64,000 bases of DNA from an uncultured Methanoregulaceae archaeon (GTDB lineage: Archaea > Halobacteriota > Methanomicrobia > Methanomicrobiales > Methanospirillaceae): the NCBI GenBank assembly GCA_963717525.1, contig OY970343.1, forward strand, positions 96,001 through 160,000. The letters run 5' to 3'. The position numbers were made by a program, and so were the translations under genes. The notes beneath the pieces are model-generated. The model saw only the letters and a program-made list of their open reading frames with translations. It had not been told where the DNA came from and ran no database searches. Of this stretch, positions 1 to 64,000 are shown piece by piece. Position 1 is the first letter of the stretch, and every line of letters begins with the position of its first letter.

Positions 1-251
1 TCGTGCAGAAGGGTGAATTTGCGGCAAAACTCGCGGAGAAATGCCCGGGGTTTGACCCGGAGCCGGTGATGGAGCTCTTCCTGCGCCCGCCGGTGACGAC
101 CGGGTATACGCTTGCGTGGAGTCACCCGGACGTAGAAGGGATCAAACGGATGCTCTGCGACGGGTACGATTTTGCCGTGGAAAGGGTCGACGCGGCGCTC
201 GAACGGTACACGGTAAAATCCGGGCAGAAGACGCTTGAGAGCTGGTTCTGA
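1..251 (+). CDS. fen: Flap endonuclease 1, C-terminal part (runs off window start)
   Basis: Ends in the PIP box QKTLESWF, preceded by the PDVEGIKRMLC..F..ERV segment typical of archaeal FEN-1. Confidence 0.9.
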   Translation, partial: VQKGEFAAKLAEKCPGFDPEPVMELFLRPPVTTGYTLAWSHPDVEGIKRMLCDGYDFAVERVDAALERYTVKSGQKTLESWF

Positions 252-373
252 GATCCTGGTGCGCCTGCGGTTGATGCCCCCCTTCACTTTGTTGGAATTC
301 TCCCATCAACCGCCACCGTACCAGCCCCGGATTTTACAAAGAGTTAATATAGCACAATTTTCCTTTTACCATT

Positions 374-664
374 ATGGCGATACATGATAAATTAAAAGAC
401 GATTATGAAGTCATAAAAAGCGACATTATAATTCCGCTCTACTGGATAATTGGTTTGATGCTGGTGGTGAGCGGCTATATTCTCATTACATCGGCATCAC
501 CCAACGTTGAGGGTGGTTTTGCCTGTATGGCGTTAGGATTTGTTCTCGTTATTATTGGTCTGAACAAATTCTCCAATGCCGAATCAAAAAAGAAAATGGC
601 TGAAATCCAGCACACCCTCAATAAAATGGAAAAAGACCTCCAGGAACTCAAAGGCAGGCAGTAG
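374..664 (+). CDS. Small membrane protein with two TM helices and a coiled-coil tail
   Basis: 96-aa ORF, two hydrophobic stretches, charged C-terminus. Confidence 0.6.
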   Translation: MAIHDKLKDDYEVIKSDIIIPLYWIIGLMLVVSGYILITSASPNVEGGFACMALGFVLVIIGLNKFSNAESKKKMAEIQHTLNKMEKDLQELKGRQ

Positions 665-950
665 GGGATTTAACGAAGGGTAACGGAACTTTTTAGGCTT
701 TGATTGTTCCTTCTGCATCTGCCATCTGCCCTCACCGGCAGATCTCCGCGGGTTCGTTCTTGGGTTCGAATCCGGATGCTCGCATGGAGGGAGTGGGATA
801 TATGGTATTCCCAAAAAATGCCACTCTTGTAATAATTGCTGCACATGATAGCAACGGCTCTGCAATTGCGGAGCGCTCATTTTACTTTCACATCGCGTTA
901 TCATCCTTTTATGGTAATTAAAAAATTAGAATAATACTAGCGGAGGGATT

Positions 951-1988
951 ATGGAGATATTTCATGAGATGAAAAAATATCAAACAAACAAATCAGGAAA
1001 TATTACTCAAATGTCCATCCCATTAAAGCCAAATGACGATGGAATGGTTGGAAGAGAATGTCCGAATACAGATTGCATTTTAAAATATTTTCAGATCGGA
1101 CAATCGATTCCAGACGAATTCTTGAAAAATGGAAACAATCTGTCAGATAGCAATATTACCTGTCCCTATTGCGGTCATGTCGATCATTTTCAAAAGTTCC
1201 ATTCTGAAGATCATAAAAAATGGATTGAATCAATGATACATCGGGACATGGCAATAACAATCCAAAATATGCTTCAAAATACTGTGAAAGGATTCAAATC
1301 TTCGTCAAATTCTGGATTTTCATGTTCAATGTCGTTTAAACCGGGGCCCTTGCCAAATGTGCGTTATTATACAGAAGAAAAGTTGAAACGAAAAGTAATC
1401 TGTGATAACTGCGGGTTCCAATATGCAGTCTATGGAATATCATTTCATTGTCCGTTTTGCGGAAAAGGGAATTTACAGATCCATCTTACCCGAAATGTGG
1501 AAATCACTCGTGTTTTGATCGAAGAGAGCATAAAATTACAGTCGGAACAAATGGATGTTGCCCAAAGAATGATTGGAAATGCTTTAGAGGATGTCGTTGG
1601 CATCTTTGAAGGATTTCATAAAAACATTTATGTTTACGGGATTCATCACAAATTTTCAAAAGAGGATGCCGACAAAAAAGAAGAGCGGATTAAGGTAACA
1701 TTTCAGCGACTAGATGGCGCACAAAAACTTATGCTAACTGATCTGCAATATGACATTTTCTCAAGTATTTCTAATGAGGATAGATTATTTCTTGAAGAAC
1801 AATTCCTAAAAAGGCATGTTTTAACTCATAACCTAGGGCTTGTTGATGAAAAATATCTCGAAAAAGCAAATTACTATTCGAAACAGGGTTCTGAACTGGA
1901 AATTTTACCGGCAGATGTTTCACGCGCTTTAGAAATTGTCACCTCAATTGTTGGGAGAACTTCTCAACATATCATTATAGAAAAATAA
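951..1988 (+). CDS. Zn-ribbon plus HEPN-like protein
   Basis: AT-rich; GGAGG RBS; CPNTDC, CPYC, CDNC, CPFC motifs; C-terminal RHVLTH (Rx4H). Confidence 0.65.
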   Translation: MEIFHEMKKYQTNKSGNITQMSIPLKPNDDGMVGRECPNTDCILKYFQIGQSIPDEFLKNGNNLSDSNITCPYCGHVDHFQKFHSEDHKKWIESMIHRDMAITIQNMLQNTVKGFKSSSNSGFSCSMSFKPGPLPNVRYYTEEKLKRKVICDNCGFQYAVYGISFHCPFCGKGNLQIHLTRNVEITRVLIEESIKLQSEQMDVAQRMIGNALEDVVGIFEGFHKNIYVYGIHHKFSKEDADKKEERIKVTFQRLDGAQKLMLTDLQYDIFSSISNEDRLFLEEQFLKRHVLTHNLGLVDEKYLEKANYYSKQGSELEILPADVSRALEIVTSIVGRTSQHIIIEK

Positions 1989-2006
1989 TTTTTATATCCC
2001 CTCCTT

Positions 2007-2138
2007 TCAGCACATCGCGAGTAACCGCCTAACCGCCCCCGTCGTAATGTTGATCTCGCCGAACTTTCGTATCCGGGTCTTGATCCGCTGGAAGGTCTTG
2101 CGATCAACCCCGGATTTTTCTGCATCGCATTGCCACAT
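2007..2138 (-). pseudogene. Orphan C-terminal HTH-like gene fragment
   Basis: AEKSGVDRKTFQRIKTRIRKFGEINITTGAVRRLL reads like an HTH tail, with no intact upstream ORF. Confidence 0.35.
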
Positions 2139-2188
2139 CAACGAATATATTCCATTTATCCAACCTCTCCCTGACATTTTTTCAAAAG

Positions 2189-2518
2189 GAGGGGCGGGGG
2201 TACCCCCCTGTTGGCCCGGCACATGGGGGGGAGGGTACCCCTCACCTAGAAAAAAGAAGGGAGGGGGGGTGGCGGTCACCCCCCTCCCTCCCTTGTCCGC
2301 ATCCGGCTCCTTTTCTGCATGGCCGAAACCGGTGGTTCGCGTGGAATTGCCGGCGTGAATTGTGGAGTTTGCGTTTTTGGGGGATTATCATTTGATTGCC
2401 CGGCTGGGGACCTGAGGGGGAGGGGGTACCCCCTAGTTGCCCGGACACATGGGGGGGAGGGTACCCCCCACTTGAAAAAAAGAAGAGAGGGGGGGTGGGG
2501 ACCACCCCCCTCCCCCCC
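2189..2518. repeat. Two direct copies (~105 bp; 2189-2292 and 2414-2518) of a G/C-run palindromic element
   Basis: Both contain GGGGGTACCCCC..GCCCGG.CACATGGGGGGGAGGGTACCCC..GAAAAAAGAAG..GAGGGGGGGT..ACCCCCCTCCC. Confidence 0.85.
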
Positions 2519-2625
2519 ATGCGGGCAAAGGCCAGCCCGGATCCTGCACGTGAACTCATTTTCTGCCAGGTGCAGAACGGGATAAGAAAAAAGAGGAAAG
2601 GATGCGGTACCGGGCGCTTACCCGC

Positions 2626-3141
2626 TCACTCCGGGGTTGCCTCGATCACGAGGCTGAAGGTGTCAGCAGCGGATGATGCGCCTTCCCACGGGCGCATATA
2701 GGTCGCTTTGAAGGTGTAGGTACCTACGGTGTCCGGCGCAAGGATCCATTCATGGTAGCCGCCCGCCCCGATCAGGGTGGTGTTGGGGGGGTAGTAGGTG
2801 TCAGAGATGACCGAAAGACCCTTCGAAGCAGTTGCGTTCCACATGTACCCGGTTGTCGGGTTCTCGTTCAGGCTGACCAGCACCCGCTCGCTGGCCGGGA
2901 CCGTCAGGATATCCCCGTTTGAGCTGCTGTTCACAAGGATGGTCGTTACCGAAGCACTGGTGGAAACCGGTGTGACCGCTGTGCTTGCTGCAGGAACGGT
3001 GACAACCGCATTGGCAGTCGCTGCCGGTACGCCGGCCGGCGTGACCGTGGAAGGTGCGGAATTTTCAGTGCATCCTGCCATGAGTGCGGCTGCGAGGATA
3101 AAAATGCAGCCGATGGCAGTGATCAGGTAAGTTGTTTTCAT
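2626..3141 (-). CDS. Chagasin/I42-family protease inhibitor lipoprotein
   Basis: Lipobox MAGC; ENPTTGYMW, GAGG and YMRPWE motifs. Confidence 0.9.
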   Translation of the reverse strand: MKTTYLITAIGCIFILAAALMAGCTENSAPSTVTPAGVPAATANAVVTVPAASTAVTPVSTSASVTTILVNSSSNGDILTVPASERVLVSLNENPTTGYMWNATASKGLSVISDTYYPPNTTLIGAGGYHEWILAPDTVGTYTFKATYMRPWEGASSAADTFSLVIEATPE

Positions 3142-3286
3142 GCAGGTCACCTGTTGAATATACACAATTTTTGCGGGAATTTTAATAAATCTGGCGTTAA
3201 CTACGATTTTTTTTGCAGTCATCCGCCGGATCCGCACCGGATCGATCTGCCTTTTAGCCTCGTGTGCACAACCTATCAGCGATTAC

Positions 3287-4222
3287 ATGAAACCGGGCCC
3301 GGAGGACAGGGGAGATGGGGGAGCATCAGCCTCAAAAGAGCAGACGGTCGTATTCAGCCTCCTCTGCGACATCGCCCTTTGGCTGCCGGAGATCGCGGCG
3401 GTCGTCCTCTCCGGCTCCGTCACCCTTTTTGCGGATGTCCTCAAAGACGGAAACGAGATCCTCGCCACCGCCTTTGCCCTTATTATCCTTTTAAAGATGA
3501 AAAACGGGGCGGGTTTCACCTACGATTACGGTATGGGAAAGTTCGAGACCTTCACCCGGAGCGCCACCGGGGCCGTCATGCTCGTCTCCATCTTCATCAT
3601 CTTCCTTACCGCATTCAACCGGATCTTCACTCCCGAAACACTCCAGCCGACTGGTGCGTTCATCGCTGTCCCGCTCATGATCCTCTCTGCTGTCATCGAC
3701 ACGTTCCTCTGGCAGAAGAACTACCGGATCTCCCTTACCGACCCCTCGCCCATCATGGAAGCCCAGTGGCGGCTCCGGCGGGCAAAAGCCTTTGCCGACA
3801 TCGCGGTCCTCCTCTCCCTGGTCCTCTCCTTTGCCCTTATCGCATACACCTGGGCGGTCTATATCGACCCGGTGGTATCGTTTATCATCATCGGGTTCCT
3901 GCTCATCGCAGGTTTCCGGGAGATATCCTCCTCGCTCCCCGATCTCTTCGACAAGACCCTTGAAGAGGAACTCCAGATCGTGATCTTAAAGGAACTCTCC
4001 GCGTTCTTTAACGAATACGAAGGGTTCTACGGTGTCCGATCGAGGCGTTCCGGCAGCAAGATCTATATCGACATCTTCCTTGGTTTCGATCAGGAGCGGA
4101 AGATGGGCACGGTGCAGGACACCAGCGACCGGCTCAGGACCTCTCTTGAAGGGAAGATCCCCGGCAGCATCGTCTCCATCGTCCCCACGAGCGAACGATC
4201 TGCACCCGTCTGCCACCGGTAA
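3287..4222 (+). CDS. Cation diffusion facilitator family transporter
   Basis: SGSVTLFAD, YDYGMGKFE, IDP motifs; C-terminal VRSRRSGSKIYID dimerisation domain. Confidence 0.85.
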   Translation: MKPGPEDRGDGGASASKEQTVVFSLLCDIALWLPEIAAVVLSGSVTLFADVLKDGNEILATAFALIILLKMKNGAGFTYDYGMGKFETFTRSATGAVMLVSIFIIFLTAFNRIFTPETLQPTGAFIAVPLMILSAVIDTFLWQKNYRISLTDPSPIMEAQWRLRRAKAFADIAVLLSLVLSFALIAYTWAVYIDPVVSFIIIGFLLIAGFREISSSLPDLFDKTLEEELQIVILKELSAFFNEYEGFYGVRSRRSGSKIYIDIFLGFDQERKMGTVQDTSDRLRTSLEGKIPGSIVSIVPTSERSAPVCHR

Positions 4223-4333
4223 ACCGCCCCGGTCCGGATCATTATCCCCGGGCGCTCAACAGAAGTGTCTTTTTTTATGGAAATTGTTTAATAACGTACA
4301 CGACAACCCGATCGTATCGAGTGTGCACTTCCT

Positions 4334-6634
4334 GTGATCCATATTCTTTGCATTGACGATGAACCAGCCCTGCTCGATCTCACGCGGTTGTTTCTCGAGA
4401 AGACCGGTGAATTCAGCGTCAACCCGGTCGTTTCCGCGGAGGAGGCGCTCGCGCTCCTCGCGGATCACCACTTCGATGTCATCGTCTCCGATTACCAGAT
4501 GCCGGGAATGAACGGGATCACGTTTTTACAGCAGATCAGGCGTTCGGGGATTACCGTCCCGTTCATCATCTTCACCGGAAAAGGACGGGAAGAGGTTGTG
4601 ATCGAGGCTATCAACAGCGGTGCCGACTCCTATCTCCAGAAAGGGGGCAATCCCCGGGCCCAGTTTGCCGAACTTGCGGAGAAGATCCGCCAGATGGTCA
4701 GGAGGTCGCGTGCCGAACGCGCACTCCGGGAGGCCGAGGCACGGTACCGGGCGATCTTCCAGAATGCATCTGATATCATACGGATTATCGACCGTGATGG
4801 CAGGATCGCGTGGGACTCCCCCTCCTCGTCAAAGATCCTCGGGTATCCTCCCGGTTCGTTAAACGGGAAGGACCCGCTGGACTATATCCATCCCGACGAC
4901 CGGGATCGTATCAGGTCCGATCTTGCCGCCGTCCGCGAGGACAGAAATTCCGGGTTCCCGTCAGAATTCCGCGTGCGCAGGGCAGACGGAAGTTATCTCT
5001 GGGTCGAATCGATCGCTTCCAACCTTACCGGTGTGGAGGGCGTGGACGGTATTGTGGCCACCACCCGGCCGATCGCAGAACGGAAAGAAGCCGAGGAGCG
5101 ACAGAAAAGGAACCACGAGGAAGTGTCCGCCGCGTTCGAACAGCTGACCGCAACCGAGGAAGAGCTGCGCCAGAACTACAACGAGCTCGCCATGAGCGAA
5201 CACCGGCGTGCAGAGACAGAGCAGATGGTCCGGGCCTCGGAGGCGTTCCTGAAATGCGTGATCGCCGATGTCCGGGAAGGCATTATCGCCTTTGATTCCG
5301 GCCTCCACGTCACCCTCTGGAACCCTTTTATGGAAGAGCTGACCGGGATCCCTCCCGCCGATGTCATCGGAAAAGACCTGTGTACCTGTTTTCCTCAGCT
5401 GAAAAATAACGGGATCCCCGGCACGATTGCGCGTGCGCTCGCAGGAGAGACGGTGGAGACCCCCGATATCGAGCTCACCCTGAGCATAAAAAAGAAAGAG
5501 ACGATCTTTGTACGGGGCATCGTCTCCCCCCTCAGGAGCCATGAGGGATCGGTTATAGGGGTCATCGGGGTTGTCCAGGATATCTCCGCGCGCAAGAACG
5601 CCGAGCTTGCGCTGCTCTCGGCCACCCGGGATCTCCACGAGAGCGAGGAAAAGTACCGGAATGTCTTTGAAGCAAAGAACGATCCCCTTATCCTTGCCGA
5701 TGCAGAGACCCGGGCCATCCTCGATCTTAACCCGGCCGCATCCGAACTGTACGGGTATTCCCGTGAGGAGATGCTCGGGATGGTGTTACTGGACCTTTCT
5801 GCCGAACCGGAGAAGACAAAGGAGGCACTTGACCGGAAGGTCCCCCGGGTCGCCCTCCGGTATCACCGCAAAAAAGACGGCCTGGTCTTTCCCGCCGACA
5901 TCGCGCTTGCCTACTTCACCCTCAAGGGACGGTCGGTCCTTATTCTCTCGATCCGAGACCTGACCGGGGTCCAGCAGATAGGCGATGCCCTGAGGATTGC
6001 AAACGTCAAGCTCAACCTCATGATCGGGGTGACCCGGCACGACGTACTCAACTCGCTTACCGTGCTCATTGCGTACAACGGCTTTCTCAGGGAACGGGAA
6101 CTCGATGACCCGACCCGGGATCTTCTGGAGAAGCAGGAAAAAGCCCTGCTTGCGATCCGCAACCAGATCGAGTTCACCCGTTCCTATGATGATCTCGGGG
6201 TCAAGTCCCCGCTCTGGCAACACATCGGGAATACGGCAGCGCGGGCTTACGCCCAGTTCATCAATACAATCTCGTTTACCTGTGAGGCCGGTGACCTTGA
6301 GATCTACGCGGACCCGATGCTTGAGAAAGTGTTCTACAACCTCTTCGATAACGCGTTCCGGTACGGTGAAGGGGTCACGAAAGTCAGGCTCTCCGGGGCC
6401 ATTGACGGGACAGACCTCCTCCTCTATTTTGAGGACAACGGGATCGGTATTGTGGAGAACGAGAAGACGCGGATCTTCTCCCGGGGCATCGGCAAGAACA
6501 CCGGGCTCGGCCTCTTCCTGACCCGGGAGATCCTTGCTATCACCCGGATCGGGATTTCAGAGACCGGGGAGTACCGGAAAGGGGCACGTTTTACGCTCCG
6601 GGTGCCCCGGGGTGCGTACCGGCTGATGAAATGA
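4334..6634 (+). CDS. Hybrid receiver-PAS-histidine kinase
   Basis: N-terminal REC (IDDE, SDYQMP), three PAS domains, TRHD H-box, EDNGIGI and GLGLFL. Confidence 0.92.
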   Translation: MIHILCIDDEPALLDLTRLFLEKTGEFSVNPVVSAEEALALLADHHFDVIVSDYQMPGMNGITFLQQIRRSGITVPFIIFTGKGREEVVIEAINSGADSYLQKGGNPRAQFAELAEKIRQMVRRSRAERALREAEARYRAIFQNASDIIRIIDRDGRIAWDSPSSSKILGYPPGSLNGKDPLDYIHPDDRDRIRSDLAAVREDRNSGFPSEFRVRRADGSYLWVESIASNLTGVEGVDGIVATTRPIAERKEAEERQKRNHEEVSAAFEQLTATEEELRQNYNELAMSEHRRAETEQMVRASEAFLKCVIADVREGIIAFDSGLHVTLWNPFMEELTGIPPADVIGKDLCTCFPQLKNNGIPGTIARALAGETVETPDIELTLSIKKKETIFVRGIVSPLRSHEGSVIGVIGVVQDISARKNAELALLSATRDLHESEEKYRNVFEAKNDPLILADAETRAILDLNPAASELYGYSREEMLGMVLLDLSAEPEKTKEALDRKVPRVALRYHRKKDGLVFPADIALAYFTLKGRSVLILSIRDLTGVQQIGDALRIANVKLNLMIGVTRHDVLNSLTVLIAYNGFLRERELDDPTRDLLEKQEKALLAIRNQIEFTRSYDDLGVKSPLWQHIGNTAARAYAQFINTISFTCEAGDLEIYADPMLEKVFYNLFDNAFRYGEGVTKVRLSGAIDGTDLLLYFEDNGIGIVENEKTRIFSRGIGKNTGLGLFLTREILAITRIGISETGEYRKGARFTLRVPRGAYRLMK

Positions 6635-6686
6635 CCGCCCGGCCCGTGTCTGTCGGGCATGGCAAAGGGTATTTTTGCGGGGTGTC

Positions 6687-7628
6687 TTATGAGTCCGCAA
6701 TCCCGGCAGCGTAATGGTGCGATCTCTGGTGGACGCTCCCGATAAGCGACTTCTCGAAGCACTCATCCTCGCTGACCGGGCGGGAGATGTACCCGAGGGC
6801 ATGGAGCGTCCGGGCAAATTTCATGGTGGATGCGATATATTCTGGCGGCAGTGCGGCACAGTACTTTGGTGAGATGCGATAGGTGTCCAGGACGAATGCT
6901 GCATCCACCATGCCGGTCGTCTCTGCCACAATCCGGGCACAGGTGGCGGGATCATGGCGGATCCATTCGCAGGCGGCCTCGTGGGCGGTCAGGAACCGGG
7001 TGAGCAGGTCGCGCTTATTGAGCATCTCCCGCATGACGACGATCCCGTAACTCGGGTTGAACGGCCAGAGCTGATCGGGCGGCACTGCGAGCCGGGCGTT
7101 CCCGTACCGACGTGCTGTTGTTGCAAGCGCCGGCGTCCCGGCAGCTGCCGCAATCTCCCCGTTTAACAGGGCATCGGGAAGGAAATCGGCCCAGGGGTAA
7201 TTACGCACCGTGATATCCATTCTTTTGTTTTCCTTAAGCAGATCATTGACGATCACGTCATGAATGGATCCCTTCGGCGGCGTTCCTATGGCCTTGCCGG
7301 ACAGCTGGGAGAGGAACTCCTGCATGCTGCCGCATTCACCGAGGGTCCGGGTGGTCCTGCCTGCGATCATGACCGTGCCCTCGATGTGGCCCCCCGCGAT
7401 GCAGGCGAGCTTCAGCCCCCGGTCTATCCCGATGATGACCGGGGGGAGGCCGATATATCCGAGATCAAGCGTGCTGGCCTGCATGGCGTTGATGATGTCC
7501 GGCCCCGAGGGAAAGAGTGTCCACGTAGCGTGAATATTCTGCTCCTGGAGGAGGCCGGATCCCCGGAGCAGGAAGGCGGTATGGTACAGGGTGGAGAGGT
7601 GGCCGATCCTGATCGTTTCCTGCGCCAT
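6687..7628 (-). CDS. ABC substrate-binding protein (SsuA/NMT1-like)
   Basis: IRIGHL, FPSGPDIINAM, LDLGYIGLPP, IGTPPKGSIHD. Confidence 0.8.
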   Translation of the reverse strand: MAQETIRIGHLSTLYHTAFLLRGSGLLQEQNIHATWTLFPSGPDIINAMQASTLDLGYIGLPPVIIGIDRGLKLACIAGGHIEGTVMIAGRTTRTLGECGSMQEFLSQLSGKAIGTPPKGSIHDVIVNDLLKENKRMDITVRNYPWADFLPDALLNGEIAAAAGTPALATTARRYGNARLAVPPDQLWPFNPSYGIVVMREMLNKRDLLTRFLTAHEAACEWIRHDPATCARIVAETTGMVDAAFVLDTYRISPKYCAALPPEYIASTMKFARTLHALGYISRPVSEDECFEKSLIGSVHQRSHHYAAGIADS

Positions 7629-7631
7629 GGT

Positions 7632-8120
7632 TCACCCGACCTTTTTGAGCACTGCAGTGATCGCCTCGTCAACGCAGGAGAGTTCGGGGCGGAGCATCCC
7701 GACCGGCACGTCCACGATCTTCTCTACTATCGAAGCAAGGATCGGGGCGCAGATGATCCCCGACGCCCCGTCCTTCTCCGCCCGGGCAGCCGCAACGATG
7801 CATTCTTCGAGAGAGTGGGCGGAGTAGCCCCTGACGGCAAATTTCTGCCCTCTGGATTCCACTTCCCGGGTTGTAAAGGAGTCGAGCAGGAACTTGGCCG
7901 CGATCACCGCGATGAACCGGTGGCGTTCCGGCTCAAGGACGGCGACGATCTTTTTCACGGTCGAGAGCCGGGGGTCCCGCTCCCCCAGCGTCACCTTGTA
8001 CAGCGTCGAGGCCGGGATACCGGTCTGCTCTGCGAGCTCCTTTACCGTCATGTTCCTGCGCTCCAGTTCCTCGTTTAACGCTGTGGTAAAATCGGTCTCG
8101 AAGATCCTTTTTGAGAACAT
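7632..8120 (-). CDS. XRE-family HTH regulator with C-terminal sensor domain
   Basis: MTVKELAEQTGIPASTLYKV..GERDPRLST. Confidence 0.85.
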   Translation of the reverse strand: MFSKRIFETDFTTALNEELERRNMTVKELAEQTGIPASTLYKVTLGERDPRLSTVKKIVAVLEPERHRFIAVIAAKFLLDSFTTREVESRGQKFAVRGYSAHSLEECIVAAARAEKDGASGIICAPILASIVEKIVDVPVGMLRPELSCVDEAITAVLKKVG

Positions 8121-8123
8121 ATT

Positions 8124-8149
8124 ATCCTTTAAGTGGTGTTTTAAAGGTT
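8124..8149. promoter_or_regulatory. Palindrome in the divergent promoter
   Basis: CCTTTAA-N8-TTAAAGG between the HTH gene and the ABC ATPase operon. Confidence 0.4.
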
Positions 8150-8196
8150 ATAATTATTACTATAAGGTTAATTTATTTGCAAAATAGGAAAAATAT

Positions 8197-9036
8197 TTGA
8201 ACCGGCCAACCCATGATCCTGCGATGTACAGCGATCAAACCTACGAACTGACGGTGCTCCCCGGCACTACCCGGGACGGGGAAAAGGAAGGATTTGACCG
8301 GATCGTGATCCGCCCGGGCGACACCCTCTCGATCGTAGGGCCGACCGGCTCGGGGAAATCCGCGTTCATCAACGATATCGAGGTCCTTGCGCAGGAAGAT
8401 ACGGTGACAGGACGCAGCATCCTTGTCAACGGGGAGGAGCCCCTGGAAGACCTCGTGCGCGACCCGGCAAAAAAGCCCATCGCGCTCATCACCCAGAACA
8501 CCCGGGTCATTGCGGATCTTTCCGTTGCCCGGTTCCTCGCGCTTCACCTGCAGGCCCGGGATACCGGTGCCGATTCCCTGATCGCCGGCACCATAGCGCT
8601 TGCAAACGAGTTTACCGGGGAGAAGATTGCCGGGTCCATGCGGATGACCGGGCTCTCGGGCGGCCAGACCCGGTCGCTTCTTATCGCTGATGCGATCCTT
8701 ATCGGCCAGACACCAATCCTGCTCCTCGATGAAGTGGAAAACGCCGGCATCAACAAGGAACGGGTCATTTCCTGCCTGCGGGAATACAAGAAAGCCGTGA
8801 TCTTCGTCACGCACGATCCCTATATCGCGCTCATTTCCGACCGGCGGATCGTGATGAAGAACGGTGCCGTGACCGCCGTTCTCGAACCCGACGGCTCTGA
8901 GTGCGATATTATCGGAACTGTGTCCGGTATGGATGCGTTCCTGTGGGATCTCCGGGAGAAGATCCGCAGTGGGGAGCTGGTCAGCAATCCTGAAAAAACC
9001 CAGGCAGCTCCCAAAAAGACTGGTATTACGGCATGA
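8197..9036 (+). CDS. ABC-type ATP-binding protein
   Basis: GPTGSGKS, LSGGQ, ILLLDE, FVTHD. Confidence 0.9.
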   Translation: MNRPTHDPAMYSDQTYELTVLPGTTRDGEKEGFDRIVIRPGDTLSIVGPTGSGKSAFINDIEVLAQEDTVTGRSILVNGEEPLEDLVRDPAKKPIALITQNTRVIADLSVARFLALHLQARDTGADSLIAGTIALANEFTGEKIAGSMRMTGLSGGQTRSLLIADAILIGQTPILLLDEVENAGINKERVISCLREYKKAVIFVTHDPYIALISDRRIVMKNGAVTAVLEPDGSECDIIGTVSGMDAFLWDLREKIRSGELVSNPEKTQAAPKKTGITA

Positions 9037-9740
9037 GACTCGTGATTGTCGCCGGCCCGCCAAGCGCCGGCAAAACCGCGGTCATCCGCCAGATCATCAG
9101 GAAATTTGTGAAGACTGACACACCTGCGTACCTTAAGATCGATGTCGTGAAAGCGTTCGAGGACGAGGAACTCCGCGAGGAATTCGGCATTCCCACACGG
9201 AAGGTCTATTCCGGCGACCTCTGCCCCGACCATATGGGCATCATGGTGCTCAGGGACGCGATCACATGGGCAGAGGGGATCGGGGCCGGCATGCTCATTA
9301 TCGAGAGCGCCGGGCTCTGTCTCCGGTGTACACCGTACACGACGCAGGCGTTTGGCATTGCTGTGCTCCCCGCAGTATCCGGCAGCAACGCCCCGCTCAA
9401 AATGGCGCCCCTGATCGCCCTTGCTGATGCGGCGGTCGTCACCAAGACCGACCTTATTTCGCAGGCAGAAAAAGAGGTGTTCCGGGAGTGTATCCGGAGC
9501 GTTGTCCCGAAGATCGACATAATAGAAACCAATGCTGTGCAGGGTACAGGTCTTCGCTACCTGCTCCAGGCCATCAGCAGGTATCCCGGGATCAGCGATT
9601 TGGAGACCATCGCGCTGCGGGGCACGCCGCCGCTTGGGGTCTGCACCATCTGCATCGGTAAAAAAGAGATCGGCTGGCAGCACCATTTTGGCGTGATCCG
9701 GCCTCTCGCGGAGGCTGACAATCTCTACCGGGGAGACTAA
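9033..9740 (+). CDS. HypB/UreG-like (G3E) GTPase
   Basis: GPPSAGKT, LCPDH, ESAGLCLRC, TKTD. Confidence 0.85.
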   Translation: MRLVIVAGPPSAGKTAVIRQIIRKFVKTDTPAYLKIDVVKAFEDEELREEFGIPTRKVYSGDLCPDHMGIMVLRDAITWAEGIGAGMLIIESAGLCLRCTPYTTQAFGIAVLPAVSGSNAPLKMAPLIALADAAVVTKTDLISQAEKEVFRECIRSVVPKIDIIETNAVQGTGLRYLLQAISRYPGISDLETIALRGTPPLGVCTICIGKKEIGWQHHFGVIRPLAEADNLYRGD

Positions 9741-9745
9741 CCGCC

Positions 9746-10360
9746 ATGGCATGGGATCCCCCCGGCAAGGATTGCGGCTCGTGCGGCCTTCCTGCCTGCA
9801 GTGAGTTTGTAAGGGCAGTAAAAAAAGGTGACAAGGCTGAGACCGACTGCCCGTTTTATACCGTGGAGCAATGCGCTTCATGTGCGCCTGCCCGGTACTC
9901 AGGAACTGACGTGACCGGGGCTAAATATGACTTTATCATCCATGCCTTTCCCGGCGAACCGTCGGCCCGCAAGTTCATCGTGCCGTTCCGGGCTGACCTC
10001 GTGGAGAAGTGGGATATCCGGCCGGGTGCGCTTGTCACCGGCCGCCCCGCCGGGCCCGGGTGCCCGGTTTACCACGCGCTCCGTGTCCTCTCTGCCAACC
10101 CGGTCACCGGGGTGCTCGCGTGCCATACGGTCGGGCCTCTTGTGGCACGCAGGGAAAAGGCGTTTGACGTGCAGGCCTACCATGTCCACGCATTCGAGGG
10201 TATTGCGGAGACTATCCTGCGCCCCCCTACCCTTGGCCTGCGGCAGCGTTTCCTCCCGGGCTACTGCATGATGGATCTGTCCCACACGGCAGTCGTCAAC
10301 ATGGTCTTAAAGAAAAAAGACGGCGTGCATGTGAGAGTAGAGGACATCCGTATCCAGTGA
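9746..10360 (+). CDS. Fe-S cluster-binding protein
   Basis: PGKDCGSCGLPAC...CPF putative Fe-S domain. Confidence 0.8.
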   Translation: MAWDPPGKDCGSCGLPACSEFVRAVKKGDKAETDCPFYTVEQCASCAPARYSGTDVTGAKYDFIIHAFPGEPSARKFIVPFRADLVEKWDIRPGALVTGRPAGPGCPVYHALRVLSANPVTGVLACHTVGPLVARREKAFDVQAYHVHAFEGIAETILRPPTLGLRQRFLPGYCMMDLSHTAVVNMVLKKKDGVHVRVEDIRIQ

Positions 10361-10367
10361 GCGTTGT

Positions 10368-11643
10368 ATGATTCCGAAATACCGCATCCGGTGTGTCAGT
10401 GGGGGGGAGATTGTTCCCGATATGGCCTCCCTGTCCTGCCCGGCCGGCCATGATTCCCTCCTGCGCACCGAGTATAGCCGCCGCAGGTTACAGCCTGCAC
10501 CTCAGAGCGGGATCTTCCGGTACCTCTGCTGGCTGCCGGTGACCCGCCCGCTGCTGCCCTCAGGAGGCCCGGTGACGTTTACGAGCGCCGCGTTCTCCCG
10601 CGAGCTTGGCCTTCCCCGGTTAGCCATCTCATTTTCCGGGTACTTCCCGGAACAACATGCCTCCCTTACCACCGGTTCATTCAAGGAACTCGAGGCCCTG
10701 CCTACCCTGCAACGGCTCTGGGAACTGGGAAAGAAAATCCCGGTGATCGCCTCTGCGGGAAACACCGGCCGGGCCTTTGCCGGGCTCTCGGCTCAGGTAC
10801 AAAAAGCCGGTGGTGGTAGTGGTGCCAAAGGATGCCGTCTCCCGTCTCTGGACGACCACTCCTGCACATGATGTCTTCCTTGTGGCAGTTAAAGGGGACT
10901 ACACGGATGCAATCGCCGTGAGCACTGCGCTTGCTGCTGTCCCCGGGTGCGTGCCCGAAGGCGGGGCAAGGAACGTTGCACGCCGTGACGGGATGGGCAC
11001 CGTGATGCTCGATGCGGCAGTCACGCTGGGCAGAATACCTGATCACTATTTCCAGGCAGTCGGGAGCGGGACAGGAGCTATTGCCGCATGGGAGGCGGCG
11101 ATCCGGCTCATCGGGGACGGCAGGTACGGCACGGCTCTCCCCCGCCTCCACCTCGCCCAGAACAAACCCTTCACCCCGATGTTCTCAGCATGGCAGCAGC
11201 GTCGCCGGAGTATTAACCCGGAGCTTGATATGCCGGATGCACAAAATGCCATACAGGAAGTCATGTCCCCGGTCCTTACCAACCGCAACCCTCCCTACGG
11301 TATTGCAGGAGGGCTCTTTGACGCCCTGCAGGCAACGGACGGGTGGATGTATGCAGTATCGAACGAGGAGGGAAGGAAGGCGATGCAGCTCATCCGGGAC
11401 ACTGTGGGGATCGATCCCGACCCGGCAGCGGCAGTCGCCACCGCGGCGCTCATGCAGGCAGCAGAAACCGGGGCCGTTGGCCCGGACGATTATATCCTTC
11501 TCAACATCACGGGAGGAGGATACGAGAGGATCCGGGAGGATTATACCCTCTCTCCCGTAGAAGTGTCAGCCACGGTAACTCCTGACGAGCCCCGCGACAG
11601 GATTATTGCAGAACTAAAAAAGTGGGTGGCACACTATGGATGA
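10368..11643 (+). CDS. Cysteate synthase (frameshift near 10796, probably a sequencing error)
   Basis: TGSFKELEA, ASAGNTGRAF, EGGARNVARRDGMG, YFQAVGSGTG; adjacent to comDE. Confidence 0.88.
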
Positions 11644-12751
11644 AGACCAGATCATTGACGAACTCAGAAAACAGGGGATCGATCTTGTCAGCTCGGTTCC
11701 CTGCGACCGGGCAAAGGGCCTCTTTTTCAGGCTGCCCGAAAAATTCCGGCATATCGGCCTTACCCGGGAAGAGGATGGCGTGGGCATATCGGCGGGGGCG
11801 TACCTTGCCGGAGCCCGGCCGGCGATTGCCCTCCAGAGTTCTGGTCTCGGGAACATGCTCAACGCGATCCTCTCCCTCACGGTGACCTTCGGCCTCCCGC
11901 TCCCGATCCTTGCGAGCTGGCGGGGGTGCGAAGGGGAGAAGATCCCGGCCCAGATCCCGTTCAACCGCCCGCTTCCCGCTATCCTTTCCGCAGCCGGCAT
12001 TGCCTGCAGGGAAGTCTCCGGCCCCGATGCGCCACAGGAGATTGGTGAAGCGGTCGCGGCGGCATATAAAAACCGGGCCCCTCAGGTCATCCTTCTACGG
12101 CCGGAGTGCCTTACCGAGACCGGCTGCAGTGCACCATTTCAGCCGGCATCCACCCGGCCGTTTTCCCTTTGCTACGAGAGGAACTGGCGGCCTCCCACGA
12201 TGACCCGGTACGACGCGATACAGGCCATCACGGGAAGTGTGCAGGACGAAGTGCTGGTCGCAAATATCGGCGTTCCCTCAAAGGAGCTCTACACGGCCCG
12301 GGACCGGCCGGAGAACTTCTACATGCTGGGCAGTTACACGCAGGCATCCGCGATCGGCCTTGGCATCGCCACAGCACGGCCGGACAAAAAAGTGATCGTG
12401 ATTGACGGTGACGGGAGCCTGCTTGGCTCTGCGATCCTGCCGGTGATTGCAGCAGCGGGCCCGAAAAACCTCACGATAGCCTGCCTTGACAACGGCGTCT
12501 TTGGCAGCACCGGCAACCAGCCGAGGCCAGGGCAGGATACTGCGGACCTCGCACTCATGGCGCTCGGGGCTGGATTTGTGCATTCCACAACCGTGCATGA
12601 ACCAGGGGAACTCGAAGATGCGCTGGCCTCTCGGAAAAGTGACGGGCCGGCATTCATCCACGCCCGCATCCGCCCCGGAAATAGCGACGTGCCCAATATC
12701 CCCTTGTCCCCGTCACAGATCCGGGAACGGTTCATGGCCGCGCTTCTGTGA
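11636..12751 (+). CDS. comDE: Sulfopyruvate decarboxylase, fused alpha/beta subunits
   Basis: VPCD, TREEDGVG, QSSGLGN, NFYMLGS, IDGDGS TPP motif. Confidence 0.9.
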   Translation: MDEDQIIDELRKQGIDLVSSVPCDRAKGLFFRLPEKFRHIGLTREEDGVGISAGAYLAGARPAIALQSSGLGNMLNAILSLTVTFGLPLPILASWRGCEGEKIPAQIPFNRPLPAILSAAGIACREVSGPDAPQEIGEAVAAAYKNRAPQVILLRPECLTETGCSAPFQPASTRPFSLCYERNWRPPTMTRYDAIQAITGSVQDEVLVANIGVPSKELYTARDRPENFYMLGSYTQASAIGLGIATARPDKKVIVIDGDGSLLGSAILPVIAAAGPKNLTIACLDNGVFGSTGNQPRPGQDTADLALMALGAGFVHSTTVHEPGELEDALASRKSDGPAFIHARIRPGNSDVPNIPLSPSQIRERFMAALL

Positions 12752-12828
12752 CCGGCTCCAGAATTATGGGGCCTGATCGGAAAAGAGCGGGGAAAAAGAG
12801 ATCTTCTCCTGATCTTTTTAAAATATTG

Positions 12829-13692
12829 TCAGAGCAGGGGATCAGGAAGTTCCGTGCCGTAGACCGGAAGTTTTGATCCTGATACGAGCACCGGCCGGTC
12901 TGACCGGGCGATCTTGTCGAGGATGAGCTGCCTGCCCCGTTTTGTGAGCGCAAAGACCGGGACCGCTGTGCCTGCCTGCAGGAGCGCCCGGGCCCCCGCG
13001 ATCTGCCAGATCCATTTCGAAGCGCAGGCTGTCACGATATCTGCTACCCCGACAATCTGTTCGGCATCTGCCTCGGTAATGCCACTCATATGCACTCCGA
13101 AGATGAATGTTTCCGGGAACTGATCCCGGATTGCGGTTGCCGTTTCCGCGGAGGCAACCGTCACCGCGACACGGGAAAATCCCTTCTTGTACGCCCGGGC
13201 GACGCCGAGCACCGGGTCGACCGTTGCATGTGCCCGGTCGAGGACAAACCCTCCCTCCTTCTCGATCCTGTCCATCTCCTCTTTGATCGGCGAGGTGCTC
13301 ACGAGTCCGGACATCCTGCCGCCGATCCCCTGGACCATTTCCGGGGTAGTCACAATCACGGTTCCCGCACCGTCGCTGGCGAGGACTGCGGCATCAAGGG
13401 TCCCGGAAAGGATACCGGAACTGATCAGTTCAGACGCGCCAAATCCCACAAAATCCACAGTGCTGCTGATCTTCCGGTGCGGCCGGCACATGCCCCACGA
13501 ATGTATCCGGTGCTCAATGTTTGCCTTGACCGCTTCCGGGGTGATCTCGTTCACCGGCAGGGCAAATTTTTTTGCAAGCGGGCACTGGCGAAGCCGGGAG
13601 ACCGAGACTTCGGCTACGTTCCCGTTTTTTATGATGATCTTCGAACGTCCCACCGCTTCTATTACGTGAATGTCTTCCTCATTTTCGGACAT
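12829..13692 (-). CDS. Methanogenesis marker protein 8 (DUF2099)
   Basis: HVIEAVG, CPL, WGMC, FGASE, DGAGTV, QGIGGRMSGL, CASK. Confidence 0.85.
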   Translation of the reverse strand: MSENEEDIHVIEAVGRSKIIIKNGNVAEVSVSRLRQCPLAKKFALPVNEITPEAVKANIEHRIHSWGMCRPHRKISSTVDFVGFGASELISSGILSGTLDAAVLASDGAGTVIVTTPEMVQGIGGRMSGLVSTSPIKEEMDRIEKEGGFVLDRAHATVDPVLGVARAYKKGFSRVAVTVASAETATAIRDQFPETFIFGVHMSGITEADAEQIVGVADIVTACASKWIWQIAGARALLQAGTAVPVFALTKRGRQLILDKIARSDRPVLVSGSKLPVYGTELPDPLL

Positions 13693-13852
13693 GGAATATT
13701 CCTCTTTTCTCCTTTGTCATATACGGAAAATCAACCCATCCTTTTCTTCCGGGAGAGGTGCCGCAGATATCATGTTCAGAACAAAGCCATGCTTGCTTAG
13801 GTGTGCTATGAAAACCGGGGAATAATAACCTCATGTACTCTGGCAATCATCG

Positions 13853-14773
13853 TTACAGCGCGAGCATCCGTTCTATCGCATCACGGGCACGGACTGCAGT
13901 CTCTTTCGGAACCGTGATCCTGGGCCTGAGCGTGACCAGTGCGTCGCGGACGTGTGCAAGGGTGGTCTTCTTCATGTTCACGCAGACGGCCTTCTCCGAG
14001 AGCGGGTAACAGTGCTTTCCCGGGCACTCTTTTGCAAGCCGGTGCAGGATGCCGATCTCGGTACCTATGATAAACTCGGTTCCGGGTGCAGCTTTGACGT
14101 GGCTGACGATCCCCGATGTGCTCGCGACGTGATCCGCACGGTCGATGACTTCAGGCCGGCACTCCGGATGGACGAGGACAACGGCGCCCGGGTGCACCTG
14201 TTTTGCCCGGGCAACATCGTCCGGGGTGTAGCGGTCGTGGACCAGGCAGAAGCCTTCCCACGGTAACACCGTCTTTTTGGTGAAGCGCGCCACGTACTGC
14301 CCGAGGTTTTTATCCGGGACAAAGATCACCTCATCCTCCGAAACTGCGTTGACTACCTTAACTGCGTTTGCCGAGGTACAGCAGATGTCGCTCTCCGCTT
14401 TGACGTCGGCAGTCGTGTTCACGTAGCAGACGACTGCTGCGCCCGGGTGACGGGTGCGGGCGAACCGGAGCTCGTCTGCGGTCACCATCCCTGCCATGGG
14501 GCAGCAGGCATCGATCGCGGGCAGCAGGACCGTTTTTTCCGGGGCAAGAATGGCGGCGGTTTCCGCCATGAAATCGACCCCGCAGAAGACGATAACATTG
14601 CCGGCCATCGCCGCCGCAGCACGGGCCAGCTCCAGCGAATCGCCGGTGATATCAGCGATGTCCTGCACCTCGGGCCGCTGGTAGTTGTGCGCAAGGATGA
14701 TCGCGTTTCTCTTCTTCTTAAGGTGCAGGATCTCATCCTGCAGCATACTTGCGTCCTGCATCGGCAAACCCAC
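13853..14773 (-). CDS. nadA: Quinolinate synthase
   Basis: ILAHNYQ, GDSLELA, FCGVDFMAE, YVNT, CTSANA, HPEC. Confidence 0.95.
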   Translation of the reverse strand: MGLPMQDASMLQDEILHLKKKRNAIILAHNYQRPEVQDIADITGDSLELARAAAAMAGNVIVFCGVDFMAETAAILAPEKTVLLPAIDACCPMAGMVTADELRFARTRHPGAAVVCYVNTTADVKAESDICCTSANAVKVVNAVSEDEVIFVPDKNLGQYVARFTKKTVLPWEGFCLVHDRYTPDDVARAKQVHPGAVVLVHPECRPEVIDRADHVASTSGIVSHVKAAPGTEFIIGTEIGILHRLAKECPGKHCYPLSEKAVCVNMKKTTLAHVRDALVTLRPRITVPKETAVRARDAIERMLAL

Positions 14774-14883
14774 GTGTGTTTGTATCGTAGTAGTGTGTCG
14801 CGGTGCATCAAAAAGTCGCTGGCGGGGCCCTTGCCGTACCGGGATGTTTATGCACCGGGGATTCCTATCTTCTATCGACGACC

Positions 14884-15078
14884 ATGAAAGTAATCCTGCC
14901 GGATCAGGGCATCCGGGTGATGGAGCACGGCCCCGGAACGGTCGCGGCGCTCCTGCACGAGCTCGGTATCAACACTCTGGAAGTGATGGTGGCCCGTAAC
15001 GGCACCCTTGTCCCCGAGCAGGCAGCAATCGGCGGGGATGACGAGATCAGGGTCATCCGGATCGCGCACGGGGGATAG
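14884..15078 (+). CDS. ThiS/MoaD/SAMP ubiquitin-like sulfur carrier
   Basis: 64 aa ending in HGG, directly upstream of the TtuA-like gene. Confidence 0.85.
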   Translation: MKVILPDQGIRVMEHGPGTVAALLHELGINTLEVMVARNGTLVPEQAAIGGDDEIRVIRIAHGG

Positions 15079-15082
15079 GCCG

Positions 15083-16018
15083 GTGAAGCACCCTGCTGCG
15101 CCCGTTGATGTCCCGGCCTGTTCCTGCTGCGGGGAACCGGCGGTCATATACCAGCCGGTAAGCCGGCGCCATCTCTGCGGCATTCACCTTGTACGTGATG
15201 TGGAAAAGCGGGTTGCATCGACCATAAATGAGGCCGGGCAGATCCATGCGGGCGACCGGATCGCAGTGGCATTAAGCGGGGGAAAGGACAGGTACAGCGC
15301 TCCTTGTCATCCTTTCCCGGCTCCTGCCCGCGTGGCCGGGCGCGGATCTCGTTGCCATCACTGTGGATGAGGGGATTGCCGGGTACCGCACTGACACCAT
15401 ACGGGCAGCAGAGGCCCTGACAGGACGGCTTGGGGTGGACCACCGCATCGTCTCCTTCCGTGACCTTGTCGGCGCCGACCTCGATACCCTGCTTGCGGGA
15501 CGCGAGACAGAGGCCTGCACCATCTGCGGCATCCTGCGCAAAAAAGCACTCACGGATGCAGCCCGTACAGCCGGGGCGACCGCGATCGCCACCGGCCACA
15601 ACCTCGATGACGAGGCCCAGTCAGTGCTGATGAACGCTTTCCGGGGGATCTTCCCCGGCTCGTCAGGAACACCGGTACCGGCCGGTCGGCCCTGTTCCTC
15701 CCGAGGATCAAACCCCTTGCTGCTGTAACGGAGAAGGAGATCGCGGCCTATCTTTTTGTGCAGGGTCTTTTTTCCGTGCTGCCAGAATGCCCGTACACGA
15801 GATACGCACTGCGTGCCGAAGTACGGAGCCTGCTTGCAGGATTGGAGGACCGGCATCCCGGGACGATGCAGCATCTCGCGGACAACAAAAAAAGTATCGA
15901 ACGGTACTGTGCGGGGACACCGGTCATGGAATCCCTGCACCACTGCCGGGAGTGCGGCGACCCCTGCTCCGGCGAAATCTGCCAGGTCTGCCGGCTCCGG
16001 CACTCACTGGGAAAGTGA
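15083..16018 (+). CDS. TtuA/Ncs6-family tRNA 2-thiolase (frameshifts near 15291 and 15645)
   Basis: CxxC, SGGKD(S), DEGI, CTIC, TGHNLDD, RIKPL, ECPY, C-terminal Zn finger across three frames. Confidence 0.85.
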
Positions 16019-16792
16019 AGGGGCGCCCTGTACCCGTTCAGGGTGAGTGTAGATAATCATCTTCGCGCTGCGGACAAACCCGACAATGCATACCCCGGTC
16101 TGCTCTGCGATGGTGACGGCAAGGGTCGTCGTCGCACCGCGTGATATCATCACCGGGATGTTTGCGATCAGGCACTTGCGCACCATCTCGGATGATACGC
16201 GGCCGGAGCAGATGGCAAACGTCTTTGAGAGATCGATCTTATTTTTCAGGCCGTACCCGATCACGCGGTCAAGCGCGTTATGCCTCCCGATATCCTCGGA
16301 ACGGGTGATGATACCGTCTTTTGATGCGAGCCCGACGACGTGGATACCACCGGTGATAGTGTGCAGTTCGGATTCGAGCACTTCCCTGGTGGTTGCACTG
16401 AGCAGGTCAGGAGTGACAGACAGGTCCGAGGTGATTCTGGGAAGTTTTTCGGTGTCGATAAAGGATGCAGCCCCCCCGCACCCGGAGAGGATCGTCTTTT
16501 TCGGGCCAAGCACCTTGAAGAGATTTTTGGTGATCACGCTGATCCGGTTTTTCTCGATCCTGATGGACTCGATCTCGTCGGCGCTTTTGATGATTTGTTC
16601 GGTAAACAGGTAGCCGGTGACAAAATCCTCAAGTCCGGTCGGGCTCATCATTGCGGTCATCGCATGCCTGCCGTTCACGAACAATGCCTCAGGAACCTCT
16701 TCGATGACCTCATGGGTACCGGTTTTTGCGGTCTGGCCTTCCATTTTTATGCAGGGCAGGTTCTTGAACATCGGTACCGTCATAAATGTCAC
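16004..16792 (-). CDS. fdhD: Formate dehydrogenase accessory sulfurtransferase
   Basis: SGCG, TGGIH, EDIGRHNALD, SGRVSSEM. Confidence 0.93.
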   Translation of the reverse strand: MTFMTVPMFKNLPCIKMEGQTAKTGTHEVIEEVPEALFVNGRHAMTAMMSPTGLEDFVTGYLFTEQIIKSADEIESIRIEKNRISVITKNLFKVLGPKKTILSGCGGAASFIDTEKLPRITSDLSVTPDLLSATTREVLESELHTITGGIHVVGLASKDGIITRSEDIGRHNALDRVIGYGLKNKIDLSKTFAICSGRVSSEMVRKCLIANIPVMISRGATTTLAVTIAEQTGVCIVGFVRSAKMIIYTHPERVQGAPSLSQ

Positions 16793-16806
16793 CAGGCAGG
16801 GAGCGA

Positions 16807-17625
16807 TCAGGATCTTTTGCGGGCAGGTGGGAGCACTTCGTCCATGCTCCCTGTCCGGTACCCCTCCAGATCGAGGGTTACATAGGAGAACCCGAGTGCA
16901 CGAAGGGCACCTGTCACCGCAGCATGCATATCCAGTAATGCGTGCATCTCCTCTTTAGGCACTTCGATGCGGGCAACCTTCCCGTGGACCCTGACACGCG
17001 CCTGCACGAACCCTTTTCCGTGCAGGAATGCCTCGGCCCCCTCGACCATGTGGAGTTTTTCCCGGGTTATCGGATCGCCGTAGGGGATGCGGGAGGAGAG
17101 GCAGGCCGCCGATGGTTTGTCCCAGAAAGACAATCCCTCGTCCCGTGCAATCTCCCGGATATCGTTTTTGGTGAGGCCGGCATCGAGAAACGGATGAATA
17201 ATTCCCTCTTCAGTACTTGCGGCAAGGCCGGGCCGGTGTTCCCCGGTATCCGAGACGTTGATGCCATCTGCAACACAGGCAAAACCCAGTTCCTGTGCCC
17301 GCCGTTTGAGCACAGCAGCAGAGTTCTTTTTGCACCAGTAACAGCGTTTAGCGGGGTTCTTTGCGAACCGATCATCATCCATCATACTGACGGGAAGGAT
17401 CTCCAGCTCAAGGTTATACTTCCGGGCAATGAGCCGCGCCTCATCGATCGCTTCCCGCGGGACGACCGGGCTGTCGAGAAGGACGCACCGGGTCCTGTCC
17501 CCGAGTGCTTCCCGGGCAAGCACCGCGAGCAGGCTGCTGTCCACGCCGCCGGAGAAAGCAACGAGCAGGGATCCGTGCCCAGCGAGTGAATCGAGCAGGA
17601 GTTTTCGGCGGGCAGGGATTTCCAT
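16807..17625 (-). CDS. larE: LarE-family ATP-dependent sulfur transferase
   Basis: AFSGGVDS, RCYWCK, RPG, ACLSSRIPYG. Confidence 0.9.
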   Translation of the reverse strand: MEIPARRKLLLDSLAGHGSLLVAFSGGVDSSLLAVLAREALGDRTRCVLLDSPVVPREAIDEARLIARKYNLELEILPVSMMDDDRFAKNPAKRCYWCKKNSAAVLKRRAQELGFACVADGINVSDTGEHRPGLAASTEEGIIHPFLDAGLTKNDIREIARDEGLSFWDKPSAACLSSRIPYGDPITREKLHMVEGAEAFLHGKGFVQARVRVHGKVARIEVPKEEMHALLDMHAAVTGALRALGFSYVTLDLEGYRTGSMDEVLPPARKRS

Positions 17626-18004
17626 GGTGTGCACACGACCTTTTTAGAGACGCATCATTATCTGCGTGTTTTTATGAATGATTTTCGGGAGATACTCATT
17701 GAGATTACCGTGATCCGTTCCCGGTTCAGGACCCTCCGGGCTGTCGCCGGTAATTTTGTTTTCAAGCAGAAAGAAGTTTTGTTGATATATCATTGCATCA
17801 ATTATCATTTCAAACGGTGTTTATTTATACAATCCTGGTTCCGGCGATGGATTTCATCAGAGCATATACGGGTAAACCGCCGGAAAATGTCCCGGAATAC
17901 AGCCGGCCGCGAGCAGGGATCTACCCGTTGGCTGCGGTAATAAGGTATGCCGGAAAGAGATCAACAGAAAGCCGGCATACATGATAACCTTGAGCGTTAG
18001 AAAT

Positions 18005-18020
18005 ATTAACAATTGTGAAC
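18005..18020. promoter_or_regulatory. Putative sulfur-regulon operator
   Basis: ATTAACAATTGTGAAC, identical to 60954-60969. Confidence 0.6.
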
Positions 18021-18045
18021 ATACAGGTACTGTGGTTAACCATGA

Positions 18046-18330
18046 GTGATCGTCTTTGCTGTAACCAGCAGTAACGAAAAACGTGTACAGAATATTGGGC
18101 ACCTGCCGCCATCGGCAAAACTGGTGTATACCGTCCTCAGGGCCAACAGCCCGATGACTCAGAAAGATATTGTCCGGGAATCCTATCTTCCCGAACGTAC
18201 TGTCCGTTACGCGCTCTCCCGTCTCAGGGAGGAGAAGGTTCTGATCGTACATCTCTCCCTTGCCGATGCACGGCAGAGCCTGTACCGGCTTTCGGTGCGG
18301 GAAAACGAACCGGCTGCCATGGCGGCCTGA
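18046..18330 (+). CDS. Winged-HTH (MarR/TrmB-like) regulator
   Basis: LPPSAKLVY..MTQKDI..LPERTVRYALSRL..DARQSLY. Confidence 0.85.
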   Translation: MIVFAVTSSNEKRVQNIGHLPPSAKLVYTVLRANSPMTQKDIVRESYLPERTVRYALSRLREEKVLIVHLSLADARQSLYRLSVRENEPAAMAA

Positions 18331-18570
18331 ATCGTCCCTTTTTCACTTTTCGCCGGTTCACGAAGGAATCCATTGTTGCAGGAATGCCGCCGGAAACGAT
18401 ATTCTTCCTCTTCGCGGAGTCAGGACCCGGCTCCTGAACAAAAATTACTGTGGGGAATATATTTTGCGCGCGAAATGCGTTCTCTGCATACAATTAAGTG
18501 CCAGAGTACCTGACATTTCCCTCGGAAACCAGGATCGGGAAAATCCTGCCGATGTCAGAACATATAAATA

Positions 18571-18612
18571 TTCACGATTGTTATCTTGTATAGTCAAAAT
18601 CACAATCGTGAA
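18571..18612. promoter_or_regulatory. Operator pair upstream of tRNA-Cys1
   Basis: TTCACGATTGTTAT (18571) and ATCACAATCGTGAA (18599). Confidence 0.55.
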
Positions 18613-18624
18613 TACGCACAACAA

Positions 18625-18696
18625 GCCAGTGTGGCGGAGTGGTTACGCGGTTGACTGCAGATCAACTACACCCCGGTTCAATTCCGGGCGCTGGCT
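18625..18696 (+). tRNA. tRNA-Cys(GCA), canonical (G37, U73)
   Basis: Acceptor GCCAGTG/CGCTGGC, anticodon arm GTTGA-CTGCAGA-TCAAC, T arm CCCGG-TTCAATT-CCGGG. Confidence 0.97.
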
Positions 18697-18721
18697 CTGC
18701 ACATAAAAAAGGTGACACACC

Positions 18722-20086
18722 ATGAGTATCCGAATCCAGAAAACATTCGAAGCACTCTTTGCTTTCGAAGAGATCCGCGGGCTCTTCCGCGAGTCCCTGC
18801 CAACCGGCTTTGACCCTGCGGAGGAGGCAGCGTTCCTGCAGAAGATTGCTGAAGTAAAGGCAATCCTTGCCGATCTCGAGGCAGGCACCGGCTCACCGAA
18901 GGTCACAAAGATTGCCGGCTCTATCGACCTGCGGACCCGGGAAGAGGAGTCCATCAACATCCAGCCGATCCAGGCAGCAGGCCGGCTGACCACGGAGGCG
19001 AGGAAGGCCCTCATCTCCTACGGTGACGGTTACTCGACGTGTGACGCCTGCCGGAAGCCGTTCCGGCTGGACAAGATCTCCCAGCCGGGCATAGCGGAGT
19101 TCCATGCTGACCTTGCGAAGTTCGTCAACATGGACCAGGCCCGGGTCGTTCCCGGTGCACGCCGGGGGTTCCAGGCAGTTGCAGGCACGCTCGTGAACAA
19201 GGGGGACAGTGTGGTAGTCTCGGCGCTCGCCCACTATACCGAGTTCCTGGCCGTGGAAAATGCCGGTGGGGTCGTAAAGGAAGTGCCGCTCGACGACAAA
19301 AATATCGTGACTGGCGAGGCAACGGCACAGAAGATCGAAGAGGTCAAACGGGAGACCGGAAAACTCTCGGTGCTCGTCATGATCGACCACTTCGACTACC
19401 AGTTTGCAAACGAGCACGAAATCAGCGAAATCGGAAAAGTCGCCCACCAGTACGACATCCCCTTCCTCTACAACGGGGCATACACGGTCGGCGTCCGGCC
19501 GGTCGACGGCAAGAAGATCGGGGCAGACTTTGTCGTCGGCTCCGGACACAAGAGTATGGCATCGGTCGCGCCGTCCGGGGTACTTGCAATGACCGATGAA
19601 TGGGTGCCAAAGGCACTCCGCACCACCGCGATGGTCGGCGACCTCACCAAACGGAAGTTTGGCATCAAGGAAGTGGAAATGCTCGGCTGCACGCTGATGG
19701 GAGGGACCCTGCTCTCGATGATGGCATCGTTCCCCGCAGTAAAGGAACGGGTGCTCCACTGGGATGAACAGGTGAAGCGCTCCAACTACTTCATCGACCG
19801 GCTCCTGAAAATTGAGGGGAGCAGGGTGCTCTCCGAGTACCCGCGTAAGCACACGCTCACCAAAGTCGACACCACGGGAAGCTTTGACACGGTCGCACAG
19901 ACCCACAAGCGCCGCGGCTTCTACTTCAGCGACGAGCTGTCGTCCCGCGGGATTGTCGGCGAATTTGCCGGGGCAACCCGGACCTGGAAACTGAACACCT
20001 ACGGCCTGTCCGAAAAGCAGATCCGCTACCTTGCCGAGGCCTTTACCGGGATCGCAGAGAAATACGGGATCCCTGTTGCGCCGTAA
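18722..20086 (+). CDS. pscS: Sep-tRNA:Cys-tRNA synthase with N-terminal extension
   Basis: INIQPIQAAGRL, GDGYSTCDAC, GSGHKSMA PLP site, EMLGCT. Confidence 0.93.
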   Translation: MSIRIQKTFEALFAFEEIRGLFRESLPTGFDPAEEAAFLQKIAEVKAILADLEAGTGSPKVTKIAGSIDLRTREEESINIQPIQAAGRLTTEARKALISYGDGYSTCDACRKPFRLDKISQPGIAEFHADLAKFVNMDQARVVPGARRGFQAVAGTLVNKGDSVVVSALAHYTEFLAVENAGGVVKEVPLDDKNIVTGEATAQKIEEVKRETGKLSVLVMIDHFDYQFANEHEISEIGKVAHQYDIPFLYNGAYTVGVRPVDGKKIGADFVVGSGHKSMASVAPSGVLAMTDEWVPKALRTTAMVGDLTKRKFGIKEVEMLGCTLMGGTLLSMMASFPAVKERVLHWDEQVKRSNYFIDRLLKIEGSRVLSEYPRKHTLTKVDTTGSFDTVAQTHKRRGFYFSDELSSRGIVGEFAGATRTWKLNTYGLSEKQIRYLAEAFTGIAEKYGIPVAP

Positions 20087-20226
20087 CGCCGGTTACCCGG
20101 TGTAATTATGCAATCCAGCGGATTTCTCAACGTAAAATGAAACCGATATTTCAGGTATCCCCGCAGGAATCAACCCGTTATATGAAATCCAGAGAAGCAA
20201 CAAGCAAAGAAAAAAATCCTGTATAA

Positions 20227-21543
<1,317 letters not shown>

Positions 21544-21546
21544 GAT

Positions 21547-23028
21547 ATGAGTATGCTCCGTGGTTCGCTCGGTATTGTCACAACCGGATACGCAGACCTC
21601 CCCGGCCCCTTCACGTTAGAGAGCGGGGCAGTCCTGCCTAAGGTGACCATCGCCTACGAGACCTACGGCAGGCTCAATAAAGAGAAGAGCAATGCGATCC
21701 TCATCTGCCACGCCCTCTCGGGCGACGCCCACATAGCCGGGTTCCACGAAGGAGAAGAGAAACCCGGGTGGTGGGACGCGGTGGTCGGGCCGGGTAAGGC
21801 CTTTGACACCGAGCGCTATTTTGTCATCTGCAGCAACGTGATCGGGGGGTGCAAGGGCTCGACCGGCCCTTCATCCATAAACCCCGACACCCTAAAACCC
21901 TACGGCGCAACCTTCCCGGTGGTGACCATCCGCGATATGGTCAACGCCCAGAAAGGTCTTATCGATGTTCTTGGCATTCCCGAACTCTACGCGGTTGCCG
22001 GCGGATCGATGGGCGGCATGCAGGCGCTCCAGTGGACCGTCTCGTACCCGGACCTGGTAAAAAAGGCGATCATCATAGCCGCGACCGGGTACTCGACGCC
22101 CCAGCAGATCGCGTTCAATGAGGTCGGCAGGAAGGCGATCATCTCGGATCCCGACTGGAACAAAGGAGACTATTACGGGAAGGAGATCCCCTCCCACGGC
22201 CTCGCGCTGGCCCGGATGGTCGGCCACATCACGTACCTCTCCGATGAGTCGATGCATACGAAGTTCGGGAGGGCCCTCCAGGGAAAAGACCGGGTCGGAT
22301 TTGATTTCTCCACCGAGTTTGCCATCGAGAGCTACCTCCACCACCAGGGGGATACGTTCACGAAAAGGTTCGATGCGAACTCGTACCTCTACATCACCAA
22401 GGCCATCGATTACTTCGACCTCACCCGGGAGGGATCCCTTACCACCGGCCTTGCGGCGGCAAAGGCAGCGTTCTTTGTTATCTCCGTTACCTCGGACTGG
22501 CTCTACCCGCCCTACCAATCGCAGGAGATCGTGACGGCGCTTACCGCAAACGAGCGCGAGGTGCACTACTGCGAGATCCGGTCCAATTACGGCCACGACG
22601 CATTCCTGCTCGAATCCGGCCAGATCAATTACCTGATCACGAGGTTCCTCTCCCATACAGTCGTTGGCGACGTGATGATCCGCGACGTCGAGTGTATCGA
22701 GGAGGGGACGACGATTGCGGTCACCGCCCGGCGGATGATCAAGTGCAGTGTCAACCACCTGCCGGTCCTTTCCGCTAGCGGCCAGCTCGTGGGGATCGTA
22801 ACGTCCTGGGACATTGCAAAGGCAGTTGCGTCCAACTTCCTGTGGCTCGACGAGATCATGAGCCGCAGCGTGGTCACGACCACCGAGAACGAGCCCGTGG
22901 ACGAGGCTGCCCGGAAGATGGAGGCGCACTCGATCTCCGCGCTGCCGGTCATCGATCCCGAATCGCACGTAATCGGGCTTATCACGAGCGATGCCATCAG
23001 CATGCTCGTCGGCAGGCAGAACCCGTGA
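21547..23028 (+). CDS. metX: Homoserine O-acetyltransferase with C-terminal CBS pair
   Basis: [28 protein letters not shown] followed by CBS domains. Confidence 0.93.
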
Positions 23029-23079
23029 TCTTCACCACACACTAACAACAAGACTGAAATCGATTATTGGACAGGGGAA

Positions 23080-24198
23080 ATGGACATGACAAAGAAATGG
23101 CTGGTCAGGTATTCCGAGATCTTCTTAAAATCGGACCCGGTGCGCCGGCAGTGGGAACGCGTCCTGATCAATAACATCAGGCAGCAGATGCCGGACACAA
23201 AGATCAAGAGCGAGCGGGGCCGGATCTGGCTCACCGGTGAGGTTGACCCCACAAAACTCCGGCATGTCTTCGGGATCGTATCATTTTCCGAGGTCGAACA
23301 CGTGCCCCGTGACGTACCGCTGGAATCGGCGGTGGTGGAATACGGCAGGACCCACGGCCTGCCTGCCGCAAAGACGTTTGCGCTCAAAATAAAACGAGTG
23401 GGCAGGCACAGTTTCTCCTCGAACGACAAGGCAATAGAGCTTGGTGACGTGGTCAGGAAGGCCTTCCCGCACCTCAAAGTGAACCTCGCCACTCCCGATG
23501 TGGAGATCCATGTCGAGATCCGGCAGGACGAGTGCTACCTGTACGATACCGTGATCAAGGGGGCAGGAGGTCTCCCGCTCGGCGTGGAAGGGACACTTGT
23601 GGCCCTTGTCTCGGGAGGGATCGATTCGCCCGTTGCGGCGTACATGATGATGAAGCGGGGCTGCAAAATTGTCCCGATCTTTGTCGCGCTCGACACCTTC
23701 CTTGACGAGACCGTGCTTGCCCGGGCCGAGCGGGTCGTAGAAGTGCTCCGGCAGTACCAGCCCGATATCCAGCTCCGGGTGATCCACGATTCCTACCTTG
23801 CCGCAGCAAAAAAGGAGCTGATCCGGAACCGGCAGGAGAAGTATACCTGTCTCTTCTGCAAGCGCCGGATGTACCGGATTGCCCAGGCCATCGCACTGGA
23901 AGTCGGGGCAAAGGGCATCGTGAACGGCGAATCGCTCGGGCAGGTGGCCAGCCAGACCCTCGATAATCTTGTTGTCCTCTCCGATGCGGCGGAGATCCCG
24001 GTCTACCGCCCCCTCATCGGGTTTGACAAGGCGGATGCGATTGTACTTGCCCGCGAGATCGGGACCTACGAGGAGTCCACCAGTAAGGCAACGGGCTGCA
24101 TGGCGGTGCCCACGGGACCGTCCACGAAGGCCCAGCTCGCGGAGATCCAGGAGATGGAGCGGCATATGGATTCGACGAAGATGCCACTGCCGGTGTGA
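23080..24198 (+). CDS. thiI: tRNA 4-thiouridine synthase (methanogen type, no rhodanese domain)
   Basis: THUMP, GGLPLG, SGGIDSPVA, CLFC, GESLGQVASQT, RPLIG. Confidence 0.92.
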   Translation: MDMTKKWLVRYSEIFLKSDPVRRQWERVLINNIRQQMPDTKIKSERGRIWLTGEVDPTKLRHVFGIVSFSEVEHVPRDVPLESAVVEYGRTHGLPAAKTFALKIKRVGRHSFSSNDKAIELGDVVRKAFPHLKVNLATPDVEIHVEIRQDECYLYDTVIKGAGGLPLGVEGTLVALVSGGIDSPVAAYMMMKRGCKIVPIFVALDTFLDETVLARAERVVEVLRQYQPDIQLRVIHDSYLAAAKKELIRNRQEKYTCLFCKRRMYRIAQAIALEVGAKGIVNGESLGQVASQTLDNLVVLSDAAEIPVYRPLIGFDKADAIVLAREIGTYEESTSKATGCMAVPTGPSTKAQLAEIQEMERHMDSTKMPLPV

Positions 24199-24200
24199 TA

Positions 24201-24260
24201 ATTTTCCGGAATCCTCAGCTCATGACCCGAACTTTTTTAGAAATGTTCAGATCCCGGGCT
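24201..24260 (+). repeat. Left boundary direct repeat (att-like)
   Basis: 32 of the first 37 nt match 58749-58785. Confidence 0.65.
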
Positions 24261-24282
24261 GTTCTTTTTTCGGAAAAACCGG

Positions 24283-24378
24283 TAACGTTAATAAACATTT
24301 TTTGAAAAGTTCGATAACATTGGTAAACAATTTGAGAAAAGTCCTATAACCTCATTGAACATTTTTGAAAAACGCACT
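24283..24378 (+). repeat. Three degenerate 32-bp tandem repeats
   Basis: TAAC..T.AACA.TTT..GAAAA units starting at 24283, 24315 and 24347. Confidence 0.55.
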
Positions 24379-24413
24379 ATGATTAGTGAGGCCTTTTAGA
24401 GAGAGGCAACTCA

Positions 24414-25346
24414 TTAATTTCCCAGACGATAATGGCTGTTTGTGATAGGCGTTAAGATATCCATCACTGACTCGAATTCCAATTCAGAGCCGATGCAGAT
24501 TACCTGCTCACCCTGTAGGGTATCCTTGAGGAAGTCTATGAGAGAAGTTCTGTGCAAAATATCGAGATGGGAAAATGGACTGTCCAGGATGAGCGGCAGC
24601 TGACATTTTGTAGATTTTCTTAATCCAGCCAGAAGAGACAGCCAAAGAACAATCCGGTCTCCTGTCGACAACGTGGGCAAACAATCGTAATTATCGCGTT
24701 TCAAATGAAAGATCCCATTCTCATCAAATTCAATCGAAAAGTCAGAATCTGTATATTTTCTCTTGAGGGCGGTCCATACCGCTCCTGAAACAATCTCAAT
24801 TATTTTCTCGTTAGAGATTTTTGAAATTTTCGATCCAAACGTGACTATATTTTCTATCAGGTTTGTTGGGTTCTGCTCTCCATTCCAAAGATAGAGGAGA
24901 TCTGATTCACGGGGAAGTTCATAGTCACCATCAACCCACAGGGATTTTCGCAATTCTTTAACCGCGCGCACGTCGGAAAAAAGTGAAATATCTTCATTTA
25001 ACCATGAATATTCGCACGTTCTCTCAATCTTCAGCCTTACGTCGGAATTTGCTTCAGAGAGGAACACCTGAACCGAAACTTCGACTTTTTGATGATTCTT
25101 CAACGATTTTAACAACTGATGGTTTATGAGAGATGGATCCTGTGTCGAGATATCCTGATTACCCTGACTAAAAGCCCACCGCAATGCATCCACGATAGTA
25201 GTTTTACCTGAACCACACGGCCCTTCTATGATATTAACAAATTTTTCAGGAGAATGCCCAAGAACAATCTCGTTTTTTCCGAGGAACGACCTAAAATTGT
25301 TTATAACAATCTCATCAATTATCAGGGATGGGCATGTTAAATCCAT
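24414..25346 (-). CDS. Compact DndD/SMC-like ABC ATPase
   Basis: INNFRSF, GPCGSGKTT, LSTGD, PLILDSPFSHLD; no long coiled coil. Confidence 0.75.
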   Translation of the reverse strand: MDLTCPSLIIDEIVINNFRSFLGKNEIVLGHSPEKFVNIIEGPCGSGKTTIVDALRWAFSQGNQDISTQDPSLINHQLLKSLKNHQKVEVSVQVFLSEANSDVRLKIERTCEYSWLNEDISLFSDVRAVKELRKSLWVDGDYELPRESDLLYLWNGEQNPTNLIENIVTFGSKISKISNEKIIEIVSGAVWTALKRKYTDSDFSIEFDENGIFHLKRDNYDCLPTLSTGDRIVLWLSLLAGLRKSTKCQLPLILDSPFSHLDILHRTSLIDFLKDTLQGEQVICIGSELEFESVMDILTPITNSHYRLGN

Positions 25347-25501
25347 AATTTCTACTCTCCGAACGTCTAACGTTTTTCCGAATTTGGCGTTTCGATTAAT
25401 ATCTTTTATGGTACAGCCGGTCCGGCGATCCGGCCCCGGATTTCAGCCGGAATCTCCCGGTGAATTTCTCCGACGTATATCCGGGAAGTGTTGAAAAATG
25501 T

Positions 25502-25526
25502 GTCCTCTAGGATTATCCTAGAGGAC
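25502..25526. repeat. Perfect 12-bp inverted repeat abutting the first Xer-like site
   Basis: GTCCTCTAGGAT-T-ATCCTAGAGGAC. Confidence 0.8.
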
Positions 25527-25552
25527 TTCTTTTAATTCCTATTAAAGGAATA
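25525..25552 (+). other. dif/Xer-like site, spacer TTCCTA
   Basis: ACTTCTTTTAA-TTCCTA-TTAAAGGAATA. Confidence 0.7.
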
Positions 25553-25776
25553 ACGTAAAATCTAAAATTTTAGAGAGATCTCTGCCTAGAGAATCGCTGG
25601 AAAATCGAACCGGAAACCGGGCGGGACATTGAGCCCCTCAACTTATCAAATCCTATCGCTCGGATCCAGTTTGCGGCCTGTATTTTTCCCGCGGTTTAGG
25701 ATGTATGGAACTTTTCAAAAATGAGAGATGAACTGAGGCTGATACTCCACTGCCTGTCATGAAATCCGCGGCATTA

Positions 25777-27003
25777 TCAGAACTCCCTCATTATCTTTAT
25801 CGCACAAAATTCCCCGCACATTGTGCATTCCGCCTCACCATCAGATAACTCGCGCGCCCTCCCGGGATCCATGGAACACCGGATCTGGCCTTCGCGATCG
25901 AGCGCTGCCCGTAGTTCAGAGACAGTTTTATCCACAGCGTCACGGCCGTATTTTACCGTATCACCAATATGGGCTGCAATCCGGAAAGCAATGAGCCCTT
26001 CTTTTACCGCAGCCGGTGTGGGAAGGCCGAGGTGTTCGGCAGGAGTTATATAACAGAGATAATCAGCTCCGGCAGCACTTGCGGCACTCCCACCGCACGC
26101 CCCGGCAATATGGTCGTAACCAATGGCAATATCTGTGGGCAATGGTCCGGCAACAAAAAGCGGGAATGGGGACAATCTCTTTTGATACTTGATATATGAC
26201 AGGATACGGTCACTCCGGATATGACCGCCGCATCCTTCGATGATAACCTGAACCCCTCTTGCCAGCGCCCGGTGTGCGAGTACAATATTCTGGCGGATCT
26301 CGGCAACCTGCATTTTGTCTCTCCGGTCATGGATACACCCGCTCCGTGCGGTGTTTCCGAGTGAAAGGACAATATCGTGCTTCCGGCATATCGACAGGAC
26401 TTCATCAAAATGCTCCACGAACGGGTTCTCGCACTGGTGAATGAGCATAAATGCGCTGGTGATCGAACCGCCTTTGGATACCATGCCGAGCACCCGGTTC
26501 TTTTTCCGGAATCCGTCGAGCATCTCTCTGCTGACGCAATGGACAACAACGGAACTTATCCCCGCCTCTGCCTGCTTCCGGAGAGTCGTAAGGATATCGC
26601 CGGAAGTCATCTCCTTAAGGCCATTTTCGACAACAGCCTGGTATACCGGGACGGTTGTAATGGGAAGCGTGGTAACAGAACATATCTCCCCCCGGATTGC
26701 ATCGATGTCACCGCCCATCGAGAGATCGCTTATCGTGTCAGCGCCAAATTCCTCCGCGATCCGGGCCTTCTTGATCTCATCGCCGACATTTATCTTCCCT
26801 GTAGAAGTACCGAGATTGACGTTGATCTTGGTACTGAGACCCCTGCCGATTCCTACCAGCCGGTCACCGCGTTGCATGATCACCGTGCTGCCATCGGCTA
26901 TCTGCCGGCAGAGGGTCGCGGAATTCACACCTTCCTTCTCTGCAACCAGCCGCACCTGTGGGGTAATTATCCCTGTTCTTGCATGCTCAATCAGTGTTTT
27001 CAT
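25777..27003 (-). CDS. thiC: ThiC-family radical SAM enzyme (ThiC or a Bza-like paralogue)
   Basis: KINVNLGTS, GADTISDLS, TVPVYQ, GYDHI, TPAEHLGLP, CTMCGEFC. Confidence 0.85.
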   Translation of the reverse strand: MKTLIEHARTGIITPQVRLVAEKEGVNSATLCRQIADGSTVIMQRGDRLVGIGRGLSTKINVNLGTSTGKINVGDEIKKARIAEEFGADTISDLSMGGDIDAIRGEICSVTTLPITTVPVYQAVVENGLKEMTSGDILTTLRKQAEAGISSVVVHCVSREMLDGFRKKNRVLGMVSKGGSITSAFMLIHQCENPFVEHFDEVLSICRKHDIVLSLGNTARSGCIHDRRDKMQVAEIRQNIVLAHRALARGVQVIIEGCGGHIRSDRILSYIKYQKRLSPFPLFVAGPLPTDIAIGYDHIAGACGGSAASAAGADYLCYITPAEHLGLPTPAAVKEGLIAFRIAAHIGDTVKYGRDAVDKTVSELRAALDREGQIRCSMDPGRARELSDGEAECTMCGEFCAIKIMREF

Positions 27004-27220
27004 CGTGCACTCGTTCCGGAATATCCGGTTAGTTGTGGGGGTTCAAAGGATATGGATTCTGACTTTTATGTCCGCACCGGATCTTCTAACAGTACCGATA
27101 TGGATACAACCAGAATTGACCAAAAACACTTGTCATGAATCAATAAATAATTGGCTTTGTAGAAGACCTTCCTTCTCCGAAGTAAACAACTGACCTCAAA
27201 AAGTTAAGGTACGGTGTATC

Positions 27221-27248
27221 CCTACCTTTTATGCAAATAAAAGGAAAT
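27221..27248 (+). other. dif/Xer-like site, spacer TGCAAA
   Basis: CCTACCTTTTA-TGCAAA-TAAAAGGAAAT. Confidence 0.72.
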
Positions 27249-27596
27249 ATCGTGTTATTCAGTTCTGGAACCAATACAATTTACATCTGAAAATTATTGA
27301 TAATAATTAATCTTACTTCAGATGGGGAACTCGAAGAAGAATGGGATTGAGGAAGCCTAGATATATGATGGGTAGGCGAGAATACGCTTGAATAAGTAAT
27401 GTGATACTTACAGGGATAATATCCGGTTTTTCCTGTTACGGGTATTAAGTTTTTCAATCAGAAGTCGAATTTTGGATAAATTTCCTGCATTTTGACCCCT
27501 TGCAGAGGTATGCTTTACATTAATATTATTAAAATAGAGAGTAACATTTATCGGTATATATACTGAATCATTTCACACTTAATTGCTGAGGAAATT

Positions 27597-29159
27597 ATGA
27601 AATTCGATGAAGCTTGTATTGGATCGGGCTTAATGGAAGCCATCACAGTTGGTTTATACGGTAATAATCTGAATTGTTTAAGAGAATATATTCAGAACGG
27701 AATAGATGAAGATGCGAAGAATATCGAATTATTTTTTGAAAATGGCGATCAGGATTTCGTAATAAAAGATGATGGAAATGGGATGAATCGCACTAAATTA
27801 ATCAGCGCATTAAGTATTGGAATATCAGAAAAAACTGAACCTGATATAGGATGGAGAGGAATAGGAATTTGGAGCGGAGTTCCGGTCTCAAAGAAGATCG
27901 TAATTATCACAAAATCGAGAAACAAGCCTATATTAAAGATAGAAATTGATAATGATGTAATACGGAAAGAAATTCCACTCAAAAAACCACTTTTAGACGT
28001 TTTAACCAAAGCGACAACTGATATTGAGGAATTAAAGCCTGGCAAAGATGACTCGTTAGCAAACTCTCATTACACGATTATCCGATTAGAATCAATTTTG
28101 CATACGCAAAAAAGTATTTTTGTTAAAAAGGAGATTAAAAAATATTTAGCCCGAGTAATCCCCATCCCATTTAATGAAGAAACATTTCTTTTTGCACCTG
28201 AGATAAATAAATTATTGAAAGATTCGAATGTAAAATTCCCTCTTGTTAATGTTACTTTCCAAGGAGAGAAAATTTTTAGATTCCCAGAGAGAAGCGATAT
28301 ATTTTTCGAAAAAATTTCAAAAAAAGAGTTTAAAATAGAAGGGGAAGTCGTGGCGATAGGCTGGTTTATCACCCACAAAGAAAATGGGGTTCTTAAAGAT
28401 CCAAATGGTGGTATAATTTTCAAAAAGAAGGGATTCACTATCGGAGATAAACACTTAGTCCACAAACAATTTGAAGGGCATTATGCTCAATGGCAATACG
28501 GAGAAATCCACATAATTTCAAATGAATTGAAAGAAGATACTGCTAGAAATAATTTTGAAAATACTTCTCCGAAACTTGATCCCTTTCTTGAAGATGTTGG
28601 CGCATTCGTTGGACAATTGCATTTACAGAATCAATATCAATCGGCACGTGTCGTAACTAAAGATTTAGCAAGAACTCAAAAATATATCGAAAAGGAGGAT
28701 TTCAGCAGTGCCAAGGAAAAGATAAAAGAAATCACTGGCCGATTGGCAGAAAGGAGGAGTTATCCAGGAGATGATTCATTAAAAGAAATGAAATCGGTGC
28801 TGGATTCAGAATCCACCCAAAATAAAGAAGAATTGACAGAAATCAAAAAGGAACTCGTTGGACAGACGCCGAGTTTGAAAGAAGCAAAAATATCCCATCG
28901 TGAATCAACAATTATGAGTTTGCCGAAGCCAGTTAGGGATCATATCCCCAAAACAAGGAAAAAAGGAAAGCTCGATCTTCAGAGTAGTTTAACAGATTCT
29001 ATTAGAGATAAATTGAAAGAACAAACTGCATCCTCATCCAATGAAATTCATGAGTTAACTAGAGAGGCTTTTGGATGGGATATAATAAAAGCATCCAATA
29101 AACCTCCCCTCCTTACAATAGATCCTACATACAATAATCAAAACCAGCAGGATTCTAGG
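27597..29159 (+). CDS. GHKL (Hsp90/MORC-like) ATPase, 3' end cut by IS481
   Basis: LREYIQNGID, IKDDGNGM, GWRGIGIWSG; AT-rich; ORF runs into the IS end. Confidence 0.8.
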
Positions 29160-30181
29160 TGTAGAGTGCCACAATTAATGTCCGATTTGTTGACAGAGTT
29201 TATGTCCGCTTGATAGACATTTTCTGTTTTTATTAAAATTAATTTCGTTGTGATAGACTGATGTCGGAGTCATCCAGTTCAGGATCTCCTGCTTTCTCCA
29301 GTTGTTGTACTGGTGGTCGAAGGACCAGAGTTCCCGTTTGAAGTGGCTTAACGAATAGAATTCCTTGAGGGCAATGAGTTCCTGATAGAGAGTCTTGTGA
29401 TACCGTTCAATCTTGCCACGGCCACGCGGGTTGTACGGCCGGCCGAAGATCAGTTTGATACCGTTTTTCTGTGCTTCAGCTTTGAAGACTTTTGAGACAA
29501 ACTGTTTCCCATTATCGAGATAAATTTCACGAGGGATTCGTCCGGTGCGGAGCGCCCAGCGAAGAGCGTTGACCGCTGATGCAGCATCTTTGTGAAGATA
29601 GACCTTGCTTTTCACCCGATACCGGGAGCAGTCATCAGTAAAACCGGTGACATAGACCTTGCCGACACCCCGGATACGAAACTGGAACGTATCACCCTGC
29701 CACATGCTGTCAACGTGACGACGTTGGAATCGTTTGCCGGCTGGCTGAGGTTTTGCTTTGACACGAATGAGAAGTCCATGCTTTTTGAGGATACGATGGA
29801 CTGTCCTCCAGGAACAGGCCAGATCAAACTGGTACTTGATACGACGGGCGCCCCATGCAGGATATTTCTCTTTGAGCCGGATAATTCGTCGTTCCAGTGA
29901 CGGAGATATTGCCCGAGGGGATCGTTTCGGCCCGGTCTTTTTGGGTCGCAACCCATCCACCAGGTCTTCACGATGGGCCTTGGCCCAGCGTCTCACCGTC
30001 CTTTCGGAGATGCTATACGTCTCTCCGATCTCTCGTGCGCTTCGTATTCCTTCTTCATAGAATACGACTGATTTGGTTCTGATTTCCATGGTCGCTTTCA
30101 CCCGCAAGCACCTCTTCGGTGCTCTTGAAAGCGGACATAAATACTGTCACTGTTTTAGGACAGAAACTCTGGCACTATACA
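29160..30181 (-). mobile_element. IS481-family insertion sequence
   Basis: TGT...ACA ends with imperfect IR TGTA.AGTGCCA.A and internal TTTATGTCCGCTT. Confidence 0.9.
29175..30107 (-). CDS. IS481-family DDE transposase
   Basis: HTH, WGARRI, WQGD, DDCSR, DNGKQF, GKIER. Confidence 0.92.
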   Translation of the reverse strand: MRVKATMEIRTKSVVFYEEGIRSAREIGETYSISERTVRRWAKAHREDLVDGLRPKKTGPKRSPRAISPSLERRIIRLKEKYPAWGARRIKYQFDLACSWRTVHRILKKHGLLIRVKAKPQPAGKRFQRRHVDSMWQGDTFQFRIRGVGKVYVTGFTDDCSRYRVKSKVYLHKDAASAVNALRWALRTGRIPREIYLDNGKQFVSKVFKAEAQKNGIKLIFGRPYNPRGRGKIERYHKTLYQELIALKEFYSLSHFKRELWSFDHQYNNWRKQEILNWMTPTSVYHNEINFNKNRKCLSSGHKLCQQIGH

Positions 30182-30352
30182 ACTATCTTTTGAGAATTGT
30201 TTTTAATTTGTTGAGCACTATGAATTACCCCAGGTAAAATATTCTTTCTATATTCATCAATCATTTTTTTTCTTGCATCAATTAGATCCATCACACACCA
30301 TTTATTTTCTGTCATTTCTTTTTGTTATTACGGAAGATAAAGTAGACTCTCA

Positions 30353-30380
30353 CATTCCTTTTATTTGCATAAACAGAAAA
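30353..30380 (-). other. dif/Xer-like site, spacer TGCAAA (reverse)
   Basis: CATTCCTTTTA-TTTGCA-TAAACAGAAAA. Confidence 0.68.
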
Positions 30381-30411
30381 AGACAATTTATTATTAGTAA
30401 CTCCATAAATT

Positions 30412-30439
30412 CTCTATTTTAATCTGAATTAAAATATTT
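30412..30439 (+). other. Degenerate Xer-like site, spacer TCTGAA
   Basis: CTCTATTTTAA-TCTGAA-TTAAAATATTT; context matches 33734. Confidence 0.5.
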
Positions 30440-30534
30440 GTAAATCATGAAAATGGGGCTATCCCCTTGACTCTATCGCACAAAAGAGTTCAGTTCCTCT
30501 AAAATTCCGATATGGTGAAATTATTATCTTGAAT

Positions 30535-32295
30535 TCATTTTCTTCTTTGGGTTATCTTAAAGAAAATACATGTCACGGCGATACCTGCCAAAGCCGAGGT
30601 GAAGGATAATGGCGTCGTAGGTGTTCCGGTCGTAACGGGTAGTGTTGGATTTACTCGCCAAAATGCATCCGGGATTGTTGAATTTGTTGGATTCAACGGG
30701 ATTATTATAGCGAAAGTCTGATTATCAATAGTCACGTTCTCCATCCCCCAATCTCTTGATACGGATGTAATTACATTCGAGGAAAATGTCGTGTCTGGTC
30801 CTAAAATGGGTATTATCAGAGAGTCGGTCTGATTATCAGCACTCACATCAACTATTGCGATACCGCTTGTTTCGGGGATAATAGTGGTGGAATTTGTGCC
30901 ATCCATTAATGTCCCGTATAACGGTTCGAGTCTGACATTCCCTTCCGGGGCTTCAAAAACAACAGGTATATCTGGCGGTTTGAAATACGTCAAATTAATA
31001 TAACTACCGTCAGAAGCGTAGAATAGATCAGCTCGGATTGCATTCTGTTGGTTTGGGTACAAATAACTGGAGGAAGTTATCCGCAGCTCCAGCCACGGGG
31101 TATAGTTGGCAGTGTAATCGGTTGACATTTCAGAGAAATGCGAAGATGGGTTATCATTCGAACCCCACCAGTTATACCGTGCATCAACTGGGGCCCATGC
31201 GTAAATGGCCGTCCCTCTATCATCATTCACGAGTCTGCTGGTTAGAATAAATACGGAAGCCCCATCGGAACCTCCTATGTCTGCAATAGCGCCCCCGCGC
31301 CCCCCGTTTTCTACCGAACAGTTTTCAATAGTTGAGGAAAATATGGCAATCTCACCTCGTGCGCCAATTGCACCTCCGCCGCTATTTTTTTCGGATACTC
31401 CGGCTGTGCAGTTTGTAAAAGTCGAAGAGGTTATGTCAAGACTGTCTCCATTCACGGGGAGCGGGGGTTCTGAGGAGATCGCACCTCCGCCTCCTTGGGC
31501 GATGCAATCTGATATGGTTGAAGAATTAACCACAGTATAATTGGTGGAGTCAATGGCTCCTCCTTGACCTGATGAACAACCTGTTATGAGTGAGGAGATG
31601 ATATTGGCCTCGCTGCCAATAAATTCAATGCCTCCGCCGGCGATCGTTGCTGAGCAGTTTGAAATGGTAGATGAGATAATTGTCAACGAACCACTAGAAA
31701 AAATCGCCCCACCGCTGTATGAGGTTGAACTGTTCATAATGATACACGAGGTAATGAGAAGAGAACCATCAGAATAAATGGCACCGCCATCAGGAGTATT
31801 TGATAGCTGCCCCCCGATAAGGGTCAGGTTATCAAGAGTGAGCGAAATTCCTCTTTGATTATAAAAAATCCTGCCGGTCCCTTGCGCATCAATAAGAGTG
31901 TTTTTTGCGTTCCCCCCCACTCCGACATTGGCCCGGATAGTTATGTCTTTTTTAATCGTAACGTTGTTCTCATAATACGTTCCTGGATTCAGTATAATCG
32001 TATCACCGGCGTTTGCCCTGGCGATTGTCATATTGATGATGTGAGGCGTACCTGGACTAATAGAAATTTCTGTTGCCGCTATTGGTACGAGAAGGATAAT
32101 AATTGCAATGACCAGAGCGCAAGGCCAGACAAAATTTCGGAGAAGATTCTGAATGGGACAAAACGGATTAAAAAGAATACTATTGTAAGGTACCTTCGTT
32201 AATGGGAGAAATATCACCTGATCTTTTTCTCGAACTGCCACCTGACAATTATTTGAACGCCGACAAAATCGGGAAGACCATTCGTGGATTCTCAA
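30535..32295 (-). CDS. Adhesin-like beta-helix surface protein (true start probably downstream of 32295)
   Basis: GDTIILNPGTY, repeated GGAI, NWWGSN, C-terminal TM plus basic tail. Confidence 0.8.
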   Translation of the reverse strand: MRIHEWSSRFCRRSNNCQVAVREKDQVIFLPLTKVPYNSILFNPFCPIQNLLRNFVWPCALVIAIIILLVPIAATEISISPGTPHIINMTIARANAGDTIILNPGTYYENNVTIKKDITIRANVGVGGNAKNTLIDAQGTGRIFYNQRGISLTLDNLTLIGGQLSNTPDGGAIYSDGSLLITSCIIMNSSTSYSGGAIFSSGSLTIISSTISNCSATIAGGGIEFIGSEANIISSLITGCSSGQGGAIDSTNYTVVNSSTISDCIAQGGGGAISSEPPLPVNGDSLDITSSTFTNCTAGVSEKNSGGGAIGARGEIAIFSSTIENCSVENGGRGGAIADIGGSDGASVFILTSRLVNDDRGTAIYAWAPVDARYNWWGSNDNPSSHFSEMSTDYTANYTPWLELRITSSSYLYPNQQNAIRADLFYASDGSYINLTYFKPPDIPVVFEAPEGNVRLEPLYGTLMDGTNSTTIIPETSGIAIVDVSADNQTDSLIIPILGPDTTFSSNVITSVSRDWGMENVTIDNQTFAIIIPLNPTNSTIPDAFWRVNPTLPVTTGTPTTPLSFTSALAGIAVTCIFFKITQRRK

Positions 32296-32373
32296 TATGT
32301 TTAGAGATTTATTTCACAGTATTTATAATGTATCCATCTGATATACAGGAAACGGAACATATCGAGGAATTAT

Positions 32374-33645
32374 ATGAACCCTGGTGATTCACCCTCAGGA
32401 AACGGATTCATCCACCCAATCCCATTTTGGATTTTTGTCTGTACCGCCCTCGGACTTATCCTTCTTATGGTAGGTCAGGTATCGGCACTAAATTTCAGCC
32501 AAACCGGAGGCACCAACGGGTTGGAGGGCAAAGCAGCAGTTGTCAATTATCTTATGAGTTCTAACGGAACCCTTTACGCCGCTACGGGAAACGGTGTTTG
32601 GACGTGGGACGGCTCGTCATGGTCTGAAGTGGGAGGATCTTCCGGGCTGACTGGCTATGCTCTCGTCGTTAACCAACTAGTTAGTTCAAATGGACTTCTC
32701 TATGCCGCGACAGCCGGGAGCGGAGTCTGGGCATGGGACGGCTCTTTGTGGTCCCAAGTCGGCGGCCCTCAGGGACTACCTGGAATGTCGTCAAGTGTCA
32801 ATTGTCTTCTCATTTTTAAAGGAACTCTTTATGCAGGAACATGGAACGATGTATGGGCCTGGAACGGAGCTTCATGGTCGTTAGTAGATAAAGTTGGATC
32901 TTCCCCGAGCACCAGGACATTGTATAATGTCATTAGTTTGGTTGATAAGGATGGGACCATCTATGCAGGGACGGATAACGGCGTATGGATGTGGGACGAC
33001 TCATCTTGGGAAACTGTTGGAAACACATCTCTAGCTGTGCATGACGGATCTGAAATTTCCAATCTTTACGTTTCCGATGGCACTCTTTATGCGTCAACAT
33101 TCGGGGGCGTTTTATCCTGGGATGGCACGTCTTGGAATAAGGTTGGTAGCTTCACCGGGTCAATAGCAAACCCGCTTACTATCTTTCAACTGAGCAGTTC
33201 TCAAGGAAATCTTTACGCGGGAACAACTTATGGTGTATATGAATGGGACGGATCATCTTGGTCCTCAATTAGCGAATTTAACGGGAATAAAACGATTGAT
33301 CCATCTATTTTGGCGAGTTCGTTCGGGGTGAATTTAACAACTGCTCCAACGACATTCAGGAATCAAACCTTGATTTCTAGCATATTGATTACACCAGACG
33401 GGATTTTGTATGCTGGAGTTGCGGGAGGTGGGGTTTGGGCTGCTCCTCTTCAGACTCTGAATCAAACCGCCGTTAATCATGAACCAATATCCAATAATAC
33501 AACAGAACCGACAACCGCTGAGGGGACCGGAGCTGTCCCAAATCAAATGACGACTGCTACCGCTGCACCCGTCCCTCTTCAGATTCCCCTTGCCGGAATT
33601 GGCACAGTGATAGTTTTATCAATGATCGCGAAAAGAAGAAAATAA
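32374..33645 (+). CDS. Beta-propeller repeat surface protein
   Basis: Repeated GTLYAGT..GVW.WDGSSW; Thr-rich linker, TM, KRRK. Confidence 0.8.
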   Translation: MNPGDSPSGNGFIHPIPFWIFVCTALGLILLMVGQVSALNFSQTGGTNGLEGKAAVVNYLMSSNGTLYAATGNGVWTWDGSSWSEVGGSSGLTGYALVVNQLVSSNGLLYAATAGSGVWAWDGSLWSQVGGPQGLPGMSSSVNCLLIFKGTLYAGTWNDVWAWNGASWSLVDKVGSSPSTRTLYNVISLVDKDGTIYAGTDNGVWMWDDSSWETVGNTSLAVHDGSEISNLYVSDGTLYASTFGGVLSWDGTSWNKVGSFTGSIANPLTIFQLSSSQGNLYAGTTYGVYEWDGSSWSSISEFNGNKTIDPSILASSFGVNLTTAPTTFRNQTLISSILITPDGILYAGVAGGGVWAAPLQTLNQTAVNHEPISNNTTEPTTAEGTGAVPNQMTTATAAPVPLQIPLAGIGTVIVLSMIAKRRK

Positions 33646-33733
33646 AATTTTCAAGAAGTTTCATTCACTATTTGCCGAAGTTTAATATGCATTAAAATTT
33701 TAAATTGGGATGAAAAGAAATTTCCTATAAATT

Positions 33734-33761
33734 TTTTCCATTAATCTGAATTAAAAGAATG
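33734..33761 (+). other. dif/Xer-like site, spacer TCTGAA
   Basis: TTTTCCATTAA-TCTGAA-TTAAAAGAATG. Confidence 0.62.
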
Positions 33762-33780
33762 ACGATACGATCCACCCATA

Positions 33781-33808
33781 TTTTCCTTTTATTTGCATAA
33801 AAGGCAAG
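33781..33808 (-). other. dif/Xer-like site, spacer TGCAAA (reverse)
   Basis: TTTTCCTTTTA-TTTGCA-TAAAAGGCAAG. Confidence 0.72.
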
Positions 33809-33877
33809 CAGAATTTTTGACTTCATAGAAAAAGCTCAATCGGTATACTGTTGCGTTTACGGTCAGTGATCGATTTT

Positions 33878-35727
33878 TTACTGCACATCGGCGAGCCGGT
33901 ACGTCCCCTTCGGCACGAGGATCTCAAAGCGTGCTCCCTTGCCCGGTTTACCGGTCTCACGGATTGTGATTTTGGAGATAGCAAGAATTTCCCGGGACAG
34001 GGCCAGACCGAGCCCGGTGTTCTTCCCAAAACCCCAATCGAAGATATGCCCCTTATCCTCGCCAAGGATGCCTTCACCATCGTCCTCACACACCACGATA
34101 TAAACGCCATCGACTTCCTCAGCAAAGAACTGGATGGTGGTAATCTTCCTGCCATACCGTACTGCATTCTCAATCAGGTTGTAAAATACCTTAAAAATCA
34201 GCGGATCAGCAAATAATTCTATTCCGGCAGATAGATCGTTTTTCACCTGGATATTTCCGAGTGAGGCTTGCTTTGCTGCAGTATCCACAAGAGTGCGTAT
34301 ATCCTGCCATGCAGGAGCAGTTTCTCCTATTATAGTATATGTTTTCGCGAACAGACTTATAGAGGAAATACGAGTACTTACCTGCTTGATCCACGTGAAA
34401 TACTTCTCAAGAGCTGGATCCGGGATCTTCTCGTGAAGTAATTCAACAAATCCATTCAAAGCCAGAATCTGATTGTCGATGTCATGCCGCGTGATGTTGG
34501 TAAGGAGGGCAAGCTTCCTGTTCGCCTGCCGAAGCGCCTCCTCCGCTCGCTTGCGCTCGGTGATGTCAATGATGATGCCCCGAAGCCCGGTGATCCTGCC
34601 ATTCACGACAATCGGTGACGAGTAGATGGTGACGGGAAACGTGCTCCCGTCTTTCCGCAGGGCCAGATATTCACCTGTATGTTCCGTTCCTCCCTTTCCT
34701 TCAATCATGGTGCGGAAATCCACCGAGACCCGTTTCAGGTCATCGGGAGCAATCATCTGCCAGATGGTAAGCCCATGCGTGAAATCATCCTCTCTATACC
34801 CGAATCGTTCGAATGCAGTGTGGTTCGAGTACGTCAGGTTACCCTCTGTGTCCGCTTCATAGACAACCTGGGGCAGGAGGTCTGCAAGCTCGCGGAATCG
34901 ATTCTCGCTCTCCCGCAACGCCCCCTCTGCCTGTTCCCGTTCGGTAAGGTCCCGGATCGACTCGATCGCACCGATGACCTCATCTTGCCGGTTGTAAAGC
35001 GGGCTTGCTTTGCCCATAAGCGTGACCGGTTTTCCCTGAGGACGAGGAAGGGTTGTTTCGGCGATCAGGACATCCTTCCTGTGAATGATATGGGTATATT
35101 TTTTGGCGATGATCTCGTCGGATTCATAGATCAGATTGATAAGTATTGGTTGCCGTTGCCCGTAGAACGGGATTGCGTACTCGTAATCTCCCTTCCCCAG
35201 CATCGCCGCGGCCGAAACCCCTGTCATCTCTTCAATGGCCCGGTTCCAGCTATTACTACGCCCTTGGTATCGATTGCAAAGGTTGCGTCAGGCAGGAAGT
35301 TGATGATATCCGCTTCCCGGCGCTCAAGGTCCCGGATACTGATTTCCGCCTTTCTCTGCTGGACAGCTTGTCGGATCTGGTGCGCGAGCTCGGTGAACTG
35401 TGACTTAGGTTCACCACCCTTCTGGAGGTAAAAGTCAGCGCCTTCATTTAATGCCTGGATGGCAATCTCTTCACGTCCTCGTCCGGTGAAAAGGATGAAC
35501 GGGATGGTATTTCCCGAAGTTCTTACCTTCTTTAAAAATTCGATTCCATCCATGTCCGGCATCTGGTAATCGGAGATGATCGCAGCATATGGCCGCTTCA
35601 CGAGCATACCGATCGCCTCTTTGGCAGAGGTTGCGGTATCCACGCTGAACTCACCGCTCAGCTCCATGTAGAGCTTGGTTAGGTCAAGCAGGGAATCTTC
35701 ATCATCAACATAAAGAAGATTATACAA
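33878..35727 (-). CDS. Hybrid receiver-PAS-histidine kinase (frameshift near 35249)
   Basis: REC in 35224-35727 continues as PAS-PAS-HK in 33878-35227. Confidence 0.85.
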
Positions 35728-36058
35728 AATACGACATCCGTAATTGGCAGCATAGGGTATTTTCCTTTCTGCGGTTATTATACGTTTTTTTAATCTTTAG
35801 ATTCTATAAAATCAAACCTTATCGGCAGCTTTCCGAAACCGTCTGATGGACTCTCAGACGTTGGCGTTGGCTTTCAGCGGCAGGGACAGGATTGAGGAAG
35901 GGCAAGAATAATCGGTGTCCCGTTTACAAAAGACTTTTACAATGTGTAATGTCGGCCATCAGTCACCAACCGCAACATCATCAGAATGGGAAATCCCAAC
36001 AAATGCGGATATCTTTGGTATTGATCCGGAAAAAAGAAGGGCTGGATGGGATTCGTGA

Positions 36059-36646
36059 TCACCCGAGCGGTGCGACCGTGCTTTTGTACATTTCGTTGAG
36101 CACCTGCGCAAGACCCGTGTAGATCGCAGAGAGCCCACAGATGATACCTATGTAGCCTGCGGTCACCACGATCGTCCCGTTCCCTGTTGCTTCCCCGAGT
36201 GCGAGAAGGAAGAACAGGATGGTCAGCGTGCCAAAGACTACCTGGAGGGCCCGGTTCGCTCTCAGGGTCCCGATGAACATGACCGCCGTGAACAGACCCC
36301 ACATAAAGAGGTACGCTGCCATTGCATTTCCTGAACTCGCATCGGCAAGTCCCATCTTCGGAAGGACGAGCAGGCCGACCAGAGTGAGCCAGAACACCCC
36401 ATAAGAGGTAAACGCCGTTGCCCCGAACGTATTGTTCTTCTTCCACTCCTGGATACCTGCGATGATCTGTGCGAGGCCACCGTAGAAGATCCCCATAGCA
36501 AGGATCATCGATCCCAGTTCGATGAACCCGGCATTGTGCAGGTTCAAGAGAACGGTGGTCATGCCGAATCCCAGCAGGCCCAGAGGCGCGGGATTGGCAG
36601 TCAGGTCGAGGTTTTTCACGTTCGTTACGATTTCATTTGCATTCAT
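36059..36646 (-). CDS. satP: Acetate uptake transporter (SatP/GPR1/FUN34/YaaH)
   Basis: [32 protein letters not shown]. Confidence 0.93.
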
Positions 36647-36715
36647 AGTTCTTCAGTTCCTTTTTTTGTTGAGTGGTTTTACATCCGTATCCGTTGTTTC
36701 ACCGGTTCCGGGAGT

Positions 36716-38615
36716 CTATTCTTCCAACGTTGAGATATCGCCGGGGTCCATACCCAGCTCCTTTGCCTTAAGGACCCGGCGCATGATCTTGCCGCTGCGG
36801 GTCTTAGGGAGCTTGTCGACAAACTCGATCTCATGGGGGACTGCGATGGGCCCCAGTGTCATCCTTACGTGATAGATCAGATCCTGCATGAGCTTGTCAC
36901 CGGGTTTGTTCCCGACTCTCAGGATGACAAATGCCTTGATGGAGTTCCCTTTCACCGGGTCGGGTTTGCCAATCACCGCGGCCTCAGCAACGGCACTGTG
37001 GGAAACGAGGGCGCTTTCTACTTCTGCGGTCCCGATATTATGGCCGGCAACGATGATGATATCGTCGGCACGACCGAGCACCATGATATACCCGTCCCTG
37101 CCCTTTACTGCAAGGTCACCTGCTGCATAAACCCCGTCGATGGTCTCCCAGTATTTCCGGTACCGCTCGTCGTTTTTATAAACGGTGCGGAACATTGCCG
37201 GCCAAGGTGCCTTGATCGCAAGGAAGCCACCGGTGCCCGGTGGTACGGAATTTCCTTCCTTGTCCACGACATCGGCAATGACACCCGGTACAGCTTTTCC
37301 AGCAAACCCGGGTCGCATAGGCTCCCCTACCATGGTGGTGATCATATGCATTCCTGTCTCCGTCTGCCACCAGGTATCGACGATCGGGCACCGGTCCTTC
37401 CCTATGGCATGGTGGTACCACACGAATGCCTCGGGGTTCAGGGGTTCACCGACAGACCCGATGATCCGCAGGGAATGCAGGTCGTACCTGTCCGGCCACT
37501 CCTCTCCCATCTTCATGAACATCCTGATTGCAGTCGGCGCGGTATAGAAAACATTGATCTTCTGCTCCTCGATCAGTTTCCACCAGATGCCCGGATCCGG
37601 GTAATCGGGCGTCATCTCGGTCACAAACACCGTGGCCCCGACAGCGAGCGGGCCGTAGACGATGTCAGCTGTGGCCGGTGATCCAACCGGGATCTGCTGT
37701 ACACCAGTAGATGTCATTCTCTTTGAGATCGAAGACGAATTTGGTCGTGTAGTAGGTGCCCACCATATAGCCCGCGCTCGTGTGCACGATGCCCTTGGGC
37801 GTCCCGGTGGAACCGCTGGTATACAGCATGAACAAAGGGTCTTCTGCATCCATCACTTCCGGCTTGCATTCTGACGGCATACCCTCCATGAGGCCATAGA
37901 AATCTTTCTCGAAATCCGCCCTGATCTCGACCGGGGGCTCTTTTCTCCTCCGGTAGATGATGAGGTGCTCGACACTTGGGGCGTTGAGGATCGACTCCTG
38001 GACTGTCGTAATAAGCGGGATCGCCTTCCCCCTGCGGATGGAGATATCCGCAGTTATGACGACCTTTGCCTCTGCTTCCCGGATACGCAGGTTCAGGGCA
38101 GTCACACCGAATCCGGCGAAGACTACGCTGTGGATGGCCCCAATACGTGCACATGCCAGCATTGCAATGATCTGTTCAGGTACCATGGGCATGTAGATAC
38201 AGACCCGATCACCTTTCTTCACGCCGATCTTCCTGAGGCCATTTGCAAAGCGGCTCACTTCTGAAAGAAGTTTCTGGTACGTGTAGATTCTCTCCGCACC
38301 CTCTTCTCCCTGCCAGAGGAGCGCAACCTTGTTGCGCCGGTGGTTCTTTACATGGCGATCGAGGCAGTTCGCTGTTATGTTCAGTTTTGCATTGACGAAC
38401 CATCTCGCATAGGGATACTTCCATTCCTTTACGGCATCCCATGGCCGGATCCAGTCAAGTTCCCGTGCAATCCTGTCCCAGAATCCATCAGGATCGGCCA
38501 GGAAAGCCTGGTACGCGGTCTCGTAGTCACCCAGCCAGGAATCCGCTTTGTATTCCGGACCGGGCGTATAACGGACATCGCTCTCAACCAGTTTGACATC
38601 AAAGTCTTCGGTCAT
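36716..38615 (-). CDS. acs: Acetate-CoA ligase (frameshift near 37667)
   Basis: [45 protein letters not shown]. Confidence 0.93.
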
Positions 38616-38797
38616 ACGTTCTCCTATTCTACATTATTAATCATGTTAAAAGTACTATTTATAACTGTCGAAAAGAAGTTCGGCAATTGCCGATTCTCTA
38701 GGATGGGTTTATCATAAAGCCAAGGTTGAAATCGTGGGAAAATCCGTCTCTATAGTGTCAGGAGGATTACGGAAATGTGATAAAAATAAAACCCGAA

Positions 38798-40252
38798 TCA
38801 TCCTACCACTTCCCGACAGGTATCGCTTCCGGATCCTAAGCCAAAAGACCAGTATGCAGGCCCTCGTGCGGCACCAACATCCCGGCATGGTTTTTTACGG
38901 CGGGGATGCGGCCACCAATCAGTAATATCCCTGATGGATTCGATTGCCCCAGTGATCTGGTGGGTCTGGTCATAAAACGGAGAAGCCTTCAGCCATAGGA
39001 TCCGCTCCTTACATTCCAGCCGGTCCAAGAGTGTCTCCGCCGTAAAGGTACATTCATACTTATGGAGGTGGCGGTACAGCTTGCGCACTTCCGGATCATC
39101 GTTAAAGATGAGATCAACGAGAAGCGGACGGTTCTTCCCGTATATGGCAACCGAACACTCGTAATTCGTTTTCCCTACAATGTCGCTTGTTTTAACACCG
39201 GTCATCTCCTCGATGGCGCAGTTCCAGGCGATAACTCTTCCCTCGCTGTCCACAACAAACGTCGGATCGGGAAGAAAATTGATGATATCCGCAAATCTCT
39301 GGTTGCTTTCCCTGAGGACACGTTCTGCCTTTTTTCGCTCGGATATATCGGTAGCGATAGTGATGATCACTTCCCGGTCGCCCCACCGGACGACCCTGGC
39401 GTGGATTTCAAGAGGGATGTGCCGGCCATCCTTGTGGCAATAAAGAACCTCGTACGTTACCTCTTCTCCATTCCTGATCTCCTTTATCCGTTCCGCAATA
39501 TTGTCTGCAGACCCGGGGATATTGATCCGGCTGCTGTCCAGTTCAAGGAACTCTGCAAGCGAATACCCGAGAAGATTAAGGTTTTTCTTATTCGAGTACA
39601 GGACCTTCCCTCTGAAATCGTACACAACAATAGCAGCCGGTGAGGCATCGACCAGATCGGCAAGAAGAGCGTTTTCTTCTTCTGCCATCATCCCGTCTGT
39701 CCGATCTTCAAACTCAACAAGAATTCCTTTGTCGCCCCAGCTAAATACCAGTGGAATTATCCGGATTTGAAACGCCTTCCATTCTTTCCCGACCGGGATC
39801 CATGTATTCACGACACTCTTGATTCCTGACAGTCCCTTTCGCGCGGGATCGCGGATACGGTCAAACAGGTCGGCGCCGATGGAGGTTGCAGCGATATTTT
39901 TGTGTTTGAGATCCTCTATCGCGATCCCGAACATCTGGGAAAATGAATCGCTGATGTCTCGGACAATAGAGAACTCATCGAGAATGAGAAGAAGATCTGA
40001 GGATTGGCTGAGAATCTGATCGACCGGGAGCCTTTTTGAGAGAGTGAATACCTTTGCCGGGCCGGTCTTTCTCATATCCACATGGCCGGCGACAAAGAGC
40101 GAGCTGAGATACTTAGTCGTTGTTATCCGGCTCAGGCCTGTCTTTTTGGAAATTTCCTCGATAGTAAGCCCTTTTTGCACATCCTTCAAAAGGCCAATGA
40201 TATCCCGACAGTGGTTCTCGTCCAAGGTAATCCCCGCCTCAAATAATGCCAT
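38798..40252 (-). CDS. HTH-PAS sensor protein
   Basis: GLTIEEISKKTGLSRITTTKYL followed by three PAS domains. Confidence 0.8.
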   Translation of the reverse strand: MALFEAGITLDENHCRDIIGLLKDVQKGLTIEEISKKTGLSRITTTKYLSSLFVAGHVDMRKTGPAKVFTLSKRLPVDQILSQSSDLLLILDEFSIVRDISDSFSQMFGIAIEDLKHKNIAATSIGADLFDRIRDPARKGLSGIKSVVNTWIPVGKEWKAFQIRIIPLVFSWGDKGILVEFEDRTDGMMAEEENALLADLVDASPAAIVVYDFRGKVLYSNKKNLNLLGYSLAEFLELDSSRINIPGSADNIAERIKEIRNGEEVTYEVLYCHKDGRHIPLEIHARVVRWGDREVIITIATDISERKKAERVLRESNQRFADIINFLPDPTFVVDSEGRVIAWNCAIEEMTGVKTSDIVGKTNYECSVAIYGKNRPLLVDLIFNDDPEVRKLYRHLHKYECTFTAETLLDRLECKERILWLKASPFYDQTHQITGAIESIRDITDWWPHPRRKKPCRDVGAARGPAYWSFGLGSGSDTCREVVG

Positions 40253-40424
40253 CTCTGATTTCGGGACGGAAATCCACTTTAAGAGAAATAATCGTCATGC
40301 CCCCCACAACGAATGCATTTGATAACTAAATGTACAAGTCTTTATATATATAATATGCCATTTTCATTAAACAGTGAAGCATTGAAGGGAATACCGGGGA
40401 TGTGATTGCACGAGAACAAAGAAG

Positions 40425-40784
40425 GTGACGTATTTTACGGAGGAGGAGGAAGAACTTGGCAGTCTTTTCATGCAGATTGGCATAAAAAAGAACGCGGCAA
40501 AAGTGCTGGTATTTTTAGCCAATAGTTCAGAAGCGACCTCCCATGCGATTGAGCGGGGGACAGACCTGCGCCAACCCGAAGTTAGTCTCGCCATGCGTTA
40601 CCTGATGGATCAGGGTTGGATCATGAGCTGGGAGAGCAAGGCCGAGAGCAAGGGACGACCGGTCAAGATCTACGCGCTTGCAAAGCCCATCGCAAATATC
40701 ATGGATTGTATCGAAAAGGAGAATAACGAAAAAGCCACCAATCAGCTCAAACTCATCAAGGAATTACGGGATTACCTTCATTAA
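40425..40784 (+). CDS. Archaeal winged-HTH regulator
   Basis: IERGTDLRQPEVSLAM..KGRPVKIY. Confidence 0.85.
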   Translation: MTYFTEEEEELGSLFMQIGIKKNAAKVLVFLANSSEATSHAIERGTDLRQPEVSLAMRYLMDQGWIMSWESKAESKGRPVKIYALAKPIANIMDCIEKENNEKATNQLKLIKELRDYLH

Positions 40785-40833
40785 TCCTCAAACAACAGAG
40801 ACGTGTTTTCTGGTTATTTATTTCTACCAAAAC

Positions 40834-40861
40834 CGGACTTTTAATTGTTATAAAAGGAAAA
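40834..40861 (+). other. dif/Xer-like site, spacer TTGTTA
   Basis: CGGACTTTTAA-TTGTTA-TAAAAGGAAAA. Confidence 0.68.
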
Positions 40862-40877
40862 CTTGGCAATCAGCATC

Positions 40878-40905
40878 TTTTCATTTAATTTCTATTAAAG
40901 GAACA
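40878..40905 (+). other. dif/Xer-like site, spacer TTTCTA
   Basis: TTTTCATTTAA-TTTCTA-TTAAAGGAACA. Confidence 0.7.
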
Positions 40906-41048
40906 ACGCAATATCTAAAATTTTGAGAGATTCCTCCCCGGAAAATTACCGGAAAAATCCGACCCGGGAATCTGATCAGGACATCGACAACCGCAGACGC
41001 ATCAGAATCCTAAAGGAGGGGGAAAAGAATGGAAATTCAGAGAGTGTA

Positions 41049-41537
41049 TTAACCGAAAAAATTCATTTTTTCATAACCGACCAGAGTCAGTTTTTCATTG
41101 ATTATTTTCTCTGTGAATGGTTTGTATCCACGTCGTTTATAGAACACATCGTTTCTTTTGCTTTCCCGGCCGGTGAATAATTCAAATCTCTTAATGTGGG
41201 GAAAACTTTGTTCAATGCTCGTTAGAAGTAATGAACCAATCCCACGATTCTGGTAATCCGGGTGGACTATTAATTTTTTTATTAAACAGGTTCCCTCATG
41301 TACTTCCGCTCGAATTGACCCGACAATCTGTTTATCAATTTCAGCTTTTAGAACGTGAGTATGCCGGAATTCATCCCGGATATCAATAATATCTTGTTTT
41401 AACGGAGGAATTGAATAATCATCGATCAGTGCAGCTTCGCTTAGGAATGCGATCTTCTGAAGTTCAAGGATGGATTCGAGATCTTCGGATGATGCGACAG
41501 ATATGCAAATATCTTGCACGGTATGGATTTTGTTCAT
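41049..41537 (-). CDS. GNAT acetyltransferase
   Basis: LIVHPDYQNRGIGS, FYKRRGY. Confidence 0.9.
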   Translation of the reverse strand: MNKIHTVQDICISVASSEDLESILELQKIAFLSEAALIDDYSIPPLKQDIIDIRDEFRHTHVLKAEIDKQIVGSIRAEVHEGTCLIKKLIVHPDYQNRGIGSLLLTSIEQSFPHIKRFELFTGRESKRNDVFYKRRGYKPFTEKIINEKLTLVGYEKMNFFG

Positions 41538-41604
41538 CAGGTAACCTATGGTGAAATTATTTCTTATCTTATCCTGCCATTCATTGATGAAACTATCGCC
41601 ATGA

Positions 41605-41632
41605 TTTTCCGTTTATGTAAATAAAAGGAAAA
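41605..41632 (+). other. dif/Xer-like site, spacer TGTAAA
   Basis: TTTTCCGTTTA-TGTAAA-TAAAAGGAAAA. Confidence 0.75.
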
Positions 41633-41941
41633 TAGGGCAAAAACCTACAAATTCTTGTTAATTAAGCAGATTGACAGAATATTTCATTCAATCTTCTGGA
41701 ATTTATTCGGAGTGATATTGTCAACGTTCTCCATTGGGTTCTGTAAAGTATTGGCAGCTATTGAAGTTCGATACTTCTATGCGGGAAACTGAACTGCCGA
41801 CACCTTGACAGAACCTTATCTCGCAGCATTAATAATGAGACACGTCGCAGTTCAATTTAATCTTTTCCGGCACACACTGACAGACATGGCGGGATCATCC
41901 TGTGGAAAGCGCGGGGACGTTCAGCCGAAAGAAGAGGATGC

Positions 41942-43537
41942 ATGACCCAGAGGATGCCACTTAGATACGGTTTGGTTATAGTTCTGCTTTTGATCGCGGC
42001 AGTGGGGCAGATGGCATCCGTGGGAGCTGCGGTTATTCCTATTGATACCACCTACCCCGGAGGGATCACTGCGGCGGTCTCCGCTGCGGGGAGTGGAGGT
42101 ACGGTTATCCTTGCGCCGGGCACCTACGAAGAGCACGCTATTTCTGTCGGGAATTCAGTTACCATTGAAGCCAATGCCTCACTCGGAGGAAACGAGGATA
42201 ACACCATTATCGATGCACAGCACCTTGACAGGATCTTTTCGGTAGCGGGCAGTTACACGCTGGTAATCGACAACCTGACACTGGAGAATGGCCAGGTCCC
42301 CAGTGGCTTCTCCGGTGGTAATGGTGGCGCCGTTGATGCAGGTAACGGCGGCAGTGTAACGGTGACCTCCTCCTCCATTACCGCATGCCAGGCAGGAGAC
42401 GCCACCGGCAGTCCCGGAAATGGCGGTGATGGCGGTGCCATTTTTGCAACAGGTGGTGTATCAGTGACCTCCTCCTCCATCACCGCATGCCGGGCGGGAG
42501 ATGCCCGCAACAATGGCGGCAATGGCGGCGATGGCGGTGCCATTTTTGCAGCAGGGAGTGTGTCGGTGACCTCCTCCACCTTCACCGGGTGCCGGGCGGG
42601 AGATGCCAGTGGCAGTCCCGGCCATAACGGCAATGGCGGCGATGGCGGTGCCATCTTCACACAGACCGGAACGGTCAGCATCACCAACGCCACAATTACC
42701 GGATGCCGGGCGGGAGATGCGGTCTTCGGTCCAGGCATAGATGGATCCGGCGGTGCCATCACCACCCACGGGGGCCAGATTACGTTCAGCCGTCTACTGG
42801 ATAACAGCGCACACGGAGGTGCAAATGAAATTAGCGGCCCGGTCACAGCAACCGACGACTGGTGGGGGAGCAACAACGGCCCGTCGCCATCGTCAGATTT
42901 CAATAACGGTGCTTCTGCGGGGACGTGGCTGGTGCTAGGAGCGACCGCGTCGCCGTTATCCCTTACCGCAGCGCAGGCGTCCCAGATAACCGCCAACCTC
43001 ACCTTTAACAACACCGGGTCTAACCTGGCATCTTTTGGCACGGTCCCAGACGGCATCCCGGTTGCCTTTGGGTTGGTCAGCGATTCCGGAACCTTCTCCC
43101 CCGTGACCGGGAGCACTTCGGCCGGGATAAATATGACCGAGTTCTCTCCCAGCTCGGCGGGTCTCGCAAATGTGAGTATCACTGTAGACAGCCAGACGGT
43201 CTACATGGATTTCACGGTAACCGCTGCTCCAACCGCGACCCCCACATCCTTCAGCTCCGGTGGCGGTGCAGCCCGGCTGGATTACTGGGCCAACACCGGC
43301 GGTTCCAGCGAGCCGGGGTATACCGGCCCTGCTGTCACACCTATCATGAAAAATCCAACCATGGCACCTACGGTTCAACCCTCGGTAGTCCATACGCTTG
43401 AACCTTCATACCCCTCAACCACGCTGCCACCGTTACCCACAAATACGCCCCGGGCTGGCCTTGATATTCTACCCGTTCTCGGAGCACTTGGCCTGTGTTG
43501 CGGGATTTTCTTCCTGTTCCGGAAGAAAGGGAATTAA
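41942..43537 (+). CDS. Adhesin-like beta-helix surface protein
   Basis: Signal peptide, GGDGGAIF repeats, DWWGSN, TM plus basic tail; paralogue of 30535-32295. Confidence 0.82.
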   Translation: MTQRMPLRYGLVIVLLLIAAVGQMASVGAAVIPIDTTYPGGITAAVSAAGSGGTVILAPGTYEEHAISVGNSVTIEANASLGGNEDNTIIDAQHLDRIFSVAGSYTLVIDNLTLENGQVPSGFSGGNGGAVDAGNGGSVTVTSSSITACQAGDATGSPGNGGDGGAIFATGGVSVTSSSITACRAGDARNNGGNGGDGGAIFAAGSVSVTSSTFTGCRAGDASGSPGHNGNGGDGGAIFTQTGTVSITNATITGCRAGDAVFGPGIDGSGGAITTHGGQITFSRLLDNSAHGGANEISGPVTATDDWWGSNNGPSPSSDFNNGASAGTWLVLGATASPLSLTAAQASQITANLTFNNTGSNLASFGTVPDGIPVAFGLVSDSGTFSPVTGSTSAGINMTEFSPSSAGLANVSITVDSQTVYMDFTVTAAPTATPTSFSSGGGAARLDYWANTGGSSEPGYTGPAVTPIMKNPTMAPTVQPSVVHTLEPSYPSTTLPPLPTNTPRAGLDILPVLGALGLCCGIFFLFRKKGN

Positions 43538-43633
43538 TCTTTTTCTCAATAGAGTGTCTTAAACGAGAGGGAGTGATGGCATTTGTCGAAACTTCCTAGA
43601 GGATTTCCTACTAAAATAAGGAATTCTACAGAG

Positions 43634-43661
43634 CCGATTTTTAATTGTTATTAACGGAATT
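43634..43661 (+). other. dif/Xer-like site, spacer TTGTTA
   Basis: CCGATTTTTAA-TTGTTA-TTAACGGAATT. Confidence 0.62.
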
Positions 43662-43684
43662 AAGTACAATTTTTAAGTACGGAT

Positions 43685-43712
43685 GTCCTGTTTTATGTAA
43701 ATAAAAGGAAAA
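43685..43712 (+). other. dif/Xer-like site, spacer TGTAAA
   Basis: GTCCTGTTTTA-TGTAAA-TAAAAGGAAAA. Confidence 0.68.
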
Positions 43713-43882
43713 AGATAGATTTTATCGTAATGAAAATTTGTCCTATACTTAAAAATAACTACTAACGGTGCTGTCAAGTCTGCTGGAGGTAAGATATAGC
43801 TCTTCGATGGAGCTGTTATCATAACTCCCGAAGACTGACAGCACCTTCTTGATCTCATAAGTCAGCGAGGCATCGTCAATAT

Positions 43883-44861
43883 TCAAATTATCGGTCTAAC
43901 CATAATTAGAGCTTCTATAGGATGATATCGAATATAACTATCAATCATCTCACCAGTTTCTAGATCCTTAATAGGATGTGGTTTGTATGCGGGAATCGCC
44001 TCGTGTATTTCTTGCACATAACCAAAAGATAACTTTGCAATGATTTTGTACGGTTTGCTATTCTCCGCTCTATACAAAAATTCACATAAGTCATCTTCAG
44101 CGTACAGATTTTTTAAAACACTATAAGCTCTAACGGAATCGTCATTTGGTTCTATTATTTTTATTCTCCGTTGAACTGATGCACCGTATGTCAATTTTAA
44201 TGCGCGACAAATTTTTTGGTCAATCGCAAATGGTGAATTTGTGAATTCAATGATTAATTCAATTTCTGTTCCATCCAGTCTTTTTGGCATAACCCAAAAT
44301 TTCTTAATTATTTCGATTGTTGTTTTATCATCAGATAATGGTTCTAATTTGTCTTGATCAATAGCAATATCTTTCTCTCTCATCAATCGAACAAGGTCCC
44401 TCTCAATTTTATTTGCCAAATCGTCAGGGGTGGTAAATTTTTCTACAGTATGGGTATCCCCCAAATATTTCTTAAATTCTTGTAATTTTTTTGCATTTTC
44501 ATTTTTGTCGACGTGAACTGGAGAGATGAGTGCCTTATCTTCATCAATAACATAGATTAGAGTTTCAATGTTTTCCTTTAATGCAGTTTCATATTCAATT
44601 TGAACGAAGGATTTACCGCTTTCGGAATCGATAGACCCATATCGCATTCCAAGAATCCCAATAAATATATTGCTTTTTTTTACCTCTTCTACACAGGTTT
44701 GAATAGGCTCCGTGGTCCTTGCTCCGAATATTTCCATCCCATTGATCCCAAGTTTTAATTTATCTAACAAATTTGAGACAGCTTTTCGATATGGAATTAA
44801 ATCGGTATATGTAGAGCTCACAAAAATTGGAATGTATTGTTTAGCTGATGAAATACAACAT
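43883..44861 (-). CDS. DUF4062 (TIR-like/NDT fold) domain protein; start uncertain
   Basis: IFVSSTYTDL..R, GME.FGA, C.EEV..S.IFIGILG.RYGS, EYETA. Confidence 0.82.
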
Positions 44862-45156
44862 CCTCCTAATATCTTTTTAGATCGGTCGTACTTATTTTAC
44901 TTTTTATTAGTTTTCTTGGTATTGGTGCGTTATCGTAATTTAAAGAAAATGATATCGTCGTAATCGACACCTTTCTGATATTGCAAGAGTCACGACGACG
45001 CACCAGAATCCTTCATGTCAAGTTTATTAATATGTTCAAAAAGTCGAACGGGCGCATCATGCAACCTGACTGATTACTTTCACTTTTCATGGAACGTGTA
45101 TAGTTATCAGAAAGCGCCATAGAGAATTTTTAACCTTATGGGACGAGGATGATAAC

Positions 45157-45516
45157 ATGAAACGCGATTGAGATTTGGTAAGAAAAATACTGTTACTGTT
45201 GGAAGAGAAAACATGACCTATAATTACGATGCCGATAATTGAGGGATATTCCTCAGATCAGGTAGGTTATCATGCGTATCTTACGAAAATGAATGGCCTC
45301 ATCGAAGCTGCTGAGGTTACATCACACGAAAGTTCAGTACCATCGGCAATTCCTTACGAATTGACCTCGAAGGGGTACGATTTTCTTGACGCTTGCCGCA
45401 ATGAAACTGTATGGAACAAAGCAAAAGAGAAACTGAAATCAATGGCTAGCGATGTTTCTTTTGAAGTTATGAAAGCGTTACTCGTCGGAATAGCAAGTAA
45501 AATGTTAGGGATCTGA
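45157..45516 (+). pseudogene. DUF2513-family gene with two in-frame TGA codons
   Basis: MKRD*DLVRKILL..; LTSKGYDFLDACRNETVWNKAK. Confidence 0.75.
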
Positions 45517-45586
45517 AAGATATTATTGACCGGCTGATTTTTTTGAATCATATTTATAATATCGAATAAACAAGTGATTTTCTATT

Positions 45587-46957
45587 ATGGATCAATATGT
45601 AGAGCTAAAAGAAAAAATTCAACTATTCATCGAAGAAGCATTACCAATCTCCGAGAAAACCGCATATAAAGATAATTATGCCATTCCGCAATATCATATA
45701 GAGACGAAAGGAACTAATAATTTAATTTCGTGCCATTATAGTGATATACTATGGAATGACGAAAAATTAATGGGGGATATAACTGTTCTCAGCGGGTTGA
45801 AAACGTACAAAGATGCATTAGACTTATGTAAAAAAACCAAAGGATCTGAAATATTAAATAACAAAATGATTTCAGGGCTTGGATTAGGACGTGGAATGTC
45901 TTATATTTACATGCCTTATCAGTTTTTAATGTCAATGCTATTTAACGAAAGAAGTTACAATTTTCGACAAGAAATTTTTGACAGAATTTTTTCCGATTTT
46001 ATGACTATTGTTTCTGAGGATCACTTTTCGAATGCGCGTATAATTGTTCCACTTATTGGTTTTAACATGGCAGAGGAAGTTATAGAATTAGAAAAAGGAA
46101 AACGAATCCGAAAAGTGAACCTTGATGAGGTAGTTAATCTCTTAAACAGATTTACAAATTTAAATTGTTATTATACTACATATCCCCCAGAGCAATTCAC
46201 ATATGTTTTAGAAATTGACTTTAAGATTAATTGGAGAATTGAAGATTTTGGAGTTTCTACGTCGCTGAAAGATGCTCAAAAAGATTCAGCCGCTATTTTT
46301 ATTATGAGAATGAAAATTAATGAAGAACTAATGATATTAAGAGCTTTAACAAAATCCTGTGTTTCCGTAAAGAATTTTTGTACTGATTATCAAGGTTGGC
46401 TATCGAATAATTATCAAGGAGGGTTTGCTAATGGTTATCATTGCTTTCCATGGAGTTTGCCGAAATTTTCATCTCCTTCGACTTCAAGCATGCAGTATAT
46501 AGAATATCGCAAAAAATATCTAAATTTGCCGGAAAACGCATCTAAACACAAAATATTTTTTGCAATGCGGAAATTGGCATTCGGATTAGAAAAGTTATAT
46601 GGATGTGACGAAATTTTTGATACTATTTCTGGATTGGAAGGACTTTTAGTTCCACCAATAACCAACGGAAAACCAACTCCTCAAAAACCAATGAAATGTA
46701 TTAATGCTGTATCATCAATACTTACTGGGAAAATTCAAGATATTGCCGCTCTTAGAAAAGATTTAGAAAAGGCATATGATTTTAGAAATGATGTTGCGCA
46801 TGGGGATTTTACTTTAGATGACCCGGATTTAGATTTTACCTATGATAAAGAAATTTCCAAAACGATTTGCCGAATTCGAAAATATCGTCAAATTACCAGA
46901 AATTCATTACATGAAGCAATTAAAAGTTGTATAGATAATCCATCCCTTATCCCTTAA
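45587..46957 (+). CDS. HEPN-domain protein (ApeA-like architecture)
   Basis: SGLEGLL and AYDFRNDVAHG (Rx4H); very AT-rich. Confidence 0.7.
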   Translation: MDQYVELKEKIQLFIEEALPISEKTAYKDNYAIPQYHIETKGTNNLISCHYSDILWNDEKLMGDITVLSGLKTYKDALDLCKKTKGSEILNNKMISGLGLGRGMSYIYMPYQFLMSMLFNERSYNFRQEIFDRIFSDFMTIVSEDHFSNARIIVPLIGFNMAEEVIELEKGKRIRKVNLDEVVNLLNRFTNLNCYYTTYPPEQFTYVLEIDFKINWRIEDFGVSTSLKDAQKDSAAIFIMRMKINEELMILRALTKSCVSVKNFCTDYQGWLSNNYQGGFANGYHCFPWSLPKFSSPSTSSMQYIEYRKKYLNLPENASKHKIFFAMRKLAFGLEKLYGCDEIFDTISGLEGLLVPPITNGKPTPQKPMKCINAVSSILTGKIQDIAALRKDLEKAYDFRNDVAHGDFTLDDPDLDFTYDKEISKTICRIRKYRQITRNSLHEAIKSCIDNPSLIP

Positions 46958-47135
46958 CTTTTAGCATAATATCCATCCCGTATAAGGCCTTCATATCTTA
47001 GTTCTATTAGTAGATCTCATAAAAAACAGTCTAGAGTACTCTGGGTTCTGTGACGTTGTCGGAATCTTTAAATAGTCAACAGTGGTGTGCCACGACGATA
47101 TCATTATTATTAAGCCCCGTTAACGCAACAGCATC

Positions 47136-47163
47136 CTTTCCTTTTATTTGCATAAAAACGACT
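47136..47163 (-). other. dif/Xer-like site, spacer TGCAAA (reverse)
   Basis: CTTTCCTTTTA-TTTGCA-TAAAAACGACT. Confidence 0.68.
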
Positions 47164-47198
47164 CATTCTGTGTTGACTGGAAATATAAGGTCGGGATG

Positions 47199-47226
47199 TT
47201 TTCGGTTAATTCCAATTAAAATTGCC
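47199..47226 (+). other. Degenerate Xer-like site, spacer TTCCAA
   Basis: TTTTCGGTTAA-TTCCAA-TTAAAATTGCC; positionally equivalent to 51797. Confidence 0.5.
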
Positions 47227-47605
47227 CTGACAAGTTCTATTGTAGCTACAAGACATTAAAACGGTCAACATTGAGGGGTCATGACGAGGCATTTTGTTGG
47301 TTTCTCGTTAACGCGACATCACCATTTTAAAATTTTTAATGCTATTTTAATTTTTAAAGCCATTATACTTTAAAAATATAAAACACAAGATTTTTATTAT
47401 TGAATTATAATACATCTTATCATAGTCCCAAGAAAATCATATTTCGGTACAGTCATTGAAGAGAATTTGGAAAATGGAGAGGTGGGCTCCCCGATCCTGA
47501 AAATCAGATGAACCCCTCTTGCTCGAAGGCATGAACTAATCCTCTTCTGATATTGAAGAATTATCTGGTCATGCCCTGAAAAACAGCACTGGAGACAATG
47601 AAAAG
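47199..47605 (+). repeat. ~400-bp upstream region duplicated at 51797-52206, including a structured leader
   Basis: Shared blocks CAAGTTCT, AAACGGTCAACATT, GGGGTCATG, CTCGTTAACGC, TCAGATGAACCC, AAGGCATGAA, TCTGGTCATGCC. Confidence 0.8.
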
Positions 47606-50450
47606 ATGAAATTATTGAAATCTTGCGTAATACTGCTCGCGATAGTACTTGCAGTTATCGTAATAGCACCGATAGTGTATGCCGTAAATTACCCGGGTCC
47701 TTCAGTGACGCTCACTGACGCACAAGTGGCAGCACTTGATGTAAATACCATCCAATTGCCACAACTTCATTTCGATAATTCGCAAGCAAAAGTGATTGTC
47801 AATGCTGAGCTCAATCCTGTCGAAACTACACAGTCAACTCAAGTTACCTCGATGGCAGTGTCATCCCAAAGCACTTCGGGTTCAACAGCCCCGGTTGGCG
47901 CAATTATTTATCATTCGCAGGGAGGAGTAACAAGCGTATTTGATTCGAATGGCAATCAGCTGTTTGCTACAAACGACGCCACCGCGGCACTCGTTGCAAC
48001 TCCAAACGGTGAAGCTCCTGCAACATTTGTCCATGAGATTCCTTCCGGCTCCATTGTAAAATATGGAACGAATGGAACGTTTGTTTTCTACAATAGTCAA
48101 TTGATATTAACTCTCGTGAATGAGGGGGGATCTAATTTAGTAAATGAAAATTCCATTGCCGTTCCCTCAGCTGTGTCAGTTCCCGTATCTAGTTGCGGTA
48201 ATTTAAACGGCAATAATTATATAGGCTGGATCGAAGATGCAGAAACCAGTGCCAGTGCTCCAACATCATTGACCAGATTTGAAGCGACGTGGAAAGCGCC
48301 TGAACAAACACCTAATACCACGGAATCGCAGGCTGGACCTCTTGCTATATTTAATGGGATTCAGAATGCGAGCACAGGCGTTACAGATGGGATTATGCAA
48401 CCGGTCCTCAGTTGGGACTATATTCCAAAGGACTTTCCTACCACACCCCGCCTATATTACACAGGCGCTGCTTGGGATTTTCACACACCCAATTCTGGAG
48501 AAGATTCCCTCCATTCCACCCCGATATCGGTTTCCCCCGGAGATACTGTTCGTGGAACTATGGAGTGGAGTCCGTACCTCAAAACGTGGATTATTCAATT
48601 TAGTGACATAAATAACGGAAGGACAACTGAATTTCATTCAAACAGATTTACGACAACCAATCTTCAGTTGTTTATGGCTGTTGAAGCCTCGCAACAAGGG
48701 GTAATAATAAATCCAACTCCAACTGTCCCTAGTTTAAACAATGGATTGACCGGATCTATTCAGCTTCAATAATATCATTATACAAAACAATGGGCAATCA
48801 GTTCCGGTCATATTTTCCCCGGATATTTGTTCATTAGCAACGCAACATTTTAACAGTTTAAATGTCGTTATTAATCCAACCCCATTGAGCGTTTCGCTCA
48901 TTACCCAACCGATTTCCTATACAATCACCGCAACAGCAAACTTCAATGGAGCGATTAGTCCCTCTGGATCTGTTATAGTAGTGGATGGAGCAAGTCAGAC
49001 CTTCACTATCACGGCAAATCAGTGGTATGTGATCGATGATGTCGAAGTTGATGGAACCTCTGTTGGCGGATCTGACCTGCAAACGTTTTCATATACGATA
49101 CCCGATGTAACAGAAGATCATATGATCCATGCGTCGTTCAAACGTGCACAAATCTACACGATAACACCAAATGCCGGATCTGGCGGTTCTATCACGCCGT
49201 CAACCACAGTCAGAGTTCGACAGGGTCAAAGTCAGACGTTCACGATAACACCAGACACCGGTTACGCTATTGAGGATGTCCAGATTGACGCGGGAACTCC
49301 TAATGCCATAGACGCCGGGGCTACAAGCAGTTACACATTTCCCAATGTACAAGCAGACCAAACCATCAGCGCCACCTTTATTCCTACCTATACGATAACA
49401 CCAAGTGCCGGATCTGGCGGTTCTATCACGCCGTCAACAGCAGTCAGGGTTCAACAGGGTCAAAGTCAGACGTTCACGATAACACCAGACACCGGTTACG
49501 CTATTGAGGATGTCCAGATTGACGCGGGAACTTCTAACGCTATAGACGCCGGCGCTGTAAGCAGTTACACATTTCCCAATGTACAAGCAGACCACACCAT
49601 CAGTGCCACGTTCATTCCTACCTATACGATAACACCAAGTGCCGGATCGGACGGTACTATCACGCCGTCAACAGCAGTTACGGTTCGACAGGGTCAAAGT
49701 CAGACGTTCACGATAACACCAGACACCGGTTACGCTATTGAGGATGTCCAGATTGACGCGGGAACTCCTAATGCCATAGACGCCGGGGCTACAAGCAGTT
49801 ACACATTTCCCAATGTACAAGCAGACCAAACCATCAGCGCCACTTTTAATCTGATTCAACCCAATAATCCGATGACGTGGGACTGGTCTTCGCAAGGTTG
49901 GGGTAACTGGCAGTACACCTGGACAGTGTCAGGAACGCAGACTGGGCCCAATTCCCCATTAGGTCCCGAGATCGATAATGGCGTTGGCGTGTTTGGAACA
50001 AACACCAATCTTCTGGCCGGTTCGACTGAGTCTGATGTTACGAATACCTTTACCGATCCTACCGGCACCGGATGGAATACCCTCATATTCAACGGGGCGC
50101 TTGGTGCGAGTGATGTTCCCGGTGGGCGATGGATGACGATTACCGTTAATGGCCAGGAGGTGTTTGGCGCAACAGAATTACAGACACCACCAGGGGATGC
50201 CGATCAGCCGTTTACGATTGTTGCATCATTCCCCCAGACTTCTTCAGCAATGGTTACCCTCTCCCAAGGGCAAGATCCTGCCTGGGGGCCAGATTTCCCG
50301 ATGTATTGCAATAGTTTAACTATTGGCGAAGAAAACACCCAACAAATGAGTACTATGACTGCACTTGTGTCAAAGCCGAAGATCACCTTCACTATACCGG
50401 ACGGTAGTGAATGGAGTGGAAATAAGACGACCTCTAAAGTCGGAGCTTGA
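47606..50450 (+). CDS. Secreted protein with InlB-B-like repeats (frameshift near 48761 joins two ORFs)
   Basis: Signal peptide; second frame is open from ~48764 into 48885; three near-identical 234-bp repeats. Confidence 0.78.
49153..49850 (+). repeat. Three intragenic 234-bp tandem repeats
   Basis: YTITP.AGS.G.ITPST...QTFTITPDTGYAIEDVQID...TISATF three times. Confidence 0.9.
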
Positions 50451-50611
50451 AAGGAGGATACATCGAGCGAGATAGATACCTTCAACGACAATATGGGATA
50501 AATGAGCACCTCCCTTTTCGATAGATAAATTCATGAAGATAAGGAAGGACGATTTACAATACTTACTCCACAAATAGCAAAAAAGTCTGCTGAATATGAA
50601 AAGAGGAAACC

Positions 50612-51175
50612 ATGTTTAATAATTCGTTGACGATCCTTCTGCTAGTCTCCTGCATTCTTATTTCAGGATGCGTTTTCACTCCCTCAGTCAACAATCTTTC
50701 AACCAATGTATCGATTAATCAATTCACCCTTAACGAGTCAGTCTCAGGAAACGTAACCCCAATTATTCCTCCAATCCCTGGAGACTTTCCTGTTTATATC
50801 AGTGAAAAATATATCAACAACGGTTCTGGGACTATTGTCATGAATTATTCTGAGATCGTTGCTCATGACTATACTAATATTCCGGTTTCGCCAAGGTTTC
50901 CCGGTGGAAAACTTGCACCATTTTGTGGGTATTCAGGTAATCTTTCTAAAATCTCCGAGATTGCTATGAATGATAACCGAACTCAAAAAATTCTCAAGGA
51001 TGGTGGGATAATTGAGGATGTGAATGTATACGCCGCTCAACAAATGCTAACACATAATGAAAATCCTTGCGATGGTCTATATTTAGCTCTATATATTAAT
51101 ATTTACATCAGTCAAACAAAGGTCATTGTGGTGAATGAGAGCGCGATGAATGTTGTTGATATAGAAACATTATAA
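50612..51175 (+). CDS. Putative lipoprotein
   Basis: Lipobox-like ISGC after a hydrophobic leader. Confidence 0.7.
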   Translation: MFNNSLTILLLVSCILISGCVFTPSVNNLSTNVSINQFTLNESVSGNVTPIIPPIPGDFPVYISEKYINNGSGTIVMNYSEIVAHDYTNIPVSPRFPGGKLAPFCGYSGNLSKISEIAMNDNRTQKILKDGGIIEDVNVYAAQQMLTHNENPCDGLYLALYINIYISQTKVIVVNESAMNVVDIETL

Positions 51176-51340
51176 AATAGCGAGAGACGGGTGTTGATAT
51201 TGGCGGAGGTATTTCCTTTGAGTCACGATAACGCATCAGAATCGCACGGTATATTGCTATTCACCCATTCAAGATTCTAATATAACGCTCTGGAGGTAAT
51301 ACTGATCCTCCCCATGGTTTCCAAAGAGAAAGAGATTCAT

Positions 51341-51807
51341 ATGTTAATAATTCGTTGACGATCCTTCTGCTAGTCTCCTGCATTCTTATTTCAGGATGCG
51401 TTTTCACTCCCTCAGTCAACAATCTTTCAACCAATGTATCGATTAATCAATCCGCACTTAACAAGTCAGTCTCAGGAAACCTAACCCCAATTATTCCTCC
51501 AATCCCAAGAGACTTTCCTGTTTATATCAGTGAAAAATACATCGACAACGGTTCTGGCACTATTGTCATGAATTATTCTGAGATCGTTGCTCATGACTAT
51601 ACTGATATTCCGGTTTCACCAGAGTTTGTTAATCCTCATGCTCCTTTTTGTGGATACTCGGGTAATTCCTCCGATTTTTCCGAGATCGCTATGAACGATT
51701 ACCGCGTTCAAAACATACTCAGAGGTGGTGGAATAATTGAGGATATAGATGAATGGGTAATTTTTCGAAGCCATTTATTTTTCGCGCACCAGAACCCTTT
51801 CCTTTAA
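51341..51807 (+). pseudogene. Tandem duplicate of the 50612 lipoprotein, 3'-truncated and ending in a Xer-like site
   Basis: Near-identical 5' part with a 1-nt deletion after ATG; diverges after GGIIED. Confidence 0.7.
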
Positions 51808-51824
51808 TAACAATTAAAAATGTC
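51797..51824 (-). other. dif/Xer-like site, spacer TTGTTA (reverse)
   Basis: CTTTCCTTTAA-TAACAA-TTAAAAATGTC. Confidence 0.68.
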
Positions 51825-52206
51825 TTGGCAAGTTCTGTTGTAGGGGTAGTATATTAAACGGTCAACATTTGGGGTCATGTTGAAGGTCATTTTATTGGAT
51901 CTCGTTAACGCATCATCGCCCATTAAAATTTTTAATGTAATTATAATTTTAATATGTTGTTATAACGTTAAAATAAAAAACACAATATTTTTATTTATCC
52001 ATTTACAAACCATTCTCTTGCCAGTCCTAGACAAATCAAAGTTTGGTAGTGTCGTTCAAACAGAATTGAAAAAACAGAGAGACGGGTTCACCAGTCCTGA
52101 ACGTCAGATGAACCCTTCTTGCCCAAGGCATGAATCAATACTCTTCAGACAATGAAGAATTTTCTGGTCATGCCTCTAAAAAGCAACACCGGAGGTAATG
52201 ATTGAC

Positions 52207-54744
52207 ATGAAATTGGTAGATTGAGGAGTTATACTTCTTGTATTGATTCTTGTGACCATTTTTGTAGTGCCCGGGGTGGGGGCAACCCAGAACAACCCAA
52301 CTCCTGACAACGGGATATGTGATAACAATCACGGTCAAGGATGTGCCGTCAAGCAGCCTTATCCGCCATGTGACAACGATCAAAACAATCACTATTGTGA
52401 TTGGCATGCGGATGATAGCTGGTGTAAAAATCACGGACAAGGTAAAAATTTTGTCAGTGTCAAAAACGCAACCGTTGCTGCATCATATCTCGTGGGCGAA
52501 ATATCCAATGAACAATCGACTGATTACACAGATTGGAATGGGGCAACAGTAGTAGAAAATACGACATATTACGATGTGAATGGCGTTGAATCCGCGTACT
52601 CGTTCGATGTCATTGTCAACGGCCAATATGATGGATATATCATGGTCTCTGCAACTCGGGATAATTTTCCCATCCTCGAATTCTCAAAAGGAATTACCCC
52701 GGACAAAGATCCAGGGACTCTCATTAATGCAGAGAAACTGGCTCAAACTCAAATAAAAGATCCCAGAGAAGTTTTGGGCGAAGGGCAGCCAATTTATCTC
52801 GGCGCAACATTCTTCGATATGGCATATCCGGTAGAACTCAATAATACAAGATCCGGCCCGCAACCAATCCCTGATGACCAAATACTGGTTGATCTCATTA
52901 GGGGGGCCATTGCAGAACAAACACCAGAACAACTAAACGCAACCGAAAGACAAGAACTGGCGCAAATACAGCAGCAGAATATTGCCGAAGCAAACTCCGA
53001 ATGGAATGCTCTTGATACTGCAGGAAATTCCAATTCCGGTTCAACCACATCTATGAATGCAAATTCCGTAAAAGCAAATGTTGCAGTAATCGGGGGTGGT
53101 GGTCAGCCCACTAATTCCAATCCTATAGTCGGTGTTCCGGCGTATTTATGGAGATATGGTTGTGCCCCAACTTCCACAGCTATGGTCTTGGGATATTGGG
53201 AGAACCAAGGATTGACAGAATTACCCGCTGTTACCGATACTACTTACGGAAATCCATTAAATGTTGACTTAGCAGAGGTTATGGGTACAGACATTGTGGA
53301 GTCGGGATATTGGTGGGATTGTATACTCAATCCCTTGGATAAAAATTGTGGTGGCACATCGCCTGAGGGGATATCTACAGGAATAACAGATATTTTAAGT
53401 AATAACCTTATCAGTGGATGGTCACAATCATCAAACTTTGAACATGTTGAAGGTTACAGTGGCGATATAAATGAGATAAATAATGGATATCCGTTCCTCC
53501 TTAGTCTGGATGGAGGGGGTGCTCCTGTGGGGAGCACTACAAGCTATGGACAACATGTTATTGCCGTCATCGGTTACGATTCTTCTGAGAACACTTTAAT
53601 AGTTGATGATACATTTCATACTGTTCCGGTCGAGATAAGGTATGGTAATTGGCAGAATGCAATGTATTATAAAATCGAACATGGGGGTGATTATACGATC
53701 ATCGCAAGTGCAGGACCTGGAGGTAATATTTATCCTTCTGGTTCTCAATTAGTTGTGCCAGATTTTAGTCAATCTTTCAGTATCGTTCCGAACACGGGTT
53801 ACGTTATTCAAAATGTTGAAACGGATAATGATGTAGACCATGGGCCTATAGTTATTTACACCTTTAGCAATGTAGTGGCAGATCATTCCATCAGCGCTAC
53901 ATTCACACCTATTACCTATACCATCAGCGCCAGCGCAGGAACGGGGGGTAGTATCACTCCCTCCGGATCTGTTAGTGTTCCGTTTGACGGAAGTCAAACG
54001 TTCACCATTACGCCAGCCTCCGGTTACGTTATCAGCGATGTCCAAGTTGATGCGGGAACCCCTGAGTTTGTAGATGCTGGGGCTGCAAGCAGTTACACCT
54101 TTAGCAATGTAATTGCAAGCCATACCATCAGTGCCACATTCCAGCAGATCCCCACCACCTACTCCTCGTCATGGGACTGGTCATCACAAGGTTGGGGTAA
54201 CTGGCTGTTCAATTGGTCGGTATCAGGAGATCAAACAGGCCCCAATTCTGCGTTAGGTCCCGAAATCGGTAACGGTGAAGGCGTATTTGGCACAAATACC
54301 AATCTCCTTGCCGGTTCGACTCAGTCAACTGTCACGAATACCTTCATCGATCCGACCGGAGTCGGATGGAATACCCTCACATTCAGTGGTGCGCTTGGTC
54401 CGAGTGACGTCCCCGGCGGACGTTGGATGACGATTACCGTCAATGGTCAGCAGGTATTTGGCGCAACAGAATTAGATACGCCACCGGGAGATTCCGGTCA
54501 ACCGTTCACGATTACTGCCTCATTCCCGCAAACATCTTCCGCTTTAATTACCATCTCTCAGGGGCAGGATCCCGCGTGGGGTCCAGATTTCCCGATGTAT
54601 TGCGATAATTTGGCACTGAGTAATGAAAACACTCAAGAAGCAAACACAATGACCGCTCAGGTGTCAAGTCCGAAAACAACCTTCACTATCCCTGATGGGA
54701 GCGAATGGGCCGGAAACACGACGAATTCCTCTATCAAAACCTGA
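52207..54744 (+). CDS. Secreted papain-like (C39/C10-type) peptidase with InlB-B-like repeats; TGA at codon 6
   Basis: Prodomain GYIMVSA..PILEFS; YGCAPTSTAMVLGYW; HVIAVIGY; VDDT. Confidence 0.78.
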
Positions 54745-54834
54745 AAAGAATGTAAATAGACCGAAGTGAATAACGTCACTTGAATAAAGGATCCAATTAA
54801 TCCTTTTTCAATCAGTCTGACCGGTAGATGAGAT

Positions 54835-56143
54835 ATGAAAACGCGAAGGTATTTTGGATTTCGTGGTGTCAGCACAGGATATACCCGGCGAGCTGTAAAA
54901 TTATTCCTTGGCTTCTTCCTGCTGATCCTGCTTCTAATCCCGACTGCATCAGCGCAGGATATGATGTTCCGATACGACGCCAGTCGGTACTGGAGATTAC
55001 AGTCCAGTCGCCGGCACGACAGGCACCACGATATCGCAGATCTGGAGTTATGCGACCGGAAACGCTGTGTTTTCTGGCCCGACGATAGCGAATGGTGTCG
55101 TATATATCGGAAGTTTTGATGACAAGGTATACGCGCTGAATGCTTCTACCGGGCTGCAGCTCTGGAATTTTACGAATGGAGGTGATTCGCATTCCAGCCC
55201 TGCGGTAGCGAACGGCGTGGTGTATGTCGGGAGTGGGAATTACAACGTATACGCACTGAACGCTTCTACCGGCATGAAACTTTGGAATTATACGACCGGA
55301 AGCACTGTGGCATCCAGCCCTGCGGTAGCGAACGGCGTGGTATATGTCGGGAGCGAGGATCACAACGTATACGCACTGAACGCTTCTACCGGCATGAAAC
55401 TTTGGAATTATACGACCGGAAGCACTGTGGCATCCAGCCCTGCGGTAGCGAACGGCGTGGTGTATGTCGGGAGCGAGGATCACAACGTATACGCACTGAA
55501 CGCTTCTACCGGCATGAAACTTTGGAATTATACGACCGGAAGCACTGTGGCATCCAGCCCTGCGGTAGCGAACGGTGTTGTATATATCGGGGACGGGAAT
55601 GGAAAAGTATATGCGCTGAACGCCTCCACCGGGACGCAGATCTGGAATTATACGACTGAAAACTCTGAGTATTATGAGTATATCACCAGCCCTGCGGTAG
55701 CGAACGGCGTGGTGTATGTCGGAAGTGATGATGGCAAGGTATATGCGCTGAACGCCTCCACCGGGACGCAGATCTGGAATTATACGACTGAAAACTCTGA
55801 GTATTATGAGTATATCACCAGCCCTGCGGTAGCGAACGGCGTGGTGTATGTCGGAAGTGATGATGGCAAGGTATATGCGCTGAATGCTTCTACCGGGCTG
55901 CAGCTCTGGAACTATGCAACCGGAACATTTGTAAGTTCCGACCCGGCGGTAGTGAACGGCGTTGTATATATCGGGGACGGGAATGGAAAAGTATACGCGC
56001 TCAACACCAGGGTCCCAAATGCAATCTCCCCCATAATATATATTGTTTTTTTTGCATTTATCGTGCTTCTTTGTGTGTATTTTGCTTATCAGATTGTAAA
56101 AAAAAGGAGGAGAAGGGTGCTGATAAGTTCGCGGGACGATTGA
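54835..56143 (+). CDS. PQQ-like (BamB-type) beta-propeller protein (frameshift near 54986)
   Basis: MFRYD.SRTG start, SSPAVANGVVYVGS.D..VYALNA.TG..W repeats, C-terminal TM. Confidence 0.88.
55195..55882 (+). repeat. Near-perfect intragenic 120-bp and 132-bp tandem repeats
   Basis: Identical lines recur at 120-bp period from 55261 to 55560 and at 132-bp period after 55607. Confidence 0.9.
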
Positions 56144-56359
56144 ACCGGATGCAAATCCATCAGATATTCCTCAAGAAATCTGGTTCTGATAAGTTAGCGT
56201 TGTTGACCGATTTTTCATATCGTTAAAATTATCCTGTCGACCACCGAAGTAACAAGACCTATAACCTCCTTTAACTGTTATCGCCCGGACCCGGTTTACG
56301 GGCCAGATTTTTCTGGCGGTTTTCCCGATATAAAATTCTCTAAAGTTTTGGATATTACA

Positions 56360-56387
56360 CATTCCTTTAATAGGAATTCAAGGAAAA
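56360..56387 (-). other. dif/Xer-like site, spacer TTCCTA (reverse)
   Basis: CATTCCTTTAA-TAGGAA-TTCAAGGAAAA. Confidence 0.72.
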
Positions 56388-56458
56388 ACACAGTCCAAGA
56401 GATCCATATACCCTAAAATAAGATCATTTTTGAGTGGGGAATAGAGAATATCGAATTT

Positions 56459-56923
56459 CTAGACCTTCGAATTTTCCGGTGAGTTAATACGATTTGTTGG
56501 AGGAGACGGTTTTCGGGTTTTACATTCTCCATGACCCCATGTGCTAAATGCCTCTTTCAATTTGGGGTAAATTTTTGTTTTCCAGTTTGAATGCTTGGAT
56601 GATAACGTCAAAGGTTTTCCACAAATGGAGCAGGGGACAATAAATTTTTCTTCATTCTCTAATTCCTTGTTCTTTGTTTCTAATTCGAGTGCATATTCTC
56701 GAAAATTATCACATTTATTTGCCAATTTCGATGTTTCCTCATTGAGGTCCATCTTTTCATGAATAAAATCAGTCATCCACTGTGAAAGCGGTTTACCTGA
56801 TGCCGCAATAATCGAATCAAGCCGTTGTTTATCTTCTTTCTTCACCCTGAATGTTGTCGAAGGATTATTCTCCCGATACTTGATTTGAGAAGGGTACTCC
56901 TCTTTCTTTGTCTCTTTTTTCAT
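56459..56923 (-). CDS. Small putative DNA-binding protein (RHH-like, coiled coil, CxxC)
   Basis: STTFRVKKEDKQRLD..SQWM, CSICG. Confidence 0.6.
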   Translation of the reverse strand: MKKETKKEEYPSQIKYRENNPSTTFRVKKEDKQRLDSIIAASGKPLSQWMTDFIHEKMDLNEETSKLANKCDNFREYALELETKNKELENEEKFIVPCSICGKPLTLSSKHSNWKTKIYPKLKEAFSTWGHGECKTRKPSPPTNRINSPENSKV

Positions 56924-56980
56924 ACTGGGCCTTCCGAATGCTCAAGGTGACTTTACATATCATACTATAAAATGCCACTA

Positions 56981-57051
56981 GAAATCTATACTGCAATCTA
57001 TCGGAGAATCTAGATGGAAATCTGTATGAGAATCTATGCGTAGCAATCTAT
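56981..57051. repeat. Six phased AATCT(A) repeats
   Basis: AATCT at 56983, 56995, 57007, 57019, 57031 and 57045. Confidence 0.65.
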
Positions 57052-57294
57052 ACTTTGAGCATAAAATTTTGCATGCTCGATTTGGAGTATTATAGAGACA
57101 GAAAACCACCTCGTTCATAACACGTAGTTGTCCATGGTTCTCCCACTCTTTCGGAGTGTAAGGAAAGATTCAGATTATAACATCCAAAAGGTACTAAACC
57201 ATAATATCCCTCACTGGAGAGTGCCTGGTGACCTGCATTGAGCGCTTGAAAGGGTAAATGATTATTTTCTGAAGACCAGCAGGATAGTAAAAAA

Positions 57295-58632
57295 TTATGT
57301 TTTCTTTGATTTTTTCTTTGATGCCAACAGCGTTGCTGCTATTCTCCCGCCTTCTGCAATTGATTCGTCTTCTTGTTTTCTCATATCCTCAGACATCAGG
57401 TCTCTCTTCTGGTAATCGAGAGTGTCCACGATATCTGCAAGCAGGTGAAGTTCTTCTTTCAGGGTGTCAATCTGTTCAGTTTGTGCTTTCAATTCAGCGA
57501 TCTGCGCGGTTTGTTCTTTCAATGCGGCAATTTCATCCGCTTGCTTCTTTACGACTTCCCTCAGCTGATCCTTTTCTATCAGGAGAGAAAGCATCTGGGA
57601 GTTAGCTTTGTTCTGATCGTCTTTGACGGCGAGGAGTTCTTTCTTCGTGCTTGTGGCACTTTCCCGGATCTCCCGGATGGCCTCAATGTAAAGTGTATGT
57701 TCGCCCTTGAGGTATTCTTCCTTGAGTTGAGCGACGGTGTACCGGCGGTAGTTCCCCGTTAAGTAGCCGGCGTGACCTGCAAGACACTCCGCAATTTCCT
57801 TCGATACGGCGAGAGAAAGCTGAGACAGAAAAAATTTTCGAAGCTGATGAACGTGATGGGTTGATCGCAAGGTATTGGGATCTACGGCGTTCTTTCCGAA
57901 TACTGCGATTACGGCCTCCCGGAAAAGTTCGTTCACGGTGTTCCCGCTAAATGGGAATAACCTGGGGTCGTTGATGTCCTTCGGCGTCGTTCGGTTTTTT
58001 AATCCGGTTCCCTTGTTCGCAACCGATGCGAGATATGCCGCGCGGATCTTCATCCATTCCCGTACTGCAGCGGTTGCTTCACTGGAAATAAACGTGATCC
58101 GGCCTTCCCCATTTTTTGTCTTTCCGTGTTCTGTCTTTGCTCGGATCTTGAGCACCGCAGGTATTGAGGTGAGATCCACATCATCGCACCGGATTTGAAG
58201 TAGTTCCCCGACGCGCATTCCCCCGGACGCTAAACAAAGGATCAGAGCTTTCCCCTTAATGTCCGTGTGCTGAATGAGGTTACGGATCGTTTCCGTGTCC
58301 ATGTCATCTTCCATAGTCATGACCCCACCCTTCGGGAGCTGGTTCTTGAGCTGCTTGATTTGCTTATCCGTGAAGGTTACATCACACAACCGGAGAAATG
58401 AATGAATCGTGTTGAACGTTTGAAGGGCAGACAATCCCGGTTTGTCTTTCTGCGTAACCTGGATAAACTTCTTGAAATCGGTGTGGTAATCCCTGCCTTC
58501 ATTGAAGTACTTCTCTACATATTCCCCGCAGTGCTCCCTTGTTGCCTCGGGGTAGATGAATCCCATGTACTGCGAGATTGCCGTGCGGTACCCCTTTATC
58601 GGTACTCTTTGACTTGTTTCCAAGGTCGTCAA
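57295..58632 (-). CDS. Tyrosine recombinase/integrase with C-terminal coiled coil
   Basis: SGGMRVGE (R), KTKNG (K), HQLRKFF (HxxR), LAGH, YRRY. Confidence 0.92.
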   Translation of the reverse strand: MTTLETSQRVPIKGYRTAISQYMGFIYPEATREHCGEYVEKYFNEGRDYHTDFKKFIQVTQKDKPGLSALQTFNTIHSFLRLCDVTFTDKQIKQLKNQLPKGGVMTMEDDMDTETIRNLIQHTDIKGKALILCLASGGMRVGELLQIRCDDVDLTSIPAVLKIRAKTEHGKTKNGEGRITFISSEATAAVREWMKIRAAYLASVANKGTGLKNRTTPKDINDPRLFPFSGNTVNELFREAVIAVFGKNAVDPNTLRSTHHVHQLRKFFLSQLSLAVSKEIAECLAGHAGYLTGNYRRYTVAQLKEEYLKGEHTLYIEAIREIRESATSTKKELLAVKDDQNKANSQMLSLLIEKDQLREVVKKQADEIAALKEQTAQIAELKAQTEQIDTLKEELHLLADIVDTLDYQKRDLMSEDMRKQEDESIAEGGRIAATLLASKKKSKKT

Positions 58633-58689
58633 AGAATTGGTCCAACCTTGTCATTGTGGCCATACTTTAGCATGATACGTCTGAATATA

Positions 58690-58720
58690 AAAAGTACTCC
58701 CTAGATTTAGGGAGACTTTT
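58690..58720. promoter_or_regulatory. Inverted repeat next to the integrase TATA box
   Basis: AAAAGT(A)CTCCCTA-GATT-TAGGGAGACTTTT. Confidence 0.5.
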
Positions 58721-58748
58721 TTGAAAATCTTCAGCTGCTGAATCATAC

Positions 58749-58806
58749 ATTTTCCGGAATTTTCAGATCATGACCCGTTCTTTTTAGGAATCTTAAGCTG
58801 CCGGAC
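58749..58806 (+). repeat. Right boundary direct repeat (att-like)
   Basis: ATTTTCCGGAAT..TCAG.TCATGACCCG..CTTTTT matches 24201. Confidence 0.65.
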
Positions 58807-58965
58807 TCTTGACCCATCATTGTCCAGTGCAGGAAGGAGATCGATTATCTCCGCGACATGAAGCCCGGTTATCGCAGTTCCGGAAGATGATCCTGAAGTG
58901 TGGTGGGGAAAAATCAGGCCGTCTTTATCGGCTGCAGCGGGTCTCTTCCCGGAACAGGGGAGGGA

Positions 58966-60236
58966 TCAGAGCGGCTTGTCCGCTATAGTGATCCCCGCCG
59001 CCACCATCCGCTCGCGGATCAGGTCCGCAACCGCGAACTGCTTTTGTGCCCGCAGTTCCGCCCGGATTTCATGGAGGACGCTCAGTGGGGCACTTGTCTC
59101 CTTTAGGAAATTGATCCCGAGGATCTCCCCGTATCCCCTGAGTGCCTCAAGGTCCCCGCTTCCCGCGAGTTTCTGGATCGCCGCAAGGGCCATGGGCGTA
59201 TTGAGATCGGATTCCATAGCCTTGACGAAGGCTTTACGTCCCTCCGCATCGGCCCCTTTGTCTTGGGTCGCAATCGCCCGGATATGGTCGAGCCCCTTTG
59301 CTGCATTCGCTAATCCATCATCGGTGGCCTGGAGCGGGGACCGGTAATGGGAGAGGAGGATGAAATACCGCAGAACATCCTTGTTCCAGGCCTTGAGCGC
59401 ATCCCGGATTGTAATGAAGTTCCCGAGCGATTTTGACATCTTTTCGCCTTTTACCGTGAGAAATCCCGTGTGCACCCAGTACCCGGACCATCGGGTGCTT
59501 CCCTTCCAGTGACTCCATCTGGGCGATCTCTGCCTCATGGTGGGGGAAGATCAGGTCAAGACCGCCGCCATGGATGTCGTACTGCTGCCCGAAGTACTTC
59601 TCGGATATTGCCGTGTCTTCGATATGCCACCCGGGCCTGCCCCTGCCCCAGGGAGAGTCCCAGGTGTACTCACCGGTACTCCCCGAGTTTCCAGAGCGCG
59701 AAATCCAGCGGGTTGTGTTTTGTTGCATCGGTAACGCGGCTGACCCGTAGTGCACGTTCCTGCCCCGACAGTTCCCCGTTGTGTTCGAACGTATCGAGAT
59801 TGAAATAGACCCCGGACTCCGTGACGTAGGCCACCTCTTTTTCGATGAGGCGCCGGACCTGTCCGATGATCTCCGGGATGTGGGTCGTGGCCCGGGCATA
59901 GTAACTGACAGCGTCTATCCCAAGGGACTTCATGTCCCGGAGGTATTCGGCCTCGAACCTCCGTGCAAGGGTGGACTGGGATATGCCGTCTTCCTTTGCA
60001 CGGTTGATGATCTTGTCGTCCACGTCCGTGATGTTCTGGAGGTAGAATACCTCTTTTCCGGTCCACCGGAGGTACTTTGCAAGCACGTCGAAGACCACGT
60101 AGGTCCGGGCATGACCCAGGTGCGAATAATCATAGACAGTCGGACCACAGACAAAGAGTGCCACCCGGCCCGGGTGAAGGGTTTCGAGCGGCTCAACGGT
60201 CCGTGACAAGGTGCTGTACAGTTCCATAACGATCAT
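58966..60236 (-). CDS. cysS: Cysteinyl-tRNA synthetase (frameshifts near 59676 and 59482)
   Basis: [44 protein letters not shown] across three frames. Confidence 0.92.
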
Positions 60237-60251
60237 CCCCTGGTTATCTGA

Positions 60252-60324
60252 CGCCGGCGGGTGGAGTCGAACCCCCAGACATTCGCTTTGCAGGCGAAGG
60301 CATTAACCGTTCTGCCACACCGGC
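60252..60324 (-). tRNA. tRNA-Cys(GCA), non-canonical (A37, G73)
   Basis: GCCGGTG/CGCCGGC acceptor, TTCGC-CTGCAAA-GCGAA anticodon arm, GGGGG-TTCGACT-CCACC T arm. Confidence 0.92.
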
Positions 60325-60953
60325 CCAATGTTCGTTTCTGTGATGTGATACTATCCCCTGCACTCCCGGGTACTGTGGGATGAGAAGTAAAAATTATCGG
60401 ACCGGGGAACCGGATGATTTCCCGGGATCACAGCAGGTGCGTGCTGTGCTGCATGAGGCGATATTCTCCGTAAGGATCACGACAGCCCTGTGGTACAGCC
60501 GTGGATCCGGGAGGATATGAGGACGTGAAATCAGGATATAATTCTCACGGACACATACCAGGGACTGCAGATCGTCCGCGGGTTATGCGGTGTACGGTCA
60601 TTAATGCGCCGATCCTGGTTCGCGCCGGAGGCGTACAGGTACTGCCCGGAGCTCCGGATACCGCTGAGCCATTCCACCGGCCTTCCCGGCAGGATGCCGG
60701 CAGAGGACCCGGCAGCACCGGGTACATCCGGGCCGGCCCCGTGTCCAGCGATATTCGCGTGGTGTGTGTTCATGGCTGTTGTCCTGTTCACTACGGTGAA
60801 CAACAAAGTTAGGGCATGCAGGCTCTTATATCCTGATTTTGTGTCATGTTTTGCCGCAAGATATGTATCTTCCTGCAGGAATGGGATCACAGAGCATTGG
60901 ATCAGGAAGATGTTTTTTGCCGGAAACCAAGGTATAATAACAGGCTCCGGACA

Positions 60954-60969
60954 ATTAACAATTGTGAAC
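60954..60969. promoter_or_regulatory. Putative sulfur-regulon operator upstream of cysK
   Basis: ATTAACAATTGTGAAC. Confidence 0.6.
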
Positions 60970-61023
60970 TTCCGGGTCCCAACGGTTCGTGAGGGGAAAT
61001 CCCGGATTCATGAAGGGAACAGC

Positions 61024-61956
61024 ATGGCAAAAATATATGATAATATCACGGCAACCATCGGCAACACCCCGCTTGTACGGCTGAACCGCCTTCCCGGTGG
61101 TGCAGGTGCAACAGTGCTTGCAAAGCTTGAGTCATTCAACCCGTTGAGCAGTGTCAAGGACCGGATCGGTGTTGCAATGCTCGACGAGGCTGAAAAGCGC
61201 GGGTTGATCAAAAAGGATACGATCATTCTCGAACCAACGAGCGGCAACACCGGTGTGGCGCTTGCGTTCGTGAGTGCGGCCCGGGGATACAAGCTGACGC
61301 TGGTTATGCCGGAGACCATGAGTGTCGAGCGGAGGAGACTCGCAAAAGCATTCGGGGCAGAGCTGGTGCTTACACCGGGTGCTGAAGGGATGAAAGGGGC
61401 TGTTGCCCGGGCCGAGAAGATGGCAGCCGAGAACCCGAAGTACTTTTACATTCCCCAGCAGTTCAACAACCTGGCGAACCCTGCCATCCACCGGAAGACC
61501 ACCGCCGAAGAGATATGGCGGGACACGGACGGGAAGGTCGATATTCTCGTTGCCGGTGTGGGGACGGGAGGAACGATCACCGGCATCGCAGATGTCATCA
61601 AGAAGAAAAAACCCTCGTTTCAGGCAATAGCCGTCGAACCCGATGCATCGCCGGTCCTCTCCGGCGGGTCTCCCGGCCCCCACCGGATCCAGGGAATCGG
61701 CGCGGGCTTTGTCCCGGCAGTGCTCCAGCGCGAGCTCGTGGACGAGATCATCCGTGTCAAAAACGAGGATGCATTCGAGACGACACGGAGACTTGCAAAA
61801 GGGGAGGGCATCCTCGCAGGGATCTCCAGTGGCGCTGCGACCTACGCGGCACTTGCGGTGGCAGCACGCCCGGAGAACAAGGGCAAGACCATTGTCGTTA
61901 TCCTGCCGGATACCGGTGAACGCTACCTGAGTATTCCTGACCTGTTTGTGGAATAA
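61024..61956 (+). CDS. cysK: Cysteine synthase A
   Basis: [37 protein letters not shown]. Confidence 0.96.
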
Positions 61957-61967
61957 GTGAGAGAACC

Positions 61968-62933
61968 ATGGTTTTTGACCGCCTACGGGAAGACATACGG
62001 GCAATCTTTTCCCGGGACCCCGCCGCCCGCTCCACGCTTGAGATCCTCGTCTGCTACCCGGGGCTCCACGCCCTCTGGTTCCACCGGAGGGCCCACTGGC
62101 TCCAGGCCCACAACCTGAAATTCTGGGCCCGGTTTGTCTCCCATATCAGCAGGTTCCTTACGGGAATTGAGATCCATCCCGGAGCCGTGATCGGCCGGCG
62201 GGTGGTCATCGACCACGGGATGGGGGTCGTTATCGGCGAGACAGCGGAGGTGGGAAACGACGTCCTCATCTACATGGGGGTGGTGCTGGGCGGTACTGCA
62301 CTCGAGAATGTCAAGCGCCACCCGACTATAGAGGACGGTGTGATCCTTGGTTCAGGCGCCATCGTCCTTGGTCCCATCCGGATTGGCAAGGGCGCAAAGG
62401 TCGGTGCCGGGTCAGTCGTGGTCCGGTCTGTCCCGCCCGGCGCGACGGTTGTCGGTGTCCCGGGTAGGATCGCCGGCCCGGAGCATAGCTCTGCGGTAGA
62501 AACCATCGAAGAAGTCATGCCTGACCCGATGCTCCGGGTGGTGAGCCGGCTGCTGGACCGGCAGAACCAGCTTGAAGAGCGGCTCCGCGCCTTTGAGCAG
62601 GTGCAGCCCGGCCCAATCTCTCCCGCAGCCCGGCAGGAGATTGTCTGTGAGAACGAGATCCGTGAAGCGTTGAGGGAAGTCATTGATCCCGAGGTAGGTA
62701 TCGATATCGTAGACCTCGGGCTTATCAAGGAGATACGGGTGAAGGGCGACAGCGTGGAGATTGACATGGTTCTCACCTGCAAAGCCTGCCCGCTCTCCGA
62801 TCACCTCTCCGGACAGGTGCAGCGCAGGGTACTGGGGGTCTGCGGTATCGGGCACGTGACCGTGAACGTGCTTGACGAGCCATGGAACTGGGACCGGTTT
62901 GTGAAACAGCGGGGAAACCTTAAACAGGTCTGA
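61968..62933 (+). CDS. cysE: Serine O-acetyltransferase fused to a DUF59/SufT domain
   Basis: [26 protein letters not shown]; then [19 protein letters not shown]. Confidence 0.92.
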
Positions 62934-63192
62934 TTTCAGCCCTCGTCCGCCATTGTACGCCATACGTAGTGGCATCAGGACGGGAAGATCATTTCGTGAT
63001 CAAATATTTTTGCCGCGTATAGTATCTCATCGGTATCCTTGCCGCGAAAGGCGATTTGGGCAGGGGCTTTGTAGGTTCCCACCCTCTCCTGGTCTTCGGT
63101 CTGGATCCGAAAACAGCAATCGACCCGGGAGAGAATTATGGATCCAGAGAAAATGCTTTTTAAAAAGCCAGGAAAACAAACAGAACCCAATA

Positions 63193-63531
63193 TTAAGTGC
63201 CGCACCTGCGGCTCTCCGTGCTGCTCCCGCACTGGTACTCCTCACCCTCACGGAGCTGGTGGCAGATATCGCAGGTGCGCTGCACGAGGTTTATGCCCTT
63301 TCCCTCTTTTAAATCCCGGGCAAGCTGTTCTATTGACTGCTTCACATCGTTCTCGAACTCGATACGGTAACCGCGTTTCCCGGAGAGATACTGGGAGACC
63401 GCTGAAGGTGCAATTTCCAGCATCCGTGCTGCTTCGACCTGCGACACGCCACATTTCACGAGCTCCACCGCTATAGCTGCACGGATCGCCGGCAGTACAT
63501 CCCATACGATCTTCTGGCAGGGGGCTTCCAT
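63193..63531 (-). CDS. Cys-containing HTH transcriptional regulator
   Basis: PCQ..VLPAIRA..SQVEAARMLEIAPSAVSQYLSGKRG..CDIC. Confidence 0.85.
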   Translation of the reverse strand: MEAPCQKIVWDVLPAIRAAIAVELVKCGVSQVEAARMLEIAPSAVSQYLSGKRGYRIEFENDVKQSIEQLARDLKEGKGINLVQRTCDICHQLREGEEYQCGSSTESRRCGT

Positions 63532-63551
63532 TATATCACAACCTTTAAGTT

Positions 63552-63592
63552 ATCACAATTGTTACATAATAGATTGTATTCACAATTGTGAA
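63552..63592. promoter_or_regulatory. Operator pair in the regulator/iscS divergent promoter
   Basis: ATCACAATTGTTAC (63552) and perfect palindrome TTCACAATTGTGAA (63579). Confidence 0.65.
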
Positions 63593-63757
63593 TTTGCTGC
63601 GGAACCTTAAAAAAGTACCCCAAATGCATCGTTCACGCGGGAGCTTGAATGGAATACGAACCAATCCTGCCCAAAAAGGCCGCCCGCATCTTCAGGATAA
63701 CAAAAGAATAATCAGACGATAAGCGCACATATTCACGTAAAGACAAGGAAAGAGAGC

Positions 63758-64000
63758 ATGGGAAAACCGCGTATCATCTACATGGACCATTCCGCAACGA
63801 CCTACACAAAAGAGGAGGTTGTCGATGCAATGCTTCCCTACTTCACCCGGCACTTTGGCAACCCTTCGTCCATCTACGGTATCGCACGCGAATCAAAGAC
63901 TGCCATCGATACGGCCCGGGCCCAGGTGGCAAAAGCAATCGGGGCACAACCCGATGAGATCTATTTCACCTCGTGCGGAAGTGAATCCGACAACTGGGCG
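63758..64000 (+). CDS. iscS: Cysteine desulfurase IscS/NifS, N-terminal part
   Basis: [30 protein letters not shown]. Confidence 0.92.

Follow-up and report, generated by a model that had tools for sequence, protein, structure and literature searches.

Gene content of the island

The window, i.e. the whole stretch of DNA analysed here, comprises 64,000 nt from an uncultured Methanoregulaceae archaeon (GCA_963717525.1, contig OY970343.1, positions 96,001-160,000 of the forward strand). The corresponding genome, hereafter the host genome (G000), belongs to Methanoregula and has a size of 2.29 Mb. The window harbors an island in which short palindromes delimit almost all blocks of genes, with the gene for a tyrosine integrase at one end (Table 1). 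A preliminary description had assigned the cargo genes from the DNA alone. Pfam matches confirmed thiC, a GHKL ATPase, an IS481-type rve transposase, a PAS kinase with a receiver domain, satP, acs, a PAS protein, a TrmB-like HTH protein, a GNAT protein, DUF4062, DUF2513, a C39-like peptidase and a PQQ propeller, whereas "HEPN" (45587-46957), "adhesin" and "lipoproteins" were without a Pfam match at E ≤ 0.001. The base composition is as uneven as had been stated, with a GC content of the modules of 0.34-0.55 versus 0.57 in the flanking core. When 15 cargo proteins were analysed with PADLOC, the sole match was an SMC-like ATPase (24414-25346) that resembles DndD/PbeC heads.

Table 1 Sites, flanks and associated genes of the island, in window positions
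Feature	Position	Strand	Remark
Perfect hairpin CCTCTAGGA-TTA-TCCTAGAGG	25504..25524		abuts distal terminal site
Distal terminal site, class TAGGAA (TTCCTA on + strand)	25525..25552		left breakpoint of thiC duplication
F flank of 25525 site, ~90 bp	25553-25640		directed into island
E flank of 27221 site, ~100 bp, thiC side	27150-27220		also at 1119767 and 1120063 (host genome) and in metagenome contig L066
Site, class TGCAAA	27221..27248		right boundary of thiC module
Site, class TGCAAA (TTTGCA on + strand)	30353..30380		double with 30412
Site, class TCTGAA, weaker arms	30412..30439		direct repeat of 33734
Site, class TCTGAA	33734..33761
Site, class TGCAAA (TTTGCA on + strand)	33781..33808
TrmB/MarR-like winged-helix gene	40425..40784	+
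Site, class TAACAA (TTGTTA on + strand)	40834..40861		double with 40878
Site, central TTTCTA	40878..40905		F flank 40906-41012 at GNAT 3' end
Site, class TGTAAA	41605..41632		GNAT 5' end; boundary of GNAT module common to island 2
Site, class TAACAA (TTGTTA)	43634..43661		double with 43685
Site, class TGTAAA	43685..43712
Site, class TGCAAA (TTTGCA)	47136..47163		directly right of genome-wide G-hairpin element 47043-47135
Site, central TTCCAA, weak outer arm	47199..47226
Site, class TAACAA	51797..51824
F flank of 56360 site	56275-56359		directed into island
Proximal terminal site, class TAGGAA	56360..56387		inverted versus 25525
ORF154, small protein without known family	56459..56923	-
Tyrosine integrase, 445 aa, C-terminal coiled-coil-like extension	57295..58632	-
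Hairpin CTCCCTA-N-TAGGGAG, then ACTTTTTATAT	58690..58726		end of duplicated integrase module

Clustering of the sites

Fifteen sites had been claimed for the island, and indeed an intergenic palindrome is present at each of these positions (15/15). The pattern TTCCTTTWA-N6-TWAAAGGAA, with up to three mismatches, matches ten of the 15, with 0.08 expected and none of 100 shuffles reaching ten. The core TTWAT-N4-ATWAA is exact in 14 and has one mismatch in the site at 56360; altogether this core has 17 matches in the window versus 0.33 expected from a shuffle control, and three of these (908, 29229 and 33682) are additional to the 15 sites. Scores of the 15 sites with the position weight matrix (PWM) are circular, because the matrix was made from the same sites.

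In a genome-wide scan, 35 of the 39 strong sites (PWM score ≥ 20 bits) were found inside three islands that total 125 kb, or 5% of the genome. The window is not the only location of such an array: about 20 more sites are located in two further islands, islands 2 and 3, at 1.105-1.156 Mb and 1.274-1.312 Mb. The simplest alternative is that the motif is an artefact of composition, an AT-rich promoter- or terminator-like sequence in foreign DNA of low GC content. The islands are AT-rich, and the half-site TTTWAT is similar to the consensus of the archaeal TATA box, a resemblance that is also suggested by two solitary sites outside the islands, which are at promoter distance from a start codon. 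However, in matched AT-rich context there were 22 matches in 33,378 island positions versus one in 74,625 positions elsewhere, which contradicts an even spread over AT-rich promoters, and the reversed pattern gave 0-1 matches per genome. In addition to these and the shuffle controls, the exact spacing of the arms and the conservation of extended flanks across species argue against chance. AT-richness does not explain the clustering, and the probability of such an artefact is close to nil.

All 35 island sites are intergenic; 13 are between two 3' gene ends, and the distance to start codons varies from 3 to 940 bp. A fixed function as promoter or terminator does not fit this placement, and for most of the sites this reading was ruled out on the basis of the 13 convergent positions and the variable distances. 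Neither tRNA genes nor Rfam elements were detected at the sites; the only tRNAs of the window are two tRNA-Cys genes.

Architecture of the sites

In an alignment of the 35 sites, a pair of arms in inverted orientation, each of about 11 bp, flanks a central region of 6 bp. A parsing into 10-bp arms and a 4-bp centre is equally possible, because every central 6-mer starts with T and ends with A. The preliminary description had assumed a single, uniform dif-like sequence. Instead, the sites split into several central classes (TGCAAA, seven sites; TAGGAA, six; TGTAAA, five; TAACAA, four; TAGCAA, three; TCTGAA, two), and pairs with an identical central 4-mer are far more frequent (56) than in 2000 shuffles (mean 15.3, maximum 31). 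The centre is more conserved than one of the arms, and a strong and a weak arm are present in every class. Many sites have a conserved flank of 90-100 bp on one side only (F or E), and many are doubles, 20-39 bp apart. Such composites recur: the A+B2 double site 30353/30412 is also found in another genome, G100 (139424/139471), and the composite 43634/43685 at 1285516/1285568 in the host genome and, inverted, in G100. The 400-bp leader that follows the 47199 site is 74% identical to the one following 51797. Likewise, island 2 has a hairpin next to its distal terminal site, as do G087, a genome of another species, and the metagenome contigs L113, L114 and L137. Altogether, the asymmetric arms, the discrete centres and, as described below, the breakpoints, the linkage to an integrase and the recurrence point to the core site of a tyrosine recombinase.

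A palindrome may also be an operator or silencer, to which a dimeric protein of the island (the TrmB-like winged-helix protein or the ribbon-helix-helix-like ORF154) binds to regulate or silence foreign genes; the coincidence of sites and module boundaries would then result from intergenic repeats that favor homologous exchange. A winged-helix gene is indeed found next to sites of the window and of both other islands, and likewise in metagenome contig L037 and in G087 (64% identity). One site is 29 bp upstream of a winged-helix start codon, the two solitary sites are at promoter distance as well, and recombination products were not observed. Constraint on the spacer is typically lowest in operators, whereas in the island sites the spacer is the best-conserved part and comes in discrete classes. 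The strong/weak-arm asymmetry, the inheritance of half-sites along with their flanks, the inverted sites exactly at the island ends beside the integrase and the 13 sites between convergent genes also speak against this function, which we regard as unlikely. The winged-helix protein may be an accessory factor or regulator.

Modules and their breakpoints

The idea of gene cassettes is supported by modules that are found elsewhere with breakpoints at the sites, i.e. the thiC module, the GNAT module and a module at 1117677 in the host genome, as well as a module in L037. The thiC module (25527-27247) matches 1121782-1120062 at 97.2% identity, and the match breaks off at both ends within or right at the centre of a site. 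The integrase module, 2.4 kb from the 56360 site onwards, is duplicated in island 3 at 99.2% identity, and module 1125496-1126538 of the host genome is present in L037 at 93% identity, with the break at the site and different neighbors. Inter-island duplicates have 20 end points, of which four are no more than 15 bp and one more is no more than 48 bp from the centre of a site, compared to about 0.16 expected by chance from simple arithmetic. Some duplicated island segments end far from any site, and some ends coincide with a genome-wide hairpin element. The genome-wide hairpin GGTTCTGTTGCGTTG...CAACAGAACC had been considered as an attC-like site and was rejected; it is scattered over the whole genome and not island-specific.

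Could the sites be relics, that is, attL and attR sequences left behind by small elements or plasmids that integrated serially at one att site, the array now being inert? Direct repeats of the same class around segments (30412/33734, which flank two surface-protein genes, 30353/33781, 40834/43634 and 41605/43685) would be the outcome of circles integrating, degenerate arms are frequent, and site 1290372 of the host genome is flanked by F on either side, as if the ends of two elements met there. Furthermore, archaeal elements are known in tandem integration (PMC8371274, sections consulted). However, the modules carry no integrases of their own and the central regions are kept intact. Modules that are 97-99% identical are located in different islands beside different neighbors, which indicates recent movement. 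An inert array is therefore quite unlikely.

The segments between several of the direct-repeat pairs are retained. An unrestrained recombinase would delete them, and their retention counts against active sites. Contigs of four public runs (X10-X13, out of 16 runs listed, none of them RNA) covering 33001-53000 contained no excision, inversion or circle joint at any site; these contigs are short and would miss rare forms. Because no recombination product was seen, the activity of the island sites is inferred. The same contigs identify the frameshifts of 1 bp at 37666 and 48761 as errors of the assembly. The metagenomes of runs X1-X9 contain the whole island. When 19.7 kb of the island served as query for a DNA search across the genus, only the conserved acs/satP, thiC and IS481 matched, at 70-90% identity, and no near-identical strain was found that would allow occupied and empty loci to be compared.

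The island integrase and its neighbors

The tyrosine recombinase that had been noticed beyond the last site has a Phage_integrase domain (Pfam PF00589; 40.9 bits, cut-off 27.1). All 16 aligned sequences of the family share R140, K173, H262, R265, H287 and Y295; the catalytic roles of these residues were assigned by position and by alignment to 4a8e, XerA of P. abyssi, which is the nearest solved structure (E 3e-4). The integrase is below the cut-offs of the models for archaeal XerA (NF040815; 50.6 versus 220 bits) and for the integron integrase (TIGR02249; 18.4 versus 265 bits), and all named members of its family are from Methanoregula; 72 integrase clusters were obtained. Each of the three islands of the host genome ends with an integrase of this one family with intact catalytic residues (33% identity, E 3e-62). 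ORF154 is kept between terminal site and integrase twice in the host genome, in G087 and in L066. No Pfam, NCBIfam or PADLOC family was found for ORF154 and Atlas scores were below 0.9; its homologue in L066 has a sub-threshold match to NikA-like ribbon-helix-helix proteins. The element behind the integrase gene (58690..58726) could be a half-site or the TATA box of the integrase promoter.

The G087 island, which has nine sites in total, follows the same plan: after the hairpin come a site with its F flank, the array and an inverted site that also has an F flank, and next to these are ORF154 (53% identity) and the integrase (37% identity). Because the order site-ORF154-integrase recurs in this species, the island integrase is a better candidate for the enzyme than the host XerA. 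As judged from this linkage, it would bind and cut the sites and may still do so today.

The host XerA and its candidate site

The preliminary description had named either the host XerA or the island integrase as the driver; the recurrence in G087 speaks for the latter, and the part on XerA found no support. The host genome has a single xerA gene (1387441-1388287), which is split by a frameshift in the assembly. Among 571 candidate palindromes of the 11-6-11 type, the one adjacent to xerA was taken further. A single copy of this palindrome, TTGCGCAGAA-TACCTA-TTCTGCGCAA, is present in each of 20 genomes, including the host genome, out of 41 from the order; it is located 68-93 bp upstream of xerA in four of five genomes checked, which makes it the best candidate for the XerA/dif site of Methanomicrobiales. 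It differs from the island sites, whose likeness to it is limited to the innermost bases and a comparable centre. Xer sites have a conserved ATAA-central region-TTAT (PMC11705084, sections consulted). The island sites read TTWA-central region-TWAA, and the inner-edge signature of Xer/dif that had been ascribed to them is missing.

The sites might still be mimics of dif that are recombined by the chromosomal XerA, in the way pdif/xrs sites are recombined by XerCD. The 11-6-11 geometry fits this assumption, the genome encodes one xerA, the inner arm bases (AA-6 bp-TT) and the central TTCCTA of one class resemble GAA-TACCTA-TTC, and XerA of P. abyssi binds unrelated stem-loop att sites weakly (PMC8371274, in part). 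On the other hand, the arms of the single-copy, xerA-linked palindrome are quite different, most relatives have few or no copies of the island motif, yet xerA is present in five of five checked, and the sites co-occur with a dedicated integrase three times in the host genome and again in G087. XerA is thus an unlikely enzyme for the island sites, and we give such hijacking a very low probability.

Occurrence in other genomes and collections

The double sites of the window island are found in G100 around 12 kb of unrelated cargo. The integrase family is present in four of five site-rich genomes tested, often in multiple copies, and in seven of 40 sampled relatives, the two counts coming from searches that differ in query and threshold. 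Among these 40 relatives, four had a match to the motif and seven a match to the integrase, without overlap. De novo searches around distant integrase homologues (31-38% identity; 80 kb in G036, 20 kb in G001 and 40 kb in G004) gave no palindrome family, and seven genome loci around integrase homologues had at most one site each and no site family. In a viral collection, nine pattern matches were obtained, none of which was notable after PWM filtering, and relatives of the integrase were not found. The pattern scan of metagenomes yielded at least 116 stretches, mostly chance matches in AT-rich DNA, of which about 11 true relative loci remained after PWM filtering. Full-text searches of the literature outside subscription journals found no account of such arrays in methanogens.

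Comparison with known systems

The pdif/xrs sites of Acinetobacter, the targets of XerC/XerD, have a length of 28 bp with two arms, one of them degenerate, and a 6-bp centre (PMC11705084, sections consulted). The island sites are alike in length, in the 6-bp centre and in having one conserved and one degenerate arm; they also delimit cargo whose functions are unrelated, and paired sites frequently stand in inverted orientation or differ in their centres. Unlike pdif/xrs, they have neither ATAA-central region-TTAT nor any likeness to the candidate host Xer site, which itself is unproven as dif. They are linked to a dedicated integrase and a small ORF and reside in archaeal chromosomal islands, not on plasmids, and the one-sided flanks and closely spaced doubles are a further difference.

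Integrons (IntI, attI, attC) have reportedly been found in Archaea as well; attC hairpins measure 57-141 bp. A word search of the paper on archaeal integrons (10.1101/2022.02.06.479319) gives no occurrence of Methanoregula. As in integrons, a tyrosine recombinase gene is located at one end of a diverse array of site-bounded cassettes, and several genes are followed at their 3' end by a conserved element, made up of F flank and site. Unlike in integrons, the integrase reaches only 18 bits with the IntI model (cut-off 265), the sites are short, duplex-type 28-bp palindromes and not folded attC hairpins, and the genes of a module, up to six, point both ways and have their own upstream regions, instead of forming one-way cassettes behind attI and Pc.

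Shufflons (Rci/sfx of R64) are among the multi-site inversion systems of tyrosine recombinases and rearrange parts of one gene. Like the islands, they combine numerous short sites, oriented either way, with a single tyrosine recombinase gene located where the array ends, but the modules of the islands are whole genes or operons of foreign origin that are shared by distant islands. With archaeal integrative elements the window island has in common the integrase at its end, the location in a variable region near tRNA-Cys and the precedent of tandem integration cited above. The att sites reported for these elements are exact repeats, two for each element, which the element has in common with its target, such as a tRNA gene, and tens of palindromic core sites in one island are not described in the sections consulted (PMC8371274).

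A model for module exchange

We consider it probable that the islands represent a modular system of the pdif type that is coupled to the island integrase. According to this model, the 28-bp palindromes would be core-type sites with inverted binding arms and strand exchange in the 6-bp centre, which split the three chromosomal islands of Methanoregula into modules. The most likely enzyme would be the integrase encoded at 57295-58632 together with its paralogues, and ORF154, perhaps along with the winged-helix protein, could have an accessory role by binding to DNA at the F and E flanks. Recombination between sites with matching centres would add, remove or exchange modules, with different islands or incoming circles as partners. 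One module could be swapped by two successive exchanges at different site classes, which is also the likely route proposed for Acinetobacter pdif/xrs in the literature, as far as consulted.

The palindrome-bounded gene blocks and the integrase look like an undescribed archaeal system for building and exchanging modules. It is tempting to speculate, with chances somewhat short of even, on a full exchange system of Methanoregula that consists of the integrase and a ribbon-helix-helix-like partner, acts on asymmetric 28-bp sites with at least six compatibility classes of the centre, builds chromosomal islands of tens of cassettes with terminal sites in inverted orientation and exchanges modules from one island or genome to another. 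If true, archaea would have in it a counterpart of integrons and pdif modules that is driven by an integrase, and it could be the first cassette-type platform of methanogens that is independent of IntI and Xer. Beyond the integration of whole elements into tRNA genes, uptake and reshuffling of accessory genes are little understood in archaea, especially in methanogens. The analysis offers a grammar of sites (strong arm, weak arm, central classes, double sites) and a candidate set of enzymes; recognition of the sites, control of direction and movement of modules between strains in peat and soil communities become testable, and sites and integrase are possible tools for the genome engineering of methanogens. 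A by-product is the candidate dif/XerA site for Methanomicrobiales that adjoins xerA.

Distribution of the sites

The genome of the uncultured Methanoregulaceae archaeon (G000) is a single contig of 2.288 Mb with a GC content of 54.5%; the window spans its positions C1:96001-160000. An intergenic palindrome is indeed present at all 15 positions of the window for which the preliminary description had reported dif/Xer-like sites. The consensus proposed there, TTCCTTTWA-N6-TWAAAGGAA, recovered 10 of the 15 at ≤3 mismatches, with 0.08 expected from shuffles and 0/100 shuffles reaching 10. The exact invariant core TTWAT-N4-ATWAA occurs 17 times in the window (0.33 expected), at 14 of the 15 sites and at three extra places (908, 29229 and 33682). 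A 28-bp matrix made from the 15 window sites, circular for those 15 but not for the remaining genome, gave 39 matches of ≥20 bits in G000, and 35 of these lie within three islands that comprise about 5.5% of the genome. An even spread through AT-rich promoters, named beforehand as contrary to the proposal, was looked for and not found. AT-richness as the cause of the clustering is ruled out by a GC-matched comparison: at positions with a GC below 0.40 over the surrounding 200 bp, the islands have 22 matches in 33,378 versus 1 in 74,625 in the rest of the genome.

All 35 island sites are intergenic. Since 13 lie between two 3′ gene ends (6 between two 5′ ends) and the distances to start codons range from 3 to 940 bp, no promoter or terminator role fits the site set. 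Two solitary sites outside the islands are located ~25 bp upstream of a Shine-Dalgarno sequence and ATG, and the half-site looks like a TATA box; both points count against the reading as recombination sites. A genus-wide scan at ≤2 mismatches found one or more sites in 21 of the 107 other genomes and no more than 5 in any of them, compared to 19 in G000; the reversed-pattern control gave 0–1.

The modules between the sites are uneven in base composition, as described before, with GC values of 0.34–0.55, whereas the flanking core has 0.57. Most of the cargo labels were confirmed by Pfam, those of the "HEPN" protein (45587-46957), the "adhesin" and the "lipoproteins" having no Pfam match.

Coordinates of islands, modules and related features (positions below 64,000 are those of the window, larger ones those of G000, unless a genome is named)
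Feature	Position	Details
Island 1	25527-56362	in the window
Island 2	1,104,997-1,156,211	
Island 3	1,273,845-1,312,139	
thiC module	25527-27247 = 1121782-1120062	inverted, 97.2% identity
GNAT module	41014-41632 = 1121889-1122509	89.7% identity
Third module	1117677-1118718 = 1306142-1305094	97.1% identity
Integrase module, 2.4 kb	56325-58726 = 1273907-1271502	99.2% identity
Integrase, island 1	window	445 aa
Integrase paralogue	1101224-1102690	488 aa; 33% identity, E 3e-62
Integrase copy, island 3		99% copy of window protein, frameshifted in assembly
G087 distal end	G087 72107	hairpin, then F-flanked terminal site
G087 array interior		7 sites between ends; homologue of the winged-helix gene (TrmB/MarR-like) inside, 64% identity
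G087 proximal end	G087 101726	inverted site with F flank
G087 ORF154 homologue		53% identity
G087 integrase		37% identity
xerA	1387441-1388287	split by frameshift
TACCTA palindrome	G000:C1:1388354-1388381	outside the window
TACCTA palindrome, other genomes	G020:C1:689849; G032:C1:616458; G027:C1:314697; G025:C9:209747	
tRNA-Cys genes	18625-18697 (+); 60252-60324 (-)	inverted pair
IS481-family insertion	29156-30181; 1094738-1095763; 1739973-1740994	copies 100% identical

Anatomy of the sites

The 35 sites are heterogeneous: once oriented by their central 6-mer, they fall into the classes TGCAAA (7), TAGGAA (6), TGTAAA (5), TAACAA (4), TAGCAA (3) and TCTGAA (2), with 8 singletons. Identical central 4-mers are shared by 56 pairs (2000 column shuffles gave a mean of 15.3 and a maximum of 31). 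Members of one class agree perfectly in the centre and almost fully in one arm, and the opposite arm varies; in the TAGGAA class the arm TTCCTTTAA is found in 6/6 sites. As judged from sequence, this is how a tyrosine-recombinase core site is built, with one strong and one weak arm and a centre that would have to match its partner. A dimeric operator normally has its loosest constraint in the spacer.

Some classes carry conserved one-sided flanks. The F element (~90 bp), in which CCGG-rich repeats accompany a second palindrome, TCTAAAATTTTAGA, lies on the strong-arm side of TAGGAA/TAGCAA sites, and the E flank (~100 bp) on some TGCAAA/TGTAAA sites. Double sites, 20–39 bp apart, are present at five junctions; the composite TAACAA+TGTAAA (43634/43685 and 1285516/1285568) and the composite TGCAAA+TCTGAA (30353/30412) both recur in another genome, G100.

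A non-coding leader of ~415 bp (47200-47613 and 51798-52214, 74% identity), extremely AT-rich and with internal repeats, begins exactly at a site upstream of secreted-protein genes. Sites of another, distinct class, TTTTAT-ACGAG-TAAAA with the centre CTCGTA, are embedded in a conserved ~240-bp element at 525801 and 1312139, in metagenome contigs L080 and L043 and in G054, G086, G090 and G118; several Methanoregula genomes have 1–3 copies, also outside islands.

Modules and breakpoints

Self-comparison of the islands revealed four recently shared modules. Both ends of the thiC module are at sites, where full identity extends across the module-side arm and ends within or right at the central region; between the outer arms, likeness is no greater than between any two sites. 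One end of the GNAT module is at a site and the second ~120 bp inside, bordered in one island by an F element and in the other by a hairpin element. These two modules are neighbours in island 2 and 13 kb apart in the window. The third module has one end at a site, and the integrase module starts at the terminal site. Of the 20 end points of 10 duplicates (insertion sequences and tandem copies left out), 4 are ≤15 bp from a site centre, a fifth is within 48 bp and the remaining 15 are not at sites; by our own arithmetic, chance would yield ~0.16 (36 sites, 30 bp each, in 137 kb). A metagenome contig, L037, has the module at 1125496-1126538 at 93% identity, and homology stops at the site centre, with different neighbours. 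In a second contig, L066, an E-flanked site is immediately adjacent to an F-flanked site and a homologue of ORF154, the small protein gene between terminal site and integrase; in the window these junctions are 29 kb apart.

Two module breakpoints coincide with a dispersed inverted-repeat element of ~95 bp, GGTTCTGTTGCGTTG...CAACAGAACC (47043-47135 and 56180-56270). It has ~55 motif matches genome-wide, 3′ of genes and often in +/- pairs 65–80 bp apart.

No recombination product was seen in contigs from four public runs over 33001-53000, which have no joint at any site, a coverage that says little on rare events; we infer activity of the array from its sequence. At 37666 (acs) and 48761, the extra base of the assembly is missing from the same contigs. 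These 1-bp differences are assembly errors, and "split" genes of G000 should therefore not be read as pseudogenes. Other single-base frameshifts split xerA (1387822), CysRS (58966-59899) and the integrase copy (1272546).

Island integrase and host XerA

A tyrosine recombinase of one family is found at the end of each of the three islands. That of the window, already noticed near the last site, has intact catalytic residues: R140, K173, H262, R265, H287 and Y295 are kept in 16/16 aligned family members. At least 72 clusters make up the family; its named members are all Methanoregula, and it scores far under XerA, XerC/D and IntI models. Each island has its terminal TAGGAA sites in inverted orientation, their F flanks facing inward, and a hairpin lies beside the terminal site at the distal end. 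This layout is repeated, with 9 sites in all, on contig 3 of another species (G087). The family is present in 4/5 site-rich genomes tested, several with multiple copies. Among 40 sampled relatives, 7 have a family member and 4 a motif match, with no overlap, and a de novo palindrome search, which recovered the site family of the window as positive control, found no palindrome family near distant integrase homologues in G036, G001 and G004. Together with the few sites across the genus, this tempers the link between integrase and sites.

The preliminary description had also offered host XerA as driver. G000 has one xerA, whose frameshift is probably an assembly error. A palindrome, TTTGCGCAGAA-TACCTA-TTCTGCGCAAT (TTGCGCAGAA-TACCTA-TTCTGCGCAA; 11-6-11, 1 mismatch), is located 67 bp upstream of xerA in G000; among five genomes checked, it is 68–93 bp upstream in 4/5 and 1.2 kb off in the fifth. 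At ≤3 mismatches it is found, mostly as a single copy, in 20 of 41 Methanomicrobiales genomes (G000 included) and 6/10 sampled genera. It is the best candidate for a XerA site, which may be dif or an operator. Its arm resembles the bacterial XerC arm; the arms are unlike those of the island sites. According to PMC11705084, the motif ATAA-CR-TTAT (CR, central region) is decisive for Xer binding and cutting, and the island sites lack it. With its candidate site differing in the arms and this motif missing, we regard recombination of the island sites by XerA as very unlikely.

Comparison with known systems

Functionally closest is the pdif/xrs module of Acinetobacter, which has the site geometry, the asymmetric arms, the modular cargo and the part played by central-region classes in common with the array, but differs in enzyme, likeness to host dif, replicon and domain of life. 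An integron fails on integrase model, site type and cassette orientation, and the array was judged not to be a shufflon. It also exceeds the attL/attR pairs given for archaeal integrative elements in the part of PMC8371274 available. In a full-text literature search, most subscription journals being outside its scope, no account of arrays of this kind from methanogens turned up. The array structure is real, unusual, recurring across species and directly testable.

Surroundings of the island

The tRNA-Cys genes flank the island and the split CysRS gene. Relative to the right flank block, that on the left (19–24 kb) is inverted in both G041 and G092, which marks the locus as a rearrangement hot spot. 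The identical IS481-family copies suggest, by their sequence, recent transposition. A short dispersed repeat, TTTTCCGGAA..CAGCTCATGACCCGAACTTTTTT, lies near both island ends (24186-24275 and 58714-58799) and at G000 1-100, 508600-508740 and 1369680-1369860, with tandem copies in many intergenic regions. G-run/C-run palindromes, GGGGGGTGGGG-N6-CCCCTCCCCCC, are found at 2260-2517 (G000 98260-98517) and at G000 38334, 169337, 411085, 721994, 1543117, 1988031 and 2103822. A 310-aa ATPase (24414-25346, minus strand) matches DndD/PbeC-type SMC-like defence proteins only in their N- and C-terminal heads and lacks the middle part; paralogue fragments are present at 792122 and, by the last site of island 3, at 1312359-1312893.

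Follow-up and report, generated by a model that had tools for sequence, protein, structure and literature searches.

Soft spacer families at 11-6-11 recombination-type sites in the module array of an archaeal integrative element

The window, the whole stretch of 64,000 nucleotides that was analysed, contains an array of accessory-gene modules divided by short sites with 6-bp spacers. An earlier note had proposed that these spacers act as an address code similar to orthogonal lox variants, from which specific excisions and inversions would follow. The question addressed here was whether such a code exists and how strictly it has guided the exchange of modules.

The outer element and the module array

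The sites were found as the earlier note had listed them, but the ends of the element that carries them, at 24,362 and 58,726, had been missed. The whole array lies within this element, whose main features outside the array are as follows.

24362..58726, integrative element of 34.4 kb with the whole array inside; GC content 44.8%, compared with 56–57% outside
24362..24370, far end, 9-bp direct repeat TTTTTGAAA
24375-24388, far-end motif CACTA..TAGTG
24414..25346, minus strand, AAA/SMC-type ATPase of the far arm; homologs in L044, L051 and L052 neighbour H|C sites
56459..56923, minus strand, 154-aa ORF, which also follows related integrases in G025
57295..58632, minus strand, tyrosine integrase P0001, 445 aa; PF00589 over cut-off, catalytic R/K/HxxR/H/Y motifs readable
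58697-58714, palindrome at the integrase end
58718..58726, integrase end, second copy of the 9-bp repeat

A sibling element of 41.4 kb, at 1,271,502-1,312,893 of the same genome (G000), has the same two ends and different cargo, and its empty site was found in the relative G109. The two copies have unrelated flanks at AT-rich, non-identical targets, and the same 9 bp occur at both junctions in each copy. With its right flank as query, 107 relatives were searched and 25 loci retrieved, but no empty site of the window element itself was found. Direct repeats at 24203 and 58750, considered as att sites, proved to be a dispersed repeat, the true ends being 24362 and 58726. P0001 is the most likely enzyme to mobilise the outer element; it scored below the XerA and integron-integrase cut-offs and gave no TIGR02249 match. 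The 154-aa ORF gave a weak ribbon-helix-helix lead (score 0.86, under the 0.9 bar), and among 42 window proteins there was no Pfam match to a conjugation module or to an IntTn916 arm-binding domain.

All 16 positions listed for the inner sites hold an 11-6-11 site of tyrosine-recombinase type, with arms near TTTTCCTTTWA / TWAAAGGAAAA, and their spacers and orientations agreed with the list, the left arm of 30311 being damaged. The arms are near-symmetric, with one pooled matrix scoring both, and the orientations show no strict alternation along the array. Twelve array matches scored at least 16, compared with a mean of 0.12 and a maximum of 1 in 100 local-composition shuffles, a comparison that is partly circular because the matrix was trained on the array's own sites. 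A fixed arm pattern with at most two mismatches gave 20 matches in the 2.29-Mb genome, all of them within arrays, and the reversed pattern, used as control, gave none. Further arrays at ~504-526, 1105-1156 and 1274-1312 kb and scattered sites at 1708-1714 kb had been missed by the earlier note. The arm pattern was unmatched in 36 of 61 genomes; a search for the C-end pattern in viral contigs and one of 25440-25700 against plasmids returned no match.

The 16 sites group into 10 junctions. Junctions with sites of different class, spaced 42–63 bp apart, do exist, but they had been described as the majority, and only five of the ten hold two or three sites. Two junction regions folded no better than shuffles (z -1.08 and -1.32). 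The inner features are given below.

25503..25525, H hairpin with two copies of TCCTCTAGGA; a conserved flank of half-sites, frequent as a marker of the far arm
25525..25552, plus strand, site TTCCTA, inward-facing, followed by the conserved C-type end
25527..27247, thiC module, between C site and A site
25777-27003, minus strand, thiC
27221..27248, plus strand, site TGCAAA, family A
27597..29213, plus strand, HATPase_c_3 gene, overlapped by an IS
29156-30181, rve-type IS overlapping the HATPase_c_3 gene; the genome holds three identical copies
30311..30439, triple junction: decayed TTGTTA (30311), TGCAAA on the minus strand (30353), TCTGAA (30412)
30535..33645, two divergent anchored surface-protein genes, flanked by direct-repeat pairs 30353/33781 and 30412/33734
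33734..33808, double junction: TCTGAA (33734) and TGCAAA on the minus strand (33781)
33878..40784, signalling/acetate module: histidine kinase, receiver, YaaH, acs, PAS protein, MreA-like regulator
40834..40905, plus strand, double junction: TTGTTA (40834) and TTTCTA (40878)
41049..41537, minus strand, GNAT module
41605..41632, plus strand, site TGTAAA, family A
41942..43537, plus strand, beta-helix, adhesin-like surface protein with signal peptide and C-terminal anchor
43634..43712, plus strand, B-to-A linker, two sites 51 bp apart
47044..47135, ~80–95-bp element with GGTTCTG-type inverted ends, abutting site 47136
47136..47226, double junction: TGCAAA on the minus strand (47136) and TTCCAA (47199)
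51797..51824, minus strand, site TTGTTA
56360..56387, minus strand, site TTCCTA, inward-facing

The modules are multi-gene and lie in both orientations. The labels previously given to the cargo were fair, both for the adhesin (41942-43537), whose product resembles archaeal beta-helix surface proteins (atlas score 0.90), and for the ATPase (27597-29213). A frameshift in acs near 37666 does not occur in contigs and is probably an assembly error. The H hairpin (fold z -6.9) belongs to a family of 16–18 half-sites; in 5 of the 20 rows scanned it lay within an element, 119–1185 bp from the end. Homologs of the B-to-A linker occur at 1,285,514 and in G113, G114 and L049. The GGTTCTG-ended elements, three in number (the others at 41737-41815 and 44918-45011), are a repeat class separate from the 11-6-11 sites; CGGGAC, considered as a sixth spacer class, belongs to this repeat.

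Spacer families

Identical spacers were found in 15 of 120 site pairs (null 1.08), a value reached in none of 20,000 draws, and 27 pairs differed by at most one base (null 12.9, P=0.003). Clustering into a few families thus lies far above chance, but three broad families were recognised in place of five orthogonal classes: A (TGYAAA), G (TACGAG) and B/C (TTGTTA-TTGCTA-TTCCTA-TTGTAA-TTCTAA). The likeness to orthogonal lox variants was not borne out, as B and C are bridged by TTGCTA, present in this genome; 31 of 32 spacer types form one network at no more than one mismatch. TTCCAA at 47199, formerly a class of its own, is not a separate class, because it is one base from TTCCTA and the right flank of its site is 74% like that of 51797 over ~420 bp.

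The start of the arm tracks the spacer family: it is TA in 33 of 42 arms at A/G sites (3 TT, 6 other) and TT in 85 of 96 at B/C sites. A and G spacers make up 30 of 115 sites but are absent from all 41 clustered C-type ends (P ~4e-6 if the ends were independent, which they are not), and G-like spacers are kept at 13 of 13 G ends. One C-like linker end carries TTTACA. C ends combine ~100 bp of conserved flank with 17–21 different spacers, which differ by 0.77 bases within genomes (35 pairs, mostly from G000) and by 2.1 bases between genomes (218 pairs). Eight spacers account for 82 of the 115 non-redundant sites, and reversed or three-base-off spacers were noted at some ends (L043:6126, L049:6061, L197:16444). 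These observations support a soft spacer code, drifting and leaking, with about three broad families (A, B/C and G).

Exchange at the sites and its interpretation

Past exchanges at the sites tend to keep the spacer, in partial agreement with the expected need for spacer identity, but exceptions exist. When duplicated segments switched partners at sites within the genome, the spacer was the same in four of five cases and one base different in the fifth. Among nine partner switches with at least 90% flank identity, seven had identical spacers, one had one mismatch and one had three; five G-end pairs, whose partners are probably homologous, are excluded from this set. The baseline was 346 identical spacers in 19,869 unrelated half-site pairs. 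In 73 inter-locus alignments, 4 of 97 non-edge ends fell within a site on both sequences (chance 2e-5 per end). This evidence is comparative and comes from few, related genomes. In a 20-kb DNA search of 107 relatives, dominated by acs and IS matches, the same array in another strain was absent from the rows listed.

The window element and its sibling have 2.4 kb in common at 99.2% identity up to 56360 and no common cargo beyond, and the spacers at this switch (56360/1273843) are identical. The thiC module (1.7 kb), the only unit for which transfer as a whole is documented, has a 97% copy at G000 1,120,062-1,121,782 with both borders at sites. It moved by a double crossover and not as one of the predicted circles, since the spacers at its two ends are unlike; the C site of the second copy has an outer arm of A type. 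A 90% copy of the GNAT module was located at 1,121,889-1,122,509, where homology ends at an A site. Mixed arms occur at junctions 1121757 and 1122482, and one linker pair, 93% identical, has spacers that differ by three bases. Because segments of 97–99% identity switch partner at intact sites in one genome, the exchange was recent.

The predicted rearrangements of the array itself are geometrically valid, but their joints were unobserved in contigs. This applies to excision of the adhesin by the identical direct pair 41605/43685, to excision of the surface-protein pair by the direct pairs 30353/33781 or 30412/33734, and to inversion of the ATPase module and of nearly the whole array by the identical inverted pairs 27221/30353 and 25525/56360. 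The circles would measure 2,080 bp (41605/43685), 3,428 bp (30353/33781) and 3,322 bp (30412/33734), with a further one of 2,800 bp from 40834/43634, and the inverted segments 3,132 bp and 30.8 kb. Contigs of four runs contained 25 joints, and none of the 15 that were listed was a predicted one; two of the runs may represent the source sample, and contigs drop rare variants. Coexisting alternative orientations were likewise not seen in these contigs, from which rare forms would drop out. Unbroken contigs at ~74–82x spanned 11 of 12 sites of the compared stretch with no listed joint at a site, and depth was flat across modules in run contigs. One contig of run X10 (depth 5.5) joins 47131 to 41606 with four extra bases; the joint fits no predicted product and is absent from G000. 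A junction resembling that of the 41605/43685 circle (linker, TGTAAA and a 41605-like right half) lies at 1,285,566, its right-half likeness being modest (reached by 5 of 500 shuffles).

For the enzyme acting on the modules, host XerA is the tentative first candidate; the P0001 family is a doubtful one, some other enzyme is less probable still, and the tRNA-targeting integrases come last. XerA is present in this genome and, among ten site-bearing genomes that were checked, in nine. Integrases that are only 29–40% like P0001 and have different end motifs are accompanied by the same arms, which fits a conserved enzyme acting in trans. P0001 itself was not supported as module recombinase: its own end motifs differ from the inner sites, a site was found at 1 of 19 homolog loci (picked by integrase alone, with at least 12 kb downstream), and a 76–79% homolog had no site. 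On a hand list that includes non-independent kin, the P0001 family was present in 9 of 15 site-bearing and 23 of 57 other genomes (P=0.24), and tRNA-targeting integrases in 14 of 15 and 32 of 57 (P=0.007); the latter are located at tRNA genes, with a site close by in ~2 of 17 loci, and were set aside. A tRNA-type integrase of G000 lies at 1,319,437-1,320,690. A 206-aa mini-recombinase was rejected (0 of 71 relatives), and no further recombinase was found in G000 by profile search. A host dif resembling the arms was not found. Four candidates failed: 1827595 (8 of 40 genomes) immediately precedes a gene start and so is probably a promoter, 823481 scored 0 of 5, 1395999 matched at chance level, and a palindrome conserved in 25 of 71 genomes is flanked by two conserved genes of the same orientation, lies 66–81 degrees away from cdc6 and gave no match in G000.

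On balance, the comparisons favour two nested layers of tyrosine recombination with spacer-guided exchange of modules, which we regard as fairly probable. In the outer layer, between the observed bounds, P0001 would move the 34.4-kb element into T-tract/A-tract targets, leaving the 9-bp repeat. In the inner layer, each of the two backbone arms terminates in a TTCCTA site that faces inward, and the cargo is divided by further 11-6-11 sites; at these, the sites of the observed past crossovers, we infer that a recombinase acting in trans would cut at the edges of the 6-bp spacer, and that exchange would complete best with spacers identical or one base apart. A single crossover between elements would swap everything beyond a site (window element and sibling), two crossovers at unlike sites would swap one module (thiC), and the 42–63-bp linkers between unlike sites may be adaptors that connect one spacer family to another. 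Two sites of one family within a single array could likewise bring about the predicted excisions or inversions, but probably rarely. A more specific version, which we hold with considerable reserve, is a dedicated archaeal multi-address cassette exchange with its own recombinase and symmetric site, independent of host Xer/dif, in which spacer families would be parallel channels and adaptor linkers would convert addresses inside integrative elements.

The modules could instead be stacked, non-autonomous Tn916-type mini-transposons whose left and right ends are fixed (the C end and the H end among them), an unlikely reading in which the six bases would be coupling sequences that need no match and the classes would arise by copying within a closed target pool. 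The diversity of spacers beside the conserved C-end flank, the unlike ends of thiC and the A-type outer arm of its second copy fit this explanation, and spacer-independent joining would account for the mixed arms, the reversed spacers and the divergent linker pair. Free exchange should, however, scramble spacers relative to arms and ends, yet A and G spacers are missing from the 41 clustered C ends, G ends keep G-like spacers, and eight of the nine partner switches stay within one mismatch.

Programmed phase variation in living populations, in which five orthogonal addresses would actively direct the excision and inversion of modules for surface and defence functions, is improbable. The identical direct and inverted pairs exist exactly as listed and the 1,285,566 junction resembles the expected one, modestly in its right half, but the unbroken contigs and the one-base steps that link B, C and TTCCAA argue against it. 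Similarly improbable is a reading of the sites as relics left by a system that has lost its recombinase here, or as regulator-binding sites that do no more than mark module borders. No enzyme has been tied to the sites, some (30311) are decayed, and the contigs of four runs show no rearrangement, all of which would suit relics; the recent partner switches at intact sites speak against them, and a regulator site would not need spacer families.

Comparison with known systems

Should spacer-guided exchange be confirmed, methanogens of this family would have a means of trading genes for surface proteins, signalling, cofactors and defence from one integrative element to another. The array offers substrates with 0, 1, 2 and 3 spacer mismatches for testing the stringency of an archaeal tyrosine recombinase, and knowing the enzyme could give methanogen genetics a cassette-exchange tool.

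Integrons, archaeal ones included, also place an array of accessory genes beside a tyrosine recombinase, as is the case here. Their single-gene cassettes are co-oriented and closed by attC-type single-strand hairpins. In contrast, P0001 is not of IntI type (no TIGR02249 match), the two junction regions that were folded did no better than shuffles, which speaks against attC-type hairpins, and the modules are multi-gene and in both orientations.

In Tn916-type elements the two junctions carry unlike 6-bp coupling sequences, whereas both junctions of each copy of the outer element carry the same 9-bp repeat. What the outer element does share with Tn916/Tn1549-type elements (PMC8138268) is a terminal tyrosine integrase and insertion into AT-rich targets that are not identical; no conjugation genes were seen among the window proteins scanned. 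The cited accounts of archaeal XerA describe a single enzyme that cuts at the spacer edges of a symmetric 11-6-11 dif and does not need FtsK (PMC2958812, PMC5357621, PMC8371274). The window sites have the same symmetric layout, but archaeal dif is conserved and single-copy in these accounts, whereas the sites here occur in many copies, cluster in mobile DNA and are lacking in most relatives.

Spacer-matched module shuffling has already been described for the dif (pdif) modules of Acinetobacter, where experiments are reported to show exchange at identical or one-mismatch spacers (PMC13141974, PMC9947245); an archaeal case was not found in full-text literature searches. In the same literature, 28-bp 11-6-11 sites bound accessory modules on plasmids and in chromosomal dif-module islands, the backbone is bounded by inverted sites, two crossovers replace a single module, and an occasional two-mismatch fusion is inferred (PMC13141974, PMC9947245, PMC12907356). 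The present system differs in its archaeal host, in residing in an integrative element and not on a Rep_3 plasmid, in near-symmetric arms without XerC/XerD alternation, in its types of end, which are long and conserved (C end, H hairpin), and its 42–63-bp adaptor linkers, and in that no matching host dif was found, though XerA is present. Spacer-matched exchange, shown by experiment in Acinetobacter, is suggested here by comparison, with eight of nine switches within one mismatch and some exceptions. As in dif modules, the module borders carry 28-bp sites in which a 6-bp spacer separates two 11-bp arms, and the carrier backbone of the window element lies between inversely oriented sites (25525+/56360-), an arrangement repeated in a second element (1104995+/1156209-) and replaced in the sibling by a C site and a G site.

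Sites, spacers and their carrier elements

All 16 of the 28-bp sites (two 11-bp arms around a 6-bp spacer) claimed in the earlier note were confirmed in the sequence with their spacers and orientations, and 15 of 120 site pairs had identical spacers (1.08 expected). A matrix trained on these same sites matched the array 12 times, compared with a mean of 0.12 in local-composition shuffles. A fixed arm pattern had 20 matches in the 2.29-Mb single-contig genome, every one within arrays, while the reversed arm pattern, used as a control, had none. Most junctions had been described as double, which was too strong, as only 5 of 10 were double or triple (42–63 bp spacing).

The segment from 56325 to 58726 (2.4 kb), comprising tyrosine integrase P0001 (57295..58632, minus strand) and a 154-aa ORF, was copied at genome positions 1,271,502–1,273,907 with 99.2% identity, and 24361–24895 had a second copy at 1,312,359–1,312,893. 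In the relative G109, the flanks of the second locus were directly joined with a 9-bp overlap (empty site); 1,271,502–1,312,893 is therefore a 41.4-kb insertion, and the window element, 24,362–58,726, is its 34.4-kb sibling with the same ends. The 9-bp repeat TTTTTGAAA was found at both junctions of the element, and GC was lower in the window element, whose own empty site was not found among the relatives searched. The element ends consisted of T-tract/A-tract cores and CACTA..TAGTG-type motifs, unlike the module arms. Across the genus, 32 of the 72 genomes had P0001 homologs.

A third element was located at about 1,101,300–1,156,480, its integrase being 36% identical; the three form an archaeal family of integrative elements whose ends are of T-tract/A-tract type. 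The sibling lies inside a tRNA-Phe island, and G109 matches 7.9 kb of this island at 99.99% identity. A dispersed repeat of ~64-bp period occurs in the window at 24203–24245 and 58717–58795, one copy containing the right junction of the element, and also at genome positions 19, 280,138, 508,635, 1,369,753 and 1,590,713.

The window element is flanked by a cysteine gene cluster (18625–24198 and 58966–62933) with two different tRNA-Cys, a SepSecS-family gene, thiI, cysS, cysK and cysE. At a locus elsewhere (L043:6175–16219), the homologous cluster is contiguous, with two tRNA-Cys in tandem and thiI adjoining a C-type end (a conserved flank type), and the cluster may therefore itself be cargo. 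The surface-protein region contains internal duplications (50616–51019 and 51344–51744; 47200–47613 and 51798–52214), and two adjacent modules in it open with a shared 420-bp leader (74% identity).

Related sites were confined to a minority of relatives. The site pattern matched nine stretches among genomes of 185,579 species, all nine titled Methanoregula or Methanoregulaceae, which makes Methanoregula the probable genus of the window. Within the order, 13 of 401 genomes had the C-end pattern; these 13 belong to one family, and related sites were also found at 25 metagenome loci. SepSecS-family, DUF2099 and related genes in the window indicated a methanogen.

Past exchange and the search for rearrangements

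The window element and its sibling had common sequence from the integrase end to site 56360/1273843, with spacer TTCCTA in both, and in-genome comparison found no common cargo beyond it. The duplicate of the thiC module (25527..27247; 97%) was limited by a C site (TTCCTA/TTCCTA) and an A site (TGCAAA/TGTAAA), homology of the GNAT module copy (41049..41537, minus strand) ended at an A site (TGTAAA/TGTAAA), and both copies of a 1.05-kb duplicate began at a TTGCTA site. When the 97 non-edge ends of 73 alignments were counted blind, 4 fell within a site on both sequences (chance 2e-5 per end); the other 93 did not and were mostly ordinary gene-homology ends. On sequence comparison, past partner switches can be taken as shown to have occurred at the sites. 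Cargo of other arrays, surveyed in 54 of 88 listed ORFs, was diverse: signalling, pilin and secretion, SIR2-STAND, TBP and redox enzymes.

Specific excisions and inversions had been predicted, and contigs of four runs were aligned to 27170–47169. None of 15 listed joints (of 25) lay at a site; since rare forms stay hidden in contigs and perhaps two of the runs are of the source sample, only frequent switching is excluded. In run X7, unbroken contigs (~74–82x) covered 11 of 12 sites, and module depth was even (74–85x). One X10 contig joined 47131 to 41606, which matches no prediction.

Contigs of runs X1 and X7 showed single-base differences at 35247 and 37666. This suggests assembly errors, and acs is therefore probably intact; frameshifts in the sibling integrase (near genome position 1,272,400) and xerA may also be errors.

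Units of 80–95 bp with GGTTCTG-type inverted ends were located at 41737–41815, 44918–45011 and 47044–47135 (half copy near 51243), with many more in other arrays; they cluster within the islands that carry the 28-bp sites and frequently adjoin these sites. One limit of a duplicated module (1,117,677–1,118,718) is the end of such a unit. We take their ends to resemble IS6-family repeats; the genome contains two IS240-type transposases. ISs reportedly target pdif sites, a parallel to this adjacency.

Strictness of the proposed spacer code and candidate recombinases

The proposed spacer address code was right in kind and too sharp, and its specific products were unobserved. Among 115 non-redundant sites, from a set whose first search was biased to TTSCTA, 34 spacer types were counted, eight of them accounting for 82 sites. 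At no more than one mismatch, the eight formed three groups (TTCCTA/TTGCTA/TTGTTA/TTGTAA/TTCTAA; TGYAAA; TACGAG); with rare types added and two doubtful types dropped, 31 of 32 linked into a single network. Arm type tracked spacer family. An exact A (TGYAAA) or G (TACGAG) spacer occurred on none of 41 C ends, although one C-like linker end has one, and G-like spacers were retained in all 13 G ends.

Partner switches with flanks at least 90% identical involved the same spacer in seven of nine cases, one mismatch in one and three mismatches in one, excluding five G-end pairs because their partners are probably homologous. This count alone cannot tell a strict rule from a Tn916-type rule; the arm and end associations, built on related sequences, carry more of the weight in separating them. 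Against strictness, spacers were reversed at L043:6126, L049:6061 and L197:16444, arms were mixed at 1121757 and 1122482, and the B-to-A linker (43634..43712) had TTGTTA in the source genome and TAGGAA in G113 and G114.

P0001 has intact catalytic motifs in its sequence. Among 20 scanned rows, 5 had H|C sites 119–1185 bp inward of P0001-type ends, so the site link to these elements is real. No site was found near 18 of 19 P0001-homolog loci chosen blind to sites, and no homolog in five site-bearing genomes. The tRNA-targeting integrases co-occur with sites yet have their own targets. XerA of the source genome scored above the NF040815 cut-off, XerA was present in 9 of the 10 site-bearing genomes that were checked, and it acts on symmetric 11-6-11 sites according to a review (PMC8371274). 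A genus dif was not found in searches of the source genome and its relatives' genomes.

Directly after a tRNA-linked integrase, at genome position 312,969 (L195:7969), perfect arms of module type surround a 7-bp centre; in the 80% homolog from G032 (L129:10565), a 6-bp site takes this position. Minimal 49–50-bp units (L039:5233–5310 and L043:6126–6202) consist of an H hairpin between two half-sites and are bordered on each side by cargo or a C-type end; an accessory protein may bind to the hairpin.

Proposed mechanism and known systems

Element bounds, sites and spacer families are established parts of the mechanism. A trans-acting recombinase would cut at the spacer edges, with identical or one-off spacers preferred; single crossovers would exchange arms and cargo, double crossovers would exchange one module, and linkers would serve as adaptors. 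An integron was ruled out by integrase-profile and hairpin-folding tests. Literature searches found no archaeal array of this kind, and none appears in the portion seen of a review on tyrosine recombinases in archaea (PMC8371274). The system is a real archaeal form of spacer-matched module shuffling, apparently undescribed so far and nested within an integrative element.

By analogy, the system would work like Acinetobacter dif modules. In these, according to two reports, deletions and inversions were detected by PCR where spacers were identical or differed by one mismatch, and single modules were replaced via two crossovers (PMC13141974, PMC9947245); chromosomal module islands also occur, as a third describes (PMC12907356). 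In contrast to the Acinetobacter modules, arms here are symmetric, and genome searches found no tie of the sites to a host dif, so the system is a candidate rather than an established member of that class. Exchange in Acinetobacter is spacer-matched, and the address idea is therefore already known in bacteria.
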